Shown here: positions 1 through 40,387 of the stretch, piece after piece
How positions within the stretch are numbered: the stretch's first letter is position 1
How the letters are laid out: each line of letters starts with the position of its first letter
DNA from: Anaerolinea thermophila
GTDB taxonomy: Bacteria > Chloroflexota > Anaerolineae > Anaerolineales > UBA4823
Assembly (NCBI GenBank): GCA_020724505.1
Contig: DYGV01000002.1
Coordinates: forward strand, 29,619 to 70,005
Direction: 5' to 3'
DNA: 40,387 nt
Position numbers and translations under genes: made by a program
The notes under the pieces: model-generated
Told to the model about the DNA's origin: nothing
The model's input: the letters and a program-made list of their open reading frames with translations, nothing else
Database searches by the model: none

Positions 1-345
1 TGTCGCGGGGTAGCCTTCGGGCATTCCCATTGCGGACGGTGAAACTATATTGCCGTTTTCATCGGATGGGCTTTCGGTATAAACGAGACGCTCGTTCGGA
101 ACGATCTCCTTGTATTCGCCGACTGTCCACATTTTCATACGGCCGTCGGGTGATGCCATGCAAATCAAGCGTCTGCCGCCGACTCGTAGGTCCATCTCGG
201 CAACAGGGGCGGTAAAGCCTTTCGGACCGTACCAGTTTTTAAAGTGGTTGGGATCCGCCCACATCTGCCAGATGAGATCCACATTGGCCTCCAATGTCCG
301 TTCGACAACAACTGCGTTCTCTTTGGAAGTAGTCAGATTACTCAT
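1..345 (-). CDS. SRPBCC/AHSA1-like (START superfamily) protein, runs off the window's left edge
   Basis: Not in the ORF track. Manual translation from ATG 345 gives MSNLTTSKENAVVVERTLEANVDLIWQMWADPNHFKNWYGPKGF...MDLRVGG...GEYKEIVPNERLVYT, open to base 1. It has the typical SRPBCC motifs and overlaps the ArsR stop. Confidence 0.85.
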   Translation of the reverse strand, partial: MSNLTTSKENAVVVERTLEANVDLIWQMWADPNHFKNWYGPKGFTAPVAEMDLRVGGRRLICMASPDGRMKMWTVGEYKEIVPNERLVYTESPSDENGNIVSPSAMGMPEGYPAT

Positions 346-688
346 TGTTTTTCTCCTTTGGGTTGAGTTGGTTGATATAGTCATCCAATTGGTCAAAGCG
401 TTCCTCCCAGATGTGGCGGTATTGCTCTGTCCACTTGGAAATTTCCTGCAGGGGAGCGACGTTGATGGTGCAGGGACGGTACTGCGCTTTTTGTCCCTGT
501 ATGATCAGCCCTGCGTGCTCCAATACTTTAATATGTTTGGAAATGGCGGGTAGGCTCATATTGAATGGTTCTGCCAGTTCGTTCACGGTCGCTTCGCCTT
601 CCGCCAAACGCCCTAGGATGGCACGTCGTGTTGGGTTTGCCAATGCGGAAAAAGTTAGGTCTAGTTTGTCATCCTTGCTCCTGGTCAT
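338..688 (-). CDS. ArsR/SmtB family transcriptional regulator
   Basis: FSALANPTRRAIL...TVNELAEPFNMSLPAISKHIKVLEHAGLI winged HTH; standard ArsR-SRPBCC pair. Confidence 0.93.
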   Translation of the reverse strand: MTRSKDDKLDLTFSALANPTRRAILGRLAEGEATVNELAEPFNMSLPAISKHIKVLEHAGLIIQGQKAQYRPCTINVAPLQEISKWTEQYRHIWEERFDQLDDYINQLNPKEKNNE

Positions 689-697
689 ATAAAATTC

Positions 698-760
698 CTT
701 ATTTTACCAAATGGTTAATTAACTTATAGGTATAATACAATGATGTGAATTATTTGTCAA
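698..760 (-). promoter_or_regulatory. sigma70 promoter and probable ArsR operator
   Basis: Minus strand: TTGACA (760-755), 17 nt, TATTAT (737-732). Downstream is an imperfect palindrome, TTAACCA-TT-TGGTAAA, at about 704-719. Confidence 0.75.
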
Positions 761-820
761 GTAGCCTACCCGGCAGATATGAAATTGATGGGGATAAGAT
801 TTTTAGCAAAAGGATTATAC

Positions 821-847
821 GGTAAGAATTTTGGCAAGGTCTATCTC
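821..847 (+). promoter_or_regulatory. putative ECF-sigma promoter P1 (GGTAAG-N18-CTC)
   Basis: One of six intergenic, correctly oriented copies of GTAA(G)-N18/19-nTC. It is nearly identical to the copy at 12932-12906 (GGTAAGAATwwTGGCrAGGTC). Confidence 0.65.
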
Positions 848-903
848 TATTGGGCAGAGCGTTGCACGCAGTGCGCGCATTAACCTTAGAAGGAGAAAAG
901 ACC

Positions 904-1347
904 GTGACAACTACAACCTATTCCCTGACAAAAATTAACGCCCGTAACCTCTCGTTAGGCGCCATTGGCGGACTTGTGGGAGGTGTGCCATTCGGCATGA
1001 TGATGGCAATGATGGGCATGATGCCGATGATCGGCATGTTGATCCGAGTGGAAAACGCCACCGTGGGCTGGGTCGTCCACCTGGTAATCAGCGTGGTAGT
1101 CGGTGCGCTTTATGGTCACTTTGCCCCCGCCTTCTCGCAAACATGGAAATCCGCCACAATAGCAGGCGTAGTCTATGGCGTGATCTGGTGGGTGCTGGGC
1201 GCACTGATTCTGATGCCCGCCATGCTCGGCATGTTCCAGATGATCTTCGTCATTGGGCAGACGCAGTGGCTCAGCTTGATGGGTCACATCATTTACACAA
1301 CGATCACAGCCTGGGTGTTCAAAGCGCTGATTGATCGTGGCGGATAG
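904..1347 (+). CDS. Met-rich 4-TM membrane protein with two conserved His (paralog of 16823-17272)
   Basis: GTG start at 904 after AGGAG; four hydrophobic segments; FGMMMAMMGMMPMIGM, GWVVHL, LMGHIIY. Confidence 0.8.
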   Translation: MTTTTYSLTKINARNLSLGAIGGLVGGVPFGMMMAMMGMMPMIGMLIRVENATVGWVVHLVISVVVGALYGHFAPAFSQTWKSATIAGVVYGVIWWVLGALILMPAMLGMFQMIFVIGQTQWLSLMGHIIYTTITAWVFKALIDRGG

Positions 1348-1385
1348 ACTTGGGGCGAACCAATACACTTCAATTACAATAGCAT

Positions 1386-1437
1386 AGATCCCGCAGGTTG
1401 AATGCACGAATTTCTGTGACACACCTGCGGGAAATCT
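1386..1437 (+). other. intergenic stem-loop (possible terminator or attenuator)
   Basis: TCCCGCAGGT (1389-1398) and ACCTGCGGGA (1423-1432) form perfect 10-bp arms, followed by a short T run. Confidence 0.45.
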
Positions 1438-1448
1438 TTTAATGCGAG

Positions 1449-2672
1449 ATGTCGATGAAAAATATCCCTTCCTCAAACAAATGGCGGACTCTCCTCCTGC
1501 TGGCTTTCGCCGAATTGCTTGGCATGTCGGTCTGGTTTTCAGCGTCGGCAGTCGTCCCTGCGTTGACACAAGCCTGGTCGTTGACCGATTCGGGGCGCGC
1601 CTGGTTGACGATGTCGGTACAGATCGGTTTTGTGGTCGGGGCGTTTGGTTCGGCGCTCTTCAATCTCTCTGACCTCATCCCTGCCCGCCGCTTTTTTACG
1701 GCATCTGCAATGCTGGCGGCAATATCAACTGCCCTGATCCCGTTGATCGCGTTCAATCTATTTCCTGCGCTGATCCTTCGTTTTCTTACTGGTTTATTTC
1801 TCGCAGGTGTTTACCCCGTTGGTATGAAAATCATGGCAACCTGGACTCAAAAGGATCGCGGGCTTGGCATCGGTCTCCTGGTTGGCGCTCTCACGATTGG
1901 TTCTGCTGCGCCTCACCTTCTCAATGCTTTTGGCGGGGTGAACGACTGGAAGTCCGTTATGTTGTGGGCAGCAACGCTGGCAGGAAGCGGCGGTTTGATC
2001 GCATTGCTTTTTGTAGAAGAAGGTCCGTATAAAACTTCTTTACCAAAATTCAATTGGAAATACGTTGGTGAAATCTTCACCGAACGACCACTTCTCATGG
2101 CGAACCTGGGCTATCTCGGTCATATGTGGGAGTTGTATGCCATGTGGGCGTGGGTTCCTGTTTTTCTGAGCGCGAGTTTCAAACTTACGGGACAAAACCC
2201 AACCTTTGCAGGTCTGGCGGCGTTTGCGACGATAGGCATGGGCGGAGTCGGGAGTCTGGCGGCGGGTCAACTTGCAGATCGGCTGGGCAGGACGAAGGTC
2301 ACGATTGCCGCGTTGCTCGTCAGCGGAACATGCGCGTTGTGCGTGGGATTCTTCTTCGGGCAGAATCCCATCTGGCTGATTCTCATCTGCCTCATCTGGG
2401 GCTTTGCCGTCGTTGCCGACTCCGCCCAGTTTTCCGCCGCCATCAGCGAGATGTGTCGGACGGAATACACTGGCACTGCCCTGACTCTACAAACCAGCCT
2501 GGGCTTTCTCCTGACCCTTATCACCATCCGCCTCATCCCGACGCTCGAAGGCTGGTTCGGCTGGCGCTGGGCATTTTCCTTTCTGACGATTGGTCCCGCG
2601 CTTGGCATATGGGCGATGTACACATTGCGAAAGCTGCCAGAAGCAAAATCTCTGGCTGGGGGAAAGGGATAA
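1449..2672 (+). CDS. MFS transporter
   Basis: 407 aa with about 12 hydrophobic segments; GQLADRLGRTK MFS motif A; LILRFLTG. Confidence 0.92.
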   Translation: MSMKNIPSSNKWRTLLLLAFAELLGMSVWFSASAVVPALTQAWSLTDSGRAWLTMSVQIGFVVGAFGSALFNLSDLIPARRFFTASAMLAAISTALIPLIAFNLFPALILRFLTGLFLAGVYPVGMKIMATWTQKDRGLGIGLLVGALTIGSAAPHLLNAFGGVNDWKSVMLWAATLAGSGGLIALLFVEEGPYKTSLPKFNWKYVGEIFTERPLLMANLGYLGHMWELYAMWAWVPVFLSASFKLTGQNPTFAGLAAFATIGMGGVGSLAAGQLADRLGRTKVTIAALLVSGTCALCVGFFFGQNPIWLILICLIWGFAVVADSAQFSAAISEMCRTEYTGTALTLQTSLGFLLTLITIRLIPTLEGWFGWRWAFSFLTIGPALGIWAMYTLRKLPEAKSLAGGKG

Positions 2673-2681
2673 TCTCAACCC

Positions 2682-2712
2682 TTGACCTTCCAGTGACTGG
2701 AAGGTGTACACT
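2682..2712 (+). promoter_or_regulatory. MerR-family (CueR-box type) promoter/operator
   Basis: -35 TTGACC (2682-87), 19-bp spacer, -10 TACACT (2707-12). Perfect dyad ACCTTCCAGT-G-ACTGGAAGGT (2685-2705), which is ACCTTCC-N7-GGAAGGT. Confidence 0.92.
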
Positions 2713-2736
2713 GGTTTTGCCTTGCAAGGAGCGAGC

Positions 2737-3147
2737 ATGAAAATTCAAGAGTTGACAAAAAGCACAGGCATAAGCGCCAAGACAATTCGCTATTACGAAG
2801 GGATTGGTATCTTGCCTGCACCTGCCCGCACCGAAAATAACTATCGCCGCTATACCGAACAGGATGTAGAACGTTTGCGTCTCGTGGCAGGTGCACGGCG
2901 GCTGGATTTGTCTTTGGATGACATTCAGGAAATCATTGCTCTGCGTGATCGCCGCGAAGCGCCGTGCCGTGTGTTGCTGGAGCGGTTGGAACACAAAGCC
3001 GATGAAATTGCCGAACGTATCCTTGAATTGAAGCGGCTTGAGCATGAACTGCGCGAACTGTACGCGCTCGGTTCAACCTTCCCTGTGGATGATGTGGAAG
3101 GCAAGCATTGCGTCTGTCACCTTGTAAGCGAACATGCCAAAGAGTAG
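2737..3147 (+). CDS. merR: MerR family heavy-metal-responsive regulator
   Basis: Start re-called to ATG 2737 after AAGGAG. MKIQELTKSTGISAKTIRYYE...NYRRY HTH; Cys77 plus C-terminal C125-x-C127. Confidence 0.9.
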   Translation: MKIQELTKSTGISAKTIRYYEGIGILPAPARTENNYRRYTEQDVERLRLVAGARRLDLSLDDIQEIIALRDRREAPCRVLLERLEHKADEIAERILELKRLEHELRELYALGSTFPVDDVEGKHCVCHLVSEHAKE

Positions 3148-3156
3148 GAGCAATGT

Positions 3157-3387
3157 ATGTCAAATCTATTCAAGAATTTCAATCCGCTCAAAACGGGAAT
3201 CATTGGCTCGCGCGTCGCCGCCCTGTGCTGTTTCACCCCCATTCTGGTTATCCTGTTAAGTACACTGGGAGTGAGTTGGCTAACGGGTTATCTCGATTAT
3301 GTGCTTTTTCCAGTGATGTTTATCTTTATTGGTCTGACTGCTTATGGTCTTTATCGCCAATCAAAATCAAAAGCCACAAACGAATAA
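3157..3387 (+). CDS. merF: mercury transport protein MerF
   Basis: 76 aa, two TMs, AALCCFTPILVILL...LTGYLDYVLFP MerF signature. Confidence 0.88.
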   Translation: MSNLFKNFNPLKTGIIGSRVAALCCFTPILVILLSTLGVSWLTGYLDYVLFPVMFIFIGLTAYGLYRQSKSKATNE

Positions 3388-3407
3388 CTCTGTCTTCGGA
3401 GAAATAA

Positions 3408-4277
3408 ATGTGGATTCTTCTTGCCTTGAGCGCAGCAACGCTGACTTCCTTCAACCCCATTCTTTATAAGCGAATATTGAAAGATGCAGACTCGTTGATC
3501 GTTGTGTGGGGCGTTACCCTGCTGGCATTGCCGTTGTTGGGTTTGTTTGCGATTGCACTCACACCGCAATTTCCCAAAGTGGATCGGCTATTTGCGATTG
3601 GCGTGTTGGGGTCGGCAGGCATGAATGCTGTGGCGCATCTTGCTTCAACGCGCGCATTGAAACTGGCGGATGTTTCATTGGTCACGCCGTTGCTGATCTT
3701 TAGCCCAGTATTTACTGTGTTGATTTCTGCTTTCTTTCTCGGCGAGATTCCCTCTCTGCGCGGATTGGTCGGCGTGGGACTGGTTCTCCTTGGGGCATAT
3801 TGGCTCAATTATCGTTCAGGCACAAATTGGTTCACGCCGTTCAAATCGCTTGCCTTCACACCCGCTGTTGCACTTGTTCTGCTGGCTGGATTGCTCTGGG
3901 CAATTACACCGCTATTGGAGAAAACAGCCATCCTGCATACAAACCCAGAAAGCCCGCGCTTTGCGGCATTCGTAGTAGACGCTCTCTTAACCATCACATT
4001 AACTCCAGCGGTCATTGCGCGCGGCAAGTCAGCCATTATCAAACTTTCTCTCCATCGCCGTGAATTTTTTCTTGCAGGTCTGATCGCGGGCATTGCGCCC
4101 GTGTTGGGGTATACCGCGTTCAGCCTCGGCTTCGTTGGATACGTAACAACACTTTTCAAGCTCAGCGCGCTGATGACTGTGTTCTGGGGTTTTCTCTTTC
4201 TCAAAGAAGGCGGGATGACGCAACGATTGCCCGCTTCATTGGTGATGGTGACAGGCGTCATCCTGATCGCGTCGTAA
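3408..4277 (+). CDS. EamA/DMT family transporter
   Basis: 289 aa with about 10 TMs; ALKLADVSLVTPL...SAFFLGE and LFLKEG repeat halves. Confidence 0.88.
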   Translation: MWILLALSAATLTSFNPILYKRILKDADSLIVVWGVTLLALPLLGLFAIALTPQFPKVDRLFAIGVLGSAGMNAVAHLASTRALKLADVSLVTPLLIFSPVFTVLISAFFLGEIPSLRGLVGVGLVLLGAYWLNYRSGTNWFTPFKSLAFTPAVALVLLAGLLWAITPLLEKTAILHTNPESPRFAAFVVDALLTITLTPAVIARGKSAIIKLSLHRREFFLAGLIAGIAPVLGYTAFSLGFVGYVTTLFKLSALMTVFWGFLFLKEGGMTQRLPASLVMVTGVILIAS

Positions 4278-4302
4278 TTCTGTTTAATCGCAGGAGTTCA
4301 AA

Positions 4303-5736
4303 ATGGAAAATGAATTCGACCTTGTAATTCTAGGTTCAGGCTCCACCGCCTTTGCCGCGGCAATCCGCGCGGCGGAACTGGACAGGACCGCCGCCATGAC
4401 CGAAATGCGGACGCTGGGCGGAACGTGCGTCAATCGGGGCTGCCTTCCGAGCAAGAATCTCATCGAAGCGGCGCGCATTGTCTGGGAGGCGGCGCATCCG
4501 CGCTATAAGGGACTCAAGTCCGCCAAAATGGATTTCAACTTTGCGGAACTGATCTCCCAAAAGCAGGATGTCGTTCATGCCTATCGAGATAAAAAATATC
4601 AATCCATTTTGACGGACGATGACAACATCAAGGTCTTTGAAGGCAAGGCGGAATTGATTGACGCGCACACTGTCCGCATGGGAGAAAGCATCTTAAGCGG
4701 CGACCAGATTCTCGTCGCGACAGGGACGCGTCCTGTCATCCCCCAGATTGAAGGCTTGGACAATGTGCCTTATCTCACCTCCGACCTGCTCACTTCAGAC
4801 GAAGCGCAGGAGTTAAAGGAACTGCCTGAATCGCTGGTCATCGTCGGCGCGGGATATATCGCGCTCGAACTGGGGCAGATGTTCCACCGCTTCGGAACGC
4901 GCGTCACGATTTTGGAACGCAGTCAGGTCATCCTGCCGCGCTATGAACCCGAAGTATCGGATTCGTTGACGTTCATTCTGCGCAAGGAAGGATTGAAAAT
5001 TGTTACTGAAGCGCAGGTCACGCGCGTTTCTCATAACTCCCAAAATGAAATCGAAGTGACGGCAAACGTGGGCGGGAAGGCGCAAACATTCAAGGCGCAG
5101 AAACTTCTGATTGCCGCAGGTAGACAGCCGAACACCGATGGCATTGGCTTGGAGAAAGTCGGCGTGCAATTGGATGAACATGGTTTTGTGAAGGTGAACG
5201 ACGAACTGCAAACCAGCGCCCCAAACATCTGGGCGGCAGGCGATGTAATTGGGAATCAGACTGAAAGCCAGCCTGCCACACCTGTCGGCGCGCATGACGG
5301 CGTGATCGTTGCAAAGAATGCGCTTGCAGGCGCGCATCAAATGATTGACCATCGTGTGATCCCGCGTGTAATTTTCACTGACCCACAGGTGGCGGTTGTC
5401 GGTCAGACAGATGAGGAAGTTGTCGGTTCAGGTGTGCGTTGTTGGTGCGGAACAATTCCGCTGGAATATGTCCCACGTGGAGGCGCGACCCATCAAACCG
5501 ACGGCATTGCCAAAATCGTGATTGACCGCGACACACAGGAAGTGAAGGGCGTCTCGCTGGTCATGCCCAACGCAGGAGAAGTGATCCACGAGGCGGCGAT
5601 GGCGATGCGCTTTCGCGCCAGACTAGAGGACTTCATTGACATGATTCACGTCTATCCCACAATGGCGGAGGCATTGAAGATCGCGGCGATTTCGTACTTC
5701 AAAGACCCCGCCAAGTTATCGTGCTGCGCGGAATAG
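4303..5736 (+). CDS. merA: mercuric reductase MerA (no N-terminal NmerA domain)
   Basis: GSGSTA FAD loop, [13 protein letters not shown] redox disulfide, GAGYIALE, C-terminal KLSCCAE vicinal Cys pair; lies in a mer operon. Confidence 0.93.
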
Positions 5737-5761
5737 GCACAATTTTTGGAAATGAAAATGC

Positions 5762-5785
5762 GGGTTGATTCCAGCCCTCTTTTTT
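5762..5785 (+). terminator. putative rho-independent terminator after merA
   Basis: GGGTTG-attc-CAGCCC hairpin followed by a T run. Confidence 0.5.
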
Positions 5786-5812
5786 CATTCACCCAAACAG
5801 GATCCCTGACGG

Positions 5813-6388
5813 TTACGAAAATTTTCTTTTGAATTGCTGAATGAGTTTCGGTAAAAACAGATACCCCAATAACACGATATTGATTCCCAACTCGACCCAG
5901 AAGAATTGACTCGCGTAATGTGCCCTGTCCCAGTAACTGACAGGACTATTGAAGCGCGTATGCCAATCAAAAGGGAAGAAGAGCACGGGACCATCGTTGT
6001 AATGAGTGAAGATGTCAATCACGGAATGCACCATGCAGCCAAAGACAAAGGATAGCCACCAATGTCCACGTGTGTTGGGTTGGTTTCTATGGCGCCAGAG
6101 AAAAATGGCATACAACAGCAAGGCGGTTGGCGAATGCAGCAAATTATGGCTGGCGACCCACAATGGATTGTTGAAGTACAGATTGTCAAATGCGTTGTTC
6201 ATCATTCCAGATACTGGCTGGGTGGCAACATGGCGGTTGTAAAGAAAATACCCAATCGACAATAACCCAAGTGGAATATCAGGTGCGACAGAACCCCACA
6301 GAAAAGGGGATTTGGCTAGTTTGAACTTTGTTCCAATCCTTTTCTCAATGGCGGCATTGATAACAAGATGAGTGGGAAATGTGTTCAA
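5813..6388 (-). CDS. membrane-bound metal-dependent hydrolase-like protein
   Basis: His-rich motifs TH, GSVAPD, HNLLHS, HSVIDIFTH-x-x-DG with hydrophobic segments. The TTG start overlaps the upstream TGA. Confidence 0.75.
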   Translation of the reverse strand: MNTFPTHLVINAAIEKRIGTKFKLAKSPFLWGSVAPDIPLGLLSIGYFLYNRHVATQPVSGMMNNAFDNLYFNNPLWVASHNLLHSPTALLLYAIFLWRHRNQPNTRGHWWLSFVFGCMVHSVIDIFTHYNDGPVLFFPFDWHTRFNSPVSYWDRAHYASQFFWVELGINIVLLGYLFLPKLIQQFKRKFS

Positions 6389-6918
6389 AATGTTTTCAAC
6401 ACCTTCAGCAACGCATCCACAGACGGTCTGTCTGTCGGATCGTGACTCGGATGGACGAGACGCAGGATGCCATCCTTATCCACAATGAAGTCGCCGCCGA
6501 GTTGGGATGTATCGTCGCCGTGGGAGTCGTAGAATGTGCCGCGCTGAAACCAGCGTTTGATGTAAACCCAGACTACGCGGGGATGCCATGAACGCCAACG
6601 GGAGCGTTCGAGTCGGTAGGCTTTGTAGATTGTTCGGTCGTGGTCAACGAGGACAGTGAATGTATGACAGACTTCATCCAGCCATTGTTGGAGCGCGGGA
6701 AGCGTTCCAAAGGAAATGATGAAGACGCGTGTATTGAGTTCTGCAAATTCTTCCTGGCGCGCGCACAACTGTGCGGCATGTTCGCGGCAGGGAATTCAGC
6801 CGAGGTGACGGAGGAAAACTAACAGGGCGTTTCCGTTTTTGAGTACATCGCTAAGTGTGACTTGTTCGCCGTCGAGGGTTTGCATGGTGAAGTCGGGGGC
6901 TGGTGAATTGAGTTTCAT
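6385..6918 (-). CDS. peroxiredoxin-like (AhpC/TSA, SelL/SelU-like) selenoprotein, UxxC, Sec41
   Basis: From ATG 6918: MKLNSPAPDFTMQTLDGEQVTLSDVLKNGNALLVFLRHLG-TGA(6798-6796)-IPCREHAAQLCARQEE..., in frame with ORF 6385-6768 (QLGGDFIVDKDG...DRP). The TGA sits at the first Cys position of CxxC, with a hairpin downstream. Confidence 0.88.
6751..6795 (-). promoter_or_regulatory. putative bacterial SECIS element
   Basis: Upper stem CGCAC-AGUU-GUGCG, with the loop 25 nt after UGA and G at loop position 2. Lower pairing is UUCC(C)UG.CGCG with CGCG.CAGGAA. Confidence 0.65.
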
Positions 6919-7540
6919 GTGTCAGGTTCCAAGTCTCAGGTGTCAAGTTTTGTTTTGCCCATAGAAGTCGTTGAACAATAGTGACGAATACAAACGCGGC
7001 AAATATGGAAAACAATACCGTGATGTATGTGGGAAAGAGCAGGAAGATTCCATAAGCGATGATCGTTTCAAATCCGCCGATGAGACCTGCTGGCATGACG
7101 ATGGCGGTTTGTGTATCGGGCGTATGTAAGGCGCGTTTTTCAAGAATAGCGGCGAGATACATCCACGAGGCAGAGTTGATGTAGAAGGACGCGAGCATTA
7201 AGGCTAAGGCGAGATAACGCTCCATCGTCGGCGAACCAGCTACCAGTCCAATGGGAAGCGCGGCGTAGACGATGAAATCGGTCAGGATGTCCACGTATCC
7301 GCCGAAGTCGGATTGCCTGTCGTGCAGACGCGCGATCAAGCCGTCGAGCCCATCCAGGACGCGGTTGAGAATCCAAAATCCAAGTGCAACGAAATAGGAT
7401 TGGGTGAAAGCGAACCACGCGGCGAGCAGACCTGCAACAAGAGCGAGGATAGTAATAAGGATGGGGGGGACGCGGCTCAAACTCTGCGCAAGCGGCGCAC
7501 CAACTTGATCCTTGAATTTGCGAAGAGGTGTATCGAGCAT
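6851..7540 (-). CDS. CDP-alcohol phosphatidyltransferase family protein (YnjF-like)
   Basis: LDGLDGLIAR...FGGYVDILTD matches the D-G-x2-A-R-x8-G-x3-D-x3-D signature. Confidence 0.9.
   Translation of the reverse strand: MLDTPLRKFKDQVGAPLAQSLSRVPPILITILALVAGLLAAWFAFTQSYFVALGFWILNRVLDGLDGLIARLHDRQSDFGGYVDILTDFIVYAALPIGLVAGSPTMERYLALALMLASFYINSASWMYLAAILEKRALHTPDTQTAIVMPAGLIGGFETIIAYGIFLLFPTYITVLFSIFAAFVFVTIVQRLLWAKQNLTPETWNLTHETQFTSPRLHHANPRRRTSHT
6914..6948 (-). repeat. five degenerate tandem heptamers
   Basis: Minus strand: ACTTGAC ACCTGAG ACTTGGA ACCTGAC ACATGAA. Confidence 0.55.
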
Positions 7541-9250
7541 CTATTTTTTCCTGATTTGCCACGCGAGGCGGGCTTGAGATTTACGTCTGCGATTCAAGGC
7601 GGGAACGGAATATTTCAACTGATCATCAATCGCTTTCTTCAATAATTCCGGCATGGATTTCTCGCCAAAGAAATGTTTGCGATATTCGCCGCTGCCCATG
7701 AATCCCACACGGCGGCTGAGCAGATTGAAACGCAGTTTGTTGTCGGGCAGATGATTTTTCCCATTGAGCAAATCCTTGAAGGCGGATGACATCCACGGGA
7801 AACGCTCGAACTGTTTCTTGATCTCGGCGACCGTACGATCCACATCCGCTTCATCTTCGGGGTTGACCTGATCCATCAAGGCGTCGATCTTTTCCTGAAT
7901 CTCGAAGAAGAGTGGAAAGCCGCCGCCTGCCAGTTTATGCCCCCGCATGAGTTGGATGTACTCATCCCGATTATTGGCGCGATAGCGATTCGTGATCAGA
8001 CTCAAATATTCAAGATATGCACCGAGCAGCCAGAGCACTTCATATACATTCCAGAGTTTGAAATTGTGCCATGACTTGAATGAGCTTGCCACAATACGGT
8101 CATGCATGTTGATGTAATCCAGCGTGATCGGCTCGAGTGAAGAAAATGCCTTGGCTGAATAATCGCCCGTTTGTTTGGCTTTCAACAGCAAATCGGCGAT
8201 AAGAAAAATTTGCGCGTGAGTGACGTACAACCCTTTCGAGTAGAGCGGGTCAATGAACCCTGCGGCGTGAGCGAGCAAAGCGAATCTATCGCCGACAATG
8301 TGATGTGCGGAATATTGCAGGCGGTTAATTCTCCTCCAATCGCGGACGGGTTTGGCGTTTTTCAGTTGCGCTTCCATATCGGGGAATTGCTGGATGAATT
8401 CGCGGAATTCCTCCTCGGGAGTCAAATCGTCCCGTTGCGGGTACAGGCGCGGATCAAGTTGCAGACCCACACTGCACAAAGGATTTGTGGAAGCAGGATG
8501 ATTATTGAACGGAATGATCCACAGCCAGCCACCCTTGAAGATATGATGAAGCGTCCCTTGTGAAAGCGGGTATGGATGTCCGTAATCCTGATGAGGCATG
8601 GTCACTTCGTTGAAACCGGGCACATCGATCATGTGCGTAAAGATGGTGCGGGAGTGTGACATCAGGTCGCGGTGGCGCCAGTTGAATTTCTGCGCCAGAA
8701 TGGATTTCATCCCACCCGCGTCGATGATGTATTCGGCGCGATAAGGCTTATCCTTGCTGGTGATGATCTCCACACCATCAAGCTGGACGTTGATATCTTT
8801 TATGAAGGTGTTTTGTAAGATCGTTGCACCGTAAGAGATGGCAACCGAAGTCAGGAAGTAATCCGAGTCCTGCCGCGTGATATGAATCTCATGTCCGTAG
8901 GGCATTTTAGGAATCACGGCTTGCAGGGTTTTGCGCGGGTCAACTCTTTGACCTGGGGTGTGATGCACGAAACTGAAATGACGCTTCACTCCGTGTTGCG
9001 TACCGATATAGTTGTAAAAGTTTTCAGAGGAATAATAGGCAAGTTCGGGCACATCGTAAAATTCCGCCAGCGCGCGCATGGCTTCGGATGTTTCCAGAAT
9101 CATCGACTCGCCGATGGTGAAGCGGGGATGCTGTCCGCCCTCAAAGACAATCACAGACAAGCCCTGGCGAGCCAACACGCTCGCCAGGGTCGAACCGCCG
9201 ATGCCAGAGCCAATGATGGCGACATCATATTTCTTTTGTTCATTTGCCAT
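7541..9250 (-). CDS. flavin-dependent halogenase (Trp-halogenase superfamily)
   Basis: GSGIGG, IGES, candidate catalytic Lys in GVKRHF, WLWIIP (WxWxIP) and FIDPLYSKG (FxxPxxSxG). Confidence 0.85.
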
Positions 9251-9254
9251 ACAG

Positions 9255-9596
9255 TTATGCTCTCACTGGAGCTTTGAGCAACCCATCCACCTTGGCTTTG
9301 ATAGCGGGAGCGGGCGCGGCACCAACGATGGTATCCCTGACCAACCCATCCCTGATAAAGAGCAGGGTTGGAATCCCTTGTATGCCATATTTCATCGCCC
9401 ATTGCGGATTCTCATCCGTATTGACCTTGGCGATGGTCAGTTTGTCTCCGTACTCTGCGGCTAATTTTTCTAGGACAGGTGCGATCATTTTACAGGGGGT
9501 ACACCAGGGCGCCCAGAAATCCACAACCACAGGGGTAGTCGATTTAATGACCGTGGTTTCAAATTCAGCATCAGTTATATGTAAGGGTGTATTCAT
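9255..9596 (-). CDS. trxA: thioredoxin
   Basis: [18 protein letters not shown]...IQGIPTLL. Confidence 0.95.
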
Positions 9597-9614
9597 TTTG
9601 GTTCTCCTTGTTGT

Positions 9615-10121
9615 TTAGTGTTCAAATATTTTTTCGCCGGCGCGGACAGCCACCTTGATACGATTTTCGGCTGGCGTAATTGGACAGGACCATTGTTCGT
9701 TGTAGGCGCAGTATGGGTTGTATGCTAGATTGAAATCCACGAGGAATTTTCCATCGGGGAGTTTTTCAGGTTCAAGATAGCGCCCTGCGGGATAAGATTC
9801 TTTCCCTGCCAGCGTATCTACAAAGGGAAGAAAGTATCCGTGCCCATTTTTGTAGATCGTGAGTTCCGCCGACTGCCCATCCACTTGAAACTTGAATTTG
9901 CCGAAACGTTGATAAGTTTGAGGCTGTCCGCCTGTGGTCTGGATTGTGATACTTTCTGAGGTTGGCAAGATTTCCACGTTCACTTCGAGGCGCAATGCAT
10001 TATTTTCAGGGAAATAATCGAGTCCCTTGAAATGCTGTTTCTGGAACGGTGTCAATGGACTTTGATGGTGGCGCGCATAGAATTGGTCTTTTTCAGCGCG
10101 GAAGGTTTTGAGGGATTGCAT
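9615..10121 (-). CDS. DUF1684 domain protein
   Basis: FRAEKD...SPL...GLDYF...GRYL...DFNLAYNPYCAYNEQWSCP...ENRIKVAVRAGEK. Confidence 0.88.
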   Translation of the reverse strand: MQSLKTFRAEKDQFYARHHQSPLTPFQKQHFKGLDYFPENNALRLEVNVEILPTSESITIQTTGGQPQTYQRFGKFKFQVDGQSAELTIYKNGHGYFLPFVDTLAGKESYPAGRYLEPEKLPDGKFLVDFNLAYNPYCAYNEQWSCPITPAENRIKVAVRAGEKIFEH

Positions 10122-10150
10122 GTTTTGTCTCCTTATTCTTCAACCACAGA

Positions 10151-10177
10151 GAGGACAATCGAGGTCTTTTTCTTACC
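10151..10177 (-). promoter_or_regulatory. putative ECF promoter P2 (GGTAAG-N18-CTC)
   Basis: 30 nt upstream of the DUF1684 start, heading the trxA-halogenase operon. Confidence 0.6.
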
Positions 10178-10201
10178 TGCCAACTGAGACGCGTAATTGG
10201 A

Positions 10202-10435
10202 TCACGATTGCCCCTTCTTGATGCTGAGAACTGTGGAAGCGCTAGAAACTGTGGAAACAATATACGGTACACAAACCGTCAGGATGATTTTCAACACGCG
10301 GGTAGGATCCATTTGCCCATGCAGCAATGCGTCTCCATGATTGATAGCTGTCAGTATGGCGCCTACGATGAGCGCGGTGTAGCTTGCCCGCCGTACAATA
10401 TCCCTAGAAAAACATAGTGTAAGAAAATCTTTCAT
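10202..10435 (-). CDS. nrtS: NrtS-family small membrane protein
   Basis: ALIVGAILTAINHGDAL...KIILTVCVPYIVST family motif. Confidence 0.75.
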   Translation of the reverse strand: MKDFLTLCFSRDIVRRASYTALIVGAILTAINHGDALLHGQMDPTRVLKIILTVCVPYIVSTVSSASTVLSIKKGQS

Positions 10436-10439
10436 ATTC

Positions 10440-10700
10440 CTATATCAGACGGGTTTCGAAGAGTTTTTCAGATAACCTGGTATTGGTTGGCTCGACTAAA
10501 ATGGAGCCATCGCCAAAGACAATGGTTGGAACACTGCGATTGCCACGGTTTGTAGTTTTGACGAATTTTTCGCCTTCACGATCTTTGTCAATATCAATCC
10601 AGTTATAGGGAATCTGGTGTTCGTCCAGCAGGCGTTTTGTGCGTCTGCAATCCCCGCACCAATCGGTGCCATAGACAGTGATGCCAGGTTGGTGGTTCAT
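10440..10700 (-). CDS. mycoredoxin/NrdH-like glutaredoxin
   Basis: YGTDWCGDCRR...GNRSVPTIVFGDGSILVEP. Confidence 0.9.
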   Translation of the reverse strand: MNHQPGITVYGTDWCGDCRRTKRLLDEHQIPYNWIDIDKDREGEKFVKTTNRGNRSVPTIVFGDGSILVEPTNTRLSEKLFETRLI

Positions 10701-10711
10701 TGGTTCCTCTT

Positions 10712-11473
10712 TCAGTTCTGGCTCAGTTGAGCGATTTGTTCAGAAGTCATACCATCCACAACGGGGAGGTCGCCCTGCTCCTGCAGATGGAGTTTCCCGA
10801 ATGTATCGAGCATGTGACCGGACTTTTCGGCTTTGGTCTTTAGATAAAATTCGTTGTGCGGATTGGGCGGGATGATGACGGGAATGCGTCCGTTGACTTT
10901 CACGCCGTGCTGGGTCAGGTTTTCGATTTTGCGCGGGTTGTTGGTCATCAACTGAATCGATTTGACCTTCAAGGAAAACAGCATGTGCGCGGCAACACTG
11001 TATTCGCGCTCGTCATCGCGAAAGCCCAGGGCAAGGTTGGCATCCACGGTATCGTAGCCATGATCCTGCAATCCATAGGCGCGGATTTTATTGATCAAGC
11101 CAATACCGCGCCCCTCCTGACGCATGTAGAGCAGAATGCCCTTGTCCATTTTCCCAATTTCCTTGAGCGCGGTTTCCAACTGGTCGCGGCAGTCACAACG
11201 CAGGGAGCCTATCGCATCGCCGGTCAGGCATTCCGAATGGACGCGGACTGGCACGTTTTCCGCATTCGTCACATCGCCGCGTACGATGGCGGTATGTTCC
11301 TTACCATCCCGGTTGTTGTAGAAAGCAAAGATGTGAAAGTCTCCAAAGCGCGAGGGTAACTCGCCGATGGCGGCGATGCGTACACAGACCTTGTCCGGTC
11401 CGAAGCCTTCGCATTCGTGTTTCAGGTTTTCATCGAGCAGTTCCTTGATTTGCATGTGTGTGAGTGACATCAT
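10712..11473 (-). CDS. ribA: GTP cyclohydrolase II
   Basis: VRVHSECLTGDAIGSLRCDC, QEGRGIGL, LMTNNPRK, KSGH. Start re-called to ATG 11473 after AAGGAG. Confidence 0.95.
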   Translation of the reverse strand: MMSLTHMQIKELLDENLKHECEGFGPDKVCVRIAAIGELPSRFGDFHIFAFYNNRDGKEHTAIVRGDVTNAENVPVRVHSECLTGDAIGSLRCDCRDQLETALKEIGKMDKGILLYMRQEGRGIGLINKIRAYGLQDHGYDTVDANLALGFRDDEREYSVAAHMLFSLKVKSIQLMTNNPRKIENLTQHGVKVNGRIPVIIPPNPHNEFYLKTKAEKSGHMLDTFGKLHLQEQGDLPVVDGMTSEQIAQLSQN

Positions 11474-11520
11474 GTCTCCTTGTGAAATCAATAATTGAGT
11501 ATAGATTGGGTGGATATGAT

Positions 11521-12141
11521 CTATCCTGTTAATGCTGTTTGGGGATAGCCTACATAAACAGTGACATCTTCCATAAAATCACAACTTTCCTGCCAGGTCT
11601 CGAAGGGCAGGTCTTCGAAATCTCCGGCAAGTTGATGAAAGGGTTCGGTCATCATGATGTATTCATGGGACGGAATTGAGTTTTTCAATAACTGATGAAT
11701 TAGGATCACATCCTCACCTGCCATTTCATCGAATTGTCGAATCTTCCTGAACACAGCCTCGCCGAGATGCAGAATGGCTTTCAAGCGCAGGTCAAAGATG
11801 CGCTGGCAGGCGTCGCAGTCGCAGTCCGCTCTTTCAATGGACAAGGAATGAACGCGTTCGTAAAAGACCCTGAAAAATTCCCGTACCTGGCGAGCCACAT
11901 CCCGGGCGACCTCGATCTGGTCTCCTGCATTTACTTCTGCATATAGAAATGCCGCATCGCCCTCCAGCTTGTTCAAAGTCAATGGATACGCGGCGTGATC
12001 GATTACCGCCTCCAGCAATTCGAAGACGATCTCCTCGGCATGGATGGCGCTCAACTTTTGTGAGCGAATGAACTGTGTGTAACCGCTGATGTCCACCATA
12101 ACCAGCGCCACTTTTCTTGTGTCCATCATCCTTCCTTTCAA
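11521..12141 (-). CDS. DUF2652 domain protein (class III nucleotide-cyclase-like fold)
   Basis: MVDISGYTQF, KLEGDAAF, CDCDAC, LKAILHLGE, GEDVILIHQLLKN. Confidence 0.85.
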   Translation of the reverse strand: MKGRMMDTRKVALVMVDISGYTQFIRSQKLSAIHAEEIVFELLEAVIDHAAYPLTLNKLEGDAAFLYAEVNAGDQIEVARDVARQVREFFRVFYERVHSLSIERADCDCDACQRIFDLRLKAILHLGEAVFRKIRQFDEMAGEDVILIHQLLKNSIPSHEYIMMTEPFHQLAGDFEDLPFETWQESCDFMEDVTVYVGYPQTALTG

Positions 12142-12848
12142 CTAGCATAGAGCGGAATGCGTGCGCCGTTGATCATCCGCGCCTCGCCTGAACTTAGGAA
12201 CAGGAGAGCCGAAGCAATATCCTCCGGCGTTGTCCAACTTGAATTCTCATCGTCGGGTTTTTGATCGCGTACATGTTCGGTGTCGATCTTTTTTACAAGC
12301 AGAATGTTGGCAGTGATCCCGCTTCCCTTGACCTCTTCTGCAATCGTTCTGAGCAAAATCTCCTGTGCCGACTTGCCGATGGCGTATGGTGCCATATCCG
12401 CCACCGGGTCGGAGGCAAGTGGCGATGAAACGGCGAGAATACGCCCCCAATGGTTGGAGAGCATTAACGGGAGCACGTCCCTCGTCAAGTGATAAGTTGT
12501 CCATAAATGCTGTTGAAGCATGGACTCCACCTGTTCGCGGTCCGATTCGACCACAGACTTGCCTCCGCTCCATCCCCCCACCAAGTGAAGCAGGATATCA
12601 ATTCGCCCGAATTTATCCATCGCCTGCCGCACCAGGTCGGAGGTTCGTTCGGGTTGGCATAAATCGGCGACGCTGATCAGGACGCGTTCCCTGGGTAATT
12701 TCAATTCCTCCTCGAGCGACTGGACCCTTTCCAGGTTGGTCCCGACTAGTACGAGCCGGACGCCCCGATCTGCAAACTGCCTGGTGACAATCTGCCCCAG
12801 CCTGCCTGTGGCGCCGGTAATAACAGCGACGCGATTATTGATGCTCAT
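12138..12848 (-). CDS. SDR family oxidoreductase
   Basis: TGATGRLG Rossmann motif and YAIGK. Start re-called to ATG 12848 (MSINNRVAV) after GGAG. Confidence 0.9.
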   Translation of the reverse strand: MSINNRVAVITGATGRLGQIVTRQFADRGVRLVLVGTNLERVQSLEEELKLPRERVLISVADLCQPERTSDLVRQAMDKFGRIDILLHLVGGWSGGKSVVESDREQVESMLQQHLWTTYHLTRDVLPLMLSNHWGRILAVSSPLASDPVADMAPYAIGKSAQEILLRTIAEEVKGSGITANILLVKKIDTEHVRDQKPDDENSSWTTPEDIASALLFLSSGEARMINGARIPLYAS

Positions 12849-12905
12849 TATGAATCTCCAAAAGATTGTTGATTTCGGTTGACGCTGCCGAAAATCTATA
12901 CTGGT

Positions 12906-12932
12906 GATACCGACCTCGCCATTATTCTTACC
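12906..12932 (-). promoter_or_regulatory. putative ECF promoter P3 (GGTAAG-N18-ATC)
   Basis: Upstream of the SDR-DUF2652-ribA-grx unit. Confidence 0.65.
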
Positions 12933-13000
12933 CGCCCATGATTCTTGCAAAATAGCAATGTTGGATTCCAACAGGCGAACACACTGTAATTGAATCGGGA

Positions 13001-13027
13001 TGTAAGTCATTCACCTCAAGCTGCGTC
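13001..13027 (+). promoter_or_regulatory. putative ECF promoter P4 (TGTAAG-N18-GTC)
   Basis: 35 nt upstream of ORF 13062, heading the deiodinase-like unit. Confidence 0.6.
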
Positions 13028-13061
13028 AATGGGATAAAACCCGACTGGGAAGGAAAAGCCC

Positions 13062-13403
13062 ATGAACGAACACACTCAAAAACTGCAAGCCATCCTTGAA
13101 AAAGAATCCCTGACTGCCAAAGAGGTGCAAGATGGTGTCGTTACCTGCTTCTTTGCCATCAACCGCGATTTTGTGAAGCGCCGCATGGGTGACATCCCAG
13201 TTGAACAGGTGGATGGGGTACTGCAAGAATTGGTCACTCAGGTTCTTGATGAACATCACATTGATCCTGAAAAGCCCGAACTCTATCTATTACAACAGGC
13301 AGAGTTGGCGCTGGAGGAACAGACTGGATTCGAGACTGAACCGGACCTGCTCCAGATGCACAAAGGCATTGTCCAAACCTTGTTCTCGCGAGCAAAAAAT
13401 TGA
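13062..13403 (+). CDS. hypothetical protein (acidic, helical)
   Basis: 113 aa ORF with AGGA RBS; fills the gap between the promoter and the selenoprotein gene. Confidence 0.7.
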   Translation: MNEHTQKLQAILEKESLTAKEVQDGVVTCFFAINRDFVKRRMGDIPVEQVDGVLQELVTQVLDEHHIDPEKPELYLLQQAELALEEQTGFETEPDLLQMHKGIVQTLFSRAKN

Positions 13404-13445
13404 AGCGCGGTTTTCTTCATTCCCAGATTTTGATTGGAGACCCAC

Positions 13446-14147
13446 ATGGATGATCGGTTGACCCGCTACAACTACGATAGTTTCGTACCCGAGAAATTCG
13501 AGCCGTGGATGAACTTCGAAGCCAGCCCGAAGACAGGCACCGTTGGGTTGGATTTCCCGTTATGGGATTTGGATCAAACGCCCACAAGGCTCAGTGAGAT
13601 CTGGTCGCGGCACGATTACACCATTGTGGAGTTCGGCAGTTTCACCTGACCGTATTGCGGGATGGCGGCGCCATCCATGAATGCTATGGCGGATAAGTAC
13701 GGAGAATACAAAGTTGGGTCAATATTTCTTTATTCTCACGAAGCCCACCCTGGGGAAAATTATCCACACCTGACCTCAATGGAACAGAAATTCCGTCACG
13801 CGCGGGACCTGCGGGATGTCCTCGACGTGACGCGCCCGATCCTGGTGGATTCTCTCGACGGCGCGTGTCACCGCGCCTACGGCTCGATGCCCAATATGAC
13901 CTGGATCTTCGCCCGATCAGGTCTGATCGTTTACAAGTCGGACTGGACGGACGCGCACAGCGTGGAAAATGCGATCCAATATTTCAGCCAAATTCCAAGC
14001 CGACGAAAGGTAGGTGAACGACTGGCGCCCTTCCACGTGGAGCGGCTGGATTACCGCAATCAGGAACGCGAACAGTTTTACAAATGCCTCGAACGCAACG
14101 GCCCCAAAGCCGTGGCGGAGTTTCGCAAGGCGTTTCCTACAGGTTGA
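13446..14147 (+). CDS. iodothyronine-deiodinase-like selenoprotein, UxxC, Sec68
   Basis: ATG 13446 after GGAG; ...IVEFGSFT-TGA(13647-49)-PYCGMAAP.... ORFs 13434-13649 and 13662-14147 are in the same frame. Deiodinase motifs FGSxTU, YSHEAHP, D...AYG..P. Confidence 0.88.
13650..13689 (+). promoter_or_regulatory. putative bacterial SECIS element
   Basis: GGAUGGC-GGC-GCCAUCC hairpin (13660-13676); the loop starts with G, 17 nt after UGA; lower stem GUAUU/AAUGC. Confidence 0.7.
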
Positions 14148-14835
14148 TTCTTTTCTCACGATAACGGACGATGCGATAAAAACCTATGCTGACTGCGAAC
14201 ATCGCCGCAGAGATCACCAATGAAAGTGGATCAAGCCTGACGCTTTGAGATGCAAAATCGCCTTGAATGGACGCGCCTAACATGCCGAATGAAATCGTGC
14301 CAGGGATACTGCCCAGTACCGTCGCCAACATGAACCAACCCAGGTCAATCCGCAGGAAGCCTGAAAAGTAACTGACCAGATCGTAGGGCAGGAACAGGAA
14401 GCGCAAAATCATTGTCGTTTGGAAACTTTCACGCCGAAGACGGTCGGCGTAGATGCCAACTGTTTTATTTTGCTCGATGTTATGCAGAAAGCCGCTCCCG
14501 AAAAAACGCCCGATGAAATAAGCGATCATGGAAGAGAGATTGCTGGCGATCATGGCGTAGGCAATTCCCCGGACAGGACCGTACAGGTAGGTGGCGGTCA
14601 TCGTCACCAGTGTGGCGGGGAAAAGAAAAATGGGGCGAATCATATAAACCAGAACATACAGCGGAAACCCATACGGGCTGTCCGAAACAAAATGAATTAG
14701 CGCCTGCATGGTCTCCATTGGCGTCAAACCGTTGGCGGTTGTGTACCACCAGTAGCTCGCCAGCAGGATCGCCCAGGCAATCATGGCGATCACTTTGCTC
14801 TTGTAGCGCGGGGGCTTTGCGGTTTCTGTGTTCAT
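14137..14835 (-). CDS. TVP38/TMEM64 (VTT/DedA-like) membrane protein
   Basis: RPIFLFPATLVT...LYGPVRG...YFIGRFFG...LRFLFLPYDLVSY...ATVLGSIPG. Confidence 0.88.
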   Translation of the reverse strand: MNTETAKPPRYKSKVIAMIAWAILLASYWWYTTANGLTPMETMQALIHFVSDSPYGFPLYVLVYMIRPIFLFPATLVTMTATYLYGPVRGIAYAMIASNLSSMIAYFIGRFFGSGFLHNIEQNKTVGIYADRLRRESFQTTMILRFLFLPYDLVSYFSGFLRIDLGWFMLATVLGSIPGTISFGMLGASIQGDFASQSVRLDPLSLVISAAMFAVSIGFYRIVRYREKRINL

Positions 14836-15536
14836 GCTTCGACTCGGATGATGTCGCTCTCGGCGAACAAAGGCGGGACGACAATGCCCATGTTCGCATA
14901 CAGTTCTGGCGGGACACTGATGTCGGCGAGATATAAGTCGCCGACGAATTTTTTTGCATCAGGATGCAGCAACCCCTGTTTGGGCAGGGCAAGGGTTAGA
15001 GTTGCTGTCGCACAGATGGTCGGATCGTGCGCTGTGCCACTGGTGACATCCAGCCCTGAGGGCGTGTCAAGAGAGATGATTGGGACATTTTGATTATTTG
15101 CCCAGCGGATCAAATCCGCCGCGGTGCCGCGCGGAGATCCGCTCAGGCTGTAGCCAATGATCGAGTCGAGGATCAGGTTTGGGGTAGGAAGAAGCGAGGC
15201 AGAGTCCACGATGGGAAGCTTCATCCGTTGCAGGATATCCAGTTGATGGGCTGGGACTCCGCGAATTTCATCCCTAGGTTTTGTCAAAACGACAGTGACC
15301 TGCACGCCCCAATTATGCAGACGACCCGCGGCGGTCATCCCGCCCCCGCCATTGTTTCCACTTCCACAGAGGATGACCACGCTGGAGCCTTGTATCGCTC
15401 CGCGCAGTTGACGGCGCGCCAGTTCCGCGAAAGCGCGACCTGCATTTTCCATCATCTGAACCAACTCGATGTGATAATCCTCGATCATGGCGCGGTCCAC
15501 TTCGATCATTTGGGCGGTGGTTAGGGTTGGAAGCAT
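14832..15536 (-). CDS. nnrE: NAD(P)H-hydrate epimerase (YjeF_N)
   Basis: MMENAG, GSGNNGGGG, DSIIGYS, SLDTPSG, TLTLALPK, LADISVP. Start re-called to ATG 15536 after GGAG. Confidence 0.92.
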   Translation of the reverse strand: MLPTLTTAQMIEVDRAMIEDYHIELVQMMENAGRAFAELARRQLRGAIQGSSVVILCGSGNNGGGGMTAAGRLHNWGVQVTVVLTKPRDEIRGVPAHQLDILQRMKLPIVDSASLLPTPNLILDSIIGYSLSGSPRGTAADLIRWANNQNVPIISLDTPSGLDVTSGTAHDPTICATATLTLALPKQGLLHPDAKKFVGDLYLADISVPPELYANMGIVVPPLFAESDIIRVEA

Positions 15537-15561
15537 GTTGTTCTCCACTTTATGCATCAAA

Positions 15562-15588
15562 GATAGTATTCACGGGCGAACTATTACC
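15562..15588 (-). promoter_or_regulatory. putative ECF promoter P5 (GGTAAT-N18-ATC)
   Basis: 26 nt upstream of the re-called nnrE start; divergent from the sigma gene. Confidence 0.6.
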
Positions 15589-15608
15589 TGCTGGTTTATA
15601 ATCCACTT

Positions 15609-16250
15609 ATGGATAAGCGAACCAACGAAGAATGGGTTGCAGATTTACGCGCCGGTGGGGATCGGCAGGCACAGGCATTGGAGGATTTACGCGCCATCAT
15701 ATTGCGAGGATTGCCGTATGCCATTGCAGGAAGACTGGACCCCAACAGCCCCGAGTCGGAAGCGCTGACCGAGGAAGTGGTGCAGGAAACCTTGATGCGT
15801 GTTTTGGAATACCTTGACTCTTTTGAAGGACGCAGTCAATTCACGACTTGGGCACATAAAATTGCTGTGCGCGCCGCACTGACCGAGTTACGCCGCGTGC
15901 GCTGGCGCGAAGTACCCCTGCCCGAAATGAATATGAATGAGGAAAGTGATACTTCCTATCGCGAAACGCCAGATGATCAGGCGAATCCTGAAGAGCAGGT
16001 GTCGCAGGCTGAAATGATGGCGCGGGTCAACCGAATCATCATGGAGGAACTCACCGATAAACAGCGCCAGGCACTGACGGCCATCATGGAAGGTTTCCCG
16101 CTGGAGGAAGCTGCACAACGAATGGGAACCAATCGCAACGCGCTCTACAAGATGCTGCATGATGCCCGTCTGCGGCTGAAGAAACGCTTGGAAAAAGAAG
16201 GACTGACCCCGCAGGAGATTTTGTCTGTATTTGAGCAAGCTCGCAAGTAA
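15609..16250 (+). CDS. ECF RNA polymerase sigma factor
   Basis: EEVVQETLMRV...FEGRSQFTTWAHKIAV (region 2) and LTDKQRQAL...LEEAAQRMGTNRNALYKMLHDARLRLK (region 4). TATAAT at 15597-602 lies 6 nt before the ATG, suggesting a leaderless mRNA. Confidence 0.93.
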   Translation: MDKRTNEEWVADLRAGGDRQAQALEDLRAIILRGLPYAIAGRLDPNSPESEALTEEVVQETLMRVLEYLDSFEGRSQFTTWAHKIAVRAALTELRRVRWREVPLPEMNMNEESDTSYRETPDDQANPEEQVSQAEMMARVNRIIMEELTDKQRQALTAIMEGFPLEEAAQRMGTNRNALYKMLHDARLRLKKRLEKEGLTPQEILSVFEQARK

Positions 16251-16297
16251 GAGATTGAATGGGCATTGCTATCCATGTGTGGAAGGAATTTAGTAGC

Positions 16298-16600
16298 ATG
16301 AAAATAAAACAGTTCATCCAGAGGATTTTGGGTTCCAAAAAACAAAAACCAGCATCTGGTGGAATGTCGGCGAACCCGTCCGAAAAGATGCAAAAGATGA
16401 TGTCGATGTTATCCAATACGCGGGAGGAAGAACTGACCTGTGACGAGGTCTTTGCCCTGCTCGATCAATTTACTGAACTCGCGGCGCAGGGAGAGGATGT
16501 CGCGCAACTGATGCCGCTGGTGCAACAGCACCTGGATATGTGTGAGGATTGCCGGGAGGAATACAAGGTGTTGCAGAGTATCTTGCATGGCACGGCGTAA
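16298..16600 (+). CDS. soluble zinc-binding anti-sigma factor (zf-HC2/RsrA-like)
   Basis: LTCDEV...HLDMCEDCREE matches C...HxxxCxxC; no TM segment; directly after the ECF sigma. Confidence 0.8.
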   Translation: MKIKQFIQRILGSKKQKPASGGMSANPSEKMQKMMSMLSNTREEELTCDEVFALLDQFTELAAQGEDVAQLMPLVQQHLDMCEDCREEYKVLQSILHGTA

Positions 16601-16757
16601 AGAAATGCCGTGAAAGAACGCACTCTTTGATGATTTCTGGAAAATCAAAAAAGCTGTTATCCACAACAATTTGGAAACAGCTTTTTTGATTTAATGAGGC
16701 AGGAAAATTGGGAACACAAAAATGGTGACATTTCAAATTCGTCGATTTCTGAAAGTG

Positions 16758-16785
16758 GGTAAGGGAAATCAGGCGCTTCGCTATC
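16758..16785 (+). promoter_or_regulatory. putative ECF promoter P6 (GGTAAG-N19-ATC)
   Basis: 38 nt upstream of ORF 16823. Confidence 0.55.
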
Positions 16786-16822
16786 AGGTGGGTATGAAAC
16801 CAAATTCAACAGGAGAATCAAA

Positions 16823-17272
16823 ATGAATATTCTTAGCGCAGTTATCGCTGGCGTGGTTGCCAGCCTTGTTTTCTCAATGATCCTTGCAATGGCGCCCAAA
16901 ATGGGAATGCCAAAAATGGATATCGTCAGCCTTTTGGGCAGCATGTTCAGCACCAAATCGAATCTCGCCTTGGGATGGATGATGCACCTGATGATGGGAA
17001 TCGTCTTTGCTCTCATCTATGCTTTTCTCTGGTCATCGGGGATTAGCGGCGCGACCTGGTTGGGCGGATTGATCCTTGGCGCTGCACAGTGGCTGATTGT
17101 CGGCATGGTGATGGGCATGATCCCAATGATGCACGTTGGAATCAAGAGCGGTGCTGTCAAGTCTCCAGGCTTGTGGATGACGAACAACGGCGGTCTCATG
17201 GCTTTCATGGGCGGGCTGGTCGGTCACATGATCTTTGGCGTTTCAATTGCGCTGATGTATGCGGCGCTCTAA
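16823..17272 (+). CDS. Met-rich 4-TM membrane protein with two conserved His (paralog of 904-1347)
   Basis: GWMMHLMMGIVFALIY and LVGHMIFG; AGGAG RBS. Confidence 0.82.
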   Translation: MNILSAVIAGVVASLVFSMILAMAPKMGMPKMDIVSLLGSMFSTKSNLALGWMMHLMMGIVFALIYAFLWSSGISGATWLGGLILGAAQWLIVGMVMGMIPMMHVGIKSGAVKSPGLWMTNNGGLMAFMGGLVGHMIFGVSIALMYAAL

Positions 17273-17294
17273 CTTCTGGTTTTCTTCTCCTCAC

Positions 17295-17328
17295 GGTAGG
17301 CAGCTCGTCCGTGAACGGGCTGCCTACC
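17295..17328. other. strong intergenic hairpin
   Basis: GGTAGGCAGC and GCTGCCTACC form perfect 10-bp arms; no U-tract. Confidence 0.5.
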
Positions 17329-17359
17329 AACTCTCGACATTTGAAAGGAATTTCTTTTC

Positions 17360-18562
17360 ATGACCGATCCCCGTTTGACTCCTGAGATCATCACGCTTTA
17401 CGGAACGGGCTGGTGCCCCGACTGCAAACGCTCCAAGCAATTCTTTGGTGAACAGCGCGTTCCTTATCATTACGTGGACATTGACAATGACCCCGAAGCG
17501 ACGGCTTTTGTCGAGGAAGTGAACAAAGGCTATCGCAGTATCCCAACCATTGTGTTTCCTGATGGAAGCGTGCTGGTCGAGCCATCGAACGCACAACTTG
17601 CAGAAAAACTGGGCATGCAGACTCGCGCCAAGCGCGCCTTTTATGATGCGATCATCATCGGCAGTGGACCCACGGGCCTAACCGCGGCGACCTACCTGGC
17701 ACGCGAGGGCGTGGAAACGCTCGTGATCGAAAAGGCTGGTCTGGGTGGTCAGGCGGGTATTACCCAGACGTTGGATAACTTCCCAGGTTTCGATGAAGGA
17801 ATCCCGGGTGCAGAATTTGCCGCCCGTTTAACCCGCCAGGCACAACGCTTTGGCGCGGAGATCCTGCAAGCACAGGATGTGGTATCCATCGAACAGGATG
17901 GACAATACCAATGTGTGCATACCGCTGATGGATCGGAGTATGGCGCAACCGCCGTATTGCTTGCCACAGGTGCACGCTATCGCCGTCTTGGAATCCTTGG
18001 CGAGGATGATCTGGTCGGCTCAAACGTCCATTTTTGCGCCACCTGTGATGGAGCCTTTTATAAAGGAAAGAAGGTGTTGGTGGTCGGCGGCGGCAACAGT
18101 GGATTCGAGGAAGGTTTGTTTCTGACCAAGTTCGCCAGCCAGGTGGATATCGTCGAATTTCTGCCGCAGGTGAAAGCCAGCAAGACCCTGAGAGACAAAG
18201 TAGCGGAGATGCAAAACATGTCCGTGACTATCAATCATGCGGTCAGGGAACTGCGCGCGAAAAATGGTAAATTGGACACAGTGTTTGTCGAAGACCGTGC
18301 CACAGGTGAACAAAAGGAATGGCACTACGATGGTGTATTTGTTTTTGTTGGTTTATCGCCTAACAGCGCTCTGGTAAAAGGCAAGGCGGAAGTCGATCAG
18401 TGGGGGGCAATCGTCACCGATGGCACCCTCATGACATCCTTGCCAGGGTTGTTTGCGGCAGGCGACGTGCGTGCAGGTTCCACCAAACAGGCGGTGTCCG
18501 CGGCGGGCGAGGGAGCGACTGTGGCTTTGATGATGCGCCAGTATTTGCAAAAGAATGGCTAA
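17360..18562 (+). CDS. trxB: glutaredoxin(mycoredoxin-like)-thioredoxin reductase fusion
   Basis: N-terminal WCPDC Grx domain, then GSGPTG, GGQ, CATCDG, GGGNSG, FAAGDV...KQAVSAAGEG. Confidence 0.9.
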   Translation: MTDPRLTPEIITLYGTGWCPDCKRSKQFFGEQRVPYHYVDIDNDPEATAFVEEVNKGYRSIPTIVFPDGSVLVEPSNAQLAEKLGMQTRAKRAFYDAIIIGSGPTGLTAATYLAREGVETLVIEKAGLGGQAGITQTLDNFPGFDEGIPGAEFAARLTRQAQRFGAEILQAQDVVSIEQDGQYQCVHTADGSEYGATAVLLATGARYRRLGILGEDDLVGSNVHFCATCDGAFYKGKKVLVVGGGNSGFEEGLFLTKFASQVDIVEFLPQVKASKTLRDKVAEMQNMSVTINHAVRELRAKNGKLDTVFVEDRATGEQKEWHYDGVFVFVGLSPNSALVKGKAEVDQWGAIVTDGTLMTSLPGLFAAGDVRAGSTKQAVSAAGEGATVALMMRQYLQKNG

Positions 18563-18679
18563 ATTTGCCTCTGGTTTTGAAGAATCACAAGTGTTGGAGT
18601 TTCCATACTTGCAGCAATCTCCGCTACAATGTTAGGCGGAGATTGCCACTACCCTTGCAGGGTTTTGCGATGAAATAAT

Positions 18680-19282
18680 ATGAACATGACATCAACCAAA
18701 CCTCAATTCGGTTATTTCCTTCTGGCGGATATTTCGGGATTTTCCTCATACCTTACGAAGGTTGAATTGGAACATGCGGGGGGTATCCTGCAAAAATTGC
18801 TGGAGGGTATTGCCCGGAAGATTGAGCCTGTCTTTCGTGTGCAGGGTTTTGATATTGATTCCGTGTTTGCCTTTGTGCCCAAAGCAGGAATTCATCGTTT
18901 CGAAAACCTATACAGGCTTGTTGAAGACACTTATGTCGAGTTCAAGGGAAATCTCACTGAGATCAGCAGCCACATTACCTGCAACTGTGCTGCTTGTCGG
19001 GATGTGACTTCCCTTGATCTGAAATTCATGGTTCACTATGGCGAATACATTCTGTCGAGTGTCCAGAATAAGTCCGTGCTATATGGTCTGGACCCGACCT
19101 TTGTCCGTAATCGCGGTTGGAAGGACTCCGTGTCTGTTTCCGTCGGCTGGCGAGGCTATGTATTATTCACGGGACCTTGCCTCGCAAACCTGCATGTACA
19201 TGCTGACAAATTTCAAGGTAAAAAGTTTTTTCAGGATCAAATCAGCATGTTTGGATCGGAGTTGAAAAGTAATGACACGTAA
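18680..19282 (+). CDS. DUF2652 domain protein (second, divergent copy)
   Basis: LADISGFSSY, CNCAAC, LDLKFMVHYGE. Confidence 0.78.
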   Translation: MNMTSTKPQFGYFLLADISGFSSYLTKVELEHAGGILQKLLEGIARKIEPVFRVQGFDIDSVFAFVPKAGIHRFENLYRLVEDTYVEFKGNLTEISSHITCNCAACRDVTSLDLKFMVHYGEYILSSVQNKSVLYGLDPTFVRNRGWKDSVSVSVGWRGYVLFTGPCLANLHVHADKFQGKKFFQDQISMFGSELKSNDT

Positions 19283-19598
19283 TTTGAAAATACAACTGCT
19301 TTACTTTGGCGATTGCCCATCATGGCAATCAGGTTTGAAGAACCTGCACACTGCTTTAAAGGCAAATGGATTGGATGAGTCCGTGGAGCTGATTCAGGTA
19401 ATGGATAATGACGATGCGGCACGAAGGAAATTTCTAGGCTCACCGTCTTTCCGTATCAATGGGACTGATCTATGGAATGAAGACCGTGATACGTATTCGC
19501 TCAGTTGTCGCGTCTATGCCACGCCTGAAGGGATGAAGGGCAGTTCTTCAGTTTCTATGTTGCAGGAGGCAATTCGTCAAAAGGCAAATAGTTCTTAG
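19272..19598 (+). CDS. thioredoxin-fold protein (DF-family/DUF2703-like, Cys form)
   Basis: IQLLYFGDCPSW...FLGSPSFRING...SCRVY. Confidence 0.75.
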   Translation: MTRNLKIQLLYFGDCPSWQSGLKNLHTALKANGLDESVELIQVMDNDDAARRKFLGSPSFRINGTDLWNEDRDTYSLSCRVYATPEGMKGSSSVSMLQEAIRQKANSS

Positions 19599-19656
19599 GG
19601 CGTTCAAGCAGATCGAAGCAACTCCTTCGGCAATCGTTCTTGCCAAAAAGTCTGGC

Positions 19657-20205
19657 TCAATCCAAAACATAAATCCATAGACTTTCCCTACATTCCGCTG
19701 ACGGGGTGGTCAGTTTTCGCCACGCAATCGCGAGTTCAAGATCGAAAAGTATGCCGACATTAAGAACTGAACATTCATAGGCAGAAGAGTTTCTGGGTAA
19801 TGATAATAGTGGGTTGGTATCCGAATATCGAAAAACCCGATTGCGCCTGGCGCGTTGAATTGCCCGAATTTCGTTCGGCGGAATCATCGTGAAAACAAAC
19901 TTGCCGTTATTGTCCCCGTTCAAACAAACCAGTACATCTGGATTATCAACTTGCTCGATTACGCTGAGATTAACAGGAGAGCCGCATACTTTTGATGTAA
20001 CTTGGTTCAACCAAACTAAAGCGTCAGGGACTTGCACCGTCTGTGCCAGATGTTCGCGTTTTATCTTCAAATCCTGGACCGACCAGAGGACCACCTGTTC
20101 CCTCAATCCATCAATCGCCTTCCTCTGTCGTTCATTCCCCATGCTGATCAATGCTCCAAAAAAGATCACCGCAGATGCTACAACAATTGCAAGAAGTATT
20201 TCCAT
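19657..20205 (-). CDS. hypothetical protein with N-terminal TM anchor
   Basis: MEILLAIVVASAVIFFGALISMG; last gene of the minus-strand operon. Confidence 0.75.
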   Translation of the reverse strand: MEILLAIVVASAVIFFGALISMGNERQRKAIDGLREQVVLWSVQDLKIKREHLAQTVQVPDALVWLNQVTSKVCGSPVNLSVIEQVDNPDVLVCLNGDNNGKFVFTMIPPNEIRAIQRARRNRVFRYSDTNPLLSLPRNSSAYECSVLNVGILFDLELAIAWRKLTTPSAECRESLWIYVLD

Positions 20206-20223
20206 TTTTACTTTTCCTTTTCG

Positions 20224-22344
20224 TTATTTGTTTTTTACAAAATCATCTTTTGATCGTGCAGACTTAGCCTTGAACGTTTCGCTCAACCGTTTCAAAGCCT
20301 TGGGGCGCGGATCAACCACACTAGCCGATGCGATTACCATGAATAAACCCAGCAAGCCGACGATCTGCCAGACCGGTAGGGATGGTTGAACAGGCTCAGG
20401 AGTTTTTTCAGGCATTGGCGTGATGAATAAGAGTGTTGGCGTCGGCAATATTTGTGTTGCGGTTGGTGTCACCGAAGGAATCAAAGTGCTTGTCGCCGTC
20501 GGGAATGGGGTAATTGTGGCGGTAGAGGTCGCCACCTGCGGTATCACGATCCTACCCGCATCCTGCCCACACAGTTCATTCACATCACAAGCCTCTGCCA
20601 GAACCGGGTATTCTCCTGCTGGAGCCAACGTCCCATCCCCAAAGCGCCGATCCCATTTCACGGGATGGGATTTTTTTCCGGGATCGAATTCCAATCTCAC
20701 CTCCGGCCAGCGATTTTGAGGATCACGGATCGTTACCTGAATGGTCGCGATTGGGAAATGGTTGGGGGATATCTTCAACTGCCCAGTTTCCCAAATCCAC
20801 CACCGTTCCGTGATGGACACAGCAGGCGGGGCATTATCTACAGTCAGCCTAACTGAAACCACATCGCCAGCATTGCCGGCACGATCCCTGCCGCGCATTT
20901 GCAGGATGTACTCTCCGTTTGGCACTTCATTGGAATGCCATATATAAGACCAGGTACTCCCCGTCCCCATATACACAGCCTGCCAGGTAGCTCCGTTATC
21001 GAGGGAAATTTCGCCGCTGGCAGGACCGGACATTTCATCTTCCAACGATCCTGCTACATGCGCCTCTCCCTGCATCACCTCACCATTTGAATGCGATGTA
21101 ATTTGAGCCACGGGGGCAATCGTATCCACACGGATTACCTTGGATACCACCACTTCATTTCCAGCCACATCCCTGGCATGGATCAATACCCGTTGGTTTC
21201 CATCCATGAATTGGATAGGGAATGAGATCCAGGTCGCGCCTTCATCCATGCTGCCATTTAGGGAAGAAAGCCCGGAGATTGCGTCGGCGGCGGTTGCCGA
21301 CAGAGTCACTTGTGACACATACCAGCCATTCCTGCCATCCACCGGAGGAAGGATCACATTGAGGTTTGGAGATGTGGCATCGCGTTGCCATGCGGAAGAG
21401 CCATTGGCTGTACGTCCGCTAGTTGAAGTTACCTGATAATTGGCAGATCCAATTCCTTCCGGCACGGGTAGACTGCAGGTACTTCCACAGGTGAAAGGGA
21501 CACCATTCAAGTCTCCAGTAATCGTCACATCAAACCCTTGCGGATCGCTGGCCATCAATTCGAGACCCTCATTCCCTCTGCACCAGCCGGCGTCTCCCCA
21601 GAGATCGCAGACCACCGACCCCGTGATTTGTGGGGGCAGAGGTGTTGGAGTGGGCGAAGGTGTGTTGGTGTATGTGGCTGTTGGTGTAAAGGTCAGGGTC
21701 GGCGTAAACGTCAGTGTAGGTGTAAGACTGGGCGTAAAGGTTGCGGTCGGAGTCAGCGTTGCTGTGGGAGTAAATGTGGGTGTCCGCGAAGGGGTGGGTG
21801 TGGCAGTGGAAGGCGGACCGACATATTCCACATCAATGGAACGAAAATCCACATAGCCGCCCGAAGCGGTCAGGGACCAGGATCGACAACCCGCTGGAAC
21901 GGGGATGTCCATGCTGACAAATCCCGGCAGACCTGAGCCAGTGCGTAGGTACCATGTATTCACTGAGGAACATGCCCGCAGCACGGCGCTGCCCACACTT
22001 GAGTCAGGGGTAAAGCCGACCATGATCTCGAAGTATGAGACATCCCGGTCAAAGGAACCGCTGGCAACACCACCATTGCCCAGCCGTGTGACCCACTCGG
22101 AACAGTTGGAACCGCAAAATGTTCCACCTTCCTCAGGTGGAAGCGAGGATCCATCGCGATGCGTAATGTACACATACTGGGTAGAACCACTCCAATCGAT
22201 ATATCCCAAGTCATGCGCCTGGTCATAGGTGCGACCTTCCTGCAAAACAATTCCCGCAAGGGGTGCTGCATGAGTGGAGGCGGATGTCCATAAAAAGAAA
22301 ATTGGAAGGAATAGGATTATCTCAATCCATCGAAAACGCTTCAT
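20224..22344 (-). CDS. cell-surface protein with Ig-like repeats, Thr/Pro linkers and C-terminal TM anchor
   Basis: Signal peptide; DAISG, ARDVAGN, GRDRAGN, VDTIAP Ig-like motifs; C-terminal WQIVGLLGLFMVIASA followed by a basic tail. Confidence 0.85.
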   Translation of the reverse strand: MKRFRWIEIILFLPIFFLWTSASTHAAPLAGIVLQEGRTYDQAHDLGYIDWSGSTQYVYITHRDGSSLPPEEGGTFCGSNCSEWVTRLGNGGVASGSFDRDVSYFEIMVGFTPDSSVGSAVLRACSSVNTWYLRTGSGLPGFVSMDIPVPAGCRSWSLTASGGYVDFRSIDVEYVGPPSTATPTPSRTPTFTPTATLTPTATFTPSLTPTLTFTPTLTFTPTATYTNTPSPTPTPLPPQITGSVVCDLWGDAGWCRGNEGLELMASDPQGFDVTITGDLNGVPFTCGSTCSLPVPEGIGSANYQVTSTSGRTANGSSAWQRDATSPNLNVILPPVDGRNGWYVSQVTLSATAADAISGLSSLNGSMDEGATWISFPIQFMDGNQRVLIHARDVAGNEVVVSKVIRVDTIAPVAQITSHSNGEVMQGEAHVAGSLEDEMSGPASGEISLDNGATWQAVYMGTGSTWSYIWHSNEVPNGEYILQMRGRDRAGNAGDVVSVRLTVDNAPPAVSITERWWIWETGQLKISPNHFPIATIQVTIRDPQNRWPEVRLEFDPGKKSHPVKWDRRFGDGTLAPAGEYPVLAEACDVNELCGQDAGRIVIPQVATSTATITPFPTATSTLIPSVTPTATQILPTPTLLFITPMPEKTPEPVQPSLPVWQIVGLLGLFMVIASASVVDPRPKALKRLSETFKAKSARSKDDFVKNK
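21631..21813 (-). repeat. Thr/Pro-rich coding repeat (TPT[AL]T[FL] units)
   Basis: TATPTPSRTPTFTPTATLTPTATFTPSLTPTLTFTPTLTFTPTATYTNTPSPTPTPLPP. Confidence 0.8.
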
Positions 22345-22353
22345 AACTAACTC

Positions 22354-22521
22354 CTAATATTCCTGGAAATCCTGGATGCCGAGATGGAAGAGGAAGAGCA
22401 ACAAAACCACCAATGCCAGGAGCACCAGACAGGCGATCATGAAAACCCTGATCGGGATCACCAGCCCGAGCAAATACCCGGCAAAGATACCGATCCCAAC
22501 CCCTGCAAAGAACCTGAGCAT
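22354..22521 (-). CDS. small 2-TM membrane protein (55 aa), not in ORF track
   Basis: MLRFFAGVGIGIFAGYLLGLVIPIRVFMIACLVLLALVVLLLFLFHLGIQDFQEY; GGAG RBS; fills the operon gap exactly. Confidence 0.7.
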   Translation of the reverse strand: MLRFFAGVGIGIFAGYLLGLVIPIRVFMIACLVLLALVVLLLFLFHLGIQDFQEY

Positions 22522-22522
22522 T

Positions 22523-22873
22523 TCACTCCCCTGCTTCCGATTTCAGGATCATTTTCAAGCGGTGCGCATCCAGGTTATGCCACCAGACAATCTCATCCAG
22601 GATGAGGTGATATTCCCAAAGCAACCCCTGCATGGGCAGGGACTCAAACCAGGTTTTCAGACCGAACCTGAGTCGCTCTTTCGAGCCTCCCTGCCAAAGC
22701 AGGCCACCCTCCATTTGAATCAGAGTTTGCCCTGGCGCCAAGGCAGATTGCACTTGGCTGCTATGAGCGTTCAACCAGTTCAGGAATAACTGCAGGCGAA
22801 CGTCATCCAGCCGAAGTACCTGCCCGGAAATATCCTCCGCCATCTGATCGAGCAATTCTTTCCATTCATTCAT
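22523..22873 (-). CDS. hypothetical protein (116 aa)
   Basis: Start re-called to ATG 22873 (MNEWKELLDQMAED...), coupled by ATGA to the upstream small ORF. Confidence 0.7.
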   Translation of the reverse strand: MNEWKELLDQMAEDISGQVLRLDDVRLQLFLNWLNAHSSQVQSALAPGQTLIQMEGGLLWQGGSKERLRFGLKTWFESLPMQGLLWEYHLILDEIVWWHNLDAHRLKMILKSEAGE

Positions 22874-22998
22874 CGATCCCATCCATTGTCCCTTCGAGAC
22901 ATGATCCAGGCTGCATAAAGGACGACCGCACCCACAACCACACAGGCAAGCGGAACGCCACACACCACTACTATCAAACGCAACACCATCGCGATCAT
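22870..22998 (-). CDS. small single-TM protein (42 aa), not in ORF track
   Basis: MIAMVLRLIVVVCGVPLACVVVGAVVLYAAWIMSRRDNGWDR; TGATG overlap with the VirD4-like gene and ATGA overlap with the next gene. Confidence 0.65.
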   Translation of the reverse strand: MIAMVLRLIVVVCGVPLACVVVGAVVLYAAWIMSRRDNGWDR

Positions 22999-25475
22999 CA
23001 GAATCCCAGCCTCCGTTCATCTTCCCGGGGTGAAGGCTGGTGAATCTGGGTGTTGTTCTGTTCCTCGATTCGCACTGCCAGGAATTCATCCAATAATTTG
23101 GAAAGGGCTGTCGGAAGCATGTTCTCCAATGCGGCGGATGCCTTTTCCTGCCATCCATCAGCAGGCAGATAATCGGTCGGATGAGAAGCAATCACTTCCT
23201 CGATCAACGCCTTCACTCTGCCTGTATCGGCTCGTGGCAGTGGCTTGATTTGAGTCAACGTGGGTGGCTGCCAGCGACCACCGATACGCGCGCGCAACCA
23301 GCATTGCAGGGAAGGCAGGTCAAGGGTCATATTGCCGTAGCGCACCGTGGAACTTAACGTAGCGCGGATCAAGTCGGCATCCTCGGGATCGGGCGAGAAG
23401 AACATCTGGGTGGAAGTGTTGGCAAGCATGGCTTGCACGACCGGCTCCATGCCTTCCACCTTGCGCATCATGGATAAGGACTGTGCCAGCACGAACATGC
23501 GTGCTCCGAACTTCGCTCCCTCCGCCAGCATGGACTCCAACCTCATGCCCGAACCGATCTCCTGCGCTTCATCCACGATGAAATAAAAAGGCACACTCTT
23601 TTCAAGAGTCGCCTTGCGATAGGCGGCATCGAAAACGTTGTACAAGACACTTGCCGTAAGCCTTGCGCCTTCGCGTCCCATCTCACCGGAAGGCAACCGC
23701 AATACAATCCAAGCGCGCTCCTCGATCCATTGGTTCATCGCCACAAAGCGATCCTGGTGCATGGCGGAAAACAACCAGGGGGAGAGTTCCAATGCCATCA
23801 CTTTCGAGAGCACCGGACTGATCACTTCCGTGACCCAGCCCTGACTCCACTTATCCCCTTCGCCAGTTTGTCCAAGCAGGGCATCCAATGCCAAGGCTCC
23901 CATGCGTTCGCCGGGAGGCAATAGCGCCATCGCCTTGTGCCGCCAGGTCTTGTTGAACGCCATGAAGACCACATGCAGCAGTCCAAGCCCGGCTTCGGGA
24001 TGATGCTGGTTCCAAACATGTGCGAGACGGAATAAGCCCAGCAAGGCTGCCTGCATACGCGGACCCCAGTAATCATCCCAAATGCGCCGACCGATCTGTA
24101 CGATGGCATTACCCGCCCAGGTGAAATCGGGAACAGCCAGCAAGTTCAATGGAATAACCTGCGGTTGATCCGGCGTGATAATTCTTAATCTCTTGATCGC
24201 CTTGCTTCTTTGCTCTTCCGGCAATTGGGCAATCGCATCCAAAAATGCATCTGCCAATGACACATGCGGATCGGTGAGGAAGATGCCAGGCGCATCATCA
24301 CCCCGGGCGAGCAGTTGTTCCAGCATGGCAAAGACGAAGGATGATTTACCACTGCGACTGCCACCGGTTGCCAGTCCATGACCATCCGGATCCACACCCA
24401 CGAGTTCACCTGTGGCGACACTCTGCCCGATCTTGAAGCCTGCCTCGAGTAACGGCTGGGAAGGCGGAGGCGCAGGTACTTCCTGCCAGACGGCACGATC
24501 CAACAATCCAGACCCTTCTCCCAATTGCAGGGGAGCGATGAGTCCGGCGAGTTCACCCGCGGGTAATGGGAAGGTATGTTTTTGGATATCTGGCCAGACC
24601 TCGCCCAATGGACTCCAGGACTGTCGTCCTGCAAGCAATGGCAGTTCAAACGGAGCGGATAGAGTGATAGCCGTTTTCAACAAGGGTTCTTGAATGCGCC
24701 GCTCCAATACTTCCTTCGGGATCGAGCGCCATTCCAACCAGTTACGAATGCCCCAAGCTGAGGCAAGACAGATTGCAATTCCCGCGATCACGAACATCAG
24801 CACAGGCAACGGATTGAACCAGCCAGCAAACAGGATGCCACCGCTGATGCCCGCCATCAACATGCCAAGGAATAGTCCGGCGCGCAGGAAGTCTAACTGC
24901 AAGCCCCATGAATTTGGGGTATTGTTTTCCACACCGCCTTCGGTTCCATACGAATAAGAAGAAAGACTGCGCAGCTGTTCCTGTAGTTCATCCTCATTTC
25001 CCAGCAACCACAACCGCAGACTGGACTCCTTTCCTTCACGTGCCGCACTGATCAAGCGACTGCCGATGGCAAGCAGGGGATCACTATCTTTGGCAGAGGC
25101 AATCAGGGAGGGCAGACGATTGGAGGAATGCAAGGCATGACCACTCCCCTGAATGGCGACGATCCCCAATGCCCGCCAACGGGAATGTTGTCCCGTCATG
25201 GCAGACCAGGATTGCACAACGCCCTCCGCTACATGAGGAGGTAGATACAAACGCACGCGCATTCCTTTGGGTGAAGCGATCCATTCCACAATCGAAGGAT
25301 AGGGAAGTTGTCCCATCCAGCTCATGACCTGCGCGCGAAGATCATCCAGGGCATGCGGAGCAAAGAGCAATTCCCAGCTCTGCCATTCTCCTTTGCACAA
25401 CGGACAATTTTCAGGAGTGGATGCAAACTCATAACCACAATGAATGCACATGTACCCGTTCTTTGGGTAAATCAT
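22998..25475 (-). CDS. VirD4/TraG-like type IV coupling ATPase with N-terminal Zn-ribbon and 2 TMs
   Basis: GGSRSGKS Walker A, LTDPH, FIVDEAQ Walker B, LAEGAKFGARMFVLAQS, MLANTST. Start re-called to ATG 25475 (AGGAG RBS, ATGA overlap). Confidence 0.8.
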   Translation of the reverse strand: MIYPKNGYMCIHCGYEFASTPENCPLCKGEWQSWELLFAPHALDDLRAQVMSWMGQLPYPSIVEWIASPKGMRVRLYLPPHVAEGVVQSWSAMTGQHSRWRALGIVAIQGSGHALHSSNRLPSLIASAKDSDPLLAIGSRLISAAREGKESSLRLWLLGNEDELQEQLRSLSSYSYGTEGGVENNTPNSWGLQLDFLRAGLFLGMLMAGISGGILFAGWFNPLPVLMFVIAGIAICLASAWGIRNWLEWRSIPKEVLERRIQEPLLKTAITLSAPFELPLLAGRQSWSPLGEVWPDIQKHTFPLPAGELAGLIAPLQLGEGSGLLDRAVWQEVPAPPPSQPLLEAGFKIGQSVATGELVGVDPDGHGLATGGSRSGKSSFVFAMLEQLLARGDDAPGIFLTDPHVSLADAFLDAIAQLPEEQRSKAIKRLRIITPDQPQVIPLNLLAVPDFTWAGNAIVQIGRRIWDDYWGPRMQAALLGLFRLAHVWNQHHPEAGLGLLHVVFMAFNKTWRHKAMALLPPGERMGALALDALLGQTGEGDKWSQGWVTEVISPVLSKVMALELSPWLFSAMHQDRFVAMNQWIEERAWIVLRLPSGEMGREGARLTASVLYNVFDAAYRKATLEKSVPFYFIVDEAQEIGSGMRLESMLAEGAKFGARMFVLAQSLSMMRKVEGMEPVVQAMLANTSTQMFFSPDPEDADLIRATLSSTVRYGNMTLDLPSLQCWLRARIGGRWQPPTLTQIKPLPRADTGRVKALIEEVIASHPTDYLPADGWQEKASAALENMLPTALSKLLDEFLAVRIEEQNNTQIHQPSPREDERRLGF

Positions 25476-27217
25476 CGTGTGACTCCTGTAGCGCCTAACT
25501 GCTTCCAAAACTGGATCCATGTGGGAGGAATGGAGACCAATACCGGGAACAATGCACCACGACCCGCAGAGGGAGCGGCGAGGAATACACGCGGAGGCAG
25601 GCGCGAAGTAGTCTCAGCATTCTTGCGTGCTTCACTTTCCGGCACACCCAGTGAACGATAGAAGGCAAAAGCCTCATCAGGTCCAAGCCGACCGATGAAC
25701 GCGGTGGATGCCAGACTCAACGAAGTAGGATTCTTCATCAGATCGGCAGGCAGGTGCGTGATGAGGGTGACGCCGACGCCACGCTTGCGCGCCCGCCTGC
25801 CTAATTCATCCAGCAGATCGGTGAAAGGACCACTGCGCAACAAACGCCAACCTTCATCAATGAAGATGTCCATCGGCTGTTTGCCGACCGTGACCGCATG
25901 ATAGAGAAACCATGCCAATATCGAATGAACAATGGCGCGGTTCTCTTCGCGCAGGGAGGAGAGATCGAAGTTCCACCATTGACCGGCAGGAAAGTGCGGA
26001 GAGAAAAGTGCCTTGGGTCTATCGAAGAACCCCTCGAATAATCCACCGCGCATGAAGGGTCTGAGCAGCGCCAATGGCATGGCGGCTTCGGGTGCATTGA
26101 TCGTTCCCAACGTCTCCACGAATTCAGCAATGGACATCGTACCGGGCCTGCGCTCCCATCTGCGCTTCACGGCTTCATGCAAGGCCGCCTGTACACCTGG
26201 TGATAAAACAGATTCACCTGCAAGAGCCGCAATAAGGAAACGCACCGCCAGCAAAAGTTCAGCAGGGTTCTCCCCTTGAAGCGGATGGATCAAACAAGTG
26301 TCTTTATCCTCTGGGATTCCTGCCGGCACAACCCTGCCGCCAACTGTATCGCAGAGTTTGTTGTTCTCGCCCTCTGGATCAATCGAGATGACCGTGCGTC
26401 CCTGTAATAATCTTTGCAGCATGATCCAACGCAAGAGACTGGTCTTGCCTGCGCCGGGTTCGCCAAGAATTAAAGTTGTCGCATGGGGTGGGGGTGGAAC
26501 AGCCGGATCAAGCCCCTTGGTAAAGGAGAAATGCACATCGCGTCCATCACGGGCATGCGTGCCAATCCAGACTGAATCATCCACAGGCAGGACCTGTCTG
26601 GAAGGTGCAGGCATGAGTGGCAGAGTCTCTTCAAGAAATAAGGTCGGCTCATCCAGTCCGGGGAAAAGTTTTCCACCTGGTTGAAAATGATGTAACGCAC
26701 GCTCGGCGATATAGAAGAGGCGTTGCGCCGTGAGACCACGAGCACGCAAATTGGATTCGATGACTCTGCGCGCGGCTTCGGCTTCCTCAAAGCGATTACG
26801 CTCCACAAAGAGCGCCGACATCAGGGCAATCTTGAAGGCTGGCTTGCCGAAGGTTAGTTCCGACTCGGCGGCATCCATCGCATGATCAGCGGATCGTTCT
26901 GCCAGTGAAGGCCTGCGACCGGTCTTCTCCGCCAGCGCCATCATGAAACCTTCGAAGAGCGTGCGGCGTGCCCGCAGGAAACCGCGTAACACATCCGGCG
27001 GTTCGCGTCGCAAAGCAAGGGAGTATATGACCGGCAGATTGGGATAGAAGACATCCGAGGTCAAACGTGACCAGGGGCGATCTGTCATACCCGGCACACC
27101 TGTGCCGCGCGCAGAGAGCGGCAAGAGATAACCACCCGGAAAGAGCAGATGATCTTCCAACACTTCCACGGCTTCGGAGGCAATCGAAGCAACAAATTGA
27201 TCTTGATGTTCAGGCAT
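25472..27217 (-). CDS. VirB4-like (HerA/FtsK superfamily) ATPase
   Basis: LILGEPGAGKT, SIDPEGE, IFIDEGW, RRARKRGVGVTLITH. Start re-called to ATG 27217. Confidence 0.82.
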   Translation of the reverse strand: MPEHQDQFVASIASEAVEVLEDHLLFPGGYLLPLSARGTGVPGMTDRPWSRLTSDVFYPNLPVIYSLALRREPPDVLRGFLRARRTLFEGFMMALAEKTGRRPSLAERSADHAMDAAESELTFGKPAFKIALMSALFVERNRFEEAEAARRVIESNLRARGLTAQRLFYIAERALHHFQPGGKLFPGLDEPTLFLEETLPLMPAPSRQVLPVDDSVWIGTHARDGRDVHFSFTKGLDPAVPPPPHATTLILGEPGAGKTSLLRWIMLQRLLQGRTVISIDPEGENNKLCDTVGGRVVPAGIPEDKDTCLIHPLQGENPAELLLAVRFLIAALAGESVLSPGVQAALHEAVKRRWERRPGTMSIAEFVETLGTINAPEAAMPLALLRPFMRGGLFEGFFDRPKALFSPHFPAGQWWNFDLSSLREENRAIVHSILAWFLYHAVTVGKQPMDIFIDEGWRLLRSGPFTDLLDELGRRARKRGVGVTLITHLPADLMKNPTSLSLASTAFIGRLGPDEAFAFYRSLGVPESEARKNAETTSRLPPRVFLAAPSAGRGALFPVLVSIPPTWIQFWKQLGATGVTR

Positions 27218-27224
27218 GGATGGC

Positions 27225-27265
27225 ATGATACAAAAAGACACGGATGGGTGGTCCGTCCGTGTCGG
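27225..27265 (-). promoter_or_regulatory. module-specific promoter motif copy A (CCGACAC-N28-TATCAT-N7-ATG)
   Basis: Same spacing as the copies at 36264-36304 and 39162-39202. Confidence 0.65.
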
Positions 27266-27406
27266 TAAAGTGTATAATCCAAGGTGGTTAATGTTTGATG
27301 GAGAATGATCCTTGCCTAATGAAGGCAAATTCTTCCGTTCAAGGATAAGCGCAAAGAATCTTGTTAGTTACAATCTATAATTAGTGGGCCATAAAGGTCA
27401 TTCATC

Positions 27407-28225
27407 ATGAGAGAAAAACCTGAACACATAAAATGGTTAGTGGACACTGGGGAGCGCATTACTACAGTGGATGGAAAAGTTGTGGCTATATGGGAATTTC
27501 AACACCAGAAAGACGAAAGGACTTTATCCGGATGGGCAAAATACTTCCGAAATCACTATTGTTTGGATGATCAGATTGATGAATTGCGTAATGGAACAGG
27601 ATACTCTCGTGCTGACTACTTACTGAATATTAAATTTCCCGATGAAAAAGATGCACCGGGTCCTAGTATTCGCGCTGGCGACTTTGGAGAAATTCTGGTT
27701 GCAGATTATGTCGAATTTGTTCTTGACTTTTGGGTGCCAAGGACTCGTTATATTGACAAAGCTGTTAGAAATGAGTCTACTAAGGGCTCAGACATTATAG
27801 GGTTTCATTTTCTCCACGATGGTGAATTTTCACCTCAAGATGTGCTCGCGATTTTTGAAGTTAAAGCTCAATTTTCGGGAAGTATGGCCAATCCAAGGCT
27901 TCAAGATGCTATCGATGGCTCTAAGAAAGACCAAATAAGAAAAAGCGAAACGCTGAACGCGATGAAACAGCGCTTTCTTGACATTAAAGATTTTCCAGCC
28001 AAAAAACGAATTGAACGATTTCAATCTGATGAAGATAACCCTTATCAAGAAATTTCAGGCGCCGTGGCACTGTTCTCGATTCAACAGTTTGATCCGGAAG
28101 TCATCCATGTGACGTCATCAGCGGATCATCCGAATAATACAAATTTAGTTTTGCTTGTTATTCGTGGTGATTGTCTGATGGAATTGGTACATGAATTATA
28201 CAGAAGAGCTACTCATGAAGCCTGA
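27407..28225 (+). CDS. hamA: Hachiman anti-phage protein HamA (DUF1837, PD-(D/E)xK nuclease)
   Basis: RAGDFGEILVADY, KGSDIIG, FEVKAQ; overlaps the downstream SF2 helicase. Confidence 0.85.
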   Translation: MREKPEHIKWLVDTGERITTVDGKVVAIWEFQHQKDERTLSGWAKYFRNHYCLDDQIDELRNGTGYSRADYLLNIKFPDEKDAPGPSIRAGDFGEILVADYVEFVLDFWVPRTRYIDKAVRNESTKGSDIIGFHFLHDGEFSPQDVLAIFEVKAQFSGSMANPRLQDAIDGSKKDQIRKSETLNAMKQRFLDIKDFPAKKRIERFQSDEDNPYQEISGAVALFSIQQFDPEVIHVTSSADHPNNTNLVLLVIRGDCLMELVHELYRRATHEA

Positions 28226-31200
28226 AGCTAGATCACAGCGTCTTCTGAGCATTACTCAATCGAAGGCAAAAATGTATGAATACAATGTGCCTTTGGAGGA
28301 TCATATTGAAATACCTACGGGTACTAACCCGGAAAGGTTGTTTCCTTTATCAATTGGTTTATTAGGTGACATTGCGGCTAGAATAAACAGTGGTGATCAA
28401 GCTGCTGAAGAGATAATCGAGTTGCGTCAAAGCATTCCGTTTTCGGCACGTTTTTTTGATGCCTTTGTTCAAACTCGCCTGAATCAAGAAATCAATACGT
28501 ATTTGCTTTTACTTGGTTCGGCTGCCTATTATCTATGTGATTTGCCTGGAAGTTCAATTCTTCTCGCTAATCGTGTTGATAATGGGCAATTAAATTTGGA
28601 TGGGTTAGGGTTGGAGAATTTATTGGATTGGTTACTTCAAGGAAATACGTCTATTCCCATACCTAAGATTTCGGCTGGTCCGTATGCATCTGCAAGTGAG
28701 ACAACCTGGTCGCAACTTCAACGATTCGCCGACTCTGGATTGCAAACACCAGAGGCCGTTGATGCAATAGGATTCCTAAGAAACATCGCCTACCGTCATG
28801 GAACGCCAAGACAATTATTATTAGCTGATTTGATTGGAGCGATTGTCAGACGTAAGATTGAGAACTCAACATGGAGTTGCCTTCCCAAATACACTGACCT
28901 TCCTGCATCAGCATGGTCTGATGCAATAAGGAAAGCAACCTTTATACGCGAATTTTGGCCAGCTCAACACATGCTGGGCGAAAAGGGTGTTTTCCGTGGA
29001 AAATCTGCCATAGTTCAAATGCCAACGAGCGCTGGAAAAACCAAGGCGACGGAAATAATTATTCGAAGTGCATTTATGGCGAACCGCACGACCCTCGCCG
29101 TTATTATTGCCCCATTTCGCGCTCTGTGTCATGAAATTAGACAAGGCTTATTGAAAGCATTTCAAGGTGAAGCAATTCAAATTGATGAATTGTCCGATGT
29201 TCTTCAGATGGACTTGTCTATCGCGAGAATATTGGTTGGCAAGGAGGTGCTCGTCGCTACACCAGAGAAGCTTAACTATGTTTTGCGGCATGAGCCTGAT
29301 CTGGCGCAGAGGATTGGGTTGATTATTTATGATGAAGGACATCAATTTGATAATGGTACAAGAGGCATTACTTATGAGCTTTTACTTACATCGCTTAAGT
29401 CAAAAATCTCCGCTAATGCTCAAACAGTGTTGATATCGGCTGTGATTAGTAATGCCGAACAAATCGGAAAGTGGCTTGTTGGGGATGGGGTTGAAGTTGT
29501 TGAAGGATTAGATCTTGTTCCGACATTTCGAACTATTGGCTTTTCAACGATCAGTGACCCAAGGAGAAATCTTTATTTTGTAAATCCGCGCGATTTGGAT
29601 GAAAGCGAATTCTGGGTTCCAAGAATTTTTACCGATTACCAACTTGAGGACGACAGGATTTTCCCTGACCTTTCAAAGGGTAGAGAAATTGCATTATTTC
29701 TGGGTTTGAAACTTTCCAATCAAGGGAGCATAGCTATCTTTTGCGGCACGAAGGATGCCGTGAATAGCATGTGTGGAACGATTGTAGATGCTTATGCAAG
29801 AGGTCTTCCATTGTCAGCACCAATAGAGTTTGCAGACAGGCCAGAAATTCAAAAATTGAAATATCTTCATGAAGTCAATCTGGGTTCTGAATCTGTTTTG
29901 ACAAAAAGCGCTGAATTGGGAATCTTAGCTCACCATAGTAGCGTACCTCATGGGGTACGTTTATCGATAGAGTATGCGGTTAAAGAACGTATGGCCAGCT
30001 TCGTTGTTTGCACTTCAACTTTGGCACAAGGGGTTAATTTACCGATTCGCTATTTGATTATTACCAGCGTGTATCAGGGGAGAGAGCAAATCAAAGTCAG
30101 AGATTTCCAAAATCTAATCGGTCGTTCGGGTCGATCCGGCATGCATACCGAAGGTAGCATTTTATTTGCAGACCCTGTAGTATACGATGAGCGAAATAGG
30201 AGAGGCTTTGGGAAGACTCGTTGGTCGAAAGTTAAAGAGCTGTTAGATCCATCACGCTCTGAACAATGTCAAAGTACTTTGTTTTCATTGTTTGAGCCTT
30301 TTGAAGTGGAAATACCAAGATTGGTGGAGATATATTTGCTAGACAAGGATGCTCAGAAAATTGCACTAGAAGAGATTGCGTCTCAATATGCGGATGACCA
30401 GTCAACCTTGGATAGGTTGATAGGTTTGTTTGCATGGAAAATTAATATCTTGTCTGCGATTGAGAGCTACCTTATGGCAAACTGGAATCCAGATCAAGCT
30501 GTTTTTCAACGGGAAGATGTAGTTTCGTTATCAAAAGGTACTTTGGCTTATTTCTTGGCAAATGATGATCAGAAAAGGCAAATTGAGGAGTTGTTCATTC
30601 TTTTGGCTCAAAATATCGAAACAAATATTCCAGAAGTCCCAAAAAGAATTGTTTTTGGTAAAACTCTTTACGGTGTTCCTGACAGCATTGCAATCTCAAA
30701 ATGGCTGGATGAACATAATTCTGAGTTAGATCCAGAGCTTGACGATCTGGAATTGTTTAACGTTCTTTGGCCCCTTTTGGCGGATTATATCCGTAATAAA
30801 AATTTTAGAAACTGCGATCAACCTGAAGTAATGAAAAATCTCGCGGTTGCATGGGTGAGAGGCGATCCATTTTATGATATTTTTCAAGCTCTCGGAACAG
30901 CAAAGTTAATTGCAAAGACAAGAAGATATAAATACAAACTCGAAAATGTGGTCGATATATGTGAAAATGGTTTAGCGTACGACGGGATCCTGGTAATGGG
31001 AGCCTTGATTGAGTTGATACCGACTTTGCAAATGGACGCTCCGGACTTAGTGATAAATTCGCTCCAACAACTGCAAAAGCGACTTAAATATGGCCTGCCA
31101 AATCGGATAGCGGTCATTCTTTACGAATTGGGTTTTGCTGATCGTGTGGTTGCAATAGACTTGAGTTTGACCTTGTCAGAAGTTTTGCCAGATAAAGATT

Positions 31201-31301
31201 TGGTGGTTCAGGCTTTGATACTTCAAAGAGAAGCAGTTTTTGCCAAGCTTAATCTATATCCATCCTACTTTAGTTATGTTTATCAAAATGTAGCAGCATA
31301 G
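28215..31301 (+). CDS. hamB: Hachiman HamB Ski2-like DEAD/DEAH helicase
   Basis: MPTSAGKT, APFRAL, TPEK, DEGH, ISA, TSTLAQGVNLP, QNLIGRSGR. Start likely at ATG 28215. Confidence 0.88.
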   Translation: MKPEARSQRLLSITQSKAKMYEYNVPLEDHIEIPTGTNPERLFPLSIGLLGDIAARINSGDQAAEEIIELRQSIPFSARFFDAFVQTRLNQEINTYLLLLGSAAYYLCDLPGSSILLANRVDNGQLNLDGLGLENLLDWLLQGNTSIPIPKISAGPYASASETTWSQLQRFADSGLQTPEAVDAIGFLRNIAYRHGTPRQLLLADLIGAIVRRKIENSTWSCLPKYTDLPASAWSDAIRKATFIREFWPAQHMLGEKGVFRGKSAIVQMPTSAGKTKATEIIIRSAFMANRTTLAVIIAPFRALCHEIRQGLLKAFQGEAIQIDELSDVLQMDLSIARILVGKEVLVATPEKLNYVLRHEPDLAQRIGLIIYDEGHQFDNGTRGITYELLLTSLKSKISANAQTVLISAVISNAEQIGKWLVGDGVEVVEGLDLVPTFRTIGFSTISDPRRNLYFVNPRDLDESEFWVPRIFTDYQLEDDRIFPDLSKGREIALFLGLKLSNQGSIAIFCGTKDAVNSMCGTIVDAYARGLPLSAPIEFADRPEIQKLKYLHEVNLGSESVLTKSAELGILAHHSSVPHGVRLSIEYAVKERMASFVVCTSTLAQGVNLPIRYLIITSVYQGREQIKVRDFQNLIGRSGRSGMHTEGSILFADPVVYDERNRRGFGKTRWSKVKELLDPSRSEQCQSTLFSLFEPFEVEIPRLVEIYLLDKDAQKIALEEIASQYADDQSTLDRLIGLFAWKINILSAIESYLMANWNPDQAVFQREDVVSLSKGTLAYFLANDDQKRQIEELFILLAQNIETNIPEVPKRIVFGKTLYGVPDSIAISKWLDEHNSELDPELDDLELFNVLWPLLADYIRNKNFRNCDQPEVMKNLAVAWVRGDPFYDIFQALGTAKLIAKTRRYKYKLENVVDICENGLAYDGILVMGALIELIPTLQMDAPDLVINSLQQLQKRLKYGLPNRIAVILYELGFADRVVAIDLSLTLSEVLPDKDLVVQALILQREAVFAKLNLYPSYFSYVYQNVAA

Positions 31302-31414
31302 AGCGATCTTTTATCCGTGCCGCCAGACGTAAATTTCGCCTCTTTCTTTACGATAATTATGTTGAGATACAACAAAAAATAGCATTATAGTAATCTCAAT
31401 TTCGGAACTAACTA

Positions 31415-31948
31415 TTATCGTCCAACGCGGTCGTAATCCAAATTCGGGTTGAGCACCCAGCGCGTCAATCCTTCAACGGCAGACTGGTCGAGATACCGAA
31501 CACGCAATCCAAAGCCGGCACACAATCCAGTAAGTCCTTCCCACCAAGCGATCCCATCATCGCCTGGTAATACAAATTCCAAAACCGTGCGACGAACAAA
31601 GGGCAGGGAATATTCCTGTATTGCAAGCAGCAGGCCCTGATGCAAAATATCCAATCCTTCTGTACCAGGCGATTTCCAATTTTGTACTTGTTTTTGAAAC
31701 TCCAATCTTGGCTCAGGATCCGGCCAGAACAATTGTAGAAGCCGTAAAGTCCAACCAGGTTGCATGGAAGCTAGAATCGCCTGATACCCCTCCTGCGGTC
31801 TTACTTCTGGTCGATCAGGATCGGCATATACTTCGGCAAACAAACGGCGCGTATCATCCTCACCGATCAAAGCCGCTTGTTTGCCGACCTGCGTAAAGCC
31901 CTTCGCCAATACAAACGTGCGCGTGGAGCCAATAGTCTGTTCCGCCAT
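31415..31948 (-). CDS. hypothetical protein (possible VirB4 N-terminal-like accessory)
   Basis: 177 aa, coupled to cpaF by TAATG; function not recognised. Confidence 0.7.
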   Translation of the reverse strand: MAEQTIGSTRTFVLAKGFTQVGKQAALIGEDDTRRLFAEVYADPDRPEVRPQEGYQAILASMQPGWTLRLLQLFWPDPEPRLEFQKQVQNWKSPGTEGLDILHQGLLLAIQEYSLPFVRRTVLEFVLPGDDGIAWWEGLTGLCAGFGLRVRYLDQSAVEGLTRWVLNPNLDYDRVGR

Positions 31949-33396
31949 TACAGAACTCCCTTGAAGATGGATTCAGGAATATTCAGGTCCGTTGCGCGAA
32001 AGCCAGGTCGCATGGGACGATTGCCGGTGGGGACCAGTCCTTTGCCCTGCTCAAATTTGAATAAGGGTGAGAACGAAGGACGCGCGGCAGTGCGTTCTAC
32101 GATGGTGGAGACTTCCACGATCTCACGCACGATCTGTCCATGCTGGGGATTACGTTCGATATATACCGCAGCCGTTATTGCTTCTGCAAATGATTGGGCA
32201 ATCTGAATTTCAGACATACGTGCCGCATCGGGATGCGCCTGCACCACCTGCAGAAAACGCGGCCAGACATGTTCGGCGCTGGTGGCATGAATCGTAAACG
32301 CCGAATGTCCATGCCCGGTCGCTGCCGCACGGATCAATTCCCAGGCTTCCGCACCACGCGCTTCCCCGATCACCACTCCATGCGGACGGGAACGCAGGGC
32401 CGAACGGATCAGGTCATACATCGTTACCGGCGGAGGACCGCCGCGAATTTCAGGGCGGGTCACCGTATAAATGATATTGCCTGTATCTGCCTTACCATCG
32501 CCATTCCAACCGTTCAAGACAATTTCGTTGCTGTCTTCCACAATAAACAAACGGATCGCACCGCGAGGATAGTAGTCCAGCATCTCCTGAAGGATGCGTT
32601 GCCCGACAAAGGTCTTGCCTGAACCCGTTGTGCCGGCGATGACCAACGTCCCACCATGTACCATCACACTCAGTAAATAGTTGGCAGCTTCGGGGGTAAG
32701 AATTCCATTGCCACGCGGAAAATCCTTTGGATCGAATTTAGGTCTCGGCACAGGCGGAAGTCTGTTCTGACACAGTAGAGCCAGACTTCCATGAGTCAAG
32801 TCGGACGCTGTTCGGTAATTGGAGACACGCAAAGTGATCGTATCCCCATAGGGTGACGCAGGCGGCATGACGTAGTTGATTCGCACGCCCTTCCTCCGTA
32901 CTGTTCCATCGACGAGTGGGACCATGACTTGCAACATCGCATCCGCAATTGGATAATCGGGAGTCGGCGCGCGTTGTCCCGCACGGTCGATCATGACTCT
33001 GAGCGCATCGCCAATTCCATCCGGCGCGGGACCAGCATGTTCCCAACCACTGCTGGTCGTATACACGTAGATATGCCCCAGGTTGATGGCAATGTCTTCA
33101 ATGTCGGATCGCGCAATGAGTTCCAACAACGGTCCCATGCCGGAGAGCTCACCGATCAAGCGCAATATGTACTCAGGCGGTAACGTAACGCCAGCATCAA
33201 TTGCTTGTGTGCTCACTTCTTCAAAGACTTTACGTGCCAGGGCTTCGATCTCCGTGGAGGTCAAACTGCGCTGTAATGATTCGATGGCTTTCTTTGCACG
33301 TCCTTCCTCGGCAAGGATATTCCACCAACGCTCCATCTCATCCGAAGAGCGAGCTTCAGTAACGGGTTTCAGGGTTTTGCCGGCAATATCAAACAT
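31948..33396 (-). CDS. cpaF: CpaF/TadA/VirB11 family secretion ATPase
   Basis: IEDIAIN, AGTTGSGKT, VEDSNE, LIRSALRSRP...IGEARGAE, TGHG...TIHA. Confidence 0.9.
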   Translation of the reverse strand: MFDIAGKTLKPVTEARSSDEMERWWNILAEEGRAKKAIESLQRSLTSTEIEALARKVFEEVSTQAIDAGVTLPPEYILRLIGELSGMGPLLELIARSDIEDIAINLGHIYVYTTSSGWEHAGPAPDGIGDALRVMIDRAGQRAPTPDYPIADAMLQVMVPLVDGTVRRKGVRINYVMPPASPYGDTITLRVSNYRTASDLTHGSLALLCQNRLPPVPRPKFDPKDFPRGNGILTPEAANYLLSVMVHGGTLVIAGTTGSGKTFVGQRILQEMLDYYPRGAIRLFIVEDSNEIVLNGWNGDGKADTGNIIYTVTRPEIRGGPPPVTMYDLIRSALRSRPHGVVIGEARGAEAWELIRAAATGHGHSAFTIHATSAEHVWPRFLQVVQAHPDAARMSEIQIAQSFAEAITAAVYIERNPQHGQIVREIVEVSTIVERTAARPSFSPLFKFEQGKGLVPTGNRPMRPGFRATDLNIPESIFKGVL

Positions 33397-33399
33397 GGC

Positions 33400-34761
33400 T
33401 CATCCTTTCCCGAACCAGCCGCGCTTTTTGGTTACGTTTGGCAACAAGCCAATGCGTGATGCGCCTTCTCGAACAGCGGGAACAAAATGAGCGGCAAATC
33501 CCAAAAGTGAATCCACAAACGGTCCAAGTTCCTCCAACTTTTCTTTTTTGTATCTCCAGACCAGGATGTCATCTCGACGATCAGAGTTCACGGCCTGTGC
33601 CGCAAGGCGCGGATCAACAATAGGCAGAATGCCATTCGGGATCAATGCCAATTCAATTTTGTCTTCACTCAAAGCTTGTTGCAGCATTTTGTGTGCCGCC
33701 TTGAAACCATCGCCCACCACCTGGTTGTAGCAGAGCTTGACACGGCTGCCCACAAATTCTTGTGCACTGCCTTTGCCAACCGCACTTGCCAATGAATTGA
33801 TCATCCTCGCGATCCAACGGCGTGTCTCTGCCAGATCAGGAATCTCCGGCTTGATGACAATCGCAATGCCTTCGGCTGCTTTCAACGCAGCACGATGTAC
33901 GACATGCGCGGGATTGATGCCCACATCCATGATGACCACTCCACCGGCTGCGACCCCGGCTTCGTATAATCCTTGAATGACTTCCGCAACTTTGCCTTCT
34001 TGTTGCAGAACTTCATCACCGAGATCATCGGTGATGAGACCAGGCAGGACTCGTAAGGTGGGCAGGTTATCCAAAGGTGTAAACGCATTGAGATAGGCTG
34101 CCCCCGATGCCACATCGGCCATCACGCCCTTGTTGGCTTTGGCGATCTCACGTCGCAACAAACCGATCATAGTCGTATTCACACGTTCCATGCGCATGTG
34201 ATATTGCAACGCGCCGGCGTTACCATCCGCGTCCACCAGATAGGTGGTGATACCACTGAGCGCTAATGCCACAGCAAGATTAACCGCTACGGTGGTCTTC
34301 CCTGTTCCACCTTTCGGGGATGTAATAGCGATCTTCCTCACCGCCATGCCAGATTGAATGCGGGCAGACATATCACTACCCAACACGGCCCGACGATACT
34401 GATCATCCGCTGCCAGGTTGCCAGCATCCGCACGGCGCATCTCTTCATATAGTTTATTGATGTCTACATCCGAAGGTGGATATGCCAAGGCTGGTACGCC
34501 AACACCATTCGCCCATGACGCCATGCCATCCCCCACACCAGCGATTACAAAGATCAACTTACCGCGCTCGGCGGCCTTGACTAGACTCTCCGGCGATACG
34601 GATGATTCGGGGGAAACCACGATCAAAGCGCGAAAGTCAAACAGGTCAATGTGCTGCGGTGTAAAGGCCGCGATCTGTGCAATAACAGAATGACCCTGCT
34701 CCGCCAGCTGCATATTTAATCGGGATGTCACTGTTCCCGCACCCAATAGCAGAACTTGCAT
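33400..34761 (-). CDS. CpaE/TadZ-like MinD/ParA ATPase with degenerate N-terminal receiver-like region
   Basis: SPKGGTGKTTVAVNLA, LVDAD, VIMDVG; located between cpaB and cpaF. Confidence 0.82.
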   Translation of the reverse strand: MQVLLLGAGTVTSRLNMQLAEQGHSVIAQIAAFTPQHIDLFDFRALIVVSPESSVSPESLVKAAERGKLIFVIAGVGDGMASWANGVGVPALAYPPSDVDINKLYEEMRRADAGNLAADDQYRRAVLGSDMSARIQSGMAVRKIAITSPKGGTGKTTVAVNLAVALALSGITTYLVDADGNAGALQYHMRMERVNTTMIGLLRREIAKANKGVMADVASGAAYLNAFTPLDNLPTLRVLPGLITDDLGDEVLQQEGKVAEVIQGLYEAGVAAGGVVIMDVGINPAHVVHRAALKAAEGIAIVIKPEIPDLAETRRWIARMINSLASAVGKGSAQEFVGSRVKLCYNQVVGDGFKAAHKMLQQALSEDKIELALIPNGILPIVDPRLAAQAVNSDRRDDILVWRYKKEKLEELGPFVDSLLGFAAHFVPAVREGASRIGLLPNVTKKRGWFGKG

Positions 34762-35678
34762 TACTGTCCTCCTCCCAAAACATCTTCGCGATCCTGCTTG
34801 AATAAGTCTTCGAAGTCCCAGTAGGTAAAGCCGGCAGACGGCATTTCATCACCGCGCGCCATCAGGGAAACGATAAGTCTGTCTCCTTGTTGAAGCGCAA
34901 GGGATAACACTTCCCGGCTTTCATTCGGCACAAGCAGGATCAACATTTGCGGCTGGTCCTGGAGATTGAAAGATGCGTTGGAGTTGCTGTCATCGGTTGA
35001 GTCAGTCTGTACGGGCAATCCCTGTACAGCAATGACACGCACACCCATCGGGAACAGGTCCTTGGCAAGCGGAGGCAGTGCGCGACTCAATGCATCAGCC
35101 TGTTCAAGATCAAGCGGTGAAGGAGGCGCCGTGGGTTCGACGTTGGTTCCCGGTTGAAGGATCAATTCCGGCATGGGGGTGGGCGTGCTCATCTGCTGCG
35201 GACGGGTGCTGATCACCACCGTCACGCCAACCAGGTCTCCGGGCAAAAATGCTTCTGCATCTGGTGACACTAGGTTCATCGCATCCAGGGGTAGGGGGAA
35301 TAAACTGTATCCAGGATATTTCGCCAGCACCGCAGAGAGTCGCGTGCCTTCCGCAGCCTGTGCCATAATCGCGGAACGAAAGATGGGTTGTCCATTGAAA
35401 ATCGGTTGGGCAACCACCCCACCGACCACACCGGTTACTTCCTCACCGGGAATATACAGACTGGCATTGTCATCCTGAAAGACAGTCTTCACTGCCAGGT
35501 CACCCGCTGTGATGACATCGCCGATATTAAGATCACGGGTTGCCGACAGAACTGAAATAGTCGGTGGTTTCTGCGCGGCACCGAGAGCGTTTAAGGCAAT
35601 GAACGCCACCAAAAAAATTCCAACCGACACACCCAGCACCACCAGGTTCACGCCGGTCGAGGCAATACGTTTCAACAT
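34761..35678 (-). CDS. cpaB: Flp pilus assembly CpaB/RcpC-like protein (SAF domain)
   Basis: N-terminal TM, VLSATRDLNIGDVITAGDL SAF domain, LPGDLVGV, GVRVIAV. Start likely at ATG 35678. Confidence 0.82.
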   Translation of the reverse strand: MLKRIASTGVNLVVLGVSVGIFLVAFIALNALGAAQKPPTISVLSATRDLNIGDVITAGDLAVKTVFQDDNASLYIPGEEVTGVVGGVVAQPIFNGQPIFRSAIMAQAAEGTRLSAVLAKYPGYSLFPLPLDAMNLVSPDAEAFLPGDLVGVTVVISTRPQQMSTPTPMPELILQPGTNVEPTAPPSPLDLEQADALSRALPPLAKDLFPMGVRVIAVQGLPVQTDSTDDSNSNASFNLQDQPQMLILLVPNESREVLSLALQQGDRLIVSLMARGDEMPSAGFTYWDFEDLFKQDREDVLGGGQ

Positions 35679-36256
35679 GTTTCGTTTCTCCATTCGTTAG
35701 GTTTCCAGGGCAGATCTCCCTGGCTGAATGCCTGCCTTACGGCAGGCGTATTTTCAATGAGTTCTTCCAATTGTTCGAGCGTTTGACGCATAAGCCCATA
35801 TACGGTCAACATGACAAAATCCGTTTGTATATGATTCGACTTGAACAGCTGTTGATGAGCCTGTGCAAGTGTCCGCGCAATCTCCATGACATCAGCATTA
35901 GCCAGCGCTTCCGCCGACACGCGCGGCATATCCGGAAAGCACTCCTGGATTAGATCCGCCACTTCCTGTTGGACGGTTGACGAGTCCGGTTGGATGAAAA
36001 GTTCCGCTACAGGTTGAGAGGGTGGATTGAGCAGGTCGGCGACGGATGTATCCGGATTGGCGCGTAATTGATCAATGGCTCGCGGTAAACGTTTGAGCCC
36101 GGCTTGAATGGCCTCCAACAAACTTGCTTGTGCCTGTGTGGAAAGGGCTGCCACGGCTTCGATATTTCGCACGGAAACATGCGGACGCAGGCTGGCAGGC
36201 AGCGACTCCAGCAACCGCTGTCGGCGTTCCTGTTTGGACTGATACGTCTCACTCAT
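35672..36256 (-). CDS. hypothetical helical protein, first gene of the Tad-like operon
   Basis: Start re-called to ATG 36256 (MSETYQSKQERR), 7 nt after TATCAT. Confidence 0.72.
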   Translation of the reverse strand: MSETYQSKQERRQRLLESLPASLRPHVSVRNIEAVAALSTQAQASLLEAIQAGLKRLPRAIDQLRANPDTSVADLLNPPSQPVAELFIQPDSSTVQQEVADLIQECFPDMPRVSAEALANADVMEIARTLAQAHQQLFKSNHIQTDFVMLTVYGLMRQTLEQLEELIENTPAVRQAFSQGDLPWKPNEWRNETC

Positions 36257-36263
36257 GAGGCGC

Positions 36264-36304
36264 ATGATACAAAAGTGTATCGGCGGGTGTGGTTCCCGTG
36301 TCGC
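36264..36304 (-). promoter_or_regulatory. module-specific promoter motif copy B
   Basis: GCGACACGG...CCGATACAC TTTTG TATCAT-N7-ATG, with an extra CCGACAC just upstream. Confidence 0.65.
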
Positions 36305-36326
36305 TTGGTGTGTCGGAAGTATCTGT

Positions 36327-36680
36327 CTACCTGGCAGCAATCTCCAATACCGCGCGCTGCAAATCATCCACCGGCGCCGGCTTGGTCAAAGCGTTCGCAC
36401 CCAAAGCCCGATAGTGTTCCACCAACTGCACATCCGCACTACACAGTAATACCCGTCGTCCTTCGCCGCGCGCTTTCAGTGCTGCGTAAATCTCCTCTCC
36501 CGATACACCTGGCAGGTGCATATCCAGCATTACGACATCTGGCAGGGATTGATCCGTGAGGACATCCAATCCCTGCCTGCCATCATGAATCATTTGCACA
36601 TCGAACCCGCACATCTCCATCACGATCTTGAATAGATTCGCCAGATCACGATCATCTTCAACGATCAACATTGTTTTCAT
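36327..36680 (-). CDS. single-domain response regulator (receiver only)
   Basis: LIVEDD, PDVVMLDMHLPGVSG, CSA, LTKP. Confidence 0.92.
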   Translation of the reverse strand: MKTMLIVEDDRDLANLFKIVMEMCGFDVQMIHDGRQGLDVLTDQSLPDVVMLDMHLPGVSGEEIYAALKARGEGRRVLLCSADVQLVEHYRALGANALTKPAPVDDLQRAVLEIAAR

Positions 36681-36681
36681 A

Positions 36682-38175
36682 TCAACCATTCACTTTCTTC
36701 AAAGGAAGTGTGATGGTGAAGACTGAACCCTGTCCCACAATACTTTGAACTTCGATCCGTCCATCCATCAGGACGACCAGTTTTTTCACAATGGATAACC
36801 CCAGCCCAGCACCTTGATGATTTCTCGTGGCGTAGTCCGAGCCGCGCCGGAAGGGTTCAAAGATGTCTGGCAGGCGTTCGGCAGGAATTCCTATCCCCGT
36901 ATCCTGCACGATCATTTGCCATTCCGTCGCGAGCATGCTGCATGTCACACTGACCGCACCGTATTCTGTGAACTTGATTGCGTTACCTAATAGGTTCACA
37001 AGAATCTGTTGCAGTTGGCTGCTATCACCGAGGATGAGCTCAGGCAAGGCAGTATCCACATGCGTAATGAGTTTGAGACTCTTTTGCTCGGCGAGCCCCG
37101 ATAACAAGTTCTTCACCAGCAGCAACAACGACGCGGGTGAGAAAGGTTCATTGTGTACTTTCAAAGTGCCGGCTTGCATTTGCGCATGATCCAGCAGGTC
37201 GTTGACCATGTACGTCAGACGCTGGGCGTTGACGCGAATGCGTTCTGCGAATGGTGTCGCCATATCGTTGCGCAAGGCAATCACCTCTGCAAATCCAATA
37301 ATGGCTGCCAACGGCGTGCGCATCTCATGACTGACCACACCCAACATGGCTTCCTTGGCGCGTTCAACCTCCACCTGGCGCGAAACATCCCGCACGATGG
37401 CGACACGTCCAACACCTTTCACTTCACTCCATTCAAAAGCTAAAACACGCCCGCGCATTTCCTGTTGACCTTTGCCTTGTGAAGCCAGTTGAGTCAAGCC
37501 ACTGCCCATCAGGGAGAGGGCAACTGGATTTGCAAGCACCACCTGATTCTCATCATTCAACACCACCACACCATCCGCCACGCCATCCAGAATGGCGGCA
37601 TTCTTTTGGGCTTCCATTCGTGCAGTTCGGATCGCGCTGTTGGCAATCGACATGCCCAACCAAGTCAAAGCCGCCAACACAAAATAGGTTGCAACGGCAT
37701 AGGGATTGGTGGATATATTCAAAACAATTACGGAGATGTACAGGTTCGTGATGGAAACAAGAGTTGCAACAATGAATACAGCCAGCGGCGGCAGGACAAT
37801 TCCGCCGGCCAGAATCGGCAGCGTCCAAACGATTAAGCCGCGTTCCACCAGCTCATTGGGAGTATCTGAGATGGATATGATGGCGATCAAGGAGAGAACC
37901 AACAACCAGCCTGCGAGCGATCCCGTGCGTTCCCAGCGATTGATCGCAAACAGGACGAGGAATACAACTACGACCGACAGGCTGCTGATCAGGATGAGGG
38001 ATGCCTCTGGATCATGGATGACTTCCATGAACGGATCGCCATAACTGAACGTGGCAATGATAGAGAAGAATCCTCCAGCAATGAATAACGACAGGATGAT
38101 ATTGAGAATCTGTCGACGGCGCCGATCATCCGGCTCAAAGGTATCCGGAAGCTGGAGGAATTTGGGAAGTTTCAT
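36682..38175 (-). CDS. membrane sensor histidine kinase
   Basis: About 6 TMs, short PAS-like segment, VSHEMRTPL, QILVNLLGNAIKFT, DTGIGI, GAGLGL. Confidence 0.95.
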   Translation of the reverse strand: MKLPKFLQLPDTFEPDDRRRRQILNIILSLFIAGGFFSIIATFSYGDPFMEVIHDPEASLILISSLSVVVVFLVLFAINRWERTGSLAGWLLVLSLIAIISISDTPNELVERGLIVWTLPILAGGIVLPPLAVFIVATLVSITNLYISVIVLNISTNPYAVATYFVLAALTWLGMSIANSAIRTARMEAQKNAAILDGVADGVVVLNDENQVVLANPVALSLMGSGLTQLASQGKGQQEMRGRVLAFEWSEVKGVGRVAIVRDVSRQVEVERAKEAMLGVVSHEMRTPLAAIIGFAEVIALRNDMATPFAERIRVNAQRLTYMVNDLLDHAQMQAGTLKVHNEPFSPASLLLLVKNLLSGLAEQKSLKLITHVDTALPELILGDSSQLQQILVNLLGNAIKFTEYGAVSVTCSMLATEWQMIVQDTGIGIPAERLPDIFEPFRRGSDYATRNHQGAGLGLSIVKKLVVLMDGRIEVQSIVGQGSVFTITLPLKKVNG

Positions 38176-39089
38176 CGAGCCTCTGCAAAGACCCGAATGT
38201 ACTTAATGGAAAACTGTTTATCCCCACCATCCTGGAAATTCAAATTCATTGAAGGCGCGATCTCCCACCAGCGTTGAGGTTTGTCACTCACCAGGTAGTT
38301 GTCGCTCCAGACATGCACCTCCACCGGTCCGAAGGCCGGCATCGGCATCTCGTACATCACAACTCCATCAACACTCATAAAACCCAGCCATTCCGTTTTG
38401 CTGATCCAACGCAAACGGATTTCATAGTCATGCCAGACATCTACCTCCACAGGCAACGGATTCACTTTCACCGGCACCCAATTGAGGGCGAGATAACACA
38501 GCGCGCCATTGACGCCCTGGATGGATGATTCTTTCCCAACGACTGAAAATCCAAACATGTCAAAGGGCTTTTCAAATAAACCGTCCGCCTGCAACGTGCC
38601 AACGGGCTGGAAGATCACGCCAGCTGAGCCGTAGAAGGACTCGCTTACTTGTGATGAAAATTGCAGGACTATGTCGCTGGAAGGTGTGGGGCGAAAGCCG
38701 CCCGCCCCGATCAGTGTGACATTGTTGTATTGGTCTGCGGCTGGTGGATGTGAACGCGAACTTTCATTCGCGAATTGCGTGTCAGGAAAATGATTGATCG
38801 TCAAACCATCTTCCAATGTTATGGAGGCAGCGTGCCAGGCGCTTTCATTGGAAACTTTTCCGCCTCCGTTGGTGATGGAGAAGTTCCAGAAGTCTGGAGA
38901 TAACTCCCCATCAAACTTGTCTTCCAGTGGCGCAGGGTTTTCGTATCCCTCGGCGGCATTCGCAGCCGATTTTTCGAGCCGGCTGGTTTCGACTCGAATC
39001 ATCCAGGCAGAGATGATTTGGCGGTAGTTCAATCCAATCAGCAGGAGCAACACAACGATGGGCAGGAGCAAAATGTAGACGGTTTTCAT
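38172..39089 (-). CDS. membrane-anchored extracytoplasmic beta-rich protein (possible ConA/GH16-like fold)
   Basis: N-terminal TM; DKFDG...FWNF and WHDYEIRLRW...SVDGV. Start at ATG 39089 after AAGGA; ATGA-coupled to the kinase. Confidence 0.7.
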   Translation of the reverse strand: MKTVYILLLPIVVLLLLIGLNYRQIISAWMIRVETSRLEKSAANAAEGYENPAPLEDKFDGELSPDFWNFSITNGGGKVSNESAWHAASITLEDGLTINHFPDTQFANESSRSHPPAADQYNNVTLIGAGGFRPTPSSDIVLQFSSQVSESFYGSAGVIFQPVGTLQADGLFEKPFDMFGFSVVGKESSIQGVNGALCYLALNWVPVKVNPLPVEVDVWHDYEIRLRWISKTEWLGFMSVDGVVMYEMPMPAFGPVEVHVWSDNYLVSDKPQRWWEIAPSMNLNFQDGGDKQFSIKYIRVFAEAR

Positions 39090-39161
39090 ATCATTCCTTT
39101 TTCGAAATATGCATGAGGAAATCAACATCCTTGGGAAGTTGGTCTCCTACATGCCGGGCAT

Positions 39162-39202
39162 ATGATATGAAAGTGTGTCGGGAGGTATCCTGAACGTGTC
39201 GG
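39162..39202 (-). promoter_or_regulatory. module-specific promoter motif copy C
   Basis: CCGACAC-N14-CCGACAC-acTTTCA-TATCAT. Confidence 0.62.
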
Positions 39203-39260
39203 TAATAAACCTGACTGCTTTTTTCAAGGTTTCGAACAACTCGACCAGGTTAATGAAATA

Positions 39261-39321
39261 TGAAACACATGTTGCATCTTTTTGAGGATAATGTTATAAA
39301 TGAGTTGTAACACTTATTTCA
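39261..39321 (+). promoter_or_regulatory. sigma70 promoter with two operator-like dyads
   Basis: TTGCAT (39272-77), 17 nt, then TATAAA (39295-300) with an upstream TGn. Dyads TGAAAC-N4-GTTGCA (39261-76) and TGTAAC-N4-ATTTCA (39306-21). Confidence 0.6.
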
Positions 39322-39336
39322 CATCAGGAGACCAAT

Positions 39337-39888
39337 ATGGAATGGTTGCTTTTTACCTCCCAACTTCCCGTTTCCCCCTCCAGCCTGCGTGTCATGGTCT
39401 GGCGGCGGATGAAGGCGGCAGGAGCCGTCAGCCTGCAAAATGGCGTTTGGGTGCTGCCACGATCAAAAGAGCAGGAACGCCTAGTACAGGAGCTAATAGA
39501 TCATCTCGAAAAACAAGGAGCAGAGGGACAATCGTTTGCAGCAACCGCGCTTGGGGAAAAGGCTGAAAAGGATCTCATCAAACGATTCCGAGGGCAGCGC
39601 GATGAAGAATACGCGGAACTGATCGAACGCTGTCAAGGAATGCTCCAGGAGTTAACGAAAGAAACGAAGAAGAAGAAATTTACCTTTGCGGAACTGGAAG
39701 AAAATGAAGATGACCTGCAAAAACTGGAAAGCTGGATGAAGAGAATCAATGCCCGCGATCTAGTCGGCGGAGAACGTGCTGCCGAAGCGGCCCGTGCGCT
39801 GGATGCCTGCCGAAAGGCATTCCATACGTTCGCTGATCACGTCTACGCCCAGGAACAAGTCACCCCCAAGAAAGATTCATCGAAGTGA
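39337..39888 (+). CDS. ChrB N-terminal domain protein (chromate-resistance regulator-like)
   Basis: WLLFTSQLPVSPSSLRVMVWRRMKAAGAVSLQNGVWVLP...RDEEYAEL...ELEENE...RD. Confidence 0.85.
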   Translation: MEWLLFTSQLPVSPSSLRVMVWRRMKAAGAVSLQNGVWVLPRSKEQERLVQELIDHLEKQGAEGQSFAATALGEKAEKDLIKRFRGQRDEEYAELIERCQGMLQELTKETKKKKFTFAELEENEDDLQKLESWMKRINARDLVGGERAAEAARALDACRKAFHTFADHVYAQEQVTPKKDSSK

Positions 39889-39903
39889 GGTTGGGAAGAA
39901 AGC

Positions 39904-40387
39904 ATGTTATCCAAATCAGATTTCAAGCCACAAAAGTGGCAAACATTAACTATTGAAGAAACTGTTACTACCTTGAAGGGGAATATTTCTGCGGGACTCA
40001 CCCATGCTGAGGCCATGAATCGCCAGCATCTCTTTGGACCGAATCGATTGACGGAAGAAAAACACGAATCCTTCTGGCAGGAATTTTTGGAAGAGTTACG
40101 TGAGCCGTTGATCCTCATGTTGATCGGTACGGGGATTCTGTACGCCCTGTGGGGCGAACTGAGCGATGCAATCACCATCTTTGTTGTCATCTTAACTTTG
40201 AATACGATTGAAGTCGTCAATGAACAGCGCGCCAAGAAGGCGATTTCATCCCTGCACAAGATGGCAGAACCAACCTCCGCGGTTTTGCGGGATGGACATA
40301 CGCAGGAAACCCCTGCTGAACAGGTTGTGATCGGGGATGTCGTTCAGCTTGAAGCGGGAAGGCGCATCCCTGCAGACGCGCGTCTGA
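39904..40387 (+). CDS. cation-transporting P-type ATPase (P2-like), runs off the window's right edge
   Basis: Not in the ORF track. MLSKSDF...GLTHAEAMNRQHLFGPNRL...EPLILML...EQRAKKAISSL...VLRDG...VIGDVVQLEAGRRIPADARL. Confidence 0.9.
   Translation, partial: MLSKSDFKPQKWQTLTIEETVTTLKGNISAGLTHAEAMNRQHLFGPNRLTEEKHESFWQEFLEELREPLILMLIGTGILYALWGELSDAITIFVVILTLNTIEVVNEQRAKKAISSLHKMAEPTSAVLRDGHTQETPAEQVVIGDVVQLEAGRRIPADARL

Follow-up and report, generated by a model that had tools for sequence, protein, structure and literature searches.

The window analyzed here, a stretch of 40,387 nucleotides, encodes an ECF-type sigma factor and a neighboring anti-sigma factor within an island of redox genes, and it raises the question of whether a bipartite motif that recurs in front of these genes is the promoter read by the resident sigma factor. 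The first-pass annotation had proposed that six copies of the motif GTAA(G)-N18-nTC join positions 821–16785 into one self-contained regulon. All six copies were recovered at their positions by sequence reading and by a regex scan. Five of them follow GTAA(G/T)-N18-nTC (GTAA starting at 822+, 10176-, 12931-, 13002+, and 15587-) and one carries an N19 spacing (16759+), in agreement with the identical spacing reported for five of the six. The start codons were corrected by ribosome-binding site and conservation, and with these starts all six copies lie in non-coding DNA and are oriented toward the next gene, as had been claimed. The gaps between the C of nTC and the start codon range from 25 to 57 nt (56, 29, 57, 34, 25, and 37 nt for 821+, 10177-, 12932-, 13001+, 15588-, and 16758+, where the gap at 16758+ was taken from the regex-scan coordinates and the short-chain dehydrogenase start at 12848 comes from a manual count on the sequence).

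The bare number of matches is weak evidence on its own, because the loose motif stays near the shuffle expectation and a spacing of 18 is not favored. GTAAK-N19-TC is found nine times in the window versus 4.88 ± 2.03 in shuffles (5 out of 100 shuffles reach nine), GGTAAG-N19-TC three times versus 0.46 (3 out of 100 reach three), and GTAAG-N18-nTC 205 times genome-wide, with 243–282 matches for spacings of 16–20 and no genome-wide peak at 18 relative to these neighboring spacings. The motif is accepted as real on the grounds of placement and conservation, not of the number of matches. Among 142 occurrences of GGTAAG-N18/19-nTC in the genome, ten are intergenic and aimed at a gene within 300 nt, and seven of these ten are located on the contig of the window inside 28 kb; an eighth site of this type (12932-) falls within the over-called 5′ end of an open reading frame.

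Two matrices were used to scan the 4.1-Mb genome. The relatives-trained matrix, derived from 34 sites at 16 loci in other genomes (distant loci, 45–62% sigma identity), places island sites 1st, 4th, 7th, 12th, and 28th genome-wide and sites beside a paralogous sigma gene on contig C64 2nd and 3rd. At ≥15 bits it returns 30 matches; nine are intergenic and gene-directed, and seven of these nine lie at the two sigma loci. The close-clade matrix, built from 18 close relatives with the genome of the window left out, assigns ranks 1–6 to six island sites (four noted earlier and two new), part of this score reflecting common descent as the matrix derives from orthologous promoters. Around the sigma gene in 80 related loci, which were fetched by sigma alignment, 173 matches of ≥13 bits were identified in 750 kb versus ~15 expected from the background rate of the window's genome. 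In a non-redundant set of 94 related loci the motif accompanies the sigma gene, and it reads GGTAAG(A/G)-N-(C/T)(T/A/C)TC in the close relatives and GGTAAGAAT-N14-CGTCnA (also given as GGTAAGAAT-N14-CGTCTA) in the wider family. The boxes recur upstream of orthologous genes in the relatives while flanks and spacers diverge, and the -10 block lies a median of 21 nt from the start codon when every site is counted, or 34 nt when those of the anti-sigma gene are left out. The expectation that the motif stands out from the intergenic background thus holds for placement, matrix rank and conservation but not for the bare count. Chance matches combined with unchanged inheritance among close relatives, an explanation that near-chance counts and some coding matches equal in score to real sites (for example one of 17.3 bits within a gene at window position 38537) would allow, were already disfavored and are extremely improbable given that distant loci alone suffice to bring the island sites to the top genome-wide, that boxes persist where flanks cannot be aligned, and that matches abound around the sigma gene.

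Each copy precedes a transcription unit of its own. Copy 1 (GGTAAGAA-N16-CTC, 821..847, + strand; rank 4 with 18.5 bits by the relatives-trained matrix, rank 16 by the close-clade matrix) lies before the gene of a Met-rich membrane protein (904..1347, +; 147 aa, 9.5% Met, three hydrophobic segments) that starts with GTG 904 after an AAGGAG ribosome-binding site and matches no Pfam or NCBIfam family; in 8/8 loci a site lies no more than 200 nt from its homologues. Copy 2 (10151..10177, - strand; ranks 12 and 5, respectively) lies before a tightly packed operon (5813..10121, -) that, based on Pfam and open reading frame spacing, encodes a DUF1684 protein carrying Cx7C, a thioredoxin (trxA), an FAD halogenase-like protein, a CDP-alcohol phosphatidyltransferase, an AhpC/TSA_2 protein with an in-frame TGA in GUIPC (TGA read as U) and a YdjM-like membrane protein. 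The DUF1684 homologue has a site within 200 nt in 29 of the 37 loci with enough upstream DNA. Copy 3 (12906..12932, -; ranks 74 and 6) lies before an operon (10202..12848, -; Pfam, NCBIfam) for a short-chain dehydrogenase (SDR, ATG 12848), DUF2652, GTP cyclohydrolase II (ribA), glutaredoxin (grx) and an NrtS-like small membrane protein, and its boxes are also found upstream of the SDR gene or neighboring genes in five close relatives.

Copy 4 (TGTAAG-N18-GTC, 13001..13027, +; rank 28 by the relatives-trained matrix, outside the top 45 of the close-clade matrix) precedes a unit (13062..14147, +) encoding a 113-aa protein of no known family in Pfam or NCBIfam and a thioredoxin-fold candidate selenoprotein (13434–14147) with an in-frame TGA in SFTUPYC; GTAAG-N18-nTC was read by eye upstream of the homologue in 4/4 relatives. 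Copy 5 (GGTAAT-N18-ATC, 15562..15588, -; ranks 225 and 2) is arranged divergently with the promoter of the sigma gene itself, is conserved in position in the close clade, and precedes the genes for an NAD(P)H-hydrate epimerase (nnrE, YjeF_N) and a VTT/DedA-type membrane protein (14137..15536, -; ATG 15536 after GGAG). Copy 6 (GGTAAGGG-N..-GCTATC with N19, 16758..16785, +) scores <9 bits with the distant-clade matrix yet takes rank 3 with the close-clade matrix, and its boxes are kept in at least 15 relatives whose upstream flanks are unrelated. It lies before a unit (16823..19282, +; Pfam, NCBIfam) for a DUF6789-like Met-rich membrane protein (14.1% Met, four hydrophobic segments), a Grx-thioredoxin reductase fusion (Grx-TrxB) and a second DUF2652 protein.

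A MerR-type regulator is also encoded in the island (2704–3147, Pfam), and the bipartite motif might be the binding site of such a protein and not a promoter. This is very unlikely, as the motif is asymmetric and strictly aimed at the downstream gene with a fixed 18–19 nt gap and promoter-like distances to the start codon, and it follows the sigma gene and not MerR, a homologue of which occurs in only 1 of 16 gene-mapped loci. Furthermore, one copy is built into the junction of the sigma and anti-sigma genes in 68–71 of 80 loci.

The resident sigma factor (213 aa, 15609..16250, +) is of the ECF type based on Pfam Sigma70_r2 and Sigma70_r4_2 and scores 79.8 bits against TIGR02937 (cut-off 42.9) in NCBIfam, where the search reached no specific sigma subfamily. 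The genome contains seven ECF-type sigma matches, and the motif is assigned to the resident one through adjacency and conserved co-occurrence. The family is largely confined to the order Anaerolineales (Chloroflexota). No copy of the motif was found at the sigma gene's own start in the window, and only 1 of 80 loci has one within 200 nt upstream. Instead, a TATAAT hexamer (15597..15602, +), a putative housekeeping-type promoter, lies 6 nt before the sigma ATG. In the close clade a perfect TATAAT is located 6–7 nt before the ATG in all 17 loci (out of 18) with enough upstream DNA. Of the 68 related loci with a match beginning at ATG, 60 show a TATAAT-like hexamer whose end lies 4–9 nt upstream of that codon, and only two of these 60 hexamers deviate from TATAAT. 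The sigma mRNA is probably leaderless and read from this housekeeping-type promoter.

A seventh copy, overlooked earlier, was identified at the end of the sigma gene (copy 7, 16247..16273, +; GTAAG, N19, then ATC), where the sigma stop codon TAA lies inside GTAAG. It is ranked 1st genome-wide by the close-clade matrix (29.3 bits), is present at this position in 71/80 loci with the stop forming the TAA of GTAAG in 68/80, and is the most conserved copy; it would drive the anti-sigma gene. The only metatranscriptome contig that maps (16244–16423) spans the proposed promoter rather than beginning after it, although such contigs cannot show transcription starts and may stem from DNA carry-over. The anti-sigma gene (16298..16600, +) encodes a soluble zinc-finger-type protein of 100 aa; a start at 16259 was rejected in favor of ATG 16298, where a ribosome-binding site and ATGAAA are conserved in close relatives. 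A terminator-like hairpin with an A-run and a U-run (16642..16692, +; -24.1 kcal/mol, z -7.2) lies 3′ of the gene and is not picked up by a simple terminator scan.

The first-pass description of a soluble C...HxxxCxxC anti-sigma factor is borne out: C48, H78, C82, and C85 (C-x29-H-x3-C-x2-C) are invariant in 79/79 homologues and a membrane segment is found in 0/78. The protein has no family match in Pfam or NCBIfam, and the best solved-structure match to its profile is RsrA (5frf), a marginal one (E 0.062) in which the first Cys and the His line up. Redox sensing is not universal among HxxxCxxC anti-sigma factors. A model of the sigma/anti-sigma complex reaches a score of 0.87 versus 0.00 for the best control, a mark attained by 58/80 solved complexes and 2/110 mismatched pairs; three runs share ≥75% of contacts and the partner pLDDT is ≥78. 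In the model the anti-sigma factor touches sigma residues 30–95 and 133–209 and is predicted to clamp the sigma-2 and sigma-4 domains. Complexes of this kind have been solved for other families, and the pass may for this reason reflect likeness to those families.

The wiring resembles that of SigH-RshA (ECF12) in Corynebacterium glutamicum, where, according to the covered part of PMC3489674, sigH-rshA relies on housekeeping promoters, with rshA alone also expressed from a SigH-dependent one. In both systems the gene of an ECF sigma factor precedes that of a small, soluble anti-sigma factor with HxxxCxxC, with a housekeeping-type sigma promoter, a separate sigma-dependent anti-sigma promoter forming a shut-off loop, a thioredoxin-centered regulon and a common promoter geometry (five-base -35 core, 18 nt, three-base -10 core). 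The promoter letters differ (GGAAT...GTT for SigH, GTAAG...(C)GTC or TATC here), and PrshA lies inside sigH, 62–66 nt before rshA, whereas here the -35 box holds the sigma stop. The neighborhood seen here contains no heat-shock or SOS part. The resident sigma factor matches Mycobacterium tuberculosis SigH (E 6e-4) more weakly than Escherichia coli RpoE (1.7e-7), and it is not closely related to SigR or SigH. SigR-RsrA of Streptomyces coelicolor shares the soluble Zn/Cys anti-sigma factor with an N-terminal Cys and HxxxCxxC as well as the thiol-repair regulon, but differs in phylum, motif and members (here selenoproteins, DUF1684 and Met-rich membrane proteins). The covered part of the PMC7826278 supplement describes SigR inducing its own gene via an upstream SigR-dependent promoter, in contrast to the near absence of upstream copies here. 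Generic ECF promoters (for example RpoE, SigW, and the ECF21/ECF30 predictions in that part) share the bipartite -35/-10 structure with rigid spacing and, with the wider family here, a CGTC(T)-type -10. Their -35 is usually of the (G)GAAC or GCAAC type, as opposed to GGTAAGAA here; the covered part of the supplement contains no ECF group with this -35, and the remainder may describe one.

Membership was counted as the loci with a site ≤3 kb upstream on the same strand among the loci holding a homologue. Most genes listed in the first-pass annotation sit behind a site in relatives (trxA 9/9, Grx-TrxB 16/17, ribA 2/2, nnrE 21/24, DUF1684 30/38, the halogenase-like gene 8/9, the AhpC-like selenoprotein 5/6, and the two Met-rich membrane proteins 8/8 and 18/18), with the exception of the second selenoprotein (13434–14147; 2/8 loci), whose place as a conserved member has weak support. 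Across 96 related loci, 79 sites are followed first by the anti-sigma gene, 28 by DUF1684, eight by NnrE, four by thioredoxin, and eight and six by the Met-rich membrane proteins. Co-occurrence is incomplete, however: among nine sigma-bearing genomes, only 4 of the 11 DUF1684 copies examined have an upstream site. A site of 18.9 bits also lies upstream of DUF1684 in one genome (G021, 98% complete, 580 contigs) in which no sigma family member was found, one of five such DUF1684-bearing genomes.

The regulon is not self-contained, because the contig carries three further sites 7–10 kb ahead of the window and C64 encodes a second sigma/anti-sigma pair (56% identical) that has sites of its own; the count of six has likewise to be extended by these three sites and by the copy at 16247(+). 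The island sites might thus be real ECF promoters that the paralogous sigma factor reads in full or in part, or that both paralogues read, through cross-talk. The sites of the C64 pair share their -35 box with the island, the -10 of 13001+ is of the CGTC type characteristic of the distant clade, and another genome (G038) likewise holds one sigma factor per clade. However, the -10 differs by paralogue ((C/T)TATC or CCTCT, often with N19, in the close clade; C(G/A)TC(T/A)A with N18 in the distant clade), which suggests partial insulation, and in single-copy relatives the sites still cluster at that sigma copy. We consider an island shared in this way unlikely.

The preferred reading, to which we assign a probability of roughly 80%, is that the resident ECF sigma factor recognizes the motif as its promoter. 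The motif, its placement and its conservation with the sigma gene are shown by the sequences, whereas transcription starts, sigma dependence and redox sensing are inferred. The sigma gene would be read from its TATAAT promoter outside its own control, and the sigma-dependent promoter with the TAA stop in its -35 box would supply the anti-sigma factor, which would hold the sigma factor in the predicted clamp. The analogy to RsrA and RshA, together with the regulon content, suggests that oxidation or modification of the cysteines would release the sigma factor. Once free, it would fire at least ten promoters on the contig, seven of them in the window, driving units for thioredoxin, glutaredoxin, the Grx-TrxB fusion, DUF1684 (Cx7C), the NAD(P)HX epimerase, GTP cyclohydrolase II, two UxxC candidate selenoproteins, the halogenase-like flavoprotein and the two Met-rich membrane proteins, until the induced anti-sigma factor ends the response. 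In this uncultured Anaerolineales bacterium, a small alternative sigma factor and a Zn/Cys anti-sigma factor appear to control an adjacent thioredoxin-type repair island via a common promoter motif, much as SigR and SigH do in actinobacteria.

The best surviving alternative, possible though doubtful, retains control of the island by the pair but has the anti-sigma factor sense a signal other than disulfide formation (hypohalous acids or halogenating agents, electrophiles, metals or singlet oxygen) or merely buffer the sigma factor. Other HxxxCxxC anti-sigma factors answer other signals or none, and the Met-rich membrane proteins, the halogenase-like flavoprotein and the deiodinase-related selenoprotein are unusual members of such a regulon. 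In the covered part of PMC9426492, the OxsR regulon of Haloferax volcanii under NaOCl stress includes DUF1684 (Cx7C), thioredoxin, glutaredoxin and thioredoxin reductase; the likeness is one of gene content only, as OxsR is an archaeal TrmB-family thiol-based factor and not a sigma/anti-sigma pair. This parallel in content also speaks for the preferred reading of a thiol-stress regulon. Against a non-disulfide signal, the conserved regulon core consists of Trx, Grx-TrxB, and Grx, the classic genes of thiol repair, and all four zinc/redox ligand positions of the anti-sigma factor are invariant.

The proposal that the ECF-type sigma factor encoded at 15609-16250 (+) controls the redox island was supported in its core by comparative genomics, but the number of sites, the self-containment of the regulon and the choice of key site in the first-pass annotation required correction. 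The sigma factor (213 aa) matches Pfam Sigma70_r2 (residues 37-100) and Sigma70_r4_2 (residues 145-190) with no match to region 3, scores 79.8 bits against TIGR02937 (cut-off 42.9), and has the organization that defines ECF (group 4) sigma factors, sigma-2 and sigma-4 domains alone within ~200 aa. Among the 25 best of 72 NCBIfam matches, no score cut-off of a specific subfamily model was passed. The closest solved relatives are distant (RpoE, E = 1.7e-7), and the match to Mycobacterium tuberculosis SigH (E = 5.9e-4, 23 bits) is weaker than those to RpoE, SigW and CnrH. Orthologues with 45-90% identity were found in 15 of 40 sampled relatives within the order, and an even sample of the phylum contained a family member (E <= 1e-40) in 21 out of 301 genomes, nearly all of the same order. 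A collection scan retrieved 594 relatives, and publicly deposited relatives are almost all named as Anaerolineales or Chloroflexota MAGs. No description of this sigma family was found in the literature searched, and the available part of an ECF classification supplement contains neither an Anaerolinea entry nor a GTAAG or TAAGA motif (PMC7826278).

The adjacent downstream gene (16298-16600, +) encodes a predicted anti-sigma factor of 100 aa, and a homologue of this gene is present in 86 out of 94 related loci. Its earlier description as a soluble protein of the C...HxxxCxxC type holds: residues C48, H78, C82 and C85 are invariant in 79 out of 79 sequences and likewise in a 24-row alignment, and none of 78 sequences contains a membrane segment, defined as a 19-residue window of mean hydropathy >1.6 (the maximum is 0.55 for the protein of the window). 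The HxxxCxxC motif, the upstream cysteine and the solubility are shared with RsrA-type ZAS proteins. The anti-sigma factor has no Pfam or NCBIfam match, and a profile search of the PDB gave RsrA as the best, marginal match (E = 0.062). A stand-alone AF2 model (mean pLDDT 67) returned nothing at E <= 0.001 with Foldseek against the PDB and generic helical rows (Z 7.7 or less) in the wide VIA search, with a membrane anti-sigma factor, DdvA, at rank 47, a position of no significance. The model of the sigma/anti-sigma complex passed with a score of 0.87 (best of three controls 0.00), a mark that is reached by 58 out of 80 solved complexes and 2 out of 110 mismatched pairs, and the pass may partly reflect likeness since such complexes have been solved for other families. 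At least 75% of the contacts agree between runs, the partner pLDDT is at least 78, and in the model the anti-sigma factor touches both sigma-2 and sigma-4.

All six copies of the putative promoter motif GTAA(G/T)-N18/19-nTC named previously were recovered by sequence reading and a regex scan, five with N18 spacing (821+, 10177-, 12932-, 13001+ and 15588-) and one with N19 (16758+). Each was said to lie before the start of a transcription unit and to point at the next gene, which was confirmed with gaps of 25-57 nt after the start codons had been corrected, using the ribosome-binding site and conservation, to GTG 904, ATG 10121, ATG 12848, ATG 13062, ATG 15536 and ATG 16823. The gene content was likewise confirmed by Pfam and NCBIfam and includes a thioredoxin, a glutaredoxin, a Grx-TrxB fusion, a GTP cyclohydrolase II, a YjeF_N epimerase, a halogenase-like flavoprotein, a DUF1684 protein that carries Cx7C, and DUF2652. 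Two membrane proteins consist of 9.5% and 14.1% Met. Two genes contain an in-frame TGA that would supply the U of a UxxC redox motif and are candidate selenoproteins: a deiodinase-related thioredoxin-fold protein (SFTUPYC, 13434-14147, +) and an AhpC/TSA_2 protein (HLGUIPC, 6385-6849, -). The region that follows the first unit (2704-5736) encodes a MerR-family regulator, an EamA transporter and a second pyridine-nucleotide-disulphide oxidoreductase, which is 87% identical to the product of a gene near the sigma gene in another genome (G038, locus L013) and has a site within 3 kb in one out of five loci that hold a homologue. These genes may be members of the regulon or part of a MerR circuit.

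The bare number of motif copies is barely above chance, and it is their placement and conservation that are decisive against a random origin. The loose pattern occurs nine times in the window compared with 4.9 +/- 2.0 in shuffled sequences (5 out of 100 shuffles reach nine). It is found 205 times in the genome, and a spacing of 18 is not favoured over 16-20. GGTAAG-N18/19-nTC has 142 matches in the genome, of which 10 are intergenic and aimed at a gene, and 7 of these 10 lie within 28 kb on contig C60, which holds the island and of which positions 29619-70005 form the window. The intergenic classes, here and for the matrices below, are approximate because the crude gene caller built for this analysis, in which island genes score low, over-extends some 5' ends; the site at 12932- fell inside such an over-extended ORF.

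A two-block matrix was trained on 34 sites from 16 loci, all in other genomes (consensus GGTAAGAAT-N14-CGTCnA), and scanned over both strands of the whole genome. Rank 1 was a site before the window (C60:22435, +), ranks 2 and 3 were two sites beside a paralogous sigma gene on a second contig, C64, and rank 4 was 821+, followed by C60:19315 (-) at rank 7, 10177- at rank 12, 13001+ at rank 28, a site at 16247(+) at rank 49, 12932- at rank 74 and 15588- at rank 225; the site at 16758+ scored <9 bits. At a threshold of at least 15 bits the genome has 30 matches, nine of them intergenic and forward, and seven of these nine are located at the two sigma loci. One match of 17.3 bits (38537, -) with a spacing one base short lies inside a coding region; it was taken as a chance match that marks the false-positive level of this matrix. 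A second matrix, built from 18 close relatives (sigma identity 74-91%) with the source genome left out, placed 16247+, 15588-, 16758+, C60:22434+, 10177- and 12932- at ranks 1-6, scores that are raised by shared ancestry because the matrix was built on orthologous promoters. In alignments of the upstream regions both boxes are retained while flanks and spacers vary.

The motif is associated with the sigma gene across relatives. The 80 best loci contain 173 matches of at least 13 bits in 750 kb compared with ~15 expected from the background of the source genome. A census of sites of at least 14 bits in 96 loci identified the anti-sigma gene as the first gene after 79 sites, followed by DUF1684 (28), NnrE (8), Met-rich membrane proteins (8 and 6), thioredoxin (4) and DUF2652 (3). 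In 94 non-redundant loci, homologues were scored for a same-strand site no more than 3 kb upstream, and the loci with such a site, out of those that hold a homologue, were counted for trxA (9/9), Grx-TrxB (16/17), NnrE (21/24), DUF1684 (30/38), the halogenase-like gene (8/9), the AhpC-like selenoprotein candidate (5/6) and ribA (2/2). Most of the regulon members proposed earlier are thereby supported; for the selenoprotein candidate at 13434, which has a site in two out of eight loci, the support is weak. The test based on DUF1684 was mixed, as a site was found upstream of 4 out of 11 copies surveyed in sigma-bearing genomes and in one out of five DUF1684-bearing genomes without a detectable sigma family member. 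The latter is an 18.9-bit copy located 57 nt before DUF1684 (G021:C282, locus L116), in a genome (98% complete, 580 contigs) where no sigma family member was found and the best profile match scored 62.9 bits.

The most conserved copy of the motif, 16247(+), was absent from the first-pass list. A copy is present at the end of the sigma gene in 71 out of 80 loci, and in 68 out of 80 the stop codon of the sigma gene is the TAA within GTAAG. This supports 16247(+) as the key site, which is predicted to drive the anti-sigma gene. The start of the anti-sigma gene was placed at 16298 rather than 16259 because in the 18 loci most akin to the resident sigma gene (the close clade) a GAAGGAA downstream of the -10 element is conserved, with ATGAAA after it. 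An autoregulated promoter upstream of an ECF sigma gene is common, if not universal. Here, a single locus out of 80 has a same-strand motif in the 200 nt that precede the sigma gene, which supports the prediction that the sigma gene is not autoregulated. A TATAAT-like hexamer ends 4-9 nt before the sigma ATG in 60 out of the 68 loci (from L029-L108) with a match starting at the ATG, and all but two loci have it in perfect form; in the window, TATAAT occupies 15597-15602 and is separated from the ATG by 6 nt. A ribosome-binding site would not fit between TATAAT and ATG, which suggests a probably leaderless sigma mRNA from a housekeeping-type promoter. A scan of the window listed 19 sigma-70 promoter-like sites (18.8 expected) and 28 terminator-like sites (22.7 expected); both the TATAAT of the sigma gene and a hairpin that follows the anti-sigma gene were missing from its list.

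Several loci carry a further element ~26 nt upstream of TATAAT on the strand of the sigma gene, (G/A)TAAGA in L064, L081, L090, L091, L097, L099, L100, L104 and L107 and ATAAGA in L065, L071, L079, L092, L106 and L108. In many of the distant-clade loci (the other related loci, including the C64 paralogue) it is found at a fixed distance to TATAAT but lacks an nTC at N18. A sigma-dependent -35 element, either vestigial or alternative, and a site for another protein are possible explanations. Two contigs matching the window were found in metatranscriptomes (three runs of one study), both from one run and neither revealing start, strand or level. One is 100% identical over 16244-16423 and crosses the proposed anti-sigma promoter, as would be expected of transcripts that read through from the sigma gene or of carried-over DNA, and the other is ~92% identical over 16726-16822 and stems from a relative.

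The regulon is not confined to six sites in a self-contained region, as had been proposed: at least 10 sites are present on the contig and some of them lie before the window. Three sites at C60:18085-24619 (positions 6086-12620 of the fetched locus L109) precede a DUF3179 gene, a unit with a GrdB-like second ORF and a VTT plus pyridine-nucleotide-disulphide-oxidoreductase unit, and the island is therefore ~30 kb long. Two ORFs in this region (L109 7393-9164) were considered as one selenoprotein, which was ruled out because their frames differ. The source genome (4.1 Mb, 232 contigs, 89.7% complete) contains a paralogous pair at C64:6366-8154 (locus L110) with 56% (sigma) and 40% (anti-sigma) identity to the pair in the window, motif copies at 8086-, 6396- and, at the sigma stop, 7144+, and an adjoining homologue of a Met-rich membrane protein. 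The genome has seven ECF-type matches and the motif of the paralogue is similar, so the island sites may also be recognized by another sigma factor such as the C64 paralogue. The -10 boxes at the C64 pair are of the CATC type as opposed to CCTC or TATC in the island, and across the family one clade prefers TATC/CCTC, often with N19, and the other CGTC/CATC with N18. The paralogous pairs within one genome (in the source genome and in G038) could have drifted in their -10 preferences and form two insulated regulons.

The best reading of the resident pair and its sites is a switch that would respond to thiol-oxidant stress, of the SigR-RsrA or SigH-RshA kind. According to the available text on Corynebacterium glutamicum, sigH-rshA is transcribed from housekeeping promoters and rshA, on its own, from a SigH-dependent promoter, an arrangement proposed by its authors to give rapid shut-off (PMC3489674). 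The wiring matches, experimentally established there and predicted from sequence here (71/80, 68/80 and 60/68 loci). The ECF12 (SigR/SigH) promoter is given in the same text as GGAAT-N18-GTT (PMC3489674), whereas the motif described here is GTAAG-N18-(C)GTC or TATC with the same N18 geometry; the sigma factor is not considered a member of ECF12 because the promoter letters differ and there is no close sequence relationship. A parallel in gene content is found in Haloferax, where, in the available text, a DUF1684 protein with Cx7C, Trx, Grx and TrxR are under one hypochlorite-responsive thiol regulator (PMC9426492). Judged by its sequence, the system is of a known kind, in which an ECF sigma factor is joined by a zinc/cysteine anti-sigma factor and a thiol-repair regulon, and it occurs in a poorly studied order.

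The circuit may combine constitutive sigma synthesis from a leaderless mRNA with a sole sigma-dependent promoter of the pair that is built onto the sigma stop codon; feedback may then act through the anti-sigma factor alone, in a design spread family-wide in the Anaerolineales. Instead of plain disulphide stress, the island possibly counters hypohalous or halogenating stress, with the Met-rich membrane proteins as possible sacrificial sinks and the UxxC selenoproteins, DUF1684 and the halogenase- or dehalogenase-like flavoprotein as possible further tools. A family-wide hard-wired circuit, possibly insulated paralogues and a halogen-stress defence are unlikely to hold jointly, with about one chance in four.

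The Anaerolineales are abundant, mostly uncultured Chloroflexota whose gene regulation is almost unknown, and the present analysis supplies a regulatory map consisting of a sigma factor, an anti-sigma factor, the consensus of the promoter and a set of conserved targets. It ties DUF1684, DUF2652, the DUF6789-like and other Met-rich membrane proteins and the two UxxC candidate selenoproteins to a putative thiol-oxidant defence. ECF surveys look for a promoter upstream of the sigma gene and, when restricted to that region, may overlook families whose sole nearby copy is downstream of it. The sigma/promoter pair might also provide orthogonal parts for synthetic circuits.

No Rfam match was found in the whole window at gathering scores. 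A strong stem-loop without a U-run (17295-17328, -27.7 kcal/mol, z -4.5) is located between the DUF6789-like and Grx-TrxB genes, and close relatives contain hairpins of different sequence at the equivalent place, as judged by eye; possible roles of the stem-loop are attenuation, processing and stabilisation. The nearest relatives of the sigma factor (85-91% identity) belong to another family of the order, and only one out of eight genomes of the same genus contains a family member (56% identical). Furthermore, the island genes receive low scores from a coding model that was trained on the source genome, and the GC content is ~51% in the window and 54.3% in the genome. These observations suggest either that the island was acquired horizontally or that contig C60 was mis-binned in the MAG.

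Follow-up and report, generated by a model that had tools for sequence, protein, structure and literature searches.

Gene content of the halogenase locus

The window analysed here (40,387 nt of contig DYGV01000002.1 in the Anaerolinea thermophila assembly GCA_020724505.1) carries six tightly packed genes on the minus strand at 5813-10121, running from a DUF1684 protein to a metal hydrolase just as a sequence-only reading had described. Along the run the genes are spaced by 18, 4 and 0 nt, followed by a 68-nt overlap and then by a TTGA stop/start overlap. The genes of the run and the neighbours discussed below are:

10121-9615 (-): DUF1684 protein (PF07920, 146.5 bits), first gene of the tight run
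9596-9255 (-): TrxA thioredoxin (TIGR01068, 120.3 bits vs cut-off 96.8), 4 nt upstream of the halogenase
9250-7541 (-): flavin-dependent halogenase, 569 aa (PF04820, 46.7 bits vs cut-off 21)
7540-6851 (-): CDP-alcohol phosphatidyltransferase (PF01066, 42.3 bits vs cut-off 22)
6918-6385 (-): UxxC SelL-related selenoprotein, 177 aa, with TGA at 6798-6796 (NF040769, 169.5 bits vs cut-off 120)
6388-5813 (-): YdjM/Zn-phospholipase-C-like integral membrane metal-dependent hydrolase, 191 aa (PF04307, 39.4 bits; PF00882, 34.5 bits; each above cut-off)
10435-10202 (-): NrtS-like membrane protein, 77 aa (NF038050, 53 bits vs cut-off 25), a looser companion
10700-10440 (-): mycoredoxin-like glutaredoxin (TIGR02200, 88.5 bits, below the cut-off of 89.5), a looser companion
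14137-14835 (-): DedA/VTT-domain membrane protein (PF09335, 71 bits), here ~5 kb from the halogenase
13446-14147: deiodinase-like gene with an in-frame TGA, outside the module

The NrtS-like protein and the glutaredoxin are uncertain members of the module. When the larger ORFs of the window were scanned with Pfam, neither a PKS or NRPS nor a carrier protein or flavin reductase was found, which bears out the earlier statement that these were absent, and genome-wide searches for PP-binding, ketosynthase and Flavin_Reduct domains gave no match on the window's contig. Moreover, no type III PKS was found in the genome, and its one flavin reductase gene (PF01613) lies elsewhere, unlinked.

A halogenase of the PltM/CtcP clade beside a distinct CDP-alcohol transferase

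In a phmmer search of the PDB, the best relatives of the halogenase were the chlortetracycline 7-halogenase CtcP (7xgb, 359 bits; also 7v0b), aligned over residues 6-476 or 6-488, and the Pseudomonas protegens phloroglucinol halogenase PltM (6bza, 303 bits), aligned over residues 5-413. Lys89 of the window protein aligned to PltM Lys87, which is essential in that enzyme (the K87A mutant is inactive; PMC6424973), so that the Lys maps to the active site. GxGxxG, the catalytic Lys and both of the motifs named in the earlier reading, WxWxIP (W242-P247) and FxxPxxSxG (F332-G340), are present and invariant in 30/30 aligned orthologues. The Lys, the two motifs and a helical C-terminal region are common to all three proteins. 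Thus, judged by its sequence, the protein is a genuine FADH2-dependent enzyme of the clade that halogenates free phenolic substrates. PltM itself takes many free phenols and anilines, with Cl, Br or I as the halogen (PMC6424973).

Several traits set the window halogenase apart: i) PltM and CtcP belong to polyketide pathways (pyoluteorin and chlortetracycline respectively), while its contig carries no PKS/NRPS or carrier gene, in keeping with the non-biosynthetic setting proposed for it; ii) it has no adjoining dedicated flavin reductase; iii) it has a constant CDP-alcohol transferase neighbour; iv) it extends further at the C-terminus (569 aa; the PltM and CtcP chains, tags included, have 522 and 556-558 residues).

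The transferase is one of four PF01066 paralogues in the genome (G000). Its conserved part spans ~200 aa and its orthologues stop at about that length, while in the window the usual stop has been lost, giving an ORF of 229 aa that runs into the next gene. The catalytic Asp/Gly/Ala-Arg positions D63, D66, G67, A70, R71, G80, D84 and D88 are invariant in 28 sequences. It shares a Pfam family with the archaetidylinositol-phosphate and phosphatidylinositol-phosphate (PIP) synthases and with IPCT/DIPP synthase (PDB 4mnd; AF2299, 4o6m), together with their Asp-rich catalytic motif and their build as multi-pass membrane proteins of ~200 aa. On the other hand, it scored far below every NCBIfam equivalog cut-off, e.g., those for archaetidylinositol-phosphate synthase (61 vs 180 bits) and PIP synthase (38.5 vs 170 bits), and it forms a subfamily of its own, marked by extra invariant positions and by a DedA, a reductase or a halogenase gene next to it.

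Linkage of halogenase and transferase across genomes

In a phylum sample of 401 Chloroflexota the transferase was present in 9/9 halogenase-positive genomes, and in an order sample of 121 same-order genomes in 15/15, counts that overstate the support because related genomes are not independent. By coordinates, the two genes lay within 600 nt of each other in 11 of the 15 order-sample genomes; they were on separate contigs in two of the nine (G255, G391) and two of the fifteen (G438, G450). Both occurred together at 18 of 21 genome loci, and among 80 metagenome loci selected through their transferase the halogenase was found at 36 (at 15 of the 22 whose flanks extend at least 2 kb either way). 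The two genes usually adjoin, and the halogenase lies upstream of, downstream of, divergent from or convergent with the transferase in six arrangements; thus the linkage outlasts rearrangement. Furthermore, pairwise distances of the two proteins were correlated over 47 loci (r = 0.50, reached by 0/999 permutations). One and the same context is shared by halogenases of about 92% and about 67% identity, so gene replacement explains part of the pattern. The halogenase-transferase neighbourhood is conserved, and it is previously undescribed.

The transferase is the commoner of the two (21 vs 9 of the 401 genomes), and some loci, e.g., L137 and L115, carry transferase, selenoprotein and YdjM genes with no halogenase in the fetched DNA. 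Hence the halogenase may have been added to a module centred on the transferase rather than being its core. The module as a whole appears to be accessory and to move horizontally: neither gene was found in the eight same-family genomes (0/8 each), the one same-genus genome included; the window halogenase has a 93%-identical counterpart in a genome from another family; and some loci are flanked by integrase or transposase genes.

Recurrent partners of the pair

The selenoprotein gene abuts the transferase or the halogenase at 16/21 genome and 40/80 metagenome loci, so that the synteny with a Prx-like gene, put forward as a check in the sequence-only reading, is conserved; three halogenase-positive genomes of family f21 lack it. 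The YdjM hydrolase adjoins at six genome and 21 metagenome loci (11 of the same 22 longer-flanked ones), TrxA is found at 13 and 17, DUF1684 at seven and eight, and the NrtS-like gene near the halogenase at six and four respectively.

In other lineages DedA/VTT directly adjoins the transferase or the halogenase, as in transferase-VTT pairs (L054, L055, L057, L058) and in the order halogenase-transferase-VTT-reductase (L048, L049, L099, L108), and halogenase-free relatives of the transferase adjoin DedA/VTT with or without the reductase. This reductase, a pyridine-nucleotide disulfide oxidoreductase, also recurs around the halogenase and transferase. Association of COG0398-subfamily DedA with such a reductase, commonly as a fusion, is of unknown function according to PMC10127716, whose passages on this pairing mention neither a CDP-alcohol transferase nor a halogenase as partner; here the pair recurs beside both.

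The UxxC gene product is a SelL-related redox selenoprotein of Prx/PRXL2 fold, with Sec41 in the U-x-x-C motif. The Sec TGA is kept in 16/16 genome-locus orthologues and in 59/60 homologues overall (the remaining one has TGT, Cys), and the genome has selA and selB. Its AF2 model (pLDDT 90.5) best matched Bcp/peroxiredoxins, PGFS (PRXL2B) and ResA, and no deiodinase fold was among the top 50 PDB matches. Directly downstream of the Sec codon lies a hairpin (6745..6797, -; MFE -20.7 kcal/mol, z = -2.2) whose apical stem-loop (~6764-6775; 4-bp stem, 4-nt G-containing loop) is almost invariant in nucleotides across 48 unique homologous sequences, with one compensatory A-U to G-C change (L099) and G-U wobbles (L086, L096). 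As a SECIS-like element this hairpin is suggestive only, since it was missing from the RNAalifold consensus. The protein resembles the Prx-like/SelL-related UxxC selenoproteins of marine metagenome selenoproteomes in its thioredoxin/Prx fold, in having Sec first in UxxC, in the existence of a Cys form and in a bacterial-type hairpin after UGA, and the family is catalogued (NF040769). What sets it apart from those relatives is its constant position within a halogenase/transferase operon, for which our literature search found no earlier paper.

The deiodinase-like gene and ribA

For the deiodinase-like gene, the proposed co-conservation and co-regulation with the halogenase found no support. In the phylum sample it was present in two of the nine halogenase-positive genomes, while 17 of its 19 holders had no halogenase; it was near the halogenase at 2/21 genome loci, and the 80 metagenome loci held one close copy (L086) and one weak match of 26% identity (L074). 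The gene itself resembles bacterial deiodinase-like selenoproteins, with its in-frame TGA in a T-U-P-x-C context and mouse deiodinase 3 as the best PDB fold (deiodinase 2 at rank 10), but scored below the cut-offs of Pfam (20 vs 27 bits) and NCBIfam (45.7 vs 250 bits). That family has been on record since the Sargasso Sea selenoproteome, and the role suggested for it there was a general redox one (PMC1088965).

Supply of flavin by RibA likewise found no support, ribA adjoining at 1/21 genome and 0/80 metagenome loci. The promoter motif said to be common to ribA (11474-11491, -) and the deiodinase-like gene (13430-13441, +) consists only of TTGATT followed by GGAGAC, and it lies 1-18 nt ahead of the start codons, which marks it as the Shine-Dalgarno region rather than a promoter; as the pattern was derived after both sites had been seen, its expected frequency in shuffled sequence does not test it fairly. 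GGAGAC also precedes other genes, e.g., DUF1684 (10127-10132). Nor is the motif conserved: ribA of L016 is preceded by GGAGAC only, and L010 and L022 have not kept the motif ahead of their deiodinase-like genes. Thus, of the halogenation/dehalogenation system with RibA that had been envisaged, the halogenase is real and is co-conserved with the Prx-like gene, while the ties to the deiodinase-like gene and ribA found no support.

Possible roles of the module

A rather unlikely alternative to a lipid-linked role is a soluble small-phenol halogenase in a thiol-stress island, whose substrate would be a free small phenolic compound serving as a signal or in defence, or coming from the environment. 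An ECF sigma with its small anti-sigma (H-x3-C-x2-C motif; 15609-16600) would then form, together with TrxA, Grx, the selenoprotein and the disulfide reductase, a protective regulon against oxidative or hypohalous stress, and the transferase, DedA and YdjM would be co-transferred membrane-maintenance genes without part in the halogenase chemistry. The breadth of PltM toward free phenols is consistent with this, as are the many thiol-redox genes of the window (TrxA, Grx, a Grx-TrxR fusion, the deiodinase-like gene and MerA) and the ECF sigma gene, which adjoins the halogenase cluster at 6/21 genome and 9/80 metagenome loci. However, adjacency of the transferase is steadier than that of any redox gene and outlasts the rearrangements described above, and a crude search for ECF-type promoters gave seven sites against 6.1 expected, none of them at operon starts.

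Thiol-dependent dehalogenation has analogies in Bmp8, which stands beside the brominase Bmp2, and in the animal deiodinases. Shifting the earlier idea from the deiodinase-like gene to the selenoprotein, the Sec-x-x-Cys enzyme could strip halogen from an over-halogenated product through a selenenyl-halide or thiol mechanism and be recycled by TrxA. The recurrent adjacency of the selenoprotein, its retained Sec, the TrxA gene directly upstream of the halogenase and a weak N-terminal match of the family to the NCBIfam "deiodinase family protein" (E = 1.2e-5) point this way, yet we consider such a pairing improbable: the top-ranking folds are those of peroxiredoxins, PGFS and ResA, the three f21 genomes have the halogenase without the selenoprotein, close orthologues occur in genomes (G006, G055) in which no halogenase was found, and a U-x-x-C thioredoxin fold fits a reductant of disulfides, peroxides or chloramines in general equally well. 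Less probable still is that the halogenase scaffold serves in vivo to oxygenate or reduce a lipid or quinone. Its next-best NCBIfam match after CmlS is indeed the geranylgeranyl reductase family (80.9 bits, below the cut-off of 158.8), and its neighbours are lipid-type enzymes; against this, the invariant catalytic Lys and WxWxIP distinguish halogenases from flavin monooxygenases, and the nearest solved relatives are by far the proven halogenases.

The best reading is halogenation of a membrane- or lipid-associated phenolic substrate with a thiol/selenol back-up, the chemistry being inferred. The unlinked flavin reductase would provide FADH2, and hypohalous acid made by the halogenase would pass to Lys89 and halogenate an electron-rich, phenol- or resorcinol-like free substrate. 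Because three partners are of membrane phospholipid type (the head-group transferase, the DedA-type lipid translocator and the phospholipase-C-like hydrolase), this substrate would most likely be the head group of a phospholipid, or else an alcohol for the transferase to join to phosphate or lipid. With TrxA recycling it, the selenoprotein might quench leaked hypohalous acid and chloramines or edit the product reductively. The halo-lipid idea of the earlier reading would be compatible with the conserved partners, although the transferase reaches no equivalog cut-off. Tentatively, and with slightly less than even confidence, we propose that the halogenase and its dedicated CDP-alcohol phosphotransferase are the foundation of a conserved accessory module of Anaerolineae/Caldilineae-type Chloroflexota, which would carry out lipid-linked halogenation.

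Gene content of the halogenase operon

The window (contig C60, 29619-70005) comes from an assembly of 4.1 Mb (89.7% complete); its nearest public relatives are labelled as Anaerolineales or Chloroflexota MAGs. On the minus strand, six genes form a run at 10121-5813, separated by gaps of 18, 4 and 0 nt, then by a 68-nt overlap and finally by an overlapping stop/start. The sequence-only reading had listed the same six genes, and all of them were confirmed:

10121-9615, minus: DUF1684 protein
9596-9255, minus: TrxA
9250-7541, minus: Trp_halogenase-family protein, 569 aa
7540-6851, minus: CDP-alcohol phosphatidyltransferase
6918-6385, minus: AhpC/TSA_2 protein with an in-frame TGA at 6798-6796
6388-5813, minus: YdjM/Zn-phospholipase-C-like membrane hydrolase

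Upstream on the same strand lie genes for an NrtS-like small membrane protein, a mycoredoxin-like Grx, RibA (GTP cyclohydrolase II), a DUF2652 protein and an SDR.

Flavin-dependent halogenases are known as tailoring enzymes in secondary-metabolite clusters. Pfam scans of the larger ORFs of the window were negative for PKS, NRPS, carrier proteins and flavin reductases, as the sequence-only reading had said. Genome-wide there were seven PP-binding and seven ketosynthase matches, none of them on the window's contig (C60), while the single Flavin_Reduct gene is on contig C216. A type III PKS was considered as a source of a resorcinol substrate, and none was found in the 89.7%-complete genome. Two further halogenase-family genes are present on contigs C5 and C217; the latter (G000:C217:10279-11612; loci L002, L006 and L151) closely follows a gene for a PP-binding carrier protein, a classical biosynthetic context that offers a useful contrast.

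Halogenase, transferase and selenoprotein

Among PDB sequences searched with phmmer, the halogenase matched best the tetracycline 7-halogenase CtcP (7xgb; 359 bits, E = 3.7e-106, residues 6-476) and next PltM (6bza; 303 bits, E = 2.5e-89, residues 5-413), with PltA, CmlS, CndH-type and other halogenases far behind. In sections of a paper on PltM (PMC6424973), Lys87 is catalytic and its K87A mutant inactive, PltM accepts numerous free phenols and anilines as substrates and Cl, Br and I as halides, and the substrate cleft is shaped by a helical C-terminal region. In the phmmer alignment Lys89 of the window halogenase stands opposite PltM Lys87. Moreover, when 30 orthologues (55-92% identical) were aligned, four features were invariant in all 30: i) the FAD-binding GxGxxG (G14/S15/G16/G19); ii) Lys89; iii) WxWxIP (W242/W244/I246/P247); and iv) FxxPxxSxG (F332/P335/S338/G340). 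Thus the presence of both tryptophan- and phenylalanine-type motifs, noted from the sequence alone, was borne out, and the catalytic Lys maps to the active site, a point on which the sequence-only reading had made its proposal depend. No NCBIfam equivalog was assigned (the best, CmlS, scored 97 bits against a cut-off of 900), and an ESM Atlas search gave nothing but generic halogenase clusters, spread over several phyla and without context. By every sequence test, the window protein is a predicted flavin-dependent halogenase of the PltM/CtcP phenolic clade.

The transferase matched PF01066 with 42.3 bits (cut-off 22). Within the Asp-rich catalytic motif pattern of this CDP-alcohol phosphatidyltransferase family, its residues D63, D66, G67, A70, R71, G80, D84 and D88 were invariant in 28/28 sequences. 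It fell below the NCBIfam equivalog cut-offs for archaetidylinositol-phosphate synthase (61 vs 180 bits) and phosphatidylinositol-phosphate synthase (38.5 vs 170 bits). Orthologues stop after ~200 codons; the window ORF is without that stop and continues to 229 codons (window 6851-6926), a read-on that overlaps the selenoprotein start by 68 nt.

Read through its TGA, the AhpC/TSA_2 gene encodes 177 aa and matches NF040769 ("SelL-related redox protein") with 169.5 bits (cut-off 120). The TGA was kept in 16/16 orthologues of the genome loci and in 59 of the 60 homologues from all fetched loci, the remaining one having TGT (Cys), and the genome encodes the Sec-insertion genes selA (533 bits) and selB (349 bits), each scoring above its cut-off. 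A hairpin 3' of the UGA (z = -2.2) has an apical stem-loop that is nearly invariant in nucleotides across 48 unique sequences, with one compensatory A-U to G-C change, and is suggestive of a SECIS; the RNAalifold consensus did not recover it. The AF2 model (pLDDT 90.5) resembles Bcp/peroxiredoxins, prostamide/PGF synthase and ResA, and no deiodinase was among its top 50 fold matches. Two homologues, L027:8405-8926 and L100:1312-1836, are unusual: one has U-x-x-Y, with Tyr for the resolving Cys, and one has Cys (TGT) for Sec.

Conservation of the module across genomes and metagenomes

Conservation was assessed around 21 genome loci found by the halogenase (67-93% identity; tblastn with window proteins, matches over 50% of the query), several of whose contigs end within the cluster, and around 80 metagenome loci found with the transferase alignment (45-77% identity), 22 of them flanked by at least 2 kb on either side.

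Genes found at the 21 halogenase-matched genome loci, the 80 transferase-matched metagenome loci and the 22 metagenome loci flanked by at least 2 kb on either side
CDP-alcohol transferase: 18/21 genome loci
Halogenase: 36/80; 15/22
Selenoprotein: 16/21; 40/80; 12/22
TrxA: 13/21; 17/80; 7/22
YdjM: 6/21; 21/80; 11/22
DUF1684: 7/21; 8/80; 4/22
VTT/DedA: 7/80; 3/22
Module-type disulfide reductase (PNDR): 8/80; 2/22
Further MerA-like matches: 5/80; 3/22
ECF sigma: 6/21; 9/80

In an even selection of 401 Chloroflexota genomes, the halogenase was found in nine, the transferase in 21 and a SelL-related homologue in 29. All nine halogenase genomes held the transferase, and six held a close (at least 70%) selenoprotein orthologue, which was absent from the 3/3 belonging to family f21. 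Among 121 genomes of the same order, the halogenase was found in 15 and the transferase in 19, including all 15 with the halogenase; these co-occurrence counts come from related genomes and are not independent trials. By coordinates the two genes are under 600 nt apart in 11 of the 15, on one contig at up to ~10 kb in two (G423, G435) and on separate contigs in two (G438, G450).

The placement of the halogenase relative to the transferase took six arrangements among the 36 metagenome loci: upstream on the same strand with a gap of at most 300 nt (24 loci) or a wider one (four), upstream and divergent (three), downstream on the same strand (one), and downstream and convergent, in two gap classes (four). 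The wide gap holds SDR-like sequence in L068, L081 and L093, comprising in L081 two tandem SDR genes (Pfam). Over 47 loci with both proteins full-length, pairwise halogenase and transferase distances were correlated (r = 0.50, reached by 0/999 permutations), and the halogenase was the better conserved (mean distance 0.26 vs 0.38).

Transferase relatives with no nearby halogenase (L054, L055, L057, L058) adjoin DedA/VTT, with or without PNDR, an FMO-like flavoprotein or SDRs. Mixed clusters, ordered selenoprotein-VTT-PNDR-transferase-halogenase in L099 and VTT-PNDR-halogenase-YdjM in L108, tie all parts of the module together. In the source genome a DedA/VTT gene directly followed by PNDR lies ~5 kb before the window start (G000:C60:22485-24615; locus L143:776-2907), and another VTT gene is at 14137-14835 in the window; in other lineages the VTT-PNDR pair adjoins the halogenase or the transferase.

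Two halogenase types were seen, one ~92% identical to that of the window (L007-L012, L067, L084, L085) and a divergent one at ~67% in seven loci (L027, L053, L070-L072, L075, L088). Each sits at the same place relative to transferase and selenoprotein genes of similar relatedness, in otherwise similar context, which suggests gene replacement or divergent specificity.

Neither halogenase nor transferase was found in the eight other genomes of the window's own family, including one of the same genus (96% complete), yet the window halogenase is 93% identical to that of G193, a genome of another family. The module is therefore taken to be accessory and was probably moved by horizontal transfer. 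The same-genus and same-family genomes G439 and G362 had no syntenic counterpart from which insertion borders could be read.

Several neighbours of the run were also recorded. The NrtS-like protein (77 aa; 10202-10435, minus), of a family named as nitrate/nitrite transporter, is encoded near the halogenase in 6/21 genome and 4/80 metagenome loci; that it carries halide is only an idea. Two DUF2652 paralogues lie within the redox region (11521-12141, minus; 18680-19282, plus), the former being kept upstream of the halogenase run in L007, L011, L016, L053, L067 and L078. The ECF sigma factor (15609-16250, plus), whose gene adjoins the halogenase cluster in the loci counted in the table, is followed by a 113-aa soluble protein (16259-16600, plus) with an H-x3-C-x2-C (zinc anti-sigma-like) motif, and the pair could be a thiol-oxidation sensor. 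A mycoredoxin-like glutaredoxin domain fused to thioredoxin reductase (17360-18562, plus) is kept near the cluster in L015, L022, L024 and L053. Convergent with the operon, here and in L027, are genes for a MerR-family regulator, an EamA transporter and a MerA core (TIGR02053, 516 bits) with a C-terminal Cys-Cys pair (2704-5736, plus). Farther on, 22998-35693 holds conjugation-type genes (TraG/TrwB-like coupling protein, AAA_10/VirB4-like ATPase), a Hachiman-type pair within a low-GC stretch at 28-32 kb (HamA and a DEAD-box helicase) and Tad-pilus-like genes of CpaF, CpaE and CpaB types, all signs of a mobile or island-like region.

The deiodinase-like gene, ribA and the supposed promoter motif

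The deiodinase-like gene at 13446-14147 (plus), distinct from the operon's selenoprotein, is real and has a TGA at 13647-13649. In the phylum sample an in-frame TGA was seen at 13 of its 21 matched places, the family including Sec forms as well as members that carry Gly, Ala or Ser in the Sec column. It scored below the cut-offs of PF00837 (20.1 vs 27 bits) and NF038285 (45.7 vs 250 bits). Its AF2 model nevertheless has a deiodinase-like fold, the Sec occupying the active-site position. The best PDB match in Foldseek was 4tr3, the mouse Dio3 core (E = 2.9e-10, TM 0.72 by target); 9h48 (Dio2) ranked 10th, and the margin over ResA-type folds was small. Bacterial deiodinase-like selenoproteins have been known since 2005, when a general redox role was suggested (PMC1088965), and are listed in a 2026 review, in sections of which halogenases are not mentioned (PMC13188914). 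A conserved 113-aa ORF (13062-13403) precedes the gene in the window and in L010, and is also present in L007 and L067, where no deiodinase-like match is listed.

The sequence-only reading had joined this gene, a Prx-like selenoprotein and the halogenase in one candidate halogen-handling system with RibA as flavin supplier. The co-occurrence with the selenoprotein stood (16/21 genome and 40/80 metagenome loci), and that with the deiodinase-like gene did not: it was found in 2/21 genome loci and 2/80 metagenome loci (L086 at 80% and L074 at only 26% identity). In the phylum sample it was present in 19 of 401 genomes, 17 of them without the halogenase, and thus in two of the nine halogenase genomes (the window's own, and G193, in two pieces). 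RibA was near the halogenase in 1/21 genome loci and in none of the 80 metagenome loci, leaving its role as flavin supplier to the module unsupported.

Nor did a promoter motif shared by ribA and the deiodinase-like gene hold up. The sequence in question, TTGATT...GGAGAC, stands directly before both start codons and amounts to a Shine-Dalgarno-like GGAG plus a hexamer. GGAGAC stands before other genes too; L010 and L022 lack the motif ahead of the deiodinase-like gene, and L016 retains no more than GGAGAC ahead of ribA. A repeat search of 9500-14200 yielded no element common to the two upstream regions. At gathering thresholds Rfam had no match in the window, and hence ribA has no FMN riboswitch in front of it; scans for sigma-70-type promoters and for terminators gave site numbers not above those of shuffles, and the ECF-type promoter pattern gave seven sites against 6.1 expected.

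G362, a genome of the same family, keeps only the deiodinase-like gene, the Grx-TrxR gene and a portion of the sigma gene, all on one contig and without the halogenase run. This fits two separate units that are chance neighbours in the window, and their adjacency is no evidence for a bacterial iodine cycle here.

Possible roles of the module

What holds up robustly is a unit built around the transferase. In it a subfamily of CDP-alcohol phosphotransferases is accompanied by redox proteins of thiol/selenol type, a membrane hydrolase resembling PLC, DedA and flavoenzymes, with the PltM-type halogenase as its flavoenzyme partner in many lineages. Three partners are phospholipid-type membrane proteins, and COG0398 DedA proteins are, according to part of one paper (PMC10127716), often fused to the same kind of reductase, their function there being unknown. 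The favoured reading is therefore a halogenase that may well act on a membrane-associated or phospho-linked phenolic substrate, with the selenoprotein and TrxA perhaps serving as reductive guard or editor.

There are three rival explanations. A soluble phenol halogenase lodged in a thiol-stress island is somewhat unlikely. The operon's own selenoprotein might be a dehalogenase completing a halogenation/dehalogenation pair, which we regard as quite improbable. That the enzyme does not halogenate at all, a view at odds with the invariant Lys89 and WxWxIP, is highly improbable.

Within the membrane- or phospho-linked substrate reading, a particular product can be proposed, either a membrane phospholipid bearing a halogen or a halophenol anchored to a lipid. 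A phenolic or polyol head group would be added by the CDP-alcohol transferase and halogenated by the PltM-type halogenase; DedA would flip the product, its release or recycling would fall to the PLC-like YdjM hydrolase, and the selenocysteine oxidoreductase would give reductive editing or protection. Taken jointly, these steps make an unlikely, speculative scheme. Within the literature that was searched there was no paper joining a halogenase or flavin-dependent halogenase with a CDP-alcohol (phosphatidyltransferase) enzyme, and no relevant paper linking halogenase, Anaerolineae and selenoprotein.

Significance

All of the enzymes belong to known families, and what is new is their conserved combination. 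We know of no earlier flavin-dependent halogenase dedicated to membrane-lipid chemistry. If the proposal is true, this would be the first such enzyme, and the first with a selenoprotein as standing partner. The module would offer a new biological role for a Sec enzyme beside a hypohalous-acid generator, as well as a first lead to the function of the enigmatic DedA (COG0398)-disulfide reductase pair, and the halogenase itself is a candidate biocatalyst. A well-conserved PltM/CtcP-clade halogenase accompanied by phospholipid-type enzymes and a selenoprotein, in many uncultured Chloroflexota known from metagenomes of the subsurface and other environments, hints at halogenated products of the cell envelope, or small molecules, that form a class not yet studied.

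Follow-up and report, generated by a model that had tools for sequence, protein, structure and literature searches.

A recurrent Anaerolineales gene array that combines a Tad-like trio with a split VirB4 and a VirD4-like ATPase

Do the Tad-like and Vir-like genes that lie together at this locus build one machine, and, if so, what would that machine move? The window, that is, the whole stretch of 40,387 nucleotides from Anaerolinea thermophila analysed in our study, had been described from its letters alone (hereafter the sequence-only reading) as holding a co-oriented array that could encode a Tad/T4SS hybrid. Every array gene named in that reading is present on the minus strand of the window (Table 1). 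The array reaches further right than the reading had placed it, to 39128 (h318); its left end is TM182, where all three copies in the same genome stop and beyond which their neighbours differ. We identified the same order in 60 related Anaerolineales loci: h318, h231, the CpaB-like, CpaE-like and CpaF/VirB11-like genes and a 177-aa protein, then a gap, followed by the VirB4-like and VirD4-like genes, three small ORFs, an Ig-repeat surface protein and a single-pass membrane protein. Because this order recurs in 60 loci, the arrangement is not due to chance, and the array is confirmed as real and recurrent. Contigs from four other sequencing runs (three studies) cover it, including both junctions of the Hachiman system, without differences. 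The presence of Hachiman within the array was borne out by PADLOC (HamA 370 bits, HamB 1247 bits, both full length).

Table 1. Features of the array and of the genes inserted in it, with positions in the window.
Feature	Position	Strand	Description
h318	38172..39128	-	First array gene; one N-terminal membrane segment and a domain without family match
Histidine kinase	36682-38175	-	HisKA, HATPase_c (Pfam)
Receiver-only response regulator	36327-36689	-	Response_reg (Pfam)
h231	35672..36367	-	Conserved soluble protein, no known family; probable start near 36265
CpaB/RcpC-like	34761..35693	-	N-terminal membrane segment and SAF domain
CpaE/TadZ-like ParA/MinD-type ATPase	33400..34761	-	N-terminal extra domain; CbiA, AAA_31, ParA
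CpaF/TadA-VirB11-family hexameric-type ATPase	31948..33396	-	T2SSE 68 bits
VirB4 N-terminal domain	31415..31948	-	Separate 177-aa protein; start overlaps cpaF stop by one base
Hachiman	27407..31301	+	HamA 27407-28225, HamB 28191-31301; opposite strand to array
Hairpin element	27215..27264	-	GC-rich hairpin 27263-27237, U-run, invariant TATCAT 27230-27225, ATG 27217-27215
VirB4-like ATPase	25472..27226	-	C-terminal 580-odd residues; AAA_10; start 27226 or 27217; ORF open to 27328
VirD4-type coupling-protein-like ATPase	22998..25520	-	N-terminal zinc-ribbon domain, two membrane segments
s42	22870-22998	-	42 aa, one membrane segment
s116	22523-22873	-	116 aa, soluble
s55	22354-22521	-	55 aa, hydrophobic
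Ig-repeat surface protein	20224..22344	-	Signal peptide, Pro/Thr-rich linkers, bacterial Ig-like domains, C-terminal membrane anchor
TM182	19657..20205	-	Last array gene, 182 aa; one N-terminal membrane helix and alpha/beta domain

The array opens with h318, which has one hydrophobic segment in a hydropathy scan and no Pfam or NCBIfam match. Homologues with 55-67% identity stand immediately before h231 in all 6 loci that have both genes, in the closed genome G048 and on contig C202 of the same assembly. The kinase and response regulator found between the two genes here (36327..38175) are an insertion peculiar to the window copy, and C202 carries a 463-aa ORF in their place. The h231 protein matched no Pfam or NCBIfam family and gave no lead in an Atlas look-up; its gene is present in 14 of the 60 loci, namely wherever the DNA extends that far.

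Special attention was given to the gene after cpaF. The sequence-only reading had been right about its presence; its label of hypothetical did not hold, and the protein is the detached N-terminal domain of VirB4, which is a new point. The Foldseek search that had been proposed for the hypotheticals returned TrwK/VirB4 of R388 in all of the top 8 matches of its AlphaFold model (pLDDT 78.6; best E 2.7e-3), and VIA-align gave Z values of 6.0-7.5 over TrwK residues 16-204. The separate ATPase piece aligns, from its residue 237, to TrwK 433-702. In addition, a natural 759-aa protein (P0121) consists of both pieces fused, with 57% and 66% identity to them. The ATPase piece scores 31.6 bits with AAA_10, above the cut-off, and 54 bits with TIGR00929, far below it; its best solved relatives are TrwK/VirB4 and the Thermoanaerobacter VirB4 (E 3.5e-5), and the copies in most loci share 90-97% identity with it. 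It weakly matches proteins of 1124 plasmids, 1003 of which are predicted to be conjugative. The VirD4-like protein exceeds the cut-offs of TrwB_AAD_bind (32 bits), TraG-D_C (29.4) and T4SS-DNA_transf (27.9), has two hydrophobic segments in the hydropathy scan, and keeps an invariant CxxC...CxxC and a Walker A motif GGSRSGKS; a homologue is present in 54 of the 60 loci, and no solved relative was found by sequence search.

Downstream, s42, s116 and s55 are tightly packed, overlapping or abutting ORFs (22354..22998) without family match, whose homologues occur in 32, 41 and 33 of the 60 loci, respectively, at 33-90% identity. The Ig-repeat protein (Big_3_3 and Big_13 in Pfam) is 53-80% identical between loci, and its linker length differs between sequencing runs, with joints at 20661-20787 and 21179-21317. 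TM182 is present in 35 of the 60 loci (45-63% identity); its model (pLDDT 82.2) gave no convincing fold match.

Since the 177-aa protein is the N-terminal piece of VirB4, Hachiman sits within a split virB4. The gap between the two pieces ranges from 66 bp to ~19 kb among loci and holds different genes in different ones: defence systems, mercury-resistance genes, a DnaE-type polymerase or a LuxC module. This gap is a cargo hotspot, a second new point, and Hachiman, matched by HamA, DEAD and Helicase_C and with a GC content of 0.40-0.44 against 0.51-0.56 in its surroundings, is one of several cargoes. One gap contains an RHS-repeat protein. A hairpin element without Rfam match precedes virB4 in nearly all loci, and the LuxC module in 6 of them; 39 of 45 such sequences fold at <= -12 kcal/mol, with several different stems whose complementarity is kept. 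The space between the virB4 pieces would tolerate insertions, and the hairpin, U-run and TATCAT, which close its virB4 side, probably stop read-through and restart transcription.

The reading we prefer, in which our confidence is evenly balanced, is that the array may be the transfer machine of an undescribed family of mobile elements integrated in Anaerolineales, in which a Tad-derived trio would fill the VirB11 and localisation roles. Besides the VirB4 and VirD4 family matches, the split VirB4, the Tad-like order of the trio, the co-conservation of the two parts, the plasmid matches and the cargo, which also includes copper-resistance genes, we counted in its favour a patchy distribution: of 301 Chloroflexota genomes sampled, 4 encode the VirB4-like protein, as do 7 of 201 within the order, and none of the 17 other genomes of its own family does, same genus included. 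A genome may hold up to 3 divergent copies, whose flanks differ. By composition, the contigs that carry the array stand apart from the rest of their own assembly (GC 0.49-0.51 against 0.543; tetranucleotide distance ranks 142-149 of 150 for the contigs of at least 10 kb, C60, C8 and C91). Two closed genomes, with unrelated flanks outside it, have a block of ~44 kb in common that holds the array with a DnaG-like primase, SSB, a DnaN-like clamp, RadC, DUF6908, a DUF6094 methylase-SNF2 helicase and group II introns; the primase gene also adjoins the array in three further loci (L057, L067 and L068).

Several results count against this reading. The proposed search of the flanks for a relaxase and an integrase came back empty: no relaxase was found in the window (Pfam-A) or within ~25 kb on each side of the array in the two closed genomes (Pfam or NCBIfam). 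PF03432, PF08751, PF03389 and PF02486 had no match in 5 array-bearing genomes except one Rep_trans in G263, 3.5 Mb away, and PF03432 had none in the window's own genome (89.7% complete). No integrase adjoins the array; the sole recombinases seen lie within gaps, a tyrosine recombinase in that of G263 and transposases in some others. A search for direct repeats at either end of the ~44-kb block found none. The hydropathy scan found no array protein with more than two membrane segments, and no multi-pass protein able to form a channel is conserved. The primase-SSB-clamp block is missing from the window copy, and the same assembly has no close primase homologue. The host assignment of the array contig is uncertain, as judged from DNA matches: positions 1-20000 of C60 have scattered 70-87% identical matches in another family and none in a same-genus genome.

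It is possible, though doubtful, that this T4SS-like machine does not (or no longer) move DNA and serves protein secretion, cell contact or adhesion, or DNA uptake or release from within variable islands, functions that have been suggested for systems lacking a relaxase in other phyla. The absent relaxases and, in the window copy, the absent primase block would fit this, as would the RHS-repeat protein, and so would sequence conservation. No array gene is disrupted, and purifying selection on them is strong: the ATPases share 92-97% identity across loci, with synonymous sites near saturation (35-54% identity at 4-fold sites in most comparisons; 64% for B4 of L039), and the CpaE-like protein is 95-99% identical across other loci versus 35-51% at 4-fold sites. 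Protein conservation this tight is unusual for conjugation genes, and the near-saturation means that no sampled copy is a recent transfer of another; both points also weigh against the transfer-machine reading. There is also a published precedent in the VirB4-centred chromosomal T4SS clusters of the neighbouring Patescibacteria, which are described as mostly relaxase-less, homologous to MPF-FATA and widespread in their phylum (PMC12102498). The array differs from these in its rarity within its order (7/201), its Tad trio and its association with replication genes. Against a machine that moves no DNA stand the absence from the same genus, the divergent copies in differing flanks, the outlier contigs, the replication block conserved in two closed genomes and the coupling-protein homologue in most loci.

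A modified Tad (type IVc) pilus, its platform replaced, with VirB4/VirD4-like ATPases for assembly or retraction and a small hydrophobic ORF as pilin, is unlikely. The genome has a separate canonical Tad locus (Flp-CpaB-CpaE-CpaF-TadB-TadC) with the trio in the same order, and VirB4/VirD4 occupy the TadB/TadC position in the array. This shared gene order suggests a Tad origin of the trio, in which the ATPase would have come together with its neighbours CpaE/TadZ and CpaB/RcpC. The CpaB-like protein (83-89% identical to copies in other loci) scores 25.7 bits with SAF, above the cut-off, and 47 bits with TIGR03177, below the cut-off of 71; the CpaE-like protein remains below that of TIGR03815 (41.8 bits) and weakly matches VirC1 (E 0.008). 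The closest solved relative of the CpaF-like ATPase is Caulobacter CpaF (70 bits), followed by Brucella VirB11 (58 bits), and the 42- and 55-aa hydrophobic ORFs downstream might be pilin candidates. However, the ATPase shares only 25-28% identity with the canonical CpaF of its own genome, and VirB11 (96 bits) and TrbB (87) score nearly as high as the best NCBIfam model, TIGR03819 (110), all below cut-offs. In line with the sequence-only reading, none of the array proteins, all scanned with Pfam-A, matched a family of T2SSF (TadB/C), Flp, prepilin peptidase, VirB6/VirB8 or relaxase; the array, unlike a Tad pilus, also has no pseudopilins. The small ORFs, inspected by eye, lack the G/xxxxEY-type motif of Flp signals. 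The TadB, TadC and Flp of the same genome match nothing across the 60 loci; with the canonical locus lying elsewhere, the suggestion that the array is a decayed copy of a tadB/C/flp locus is rejected.

The Tad-like and Vir parts are co-conserved. In all 35 loci with both sides visible, virB4/virD4 follow the Tad-like genes and the order is unchanged; of five loci whose nearest 10 kb of upstream DNA was empty, three have cpaF further upstream on the same contig, at a distance of 11-19 kb. A copy from another family (G342), 37-64% identical, has CpaB-CpaE-CpaF-VirB4N-VirB4C-VirD4 contiguous, and in 4 of 5 genomes the two parts occur equally often, on the same contigs. Because the gene for the N-terminal piece shares one base with the cpaF stop, the split VirB4 physically ties the two halves. 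That two unrelated clusters, a decayed Tad remnant and a T4SS remnant, merely lie side by side would suit the 1.6 to ~19 kb of unrelated genes between the parts in most loci and the genome behind L045, where the VirB4-VirD4 part is fused into one frame and no cpaF match was found at E <= 1e-30, but it is highly improbable given intact genes under selection and constant order, and is already contradicted by the fusion protein P0121, which joins the last "Tad"-part gene to the remainder of VirB4, and by the parts lying 26-79 bp apart in five loci and in G342. The Tad/T4SS hybrid originally proposed is thus partly supported: its halves are co-conserved, tied through VirB4 and not a decayed Tad locus.

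Known systems resemble the array in part. The conjugative MPF-FA/MPF-FATA T4SSs of single-membrane bacteria (for example pCF10, ICEBs1, Tn916), carried on integrated elements with cargo, have VirB4, a VirD4-type protein, small membrane proteins and a large adhesin at the surface, and are not known to have an outer-membrane core complex or a VirB11-family ATPase; a multi-pass VirB6-like protein, a VirB8-like protein, a cell-wall hydrolase and a relaxase are present. The array shares the two ATPases, the surface protein, the small membrane proteins, the cargo and the lack of an outer-membrane core complex with this general composition, but no VirB6-like, VirB8-like, hydrolase or relaxase was found in it, and it has a split VirB4 and a TadA/VirB11-family ATPase accompanied by CpaE and CpaB. 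The Agrobacterium VirB/VirD4 system, of a double-membrane host, has VirB11, the ParA-like VirC1, VirB2-B3, VirB5-B10 and a relaxase; the array has VirB4, VirD4 and VirB11-family ATPases and a ParA/MinD-type ATPase that could position machine or substrate, whereas VirB2-B3, VirB5-B10 and relaxase were not recognised. SXT/R391 integrative conjugative elements have variable-cargo hotspots holding defence systems, and the array is likewise a conserved backbone with unrelated defence or resistance genes at a fixed site in each element; its main hotspot, in contrast, lies between split virB4 pieces and is bounded by a hairpin and TATCAT before the start codon. VirB11 is described as rare outside MPF-T (19%) (PMC4027160).

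Under the transfer-machine reading, the array would be an envelope-spanning, mating-pair-formation module of integrated elements, composed of VirB4 in pieces of 177 and ~580 aa, a zinc-ribbon VirD4-type coupling protein and a TadA/VirB11-family ATPase with CpaE/TadZ and CpaB/RcpC. The Tad trio would take the place of VirB11 and position the machine, and the single-pass CpaB, h318, s42, s55 and TM182 may provide the envelope scaffold instead of VirB6/VirB8. Contact or exclusion specificity may come from the fast-evolving Ig-repeat protein, s116 and TM182, and the substrate would be the element's own DNA.

The co-oriented array described by the sequence-only reading, in which CpaB-, CpaE- and CpaF-like genes are continued by VirB4- and VirD4-like ATPase genes, is present on the minus strand according to our ORF listing and family scans, and its members are given in the table below together with the cargo of related loci. 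The same reading had recognised no TadB/TadC, Flp pilin, prepilin peptidase, VirB6/VirB8 or relaxase, and the scans bear this out: T2SSF, Flp, prepilin peptidase, VirB6, VirB8, relaxase and integrase families are found neither in the array nor in the rest of the window. The array therefore differs from the Tad (type IVc) pilus, with its TadB/TadC platform, Flp pilin and prepilin peptidase.

Genes of the array in the window, from right to left, and cargo found between the 177-aa protein gene and virB4 (L, loci with array relatives; C, contigs of the own assembly; G, closed genomes)
Feature	Coordinates or loci	Strand	Remark
h318	38172-39128	minus	first gene, right end of array
Histidine kinase and receiver-only response regulator	36327-38175	minus	between h318 and h231
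h231, CpaB-like SAF-domain protein, CpaE-like ParA/MinD ATPase, CpaF/VirB11-family ATPase		minus	after the kinase pair, in this order
177-aa protein (h177), Hachiman, VirB4-like ATPase, VirD4-like ATPase			next, in this order; Hachiman on the opposite strand
Three small ORFs (42, 116, 55 aa), then 706-aa Ig-repeat surface protein		minus	
182-aa protein (TM182)		minus	one membrane helix; last gene of array
Hachiman	window gap		cargo
HigB/HigA/SecB-like set	C156, L029		cargo
QatABCD	L017, L038, L054		cargo
AbiE	L041, L049, L048		cargo
Dsr1-like protein	L019, L043		cargo
PDC-S27	L034, L044		cargo
Type II restriction-modification pair	L023		cargo
PD-T4-6-type kinase	L021		cargo
PDC-M02	L057		cargo
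STAND NTPases	L052, L056, L014		cargo
Mercury-resistance genes	L013, L018, L022		cargo
DnaE-type polymerase	9 loci, C156, G263		cargo
Transposases	L019, L037		cargo
RHS-repeat protein	L055		cargo
LuxC-like three-gene module	14 loci, G048, G263		immediately 5' of virB4

The VirB4-like protein belongs to the VirB4 family, since AAA_10 scores above its cut-off and the closest solved structures are VirB4 proteins; with 54 bits against a TIGR00929 cut-off of 643, it is a distant member. The established mating-pair formation types are F, T, I, G, B, C, FA and FATA; NCBIfam's class-specific VirB4 models all score far under cut-off with it. The VirD4-like protein is placed among the coupling proteins (VirD4/TraG/TrwB) by three Pfam families that exceed their cut-offs at residues 622-722, and two membrane segments precede its ATPase domain; comparison with solved structures, as a single sequence and as an 11-sequence profile, returned nothing below E 0.3. 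In the Tad trio, whose gene order is that of a canonical Tad locus, the general domains T2SSE, CbiA and SAF exceed their cut-offs and the specific models TIGR03177, TIGR03815 and TIGR03819 fall below theirs. No Pfam family of a multi-pass channel protein (VirB6/TrbL type) or of a VirB8-like scaffold is found in any array protein, and none of these proteins has more than two hydrophobic segments. An Atlas look-up of h231 returned solely unnamed clusters, at 0.90.

The two halves are tied together by h177. Foldseek, which the sequence-only reading had suggested for the hypothetical proteins, succeeded with this one and failed with TM182. The AlphaFold model of h177 (17-sequence alignment, pLDDT 78.6) has as its top eight matches TrwK/VirB4 of plasmid R388 in every case (best E 2.7e-3, probability 0.94-1.00), and in VIA-align it superposes on TrwK either at residues 16-204 (Z 6.0-6.1 over 145-146 residues) or at 175-378 (Z 7.5); ferredoxin-like folds of unrelated proteins give similar scores over fewer residues. 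Residue 237 of the VirB4 ATPase piece aligns with TrwK residue 433, so about 200 N-terminal residues are missing, a stretch the size of h177. We regard as decisive a natural 759-aa fusion protein (P0121), recovered by a profile search for longer proteins, whose residues 7-175 correspond to h177 at 57% identity and residues 182-751 to the ATPase piece at 66% identity: h177 is part of VirB4. The h177 gene overlaps the cpaF stop codon by one base; consequently the "Tad half" ends in a piece of VirB4, and the Tad and Vir halves are one system. The idea of TM182 as a VirB8-like protein gained no support: its model (pLDDT 82) gave nothing in Foldseek at E <= 0.001, and the matches of a wide VIA-align search fall on its long N-terminal helix (Z about 6.5), not on the globular part.

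The arrangement recurs well beyond this genome. A search of a large protein collection with the VirB4-like protein gave 260 relatives (E <= 1e-5); among the 120 listed, identities are 66-96%, and the genomes of the named ones are Anaerolineales, Anaerolineae or Chloroflexi. In reference genomes 60 array loci were detected; virD4 follows virB4 in 54 of them, a contig end interrupting the remaining six, and the small ORFs, the Ig-repeat protein and TM182 come next wherever the DNA extends far enough. Co-conservation of the two halves, on which the sequence-only reading had made its case depend, holds in all 35 loci with h177 inside the available DNA, each having h177, CpaF, CpaE, CpaB, h231 and h318 upstream in the same order. 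Among the 25 other loci, 20 have less than 10 kb upstream; of the five with 10 kb, L039 aside, three carry cpaF on the same contig, 11, 17.5 and 19 kb upstream, and the genome of L045 gives no cpaF match at E <= 1e-30. In this last, long-read assembly, virB4 and virD4 form a single 1419-aa frame (L045:9998-14257), which is either a sequencing artefact or a true fusion in a genome that lacks the Tad part. A copy in another family, 37-64% identical, has CpaB-CpaE-CpaF-h177-VirB4-VirD4 contiguous. Beyond h318 and TM182 the flanks are not conserved across loci, which indicates that the conserved unit ends at these two genes. The possibility raised at first that the array is a decayed Tad copy finds no support, because the own genome's TadB, TadC and Flp gave 0 matches in the 60 loci when used as queries. 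The sole T2SSF genes of this genome lie on contig C47, whose composition is typical of the assembly and where a canonical Tad locus occupies 15933-22341, with genes for a 60-aa Flp-like pilin, CpaB, a CpaE that has a receiver domain, CpaF, TadB and TadC. Contigs of four other runs from three studies match the array arrangement without differences, both Hachiman junctions included, and the gene arrangement is sound. At 20661-20787 and 21179-21317, where Pro/Thr-rich linkers of the Ig-repeat protein are encoded, contigs from other runs skip 125-131 bases, which is repeat-length variation between populations.

The space between h177 and virB4 is a cargo hotspot inside a split gene. The distance is 66-79 bp in 5 loci, 1.6-9.8 kb in 30, 10-11 kb in two closed genomes of one genus (G048 and G263) and up to about 19 kb elsewhere, and the content varies by locus according to Pfam and PADLOC (137 groups of gap ORFs of at least 100 aa; Pfam on 90 representatives, PADLOC on 68 plus 5 own-genome proteins). 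The Hachiman system named in the sequence-only reading is confirmed by PADLOC at full length for both proteins (HamA, 370 bits; HamB, 1247 bits); the HamA (DUF1837) and HamB helicase genes adjoin and overlap, at a GC content of 0.40-0.44 against 0.51-0.56 around them. No cargo-free form skipping Hachiman was seen in the contigs of the four other runs. The LuxC module, present in 14 of 60 loci, consists of a LuxC-like acyl-CoA reductase, a protein of 464 aa that matches no family and one of about 190 aa, co-oriented with virB4 (for example L014:5720-7345, L025:1071-2465 and L025:2377-3021), and may belong to the system as an accessory component instead of being cargo. On own contig C156 (L003:1633-4619) the DnaE-type polymerase adjoins a second virB4 copy as two overlapping ORFs (617 and 430 aa), possibly through a frameshift or an assembly error. 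The left flank of the window encodes a MerR-family regulator (2704-3147) and a MerA-like reductase (4303-5736), the latter 86% identical to one in the gap of L018, so that the same cargo occurs at different places around the array; this flank may be element cargo too. Insertions are also found at a second, smaller site, between h318 and h231, which is occupied by the kinase pair in the window and by a 463-aa ORF on own contig C202, and empty in 6 loci and G048. The kinase pair is inserted in the window copy only, and it is possible that it is a local regulator of the array.

Immediately before virB4, at 27264-27215 of the minus strand, the window has an 11-bp GC-rich hairpin followed by a run of 5-8 T and an invariant TATCAT, with the ATG seven bases on. 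Of 59 distinct copies, 45 were aligned: the folding energy is -12 kcal/mol or lower for 39 of them (shuffle means -2.6 to -8.5), three form weak structures and three none. Pairing stays complete in at least five stems of differing sequence, which points to selection on the structure. At identical spacing to an ATG, the element also precedes the LuxC module in 6 loci (L018:5830, L021:6492, L039:5759, L048:6492, L054:6491 and L063:3516); the own genome has it twice only, each time 5' of virB4, and it is absent from the clade whose virB4 pieces are 66-77 bp apart. Rfam gave no match to this region, and the signal of a generic promoter and terminator scan was at shuffle level. From these sequences we infer that the hairpin may be a terminator against read-through from the cargo and TATCAT the -10 box of a leaderless virB4 transcript; the element could also be a recombination site.

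Between the window and other loci, the VirB4-, CpaE- and CpaF-like proteins are mostly 92-97% identical, and the 4-fold degenerate sites of the same alignments are just 35-54% identical in nearly all comparisons, which indicates that the copies are old and that these ATPases are under very strong constraint; for the Ig-repeat protein, the 116-aa small ORF and TM182, identities are 33-80%. With 4-fold sites near saturation, recent duplication or recent transfer is rejected for the sampled copies. The system occurs in 4 of 301 sampled Chloroflexota genomes and, within the order, in 7 of 201 (3 of 17 in family f2 and 3 of 7 in family f79); none of 17 other genomes of the own family has it, and a same-genus genome, 96% complete, is without it. 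Some genomes hold three array copies, and the own assembly holds pieces of at least three. This assembly breaks inside array genes, at their most conserved parts. Its array-bearing contigs (C60, C8, C91, C156 and C202) have a GC content of 0.49-0.51 against 0.543 for the assembly, and those of at least 10 kb (C60, C8 and C91) rank 142-149 of 150 in tetranucleotide distance. The patchy distribution, the several contexts of insertion with differing flanks and the outlier composition are as would be expected of a mobile element. The first 20 kb of C60 have no DNA match to the same-genus genome and scattered 70-87% matches in family f2, so either the contig is foreign DNA in the host or its binning is wrong. 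Its assignment to the host is uncertain, and more than one organism may be mixed in the bin. Viral contigs hold no relative of the VirB4-like protein.

G048 and G263 are single-contig genomes, each with one full array copy, and share a block of ~44 kb at 75-92% DNA identity that runs from TM182 to a gene for a 164-aa DUF6011 protein, with nothing in common beyond. Of the six genomes sampled from their genus, the other four are free of the array. In addition to the array and the LuxC module, the block encodes a DnaG-like primase (zinc ribbon and Toprim), SSB, a DnaN-like clamp, RadC, DUF6908, a fusion of a DUF6094 methylase with an SNF2-type helicase, and group II introns. In G263 this fusion (L079:8808-14261) contains intein and LAGLIDADG domains, and in G048 the block is interrupted by two group II intron reverse transcriptases (L075:1174-2934 and L075:12401-14233). 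The primase gene adjoins the array in three more distant loci, and no close homologue of it exists in the own assembly. Past TM182, copper resistance is encoded in one closed genome, and in the other there is a type III CRISPR-Cas locus, as is also the case beside one own-genome array copy. The sequence-only reading had pointed to the flanks for integrase, relaxase and att sites, and there the search came back largely empty. A tyrosine recombinase was seen solely in the gap of G263, beside the DnaE-type polymerase. Pfam and NCBIfam gave no relaxase match in the window or in the flanks of G048 and G263, and four relaxase families (PF03432, PF08751, PF03389 and PF02486) gave none in five array-bearing genomes save one Rep_trans 3.5 Mb from the array. 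By eye, the conserved family-less neighbours, some of which look like spurious ORFs, show no HUH-type motif. The ends of the 44-kb block have no direct repeats of at least 15 bp, and an att-like search gave just chance-size matches of 11-14 bp.

The hybrid Tad/T4SS array is thus borne out and extended, to 60 loci and a split VirB4. The most likely reading, at about even odds, is that integrated mobile elements of an undescribed family use the array as their transfer machine, in which the Tad-derived CpaB-CpaE-CpaF would work with a split VirB4 and a VirD4-type protein. It speaks against conjugation that no relaxase of the families searched, no att-like repeats around the shared block and no conserved channel-type membrane protein were found. 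The main rival, a non-conjugative secretion or contact machine, agrees with PMC12102498, where relaxase-less T4SS clusters are thought to serve other functions; given the mobile-element features and the replication genes of the shared block, we hold it less likely. PMC4027160 gives VirB11 as rare outside MPF-T (19%). The literature searched, mostly abstracts, holds no account of a Tad-VirB4-VirD4 array in Chloroflexota. It is a tentative and rather doubtful further step to see here a new Chloroflexota class of DNA transfer. Such a class would have arisen from a T4SS that captured a Tad ATPase module in VirB11's place; the machine would dispense with VirB6/VirB8 and any known relaxase, its carrier elements would come with a primase, SSB, a sliding clamp and a DnaE-type polymerase of their own, and defence and resistance cargo would have a dedicated landing site in the split-virB4 gap, with a conserved terminator-promoter hairpin as its insulator.

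The tight conservation of the three ATPases makes them good targets for structural work. The split virB4 with its internal cargo site offers a clear and testable example of how Hachiman, Qat, AbiE and metal-resistance genes are collected and spread. The eight classes of conjugation machinery rest almost entirely on well-studied phyla, and to our knowledge they cover next to nothing of the Chloroflexota, which abound in groundwater, sludge and sediments. A machine of pilus-type and secretion-type parts with no recognisable relaxase, accompanied by replication genes, would widen the known routes of gene movement in these communities.
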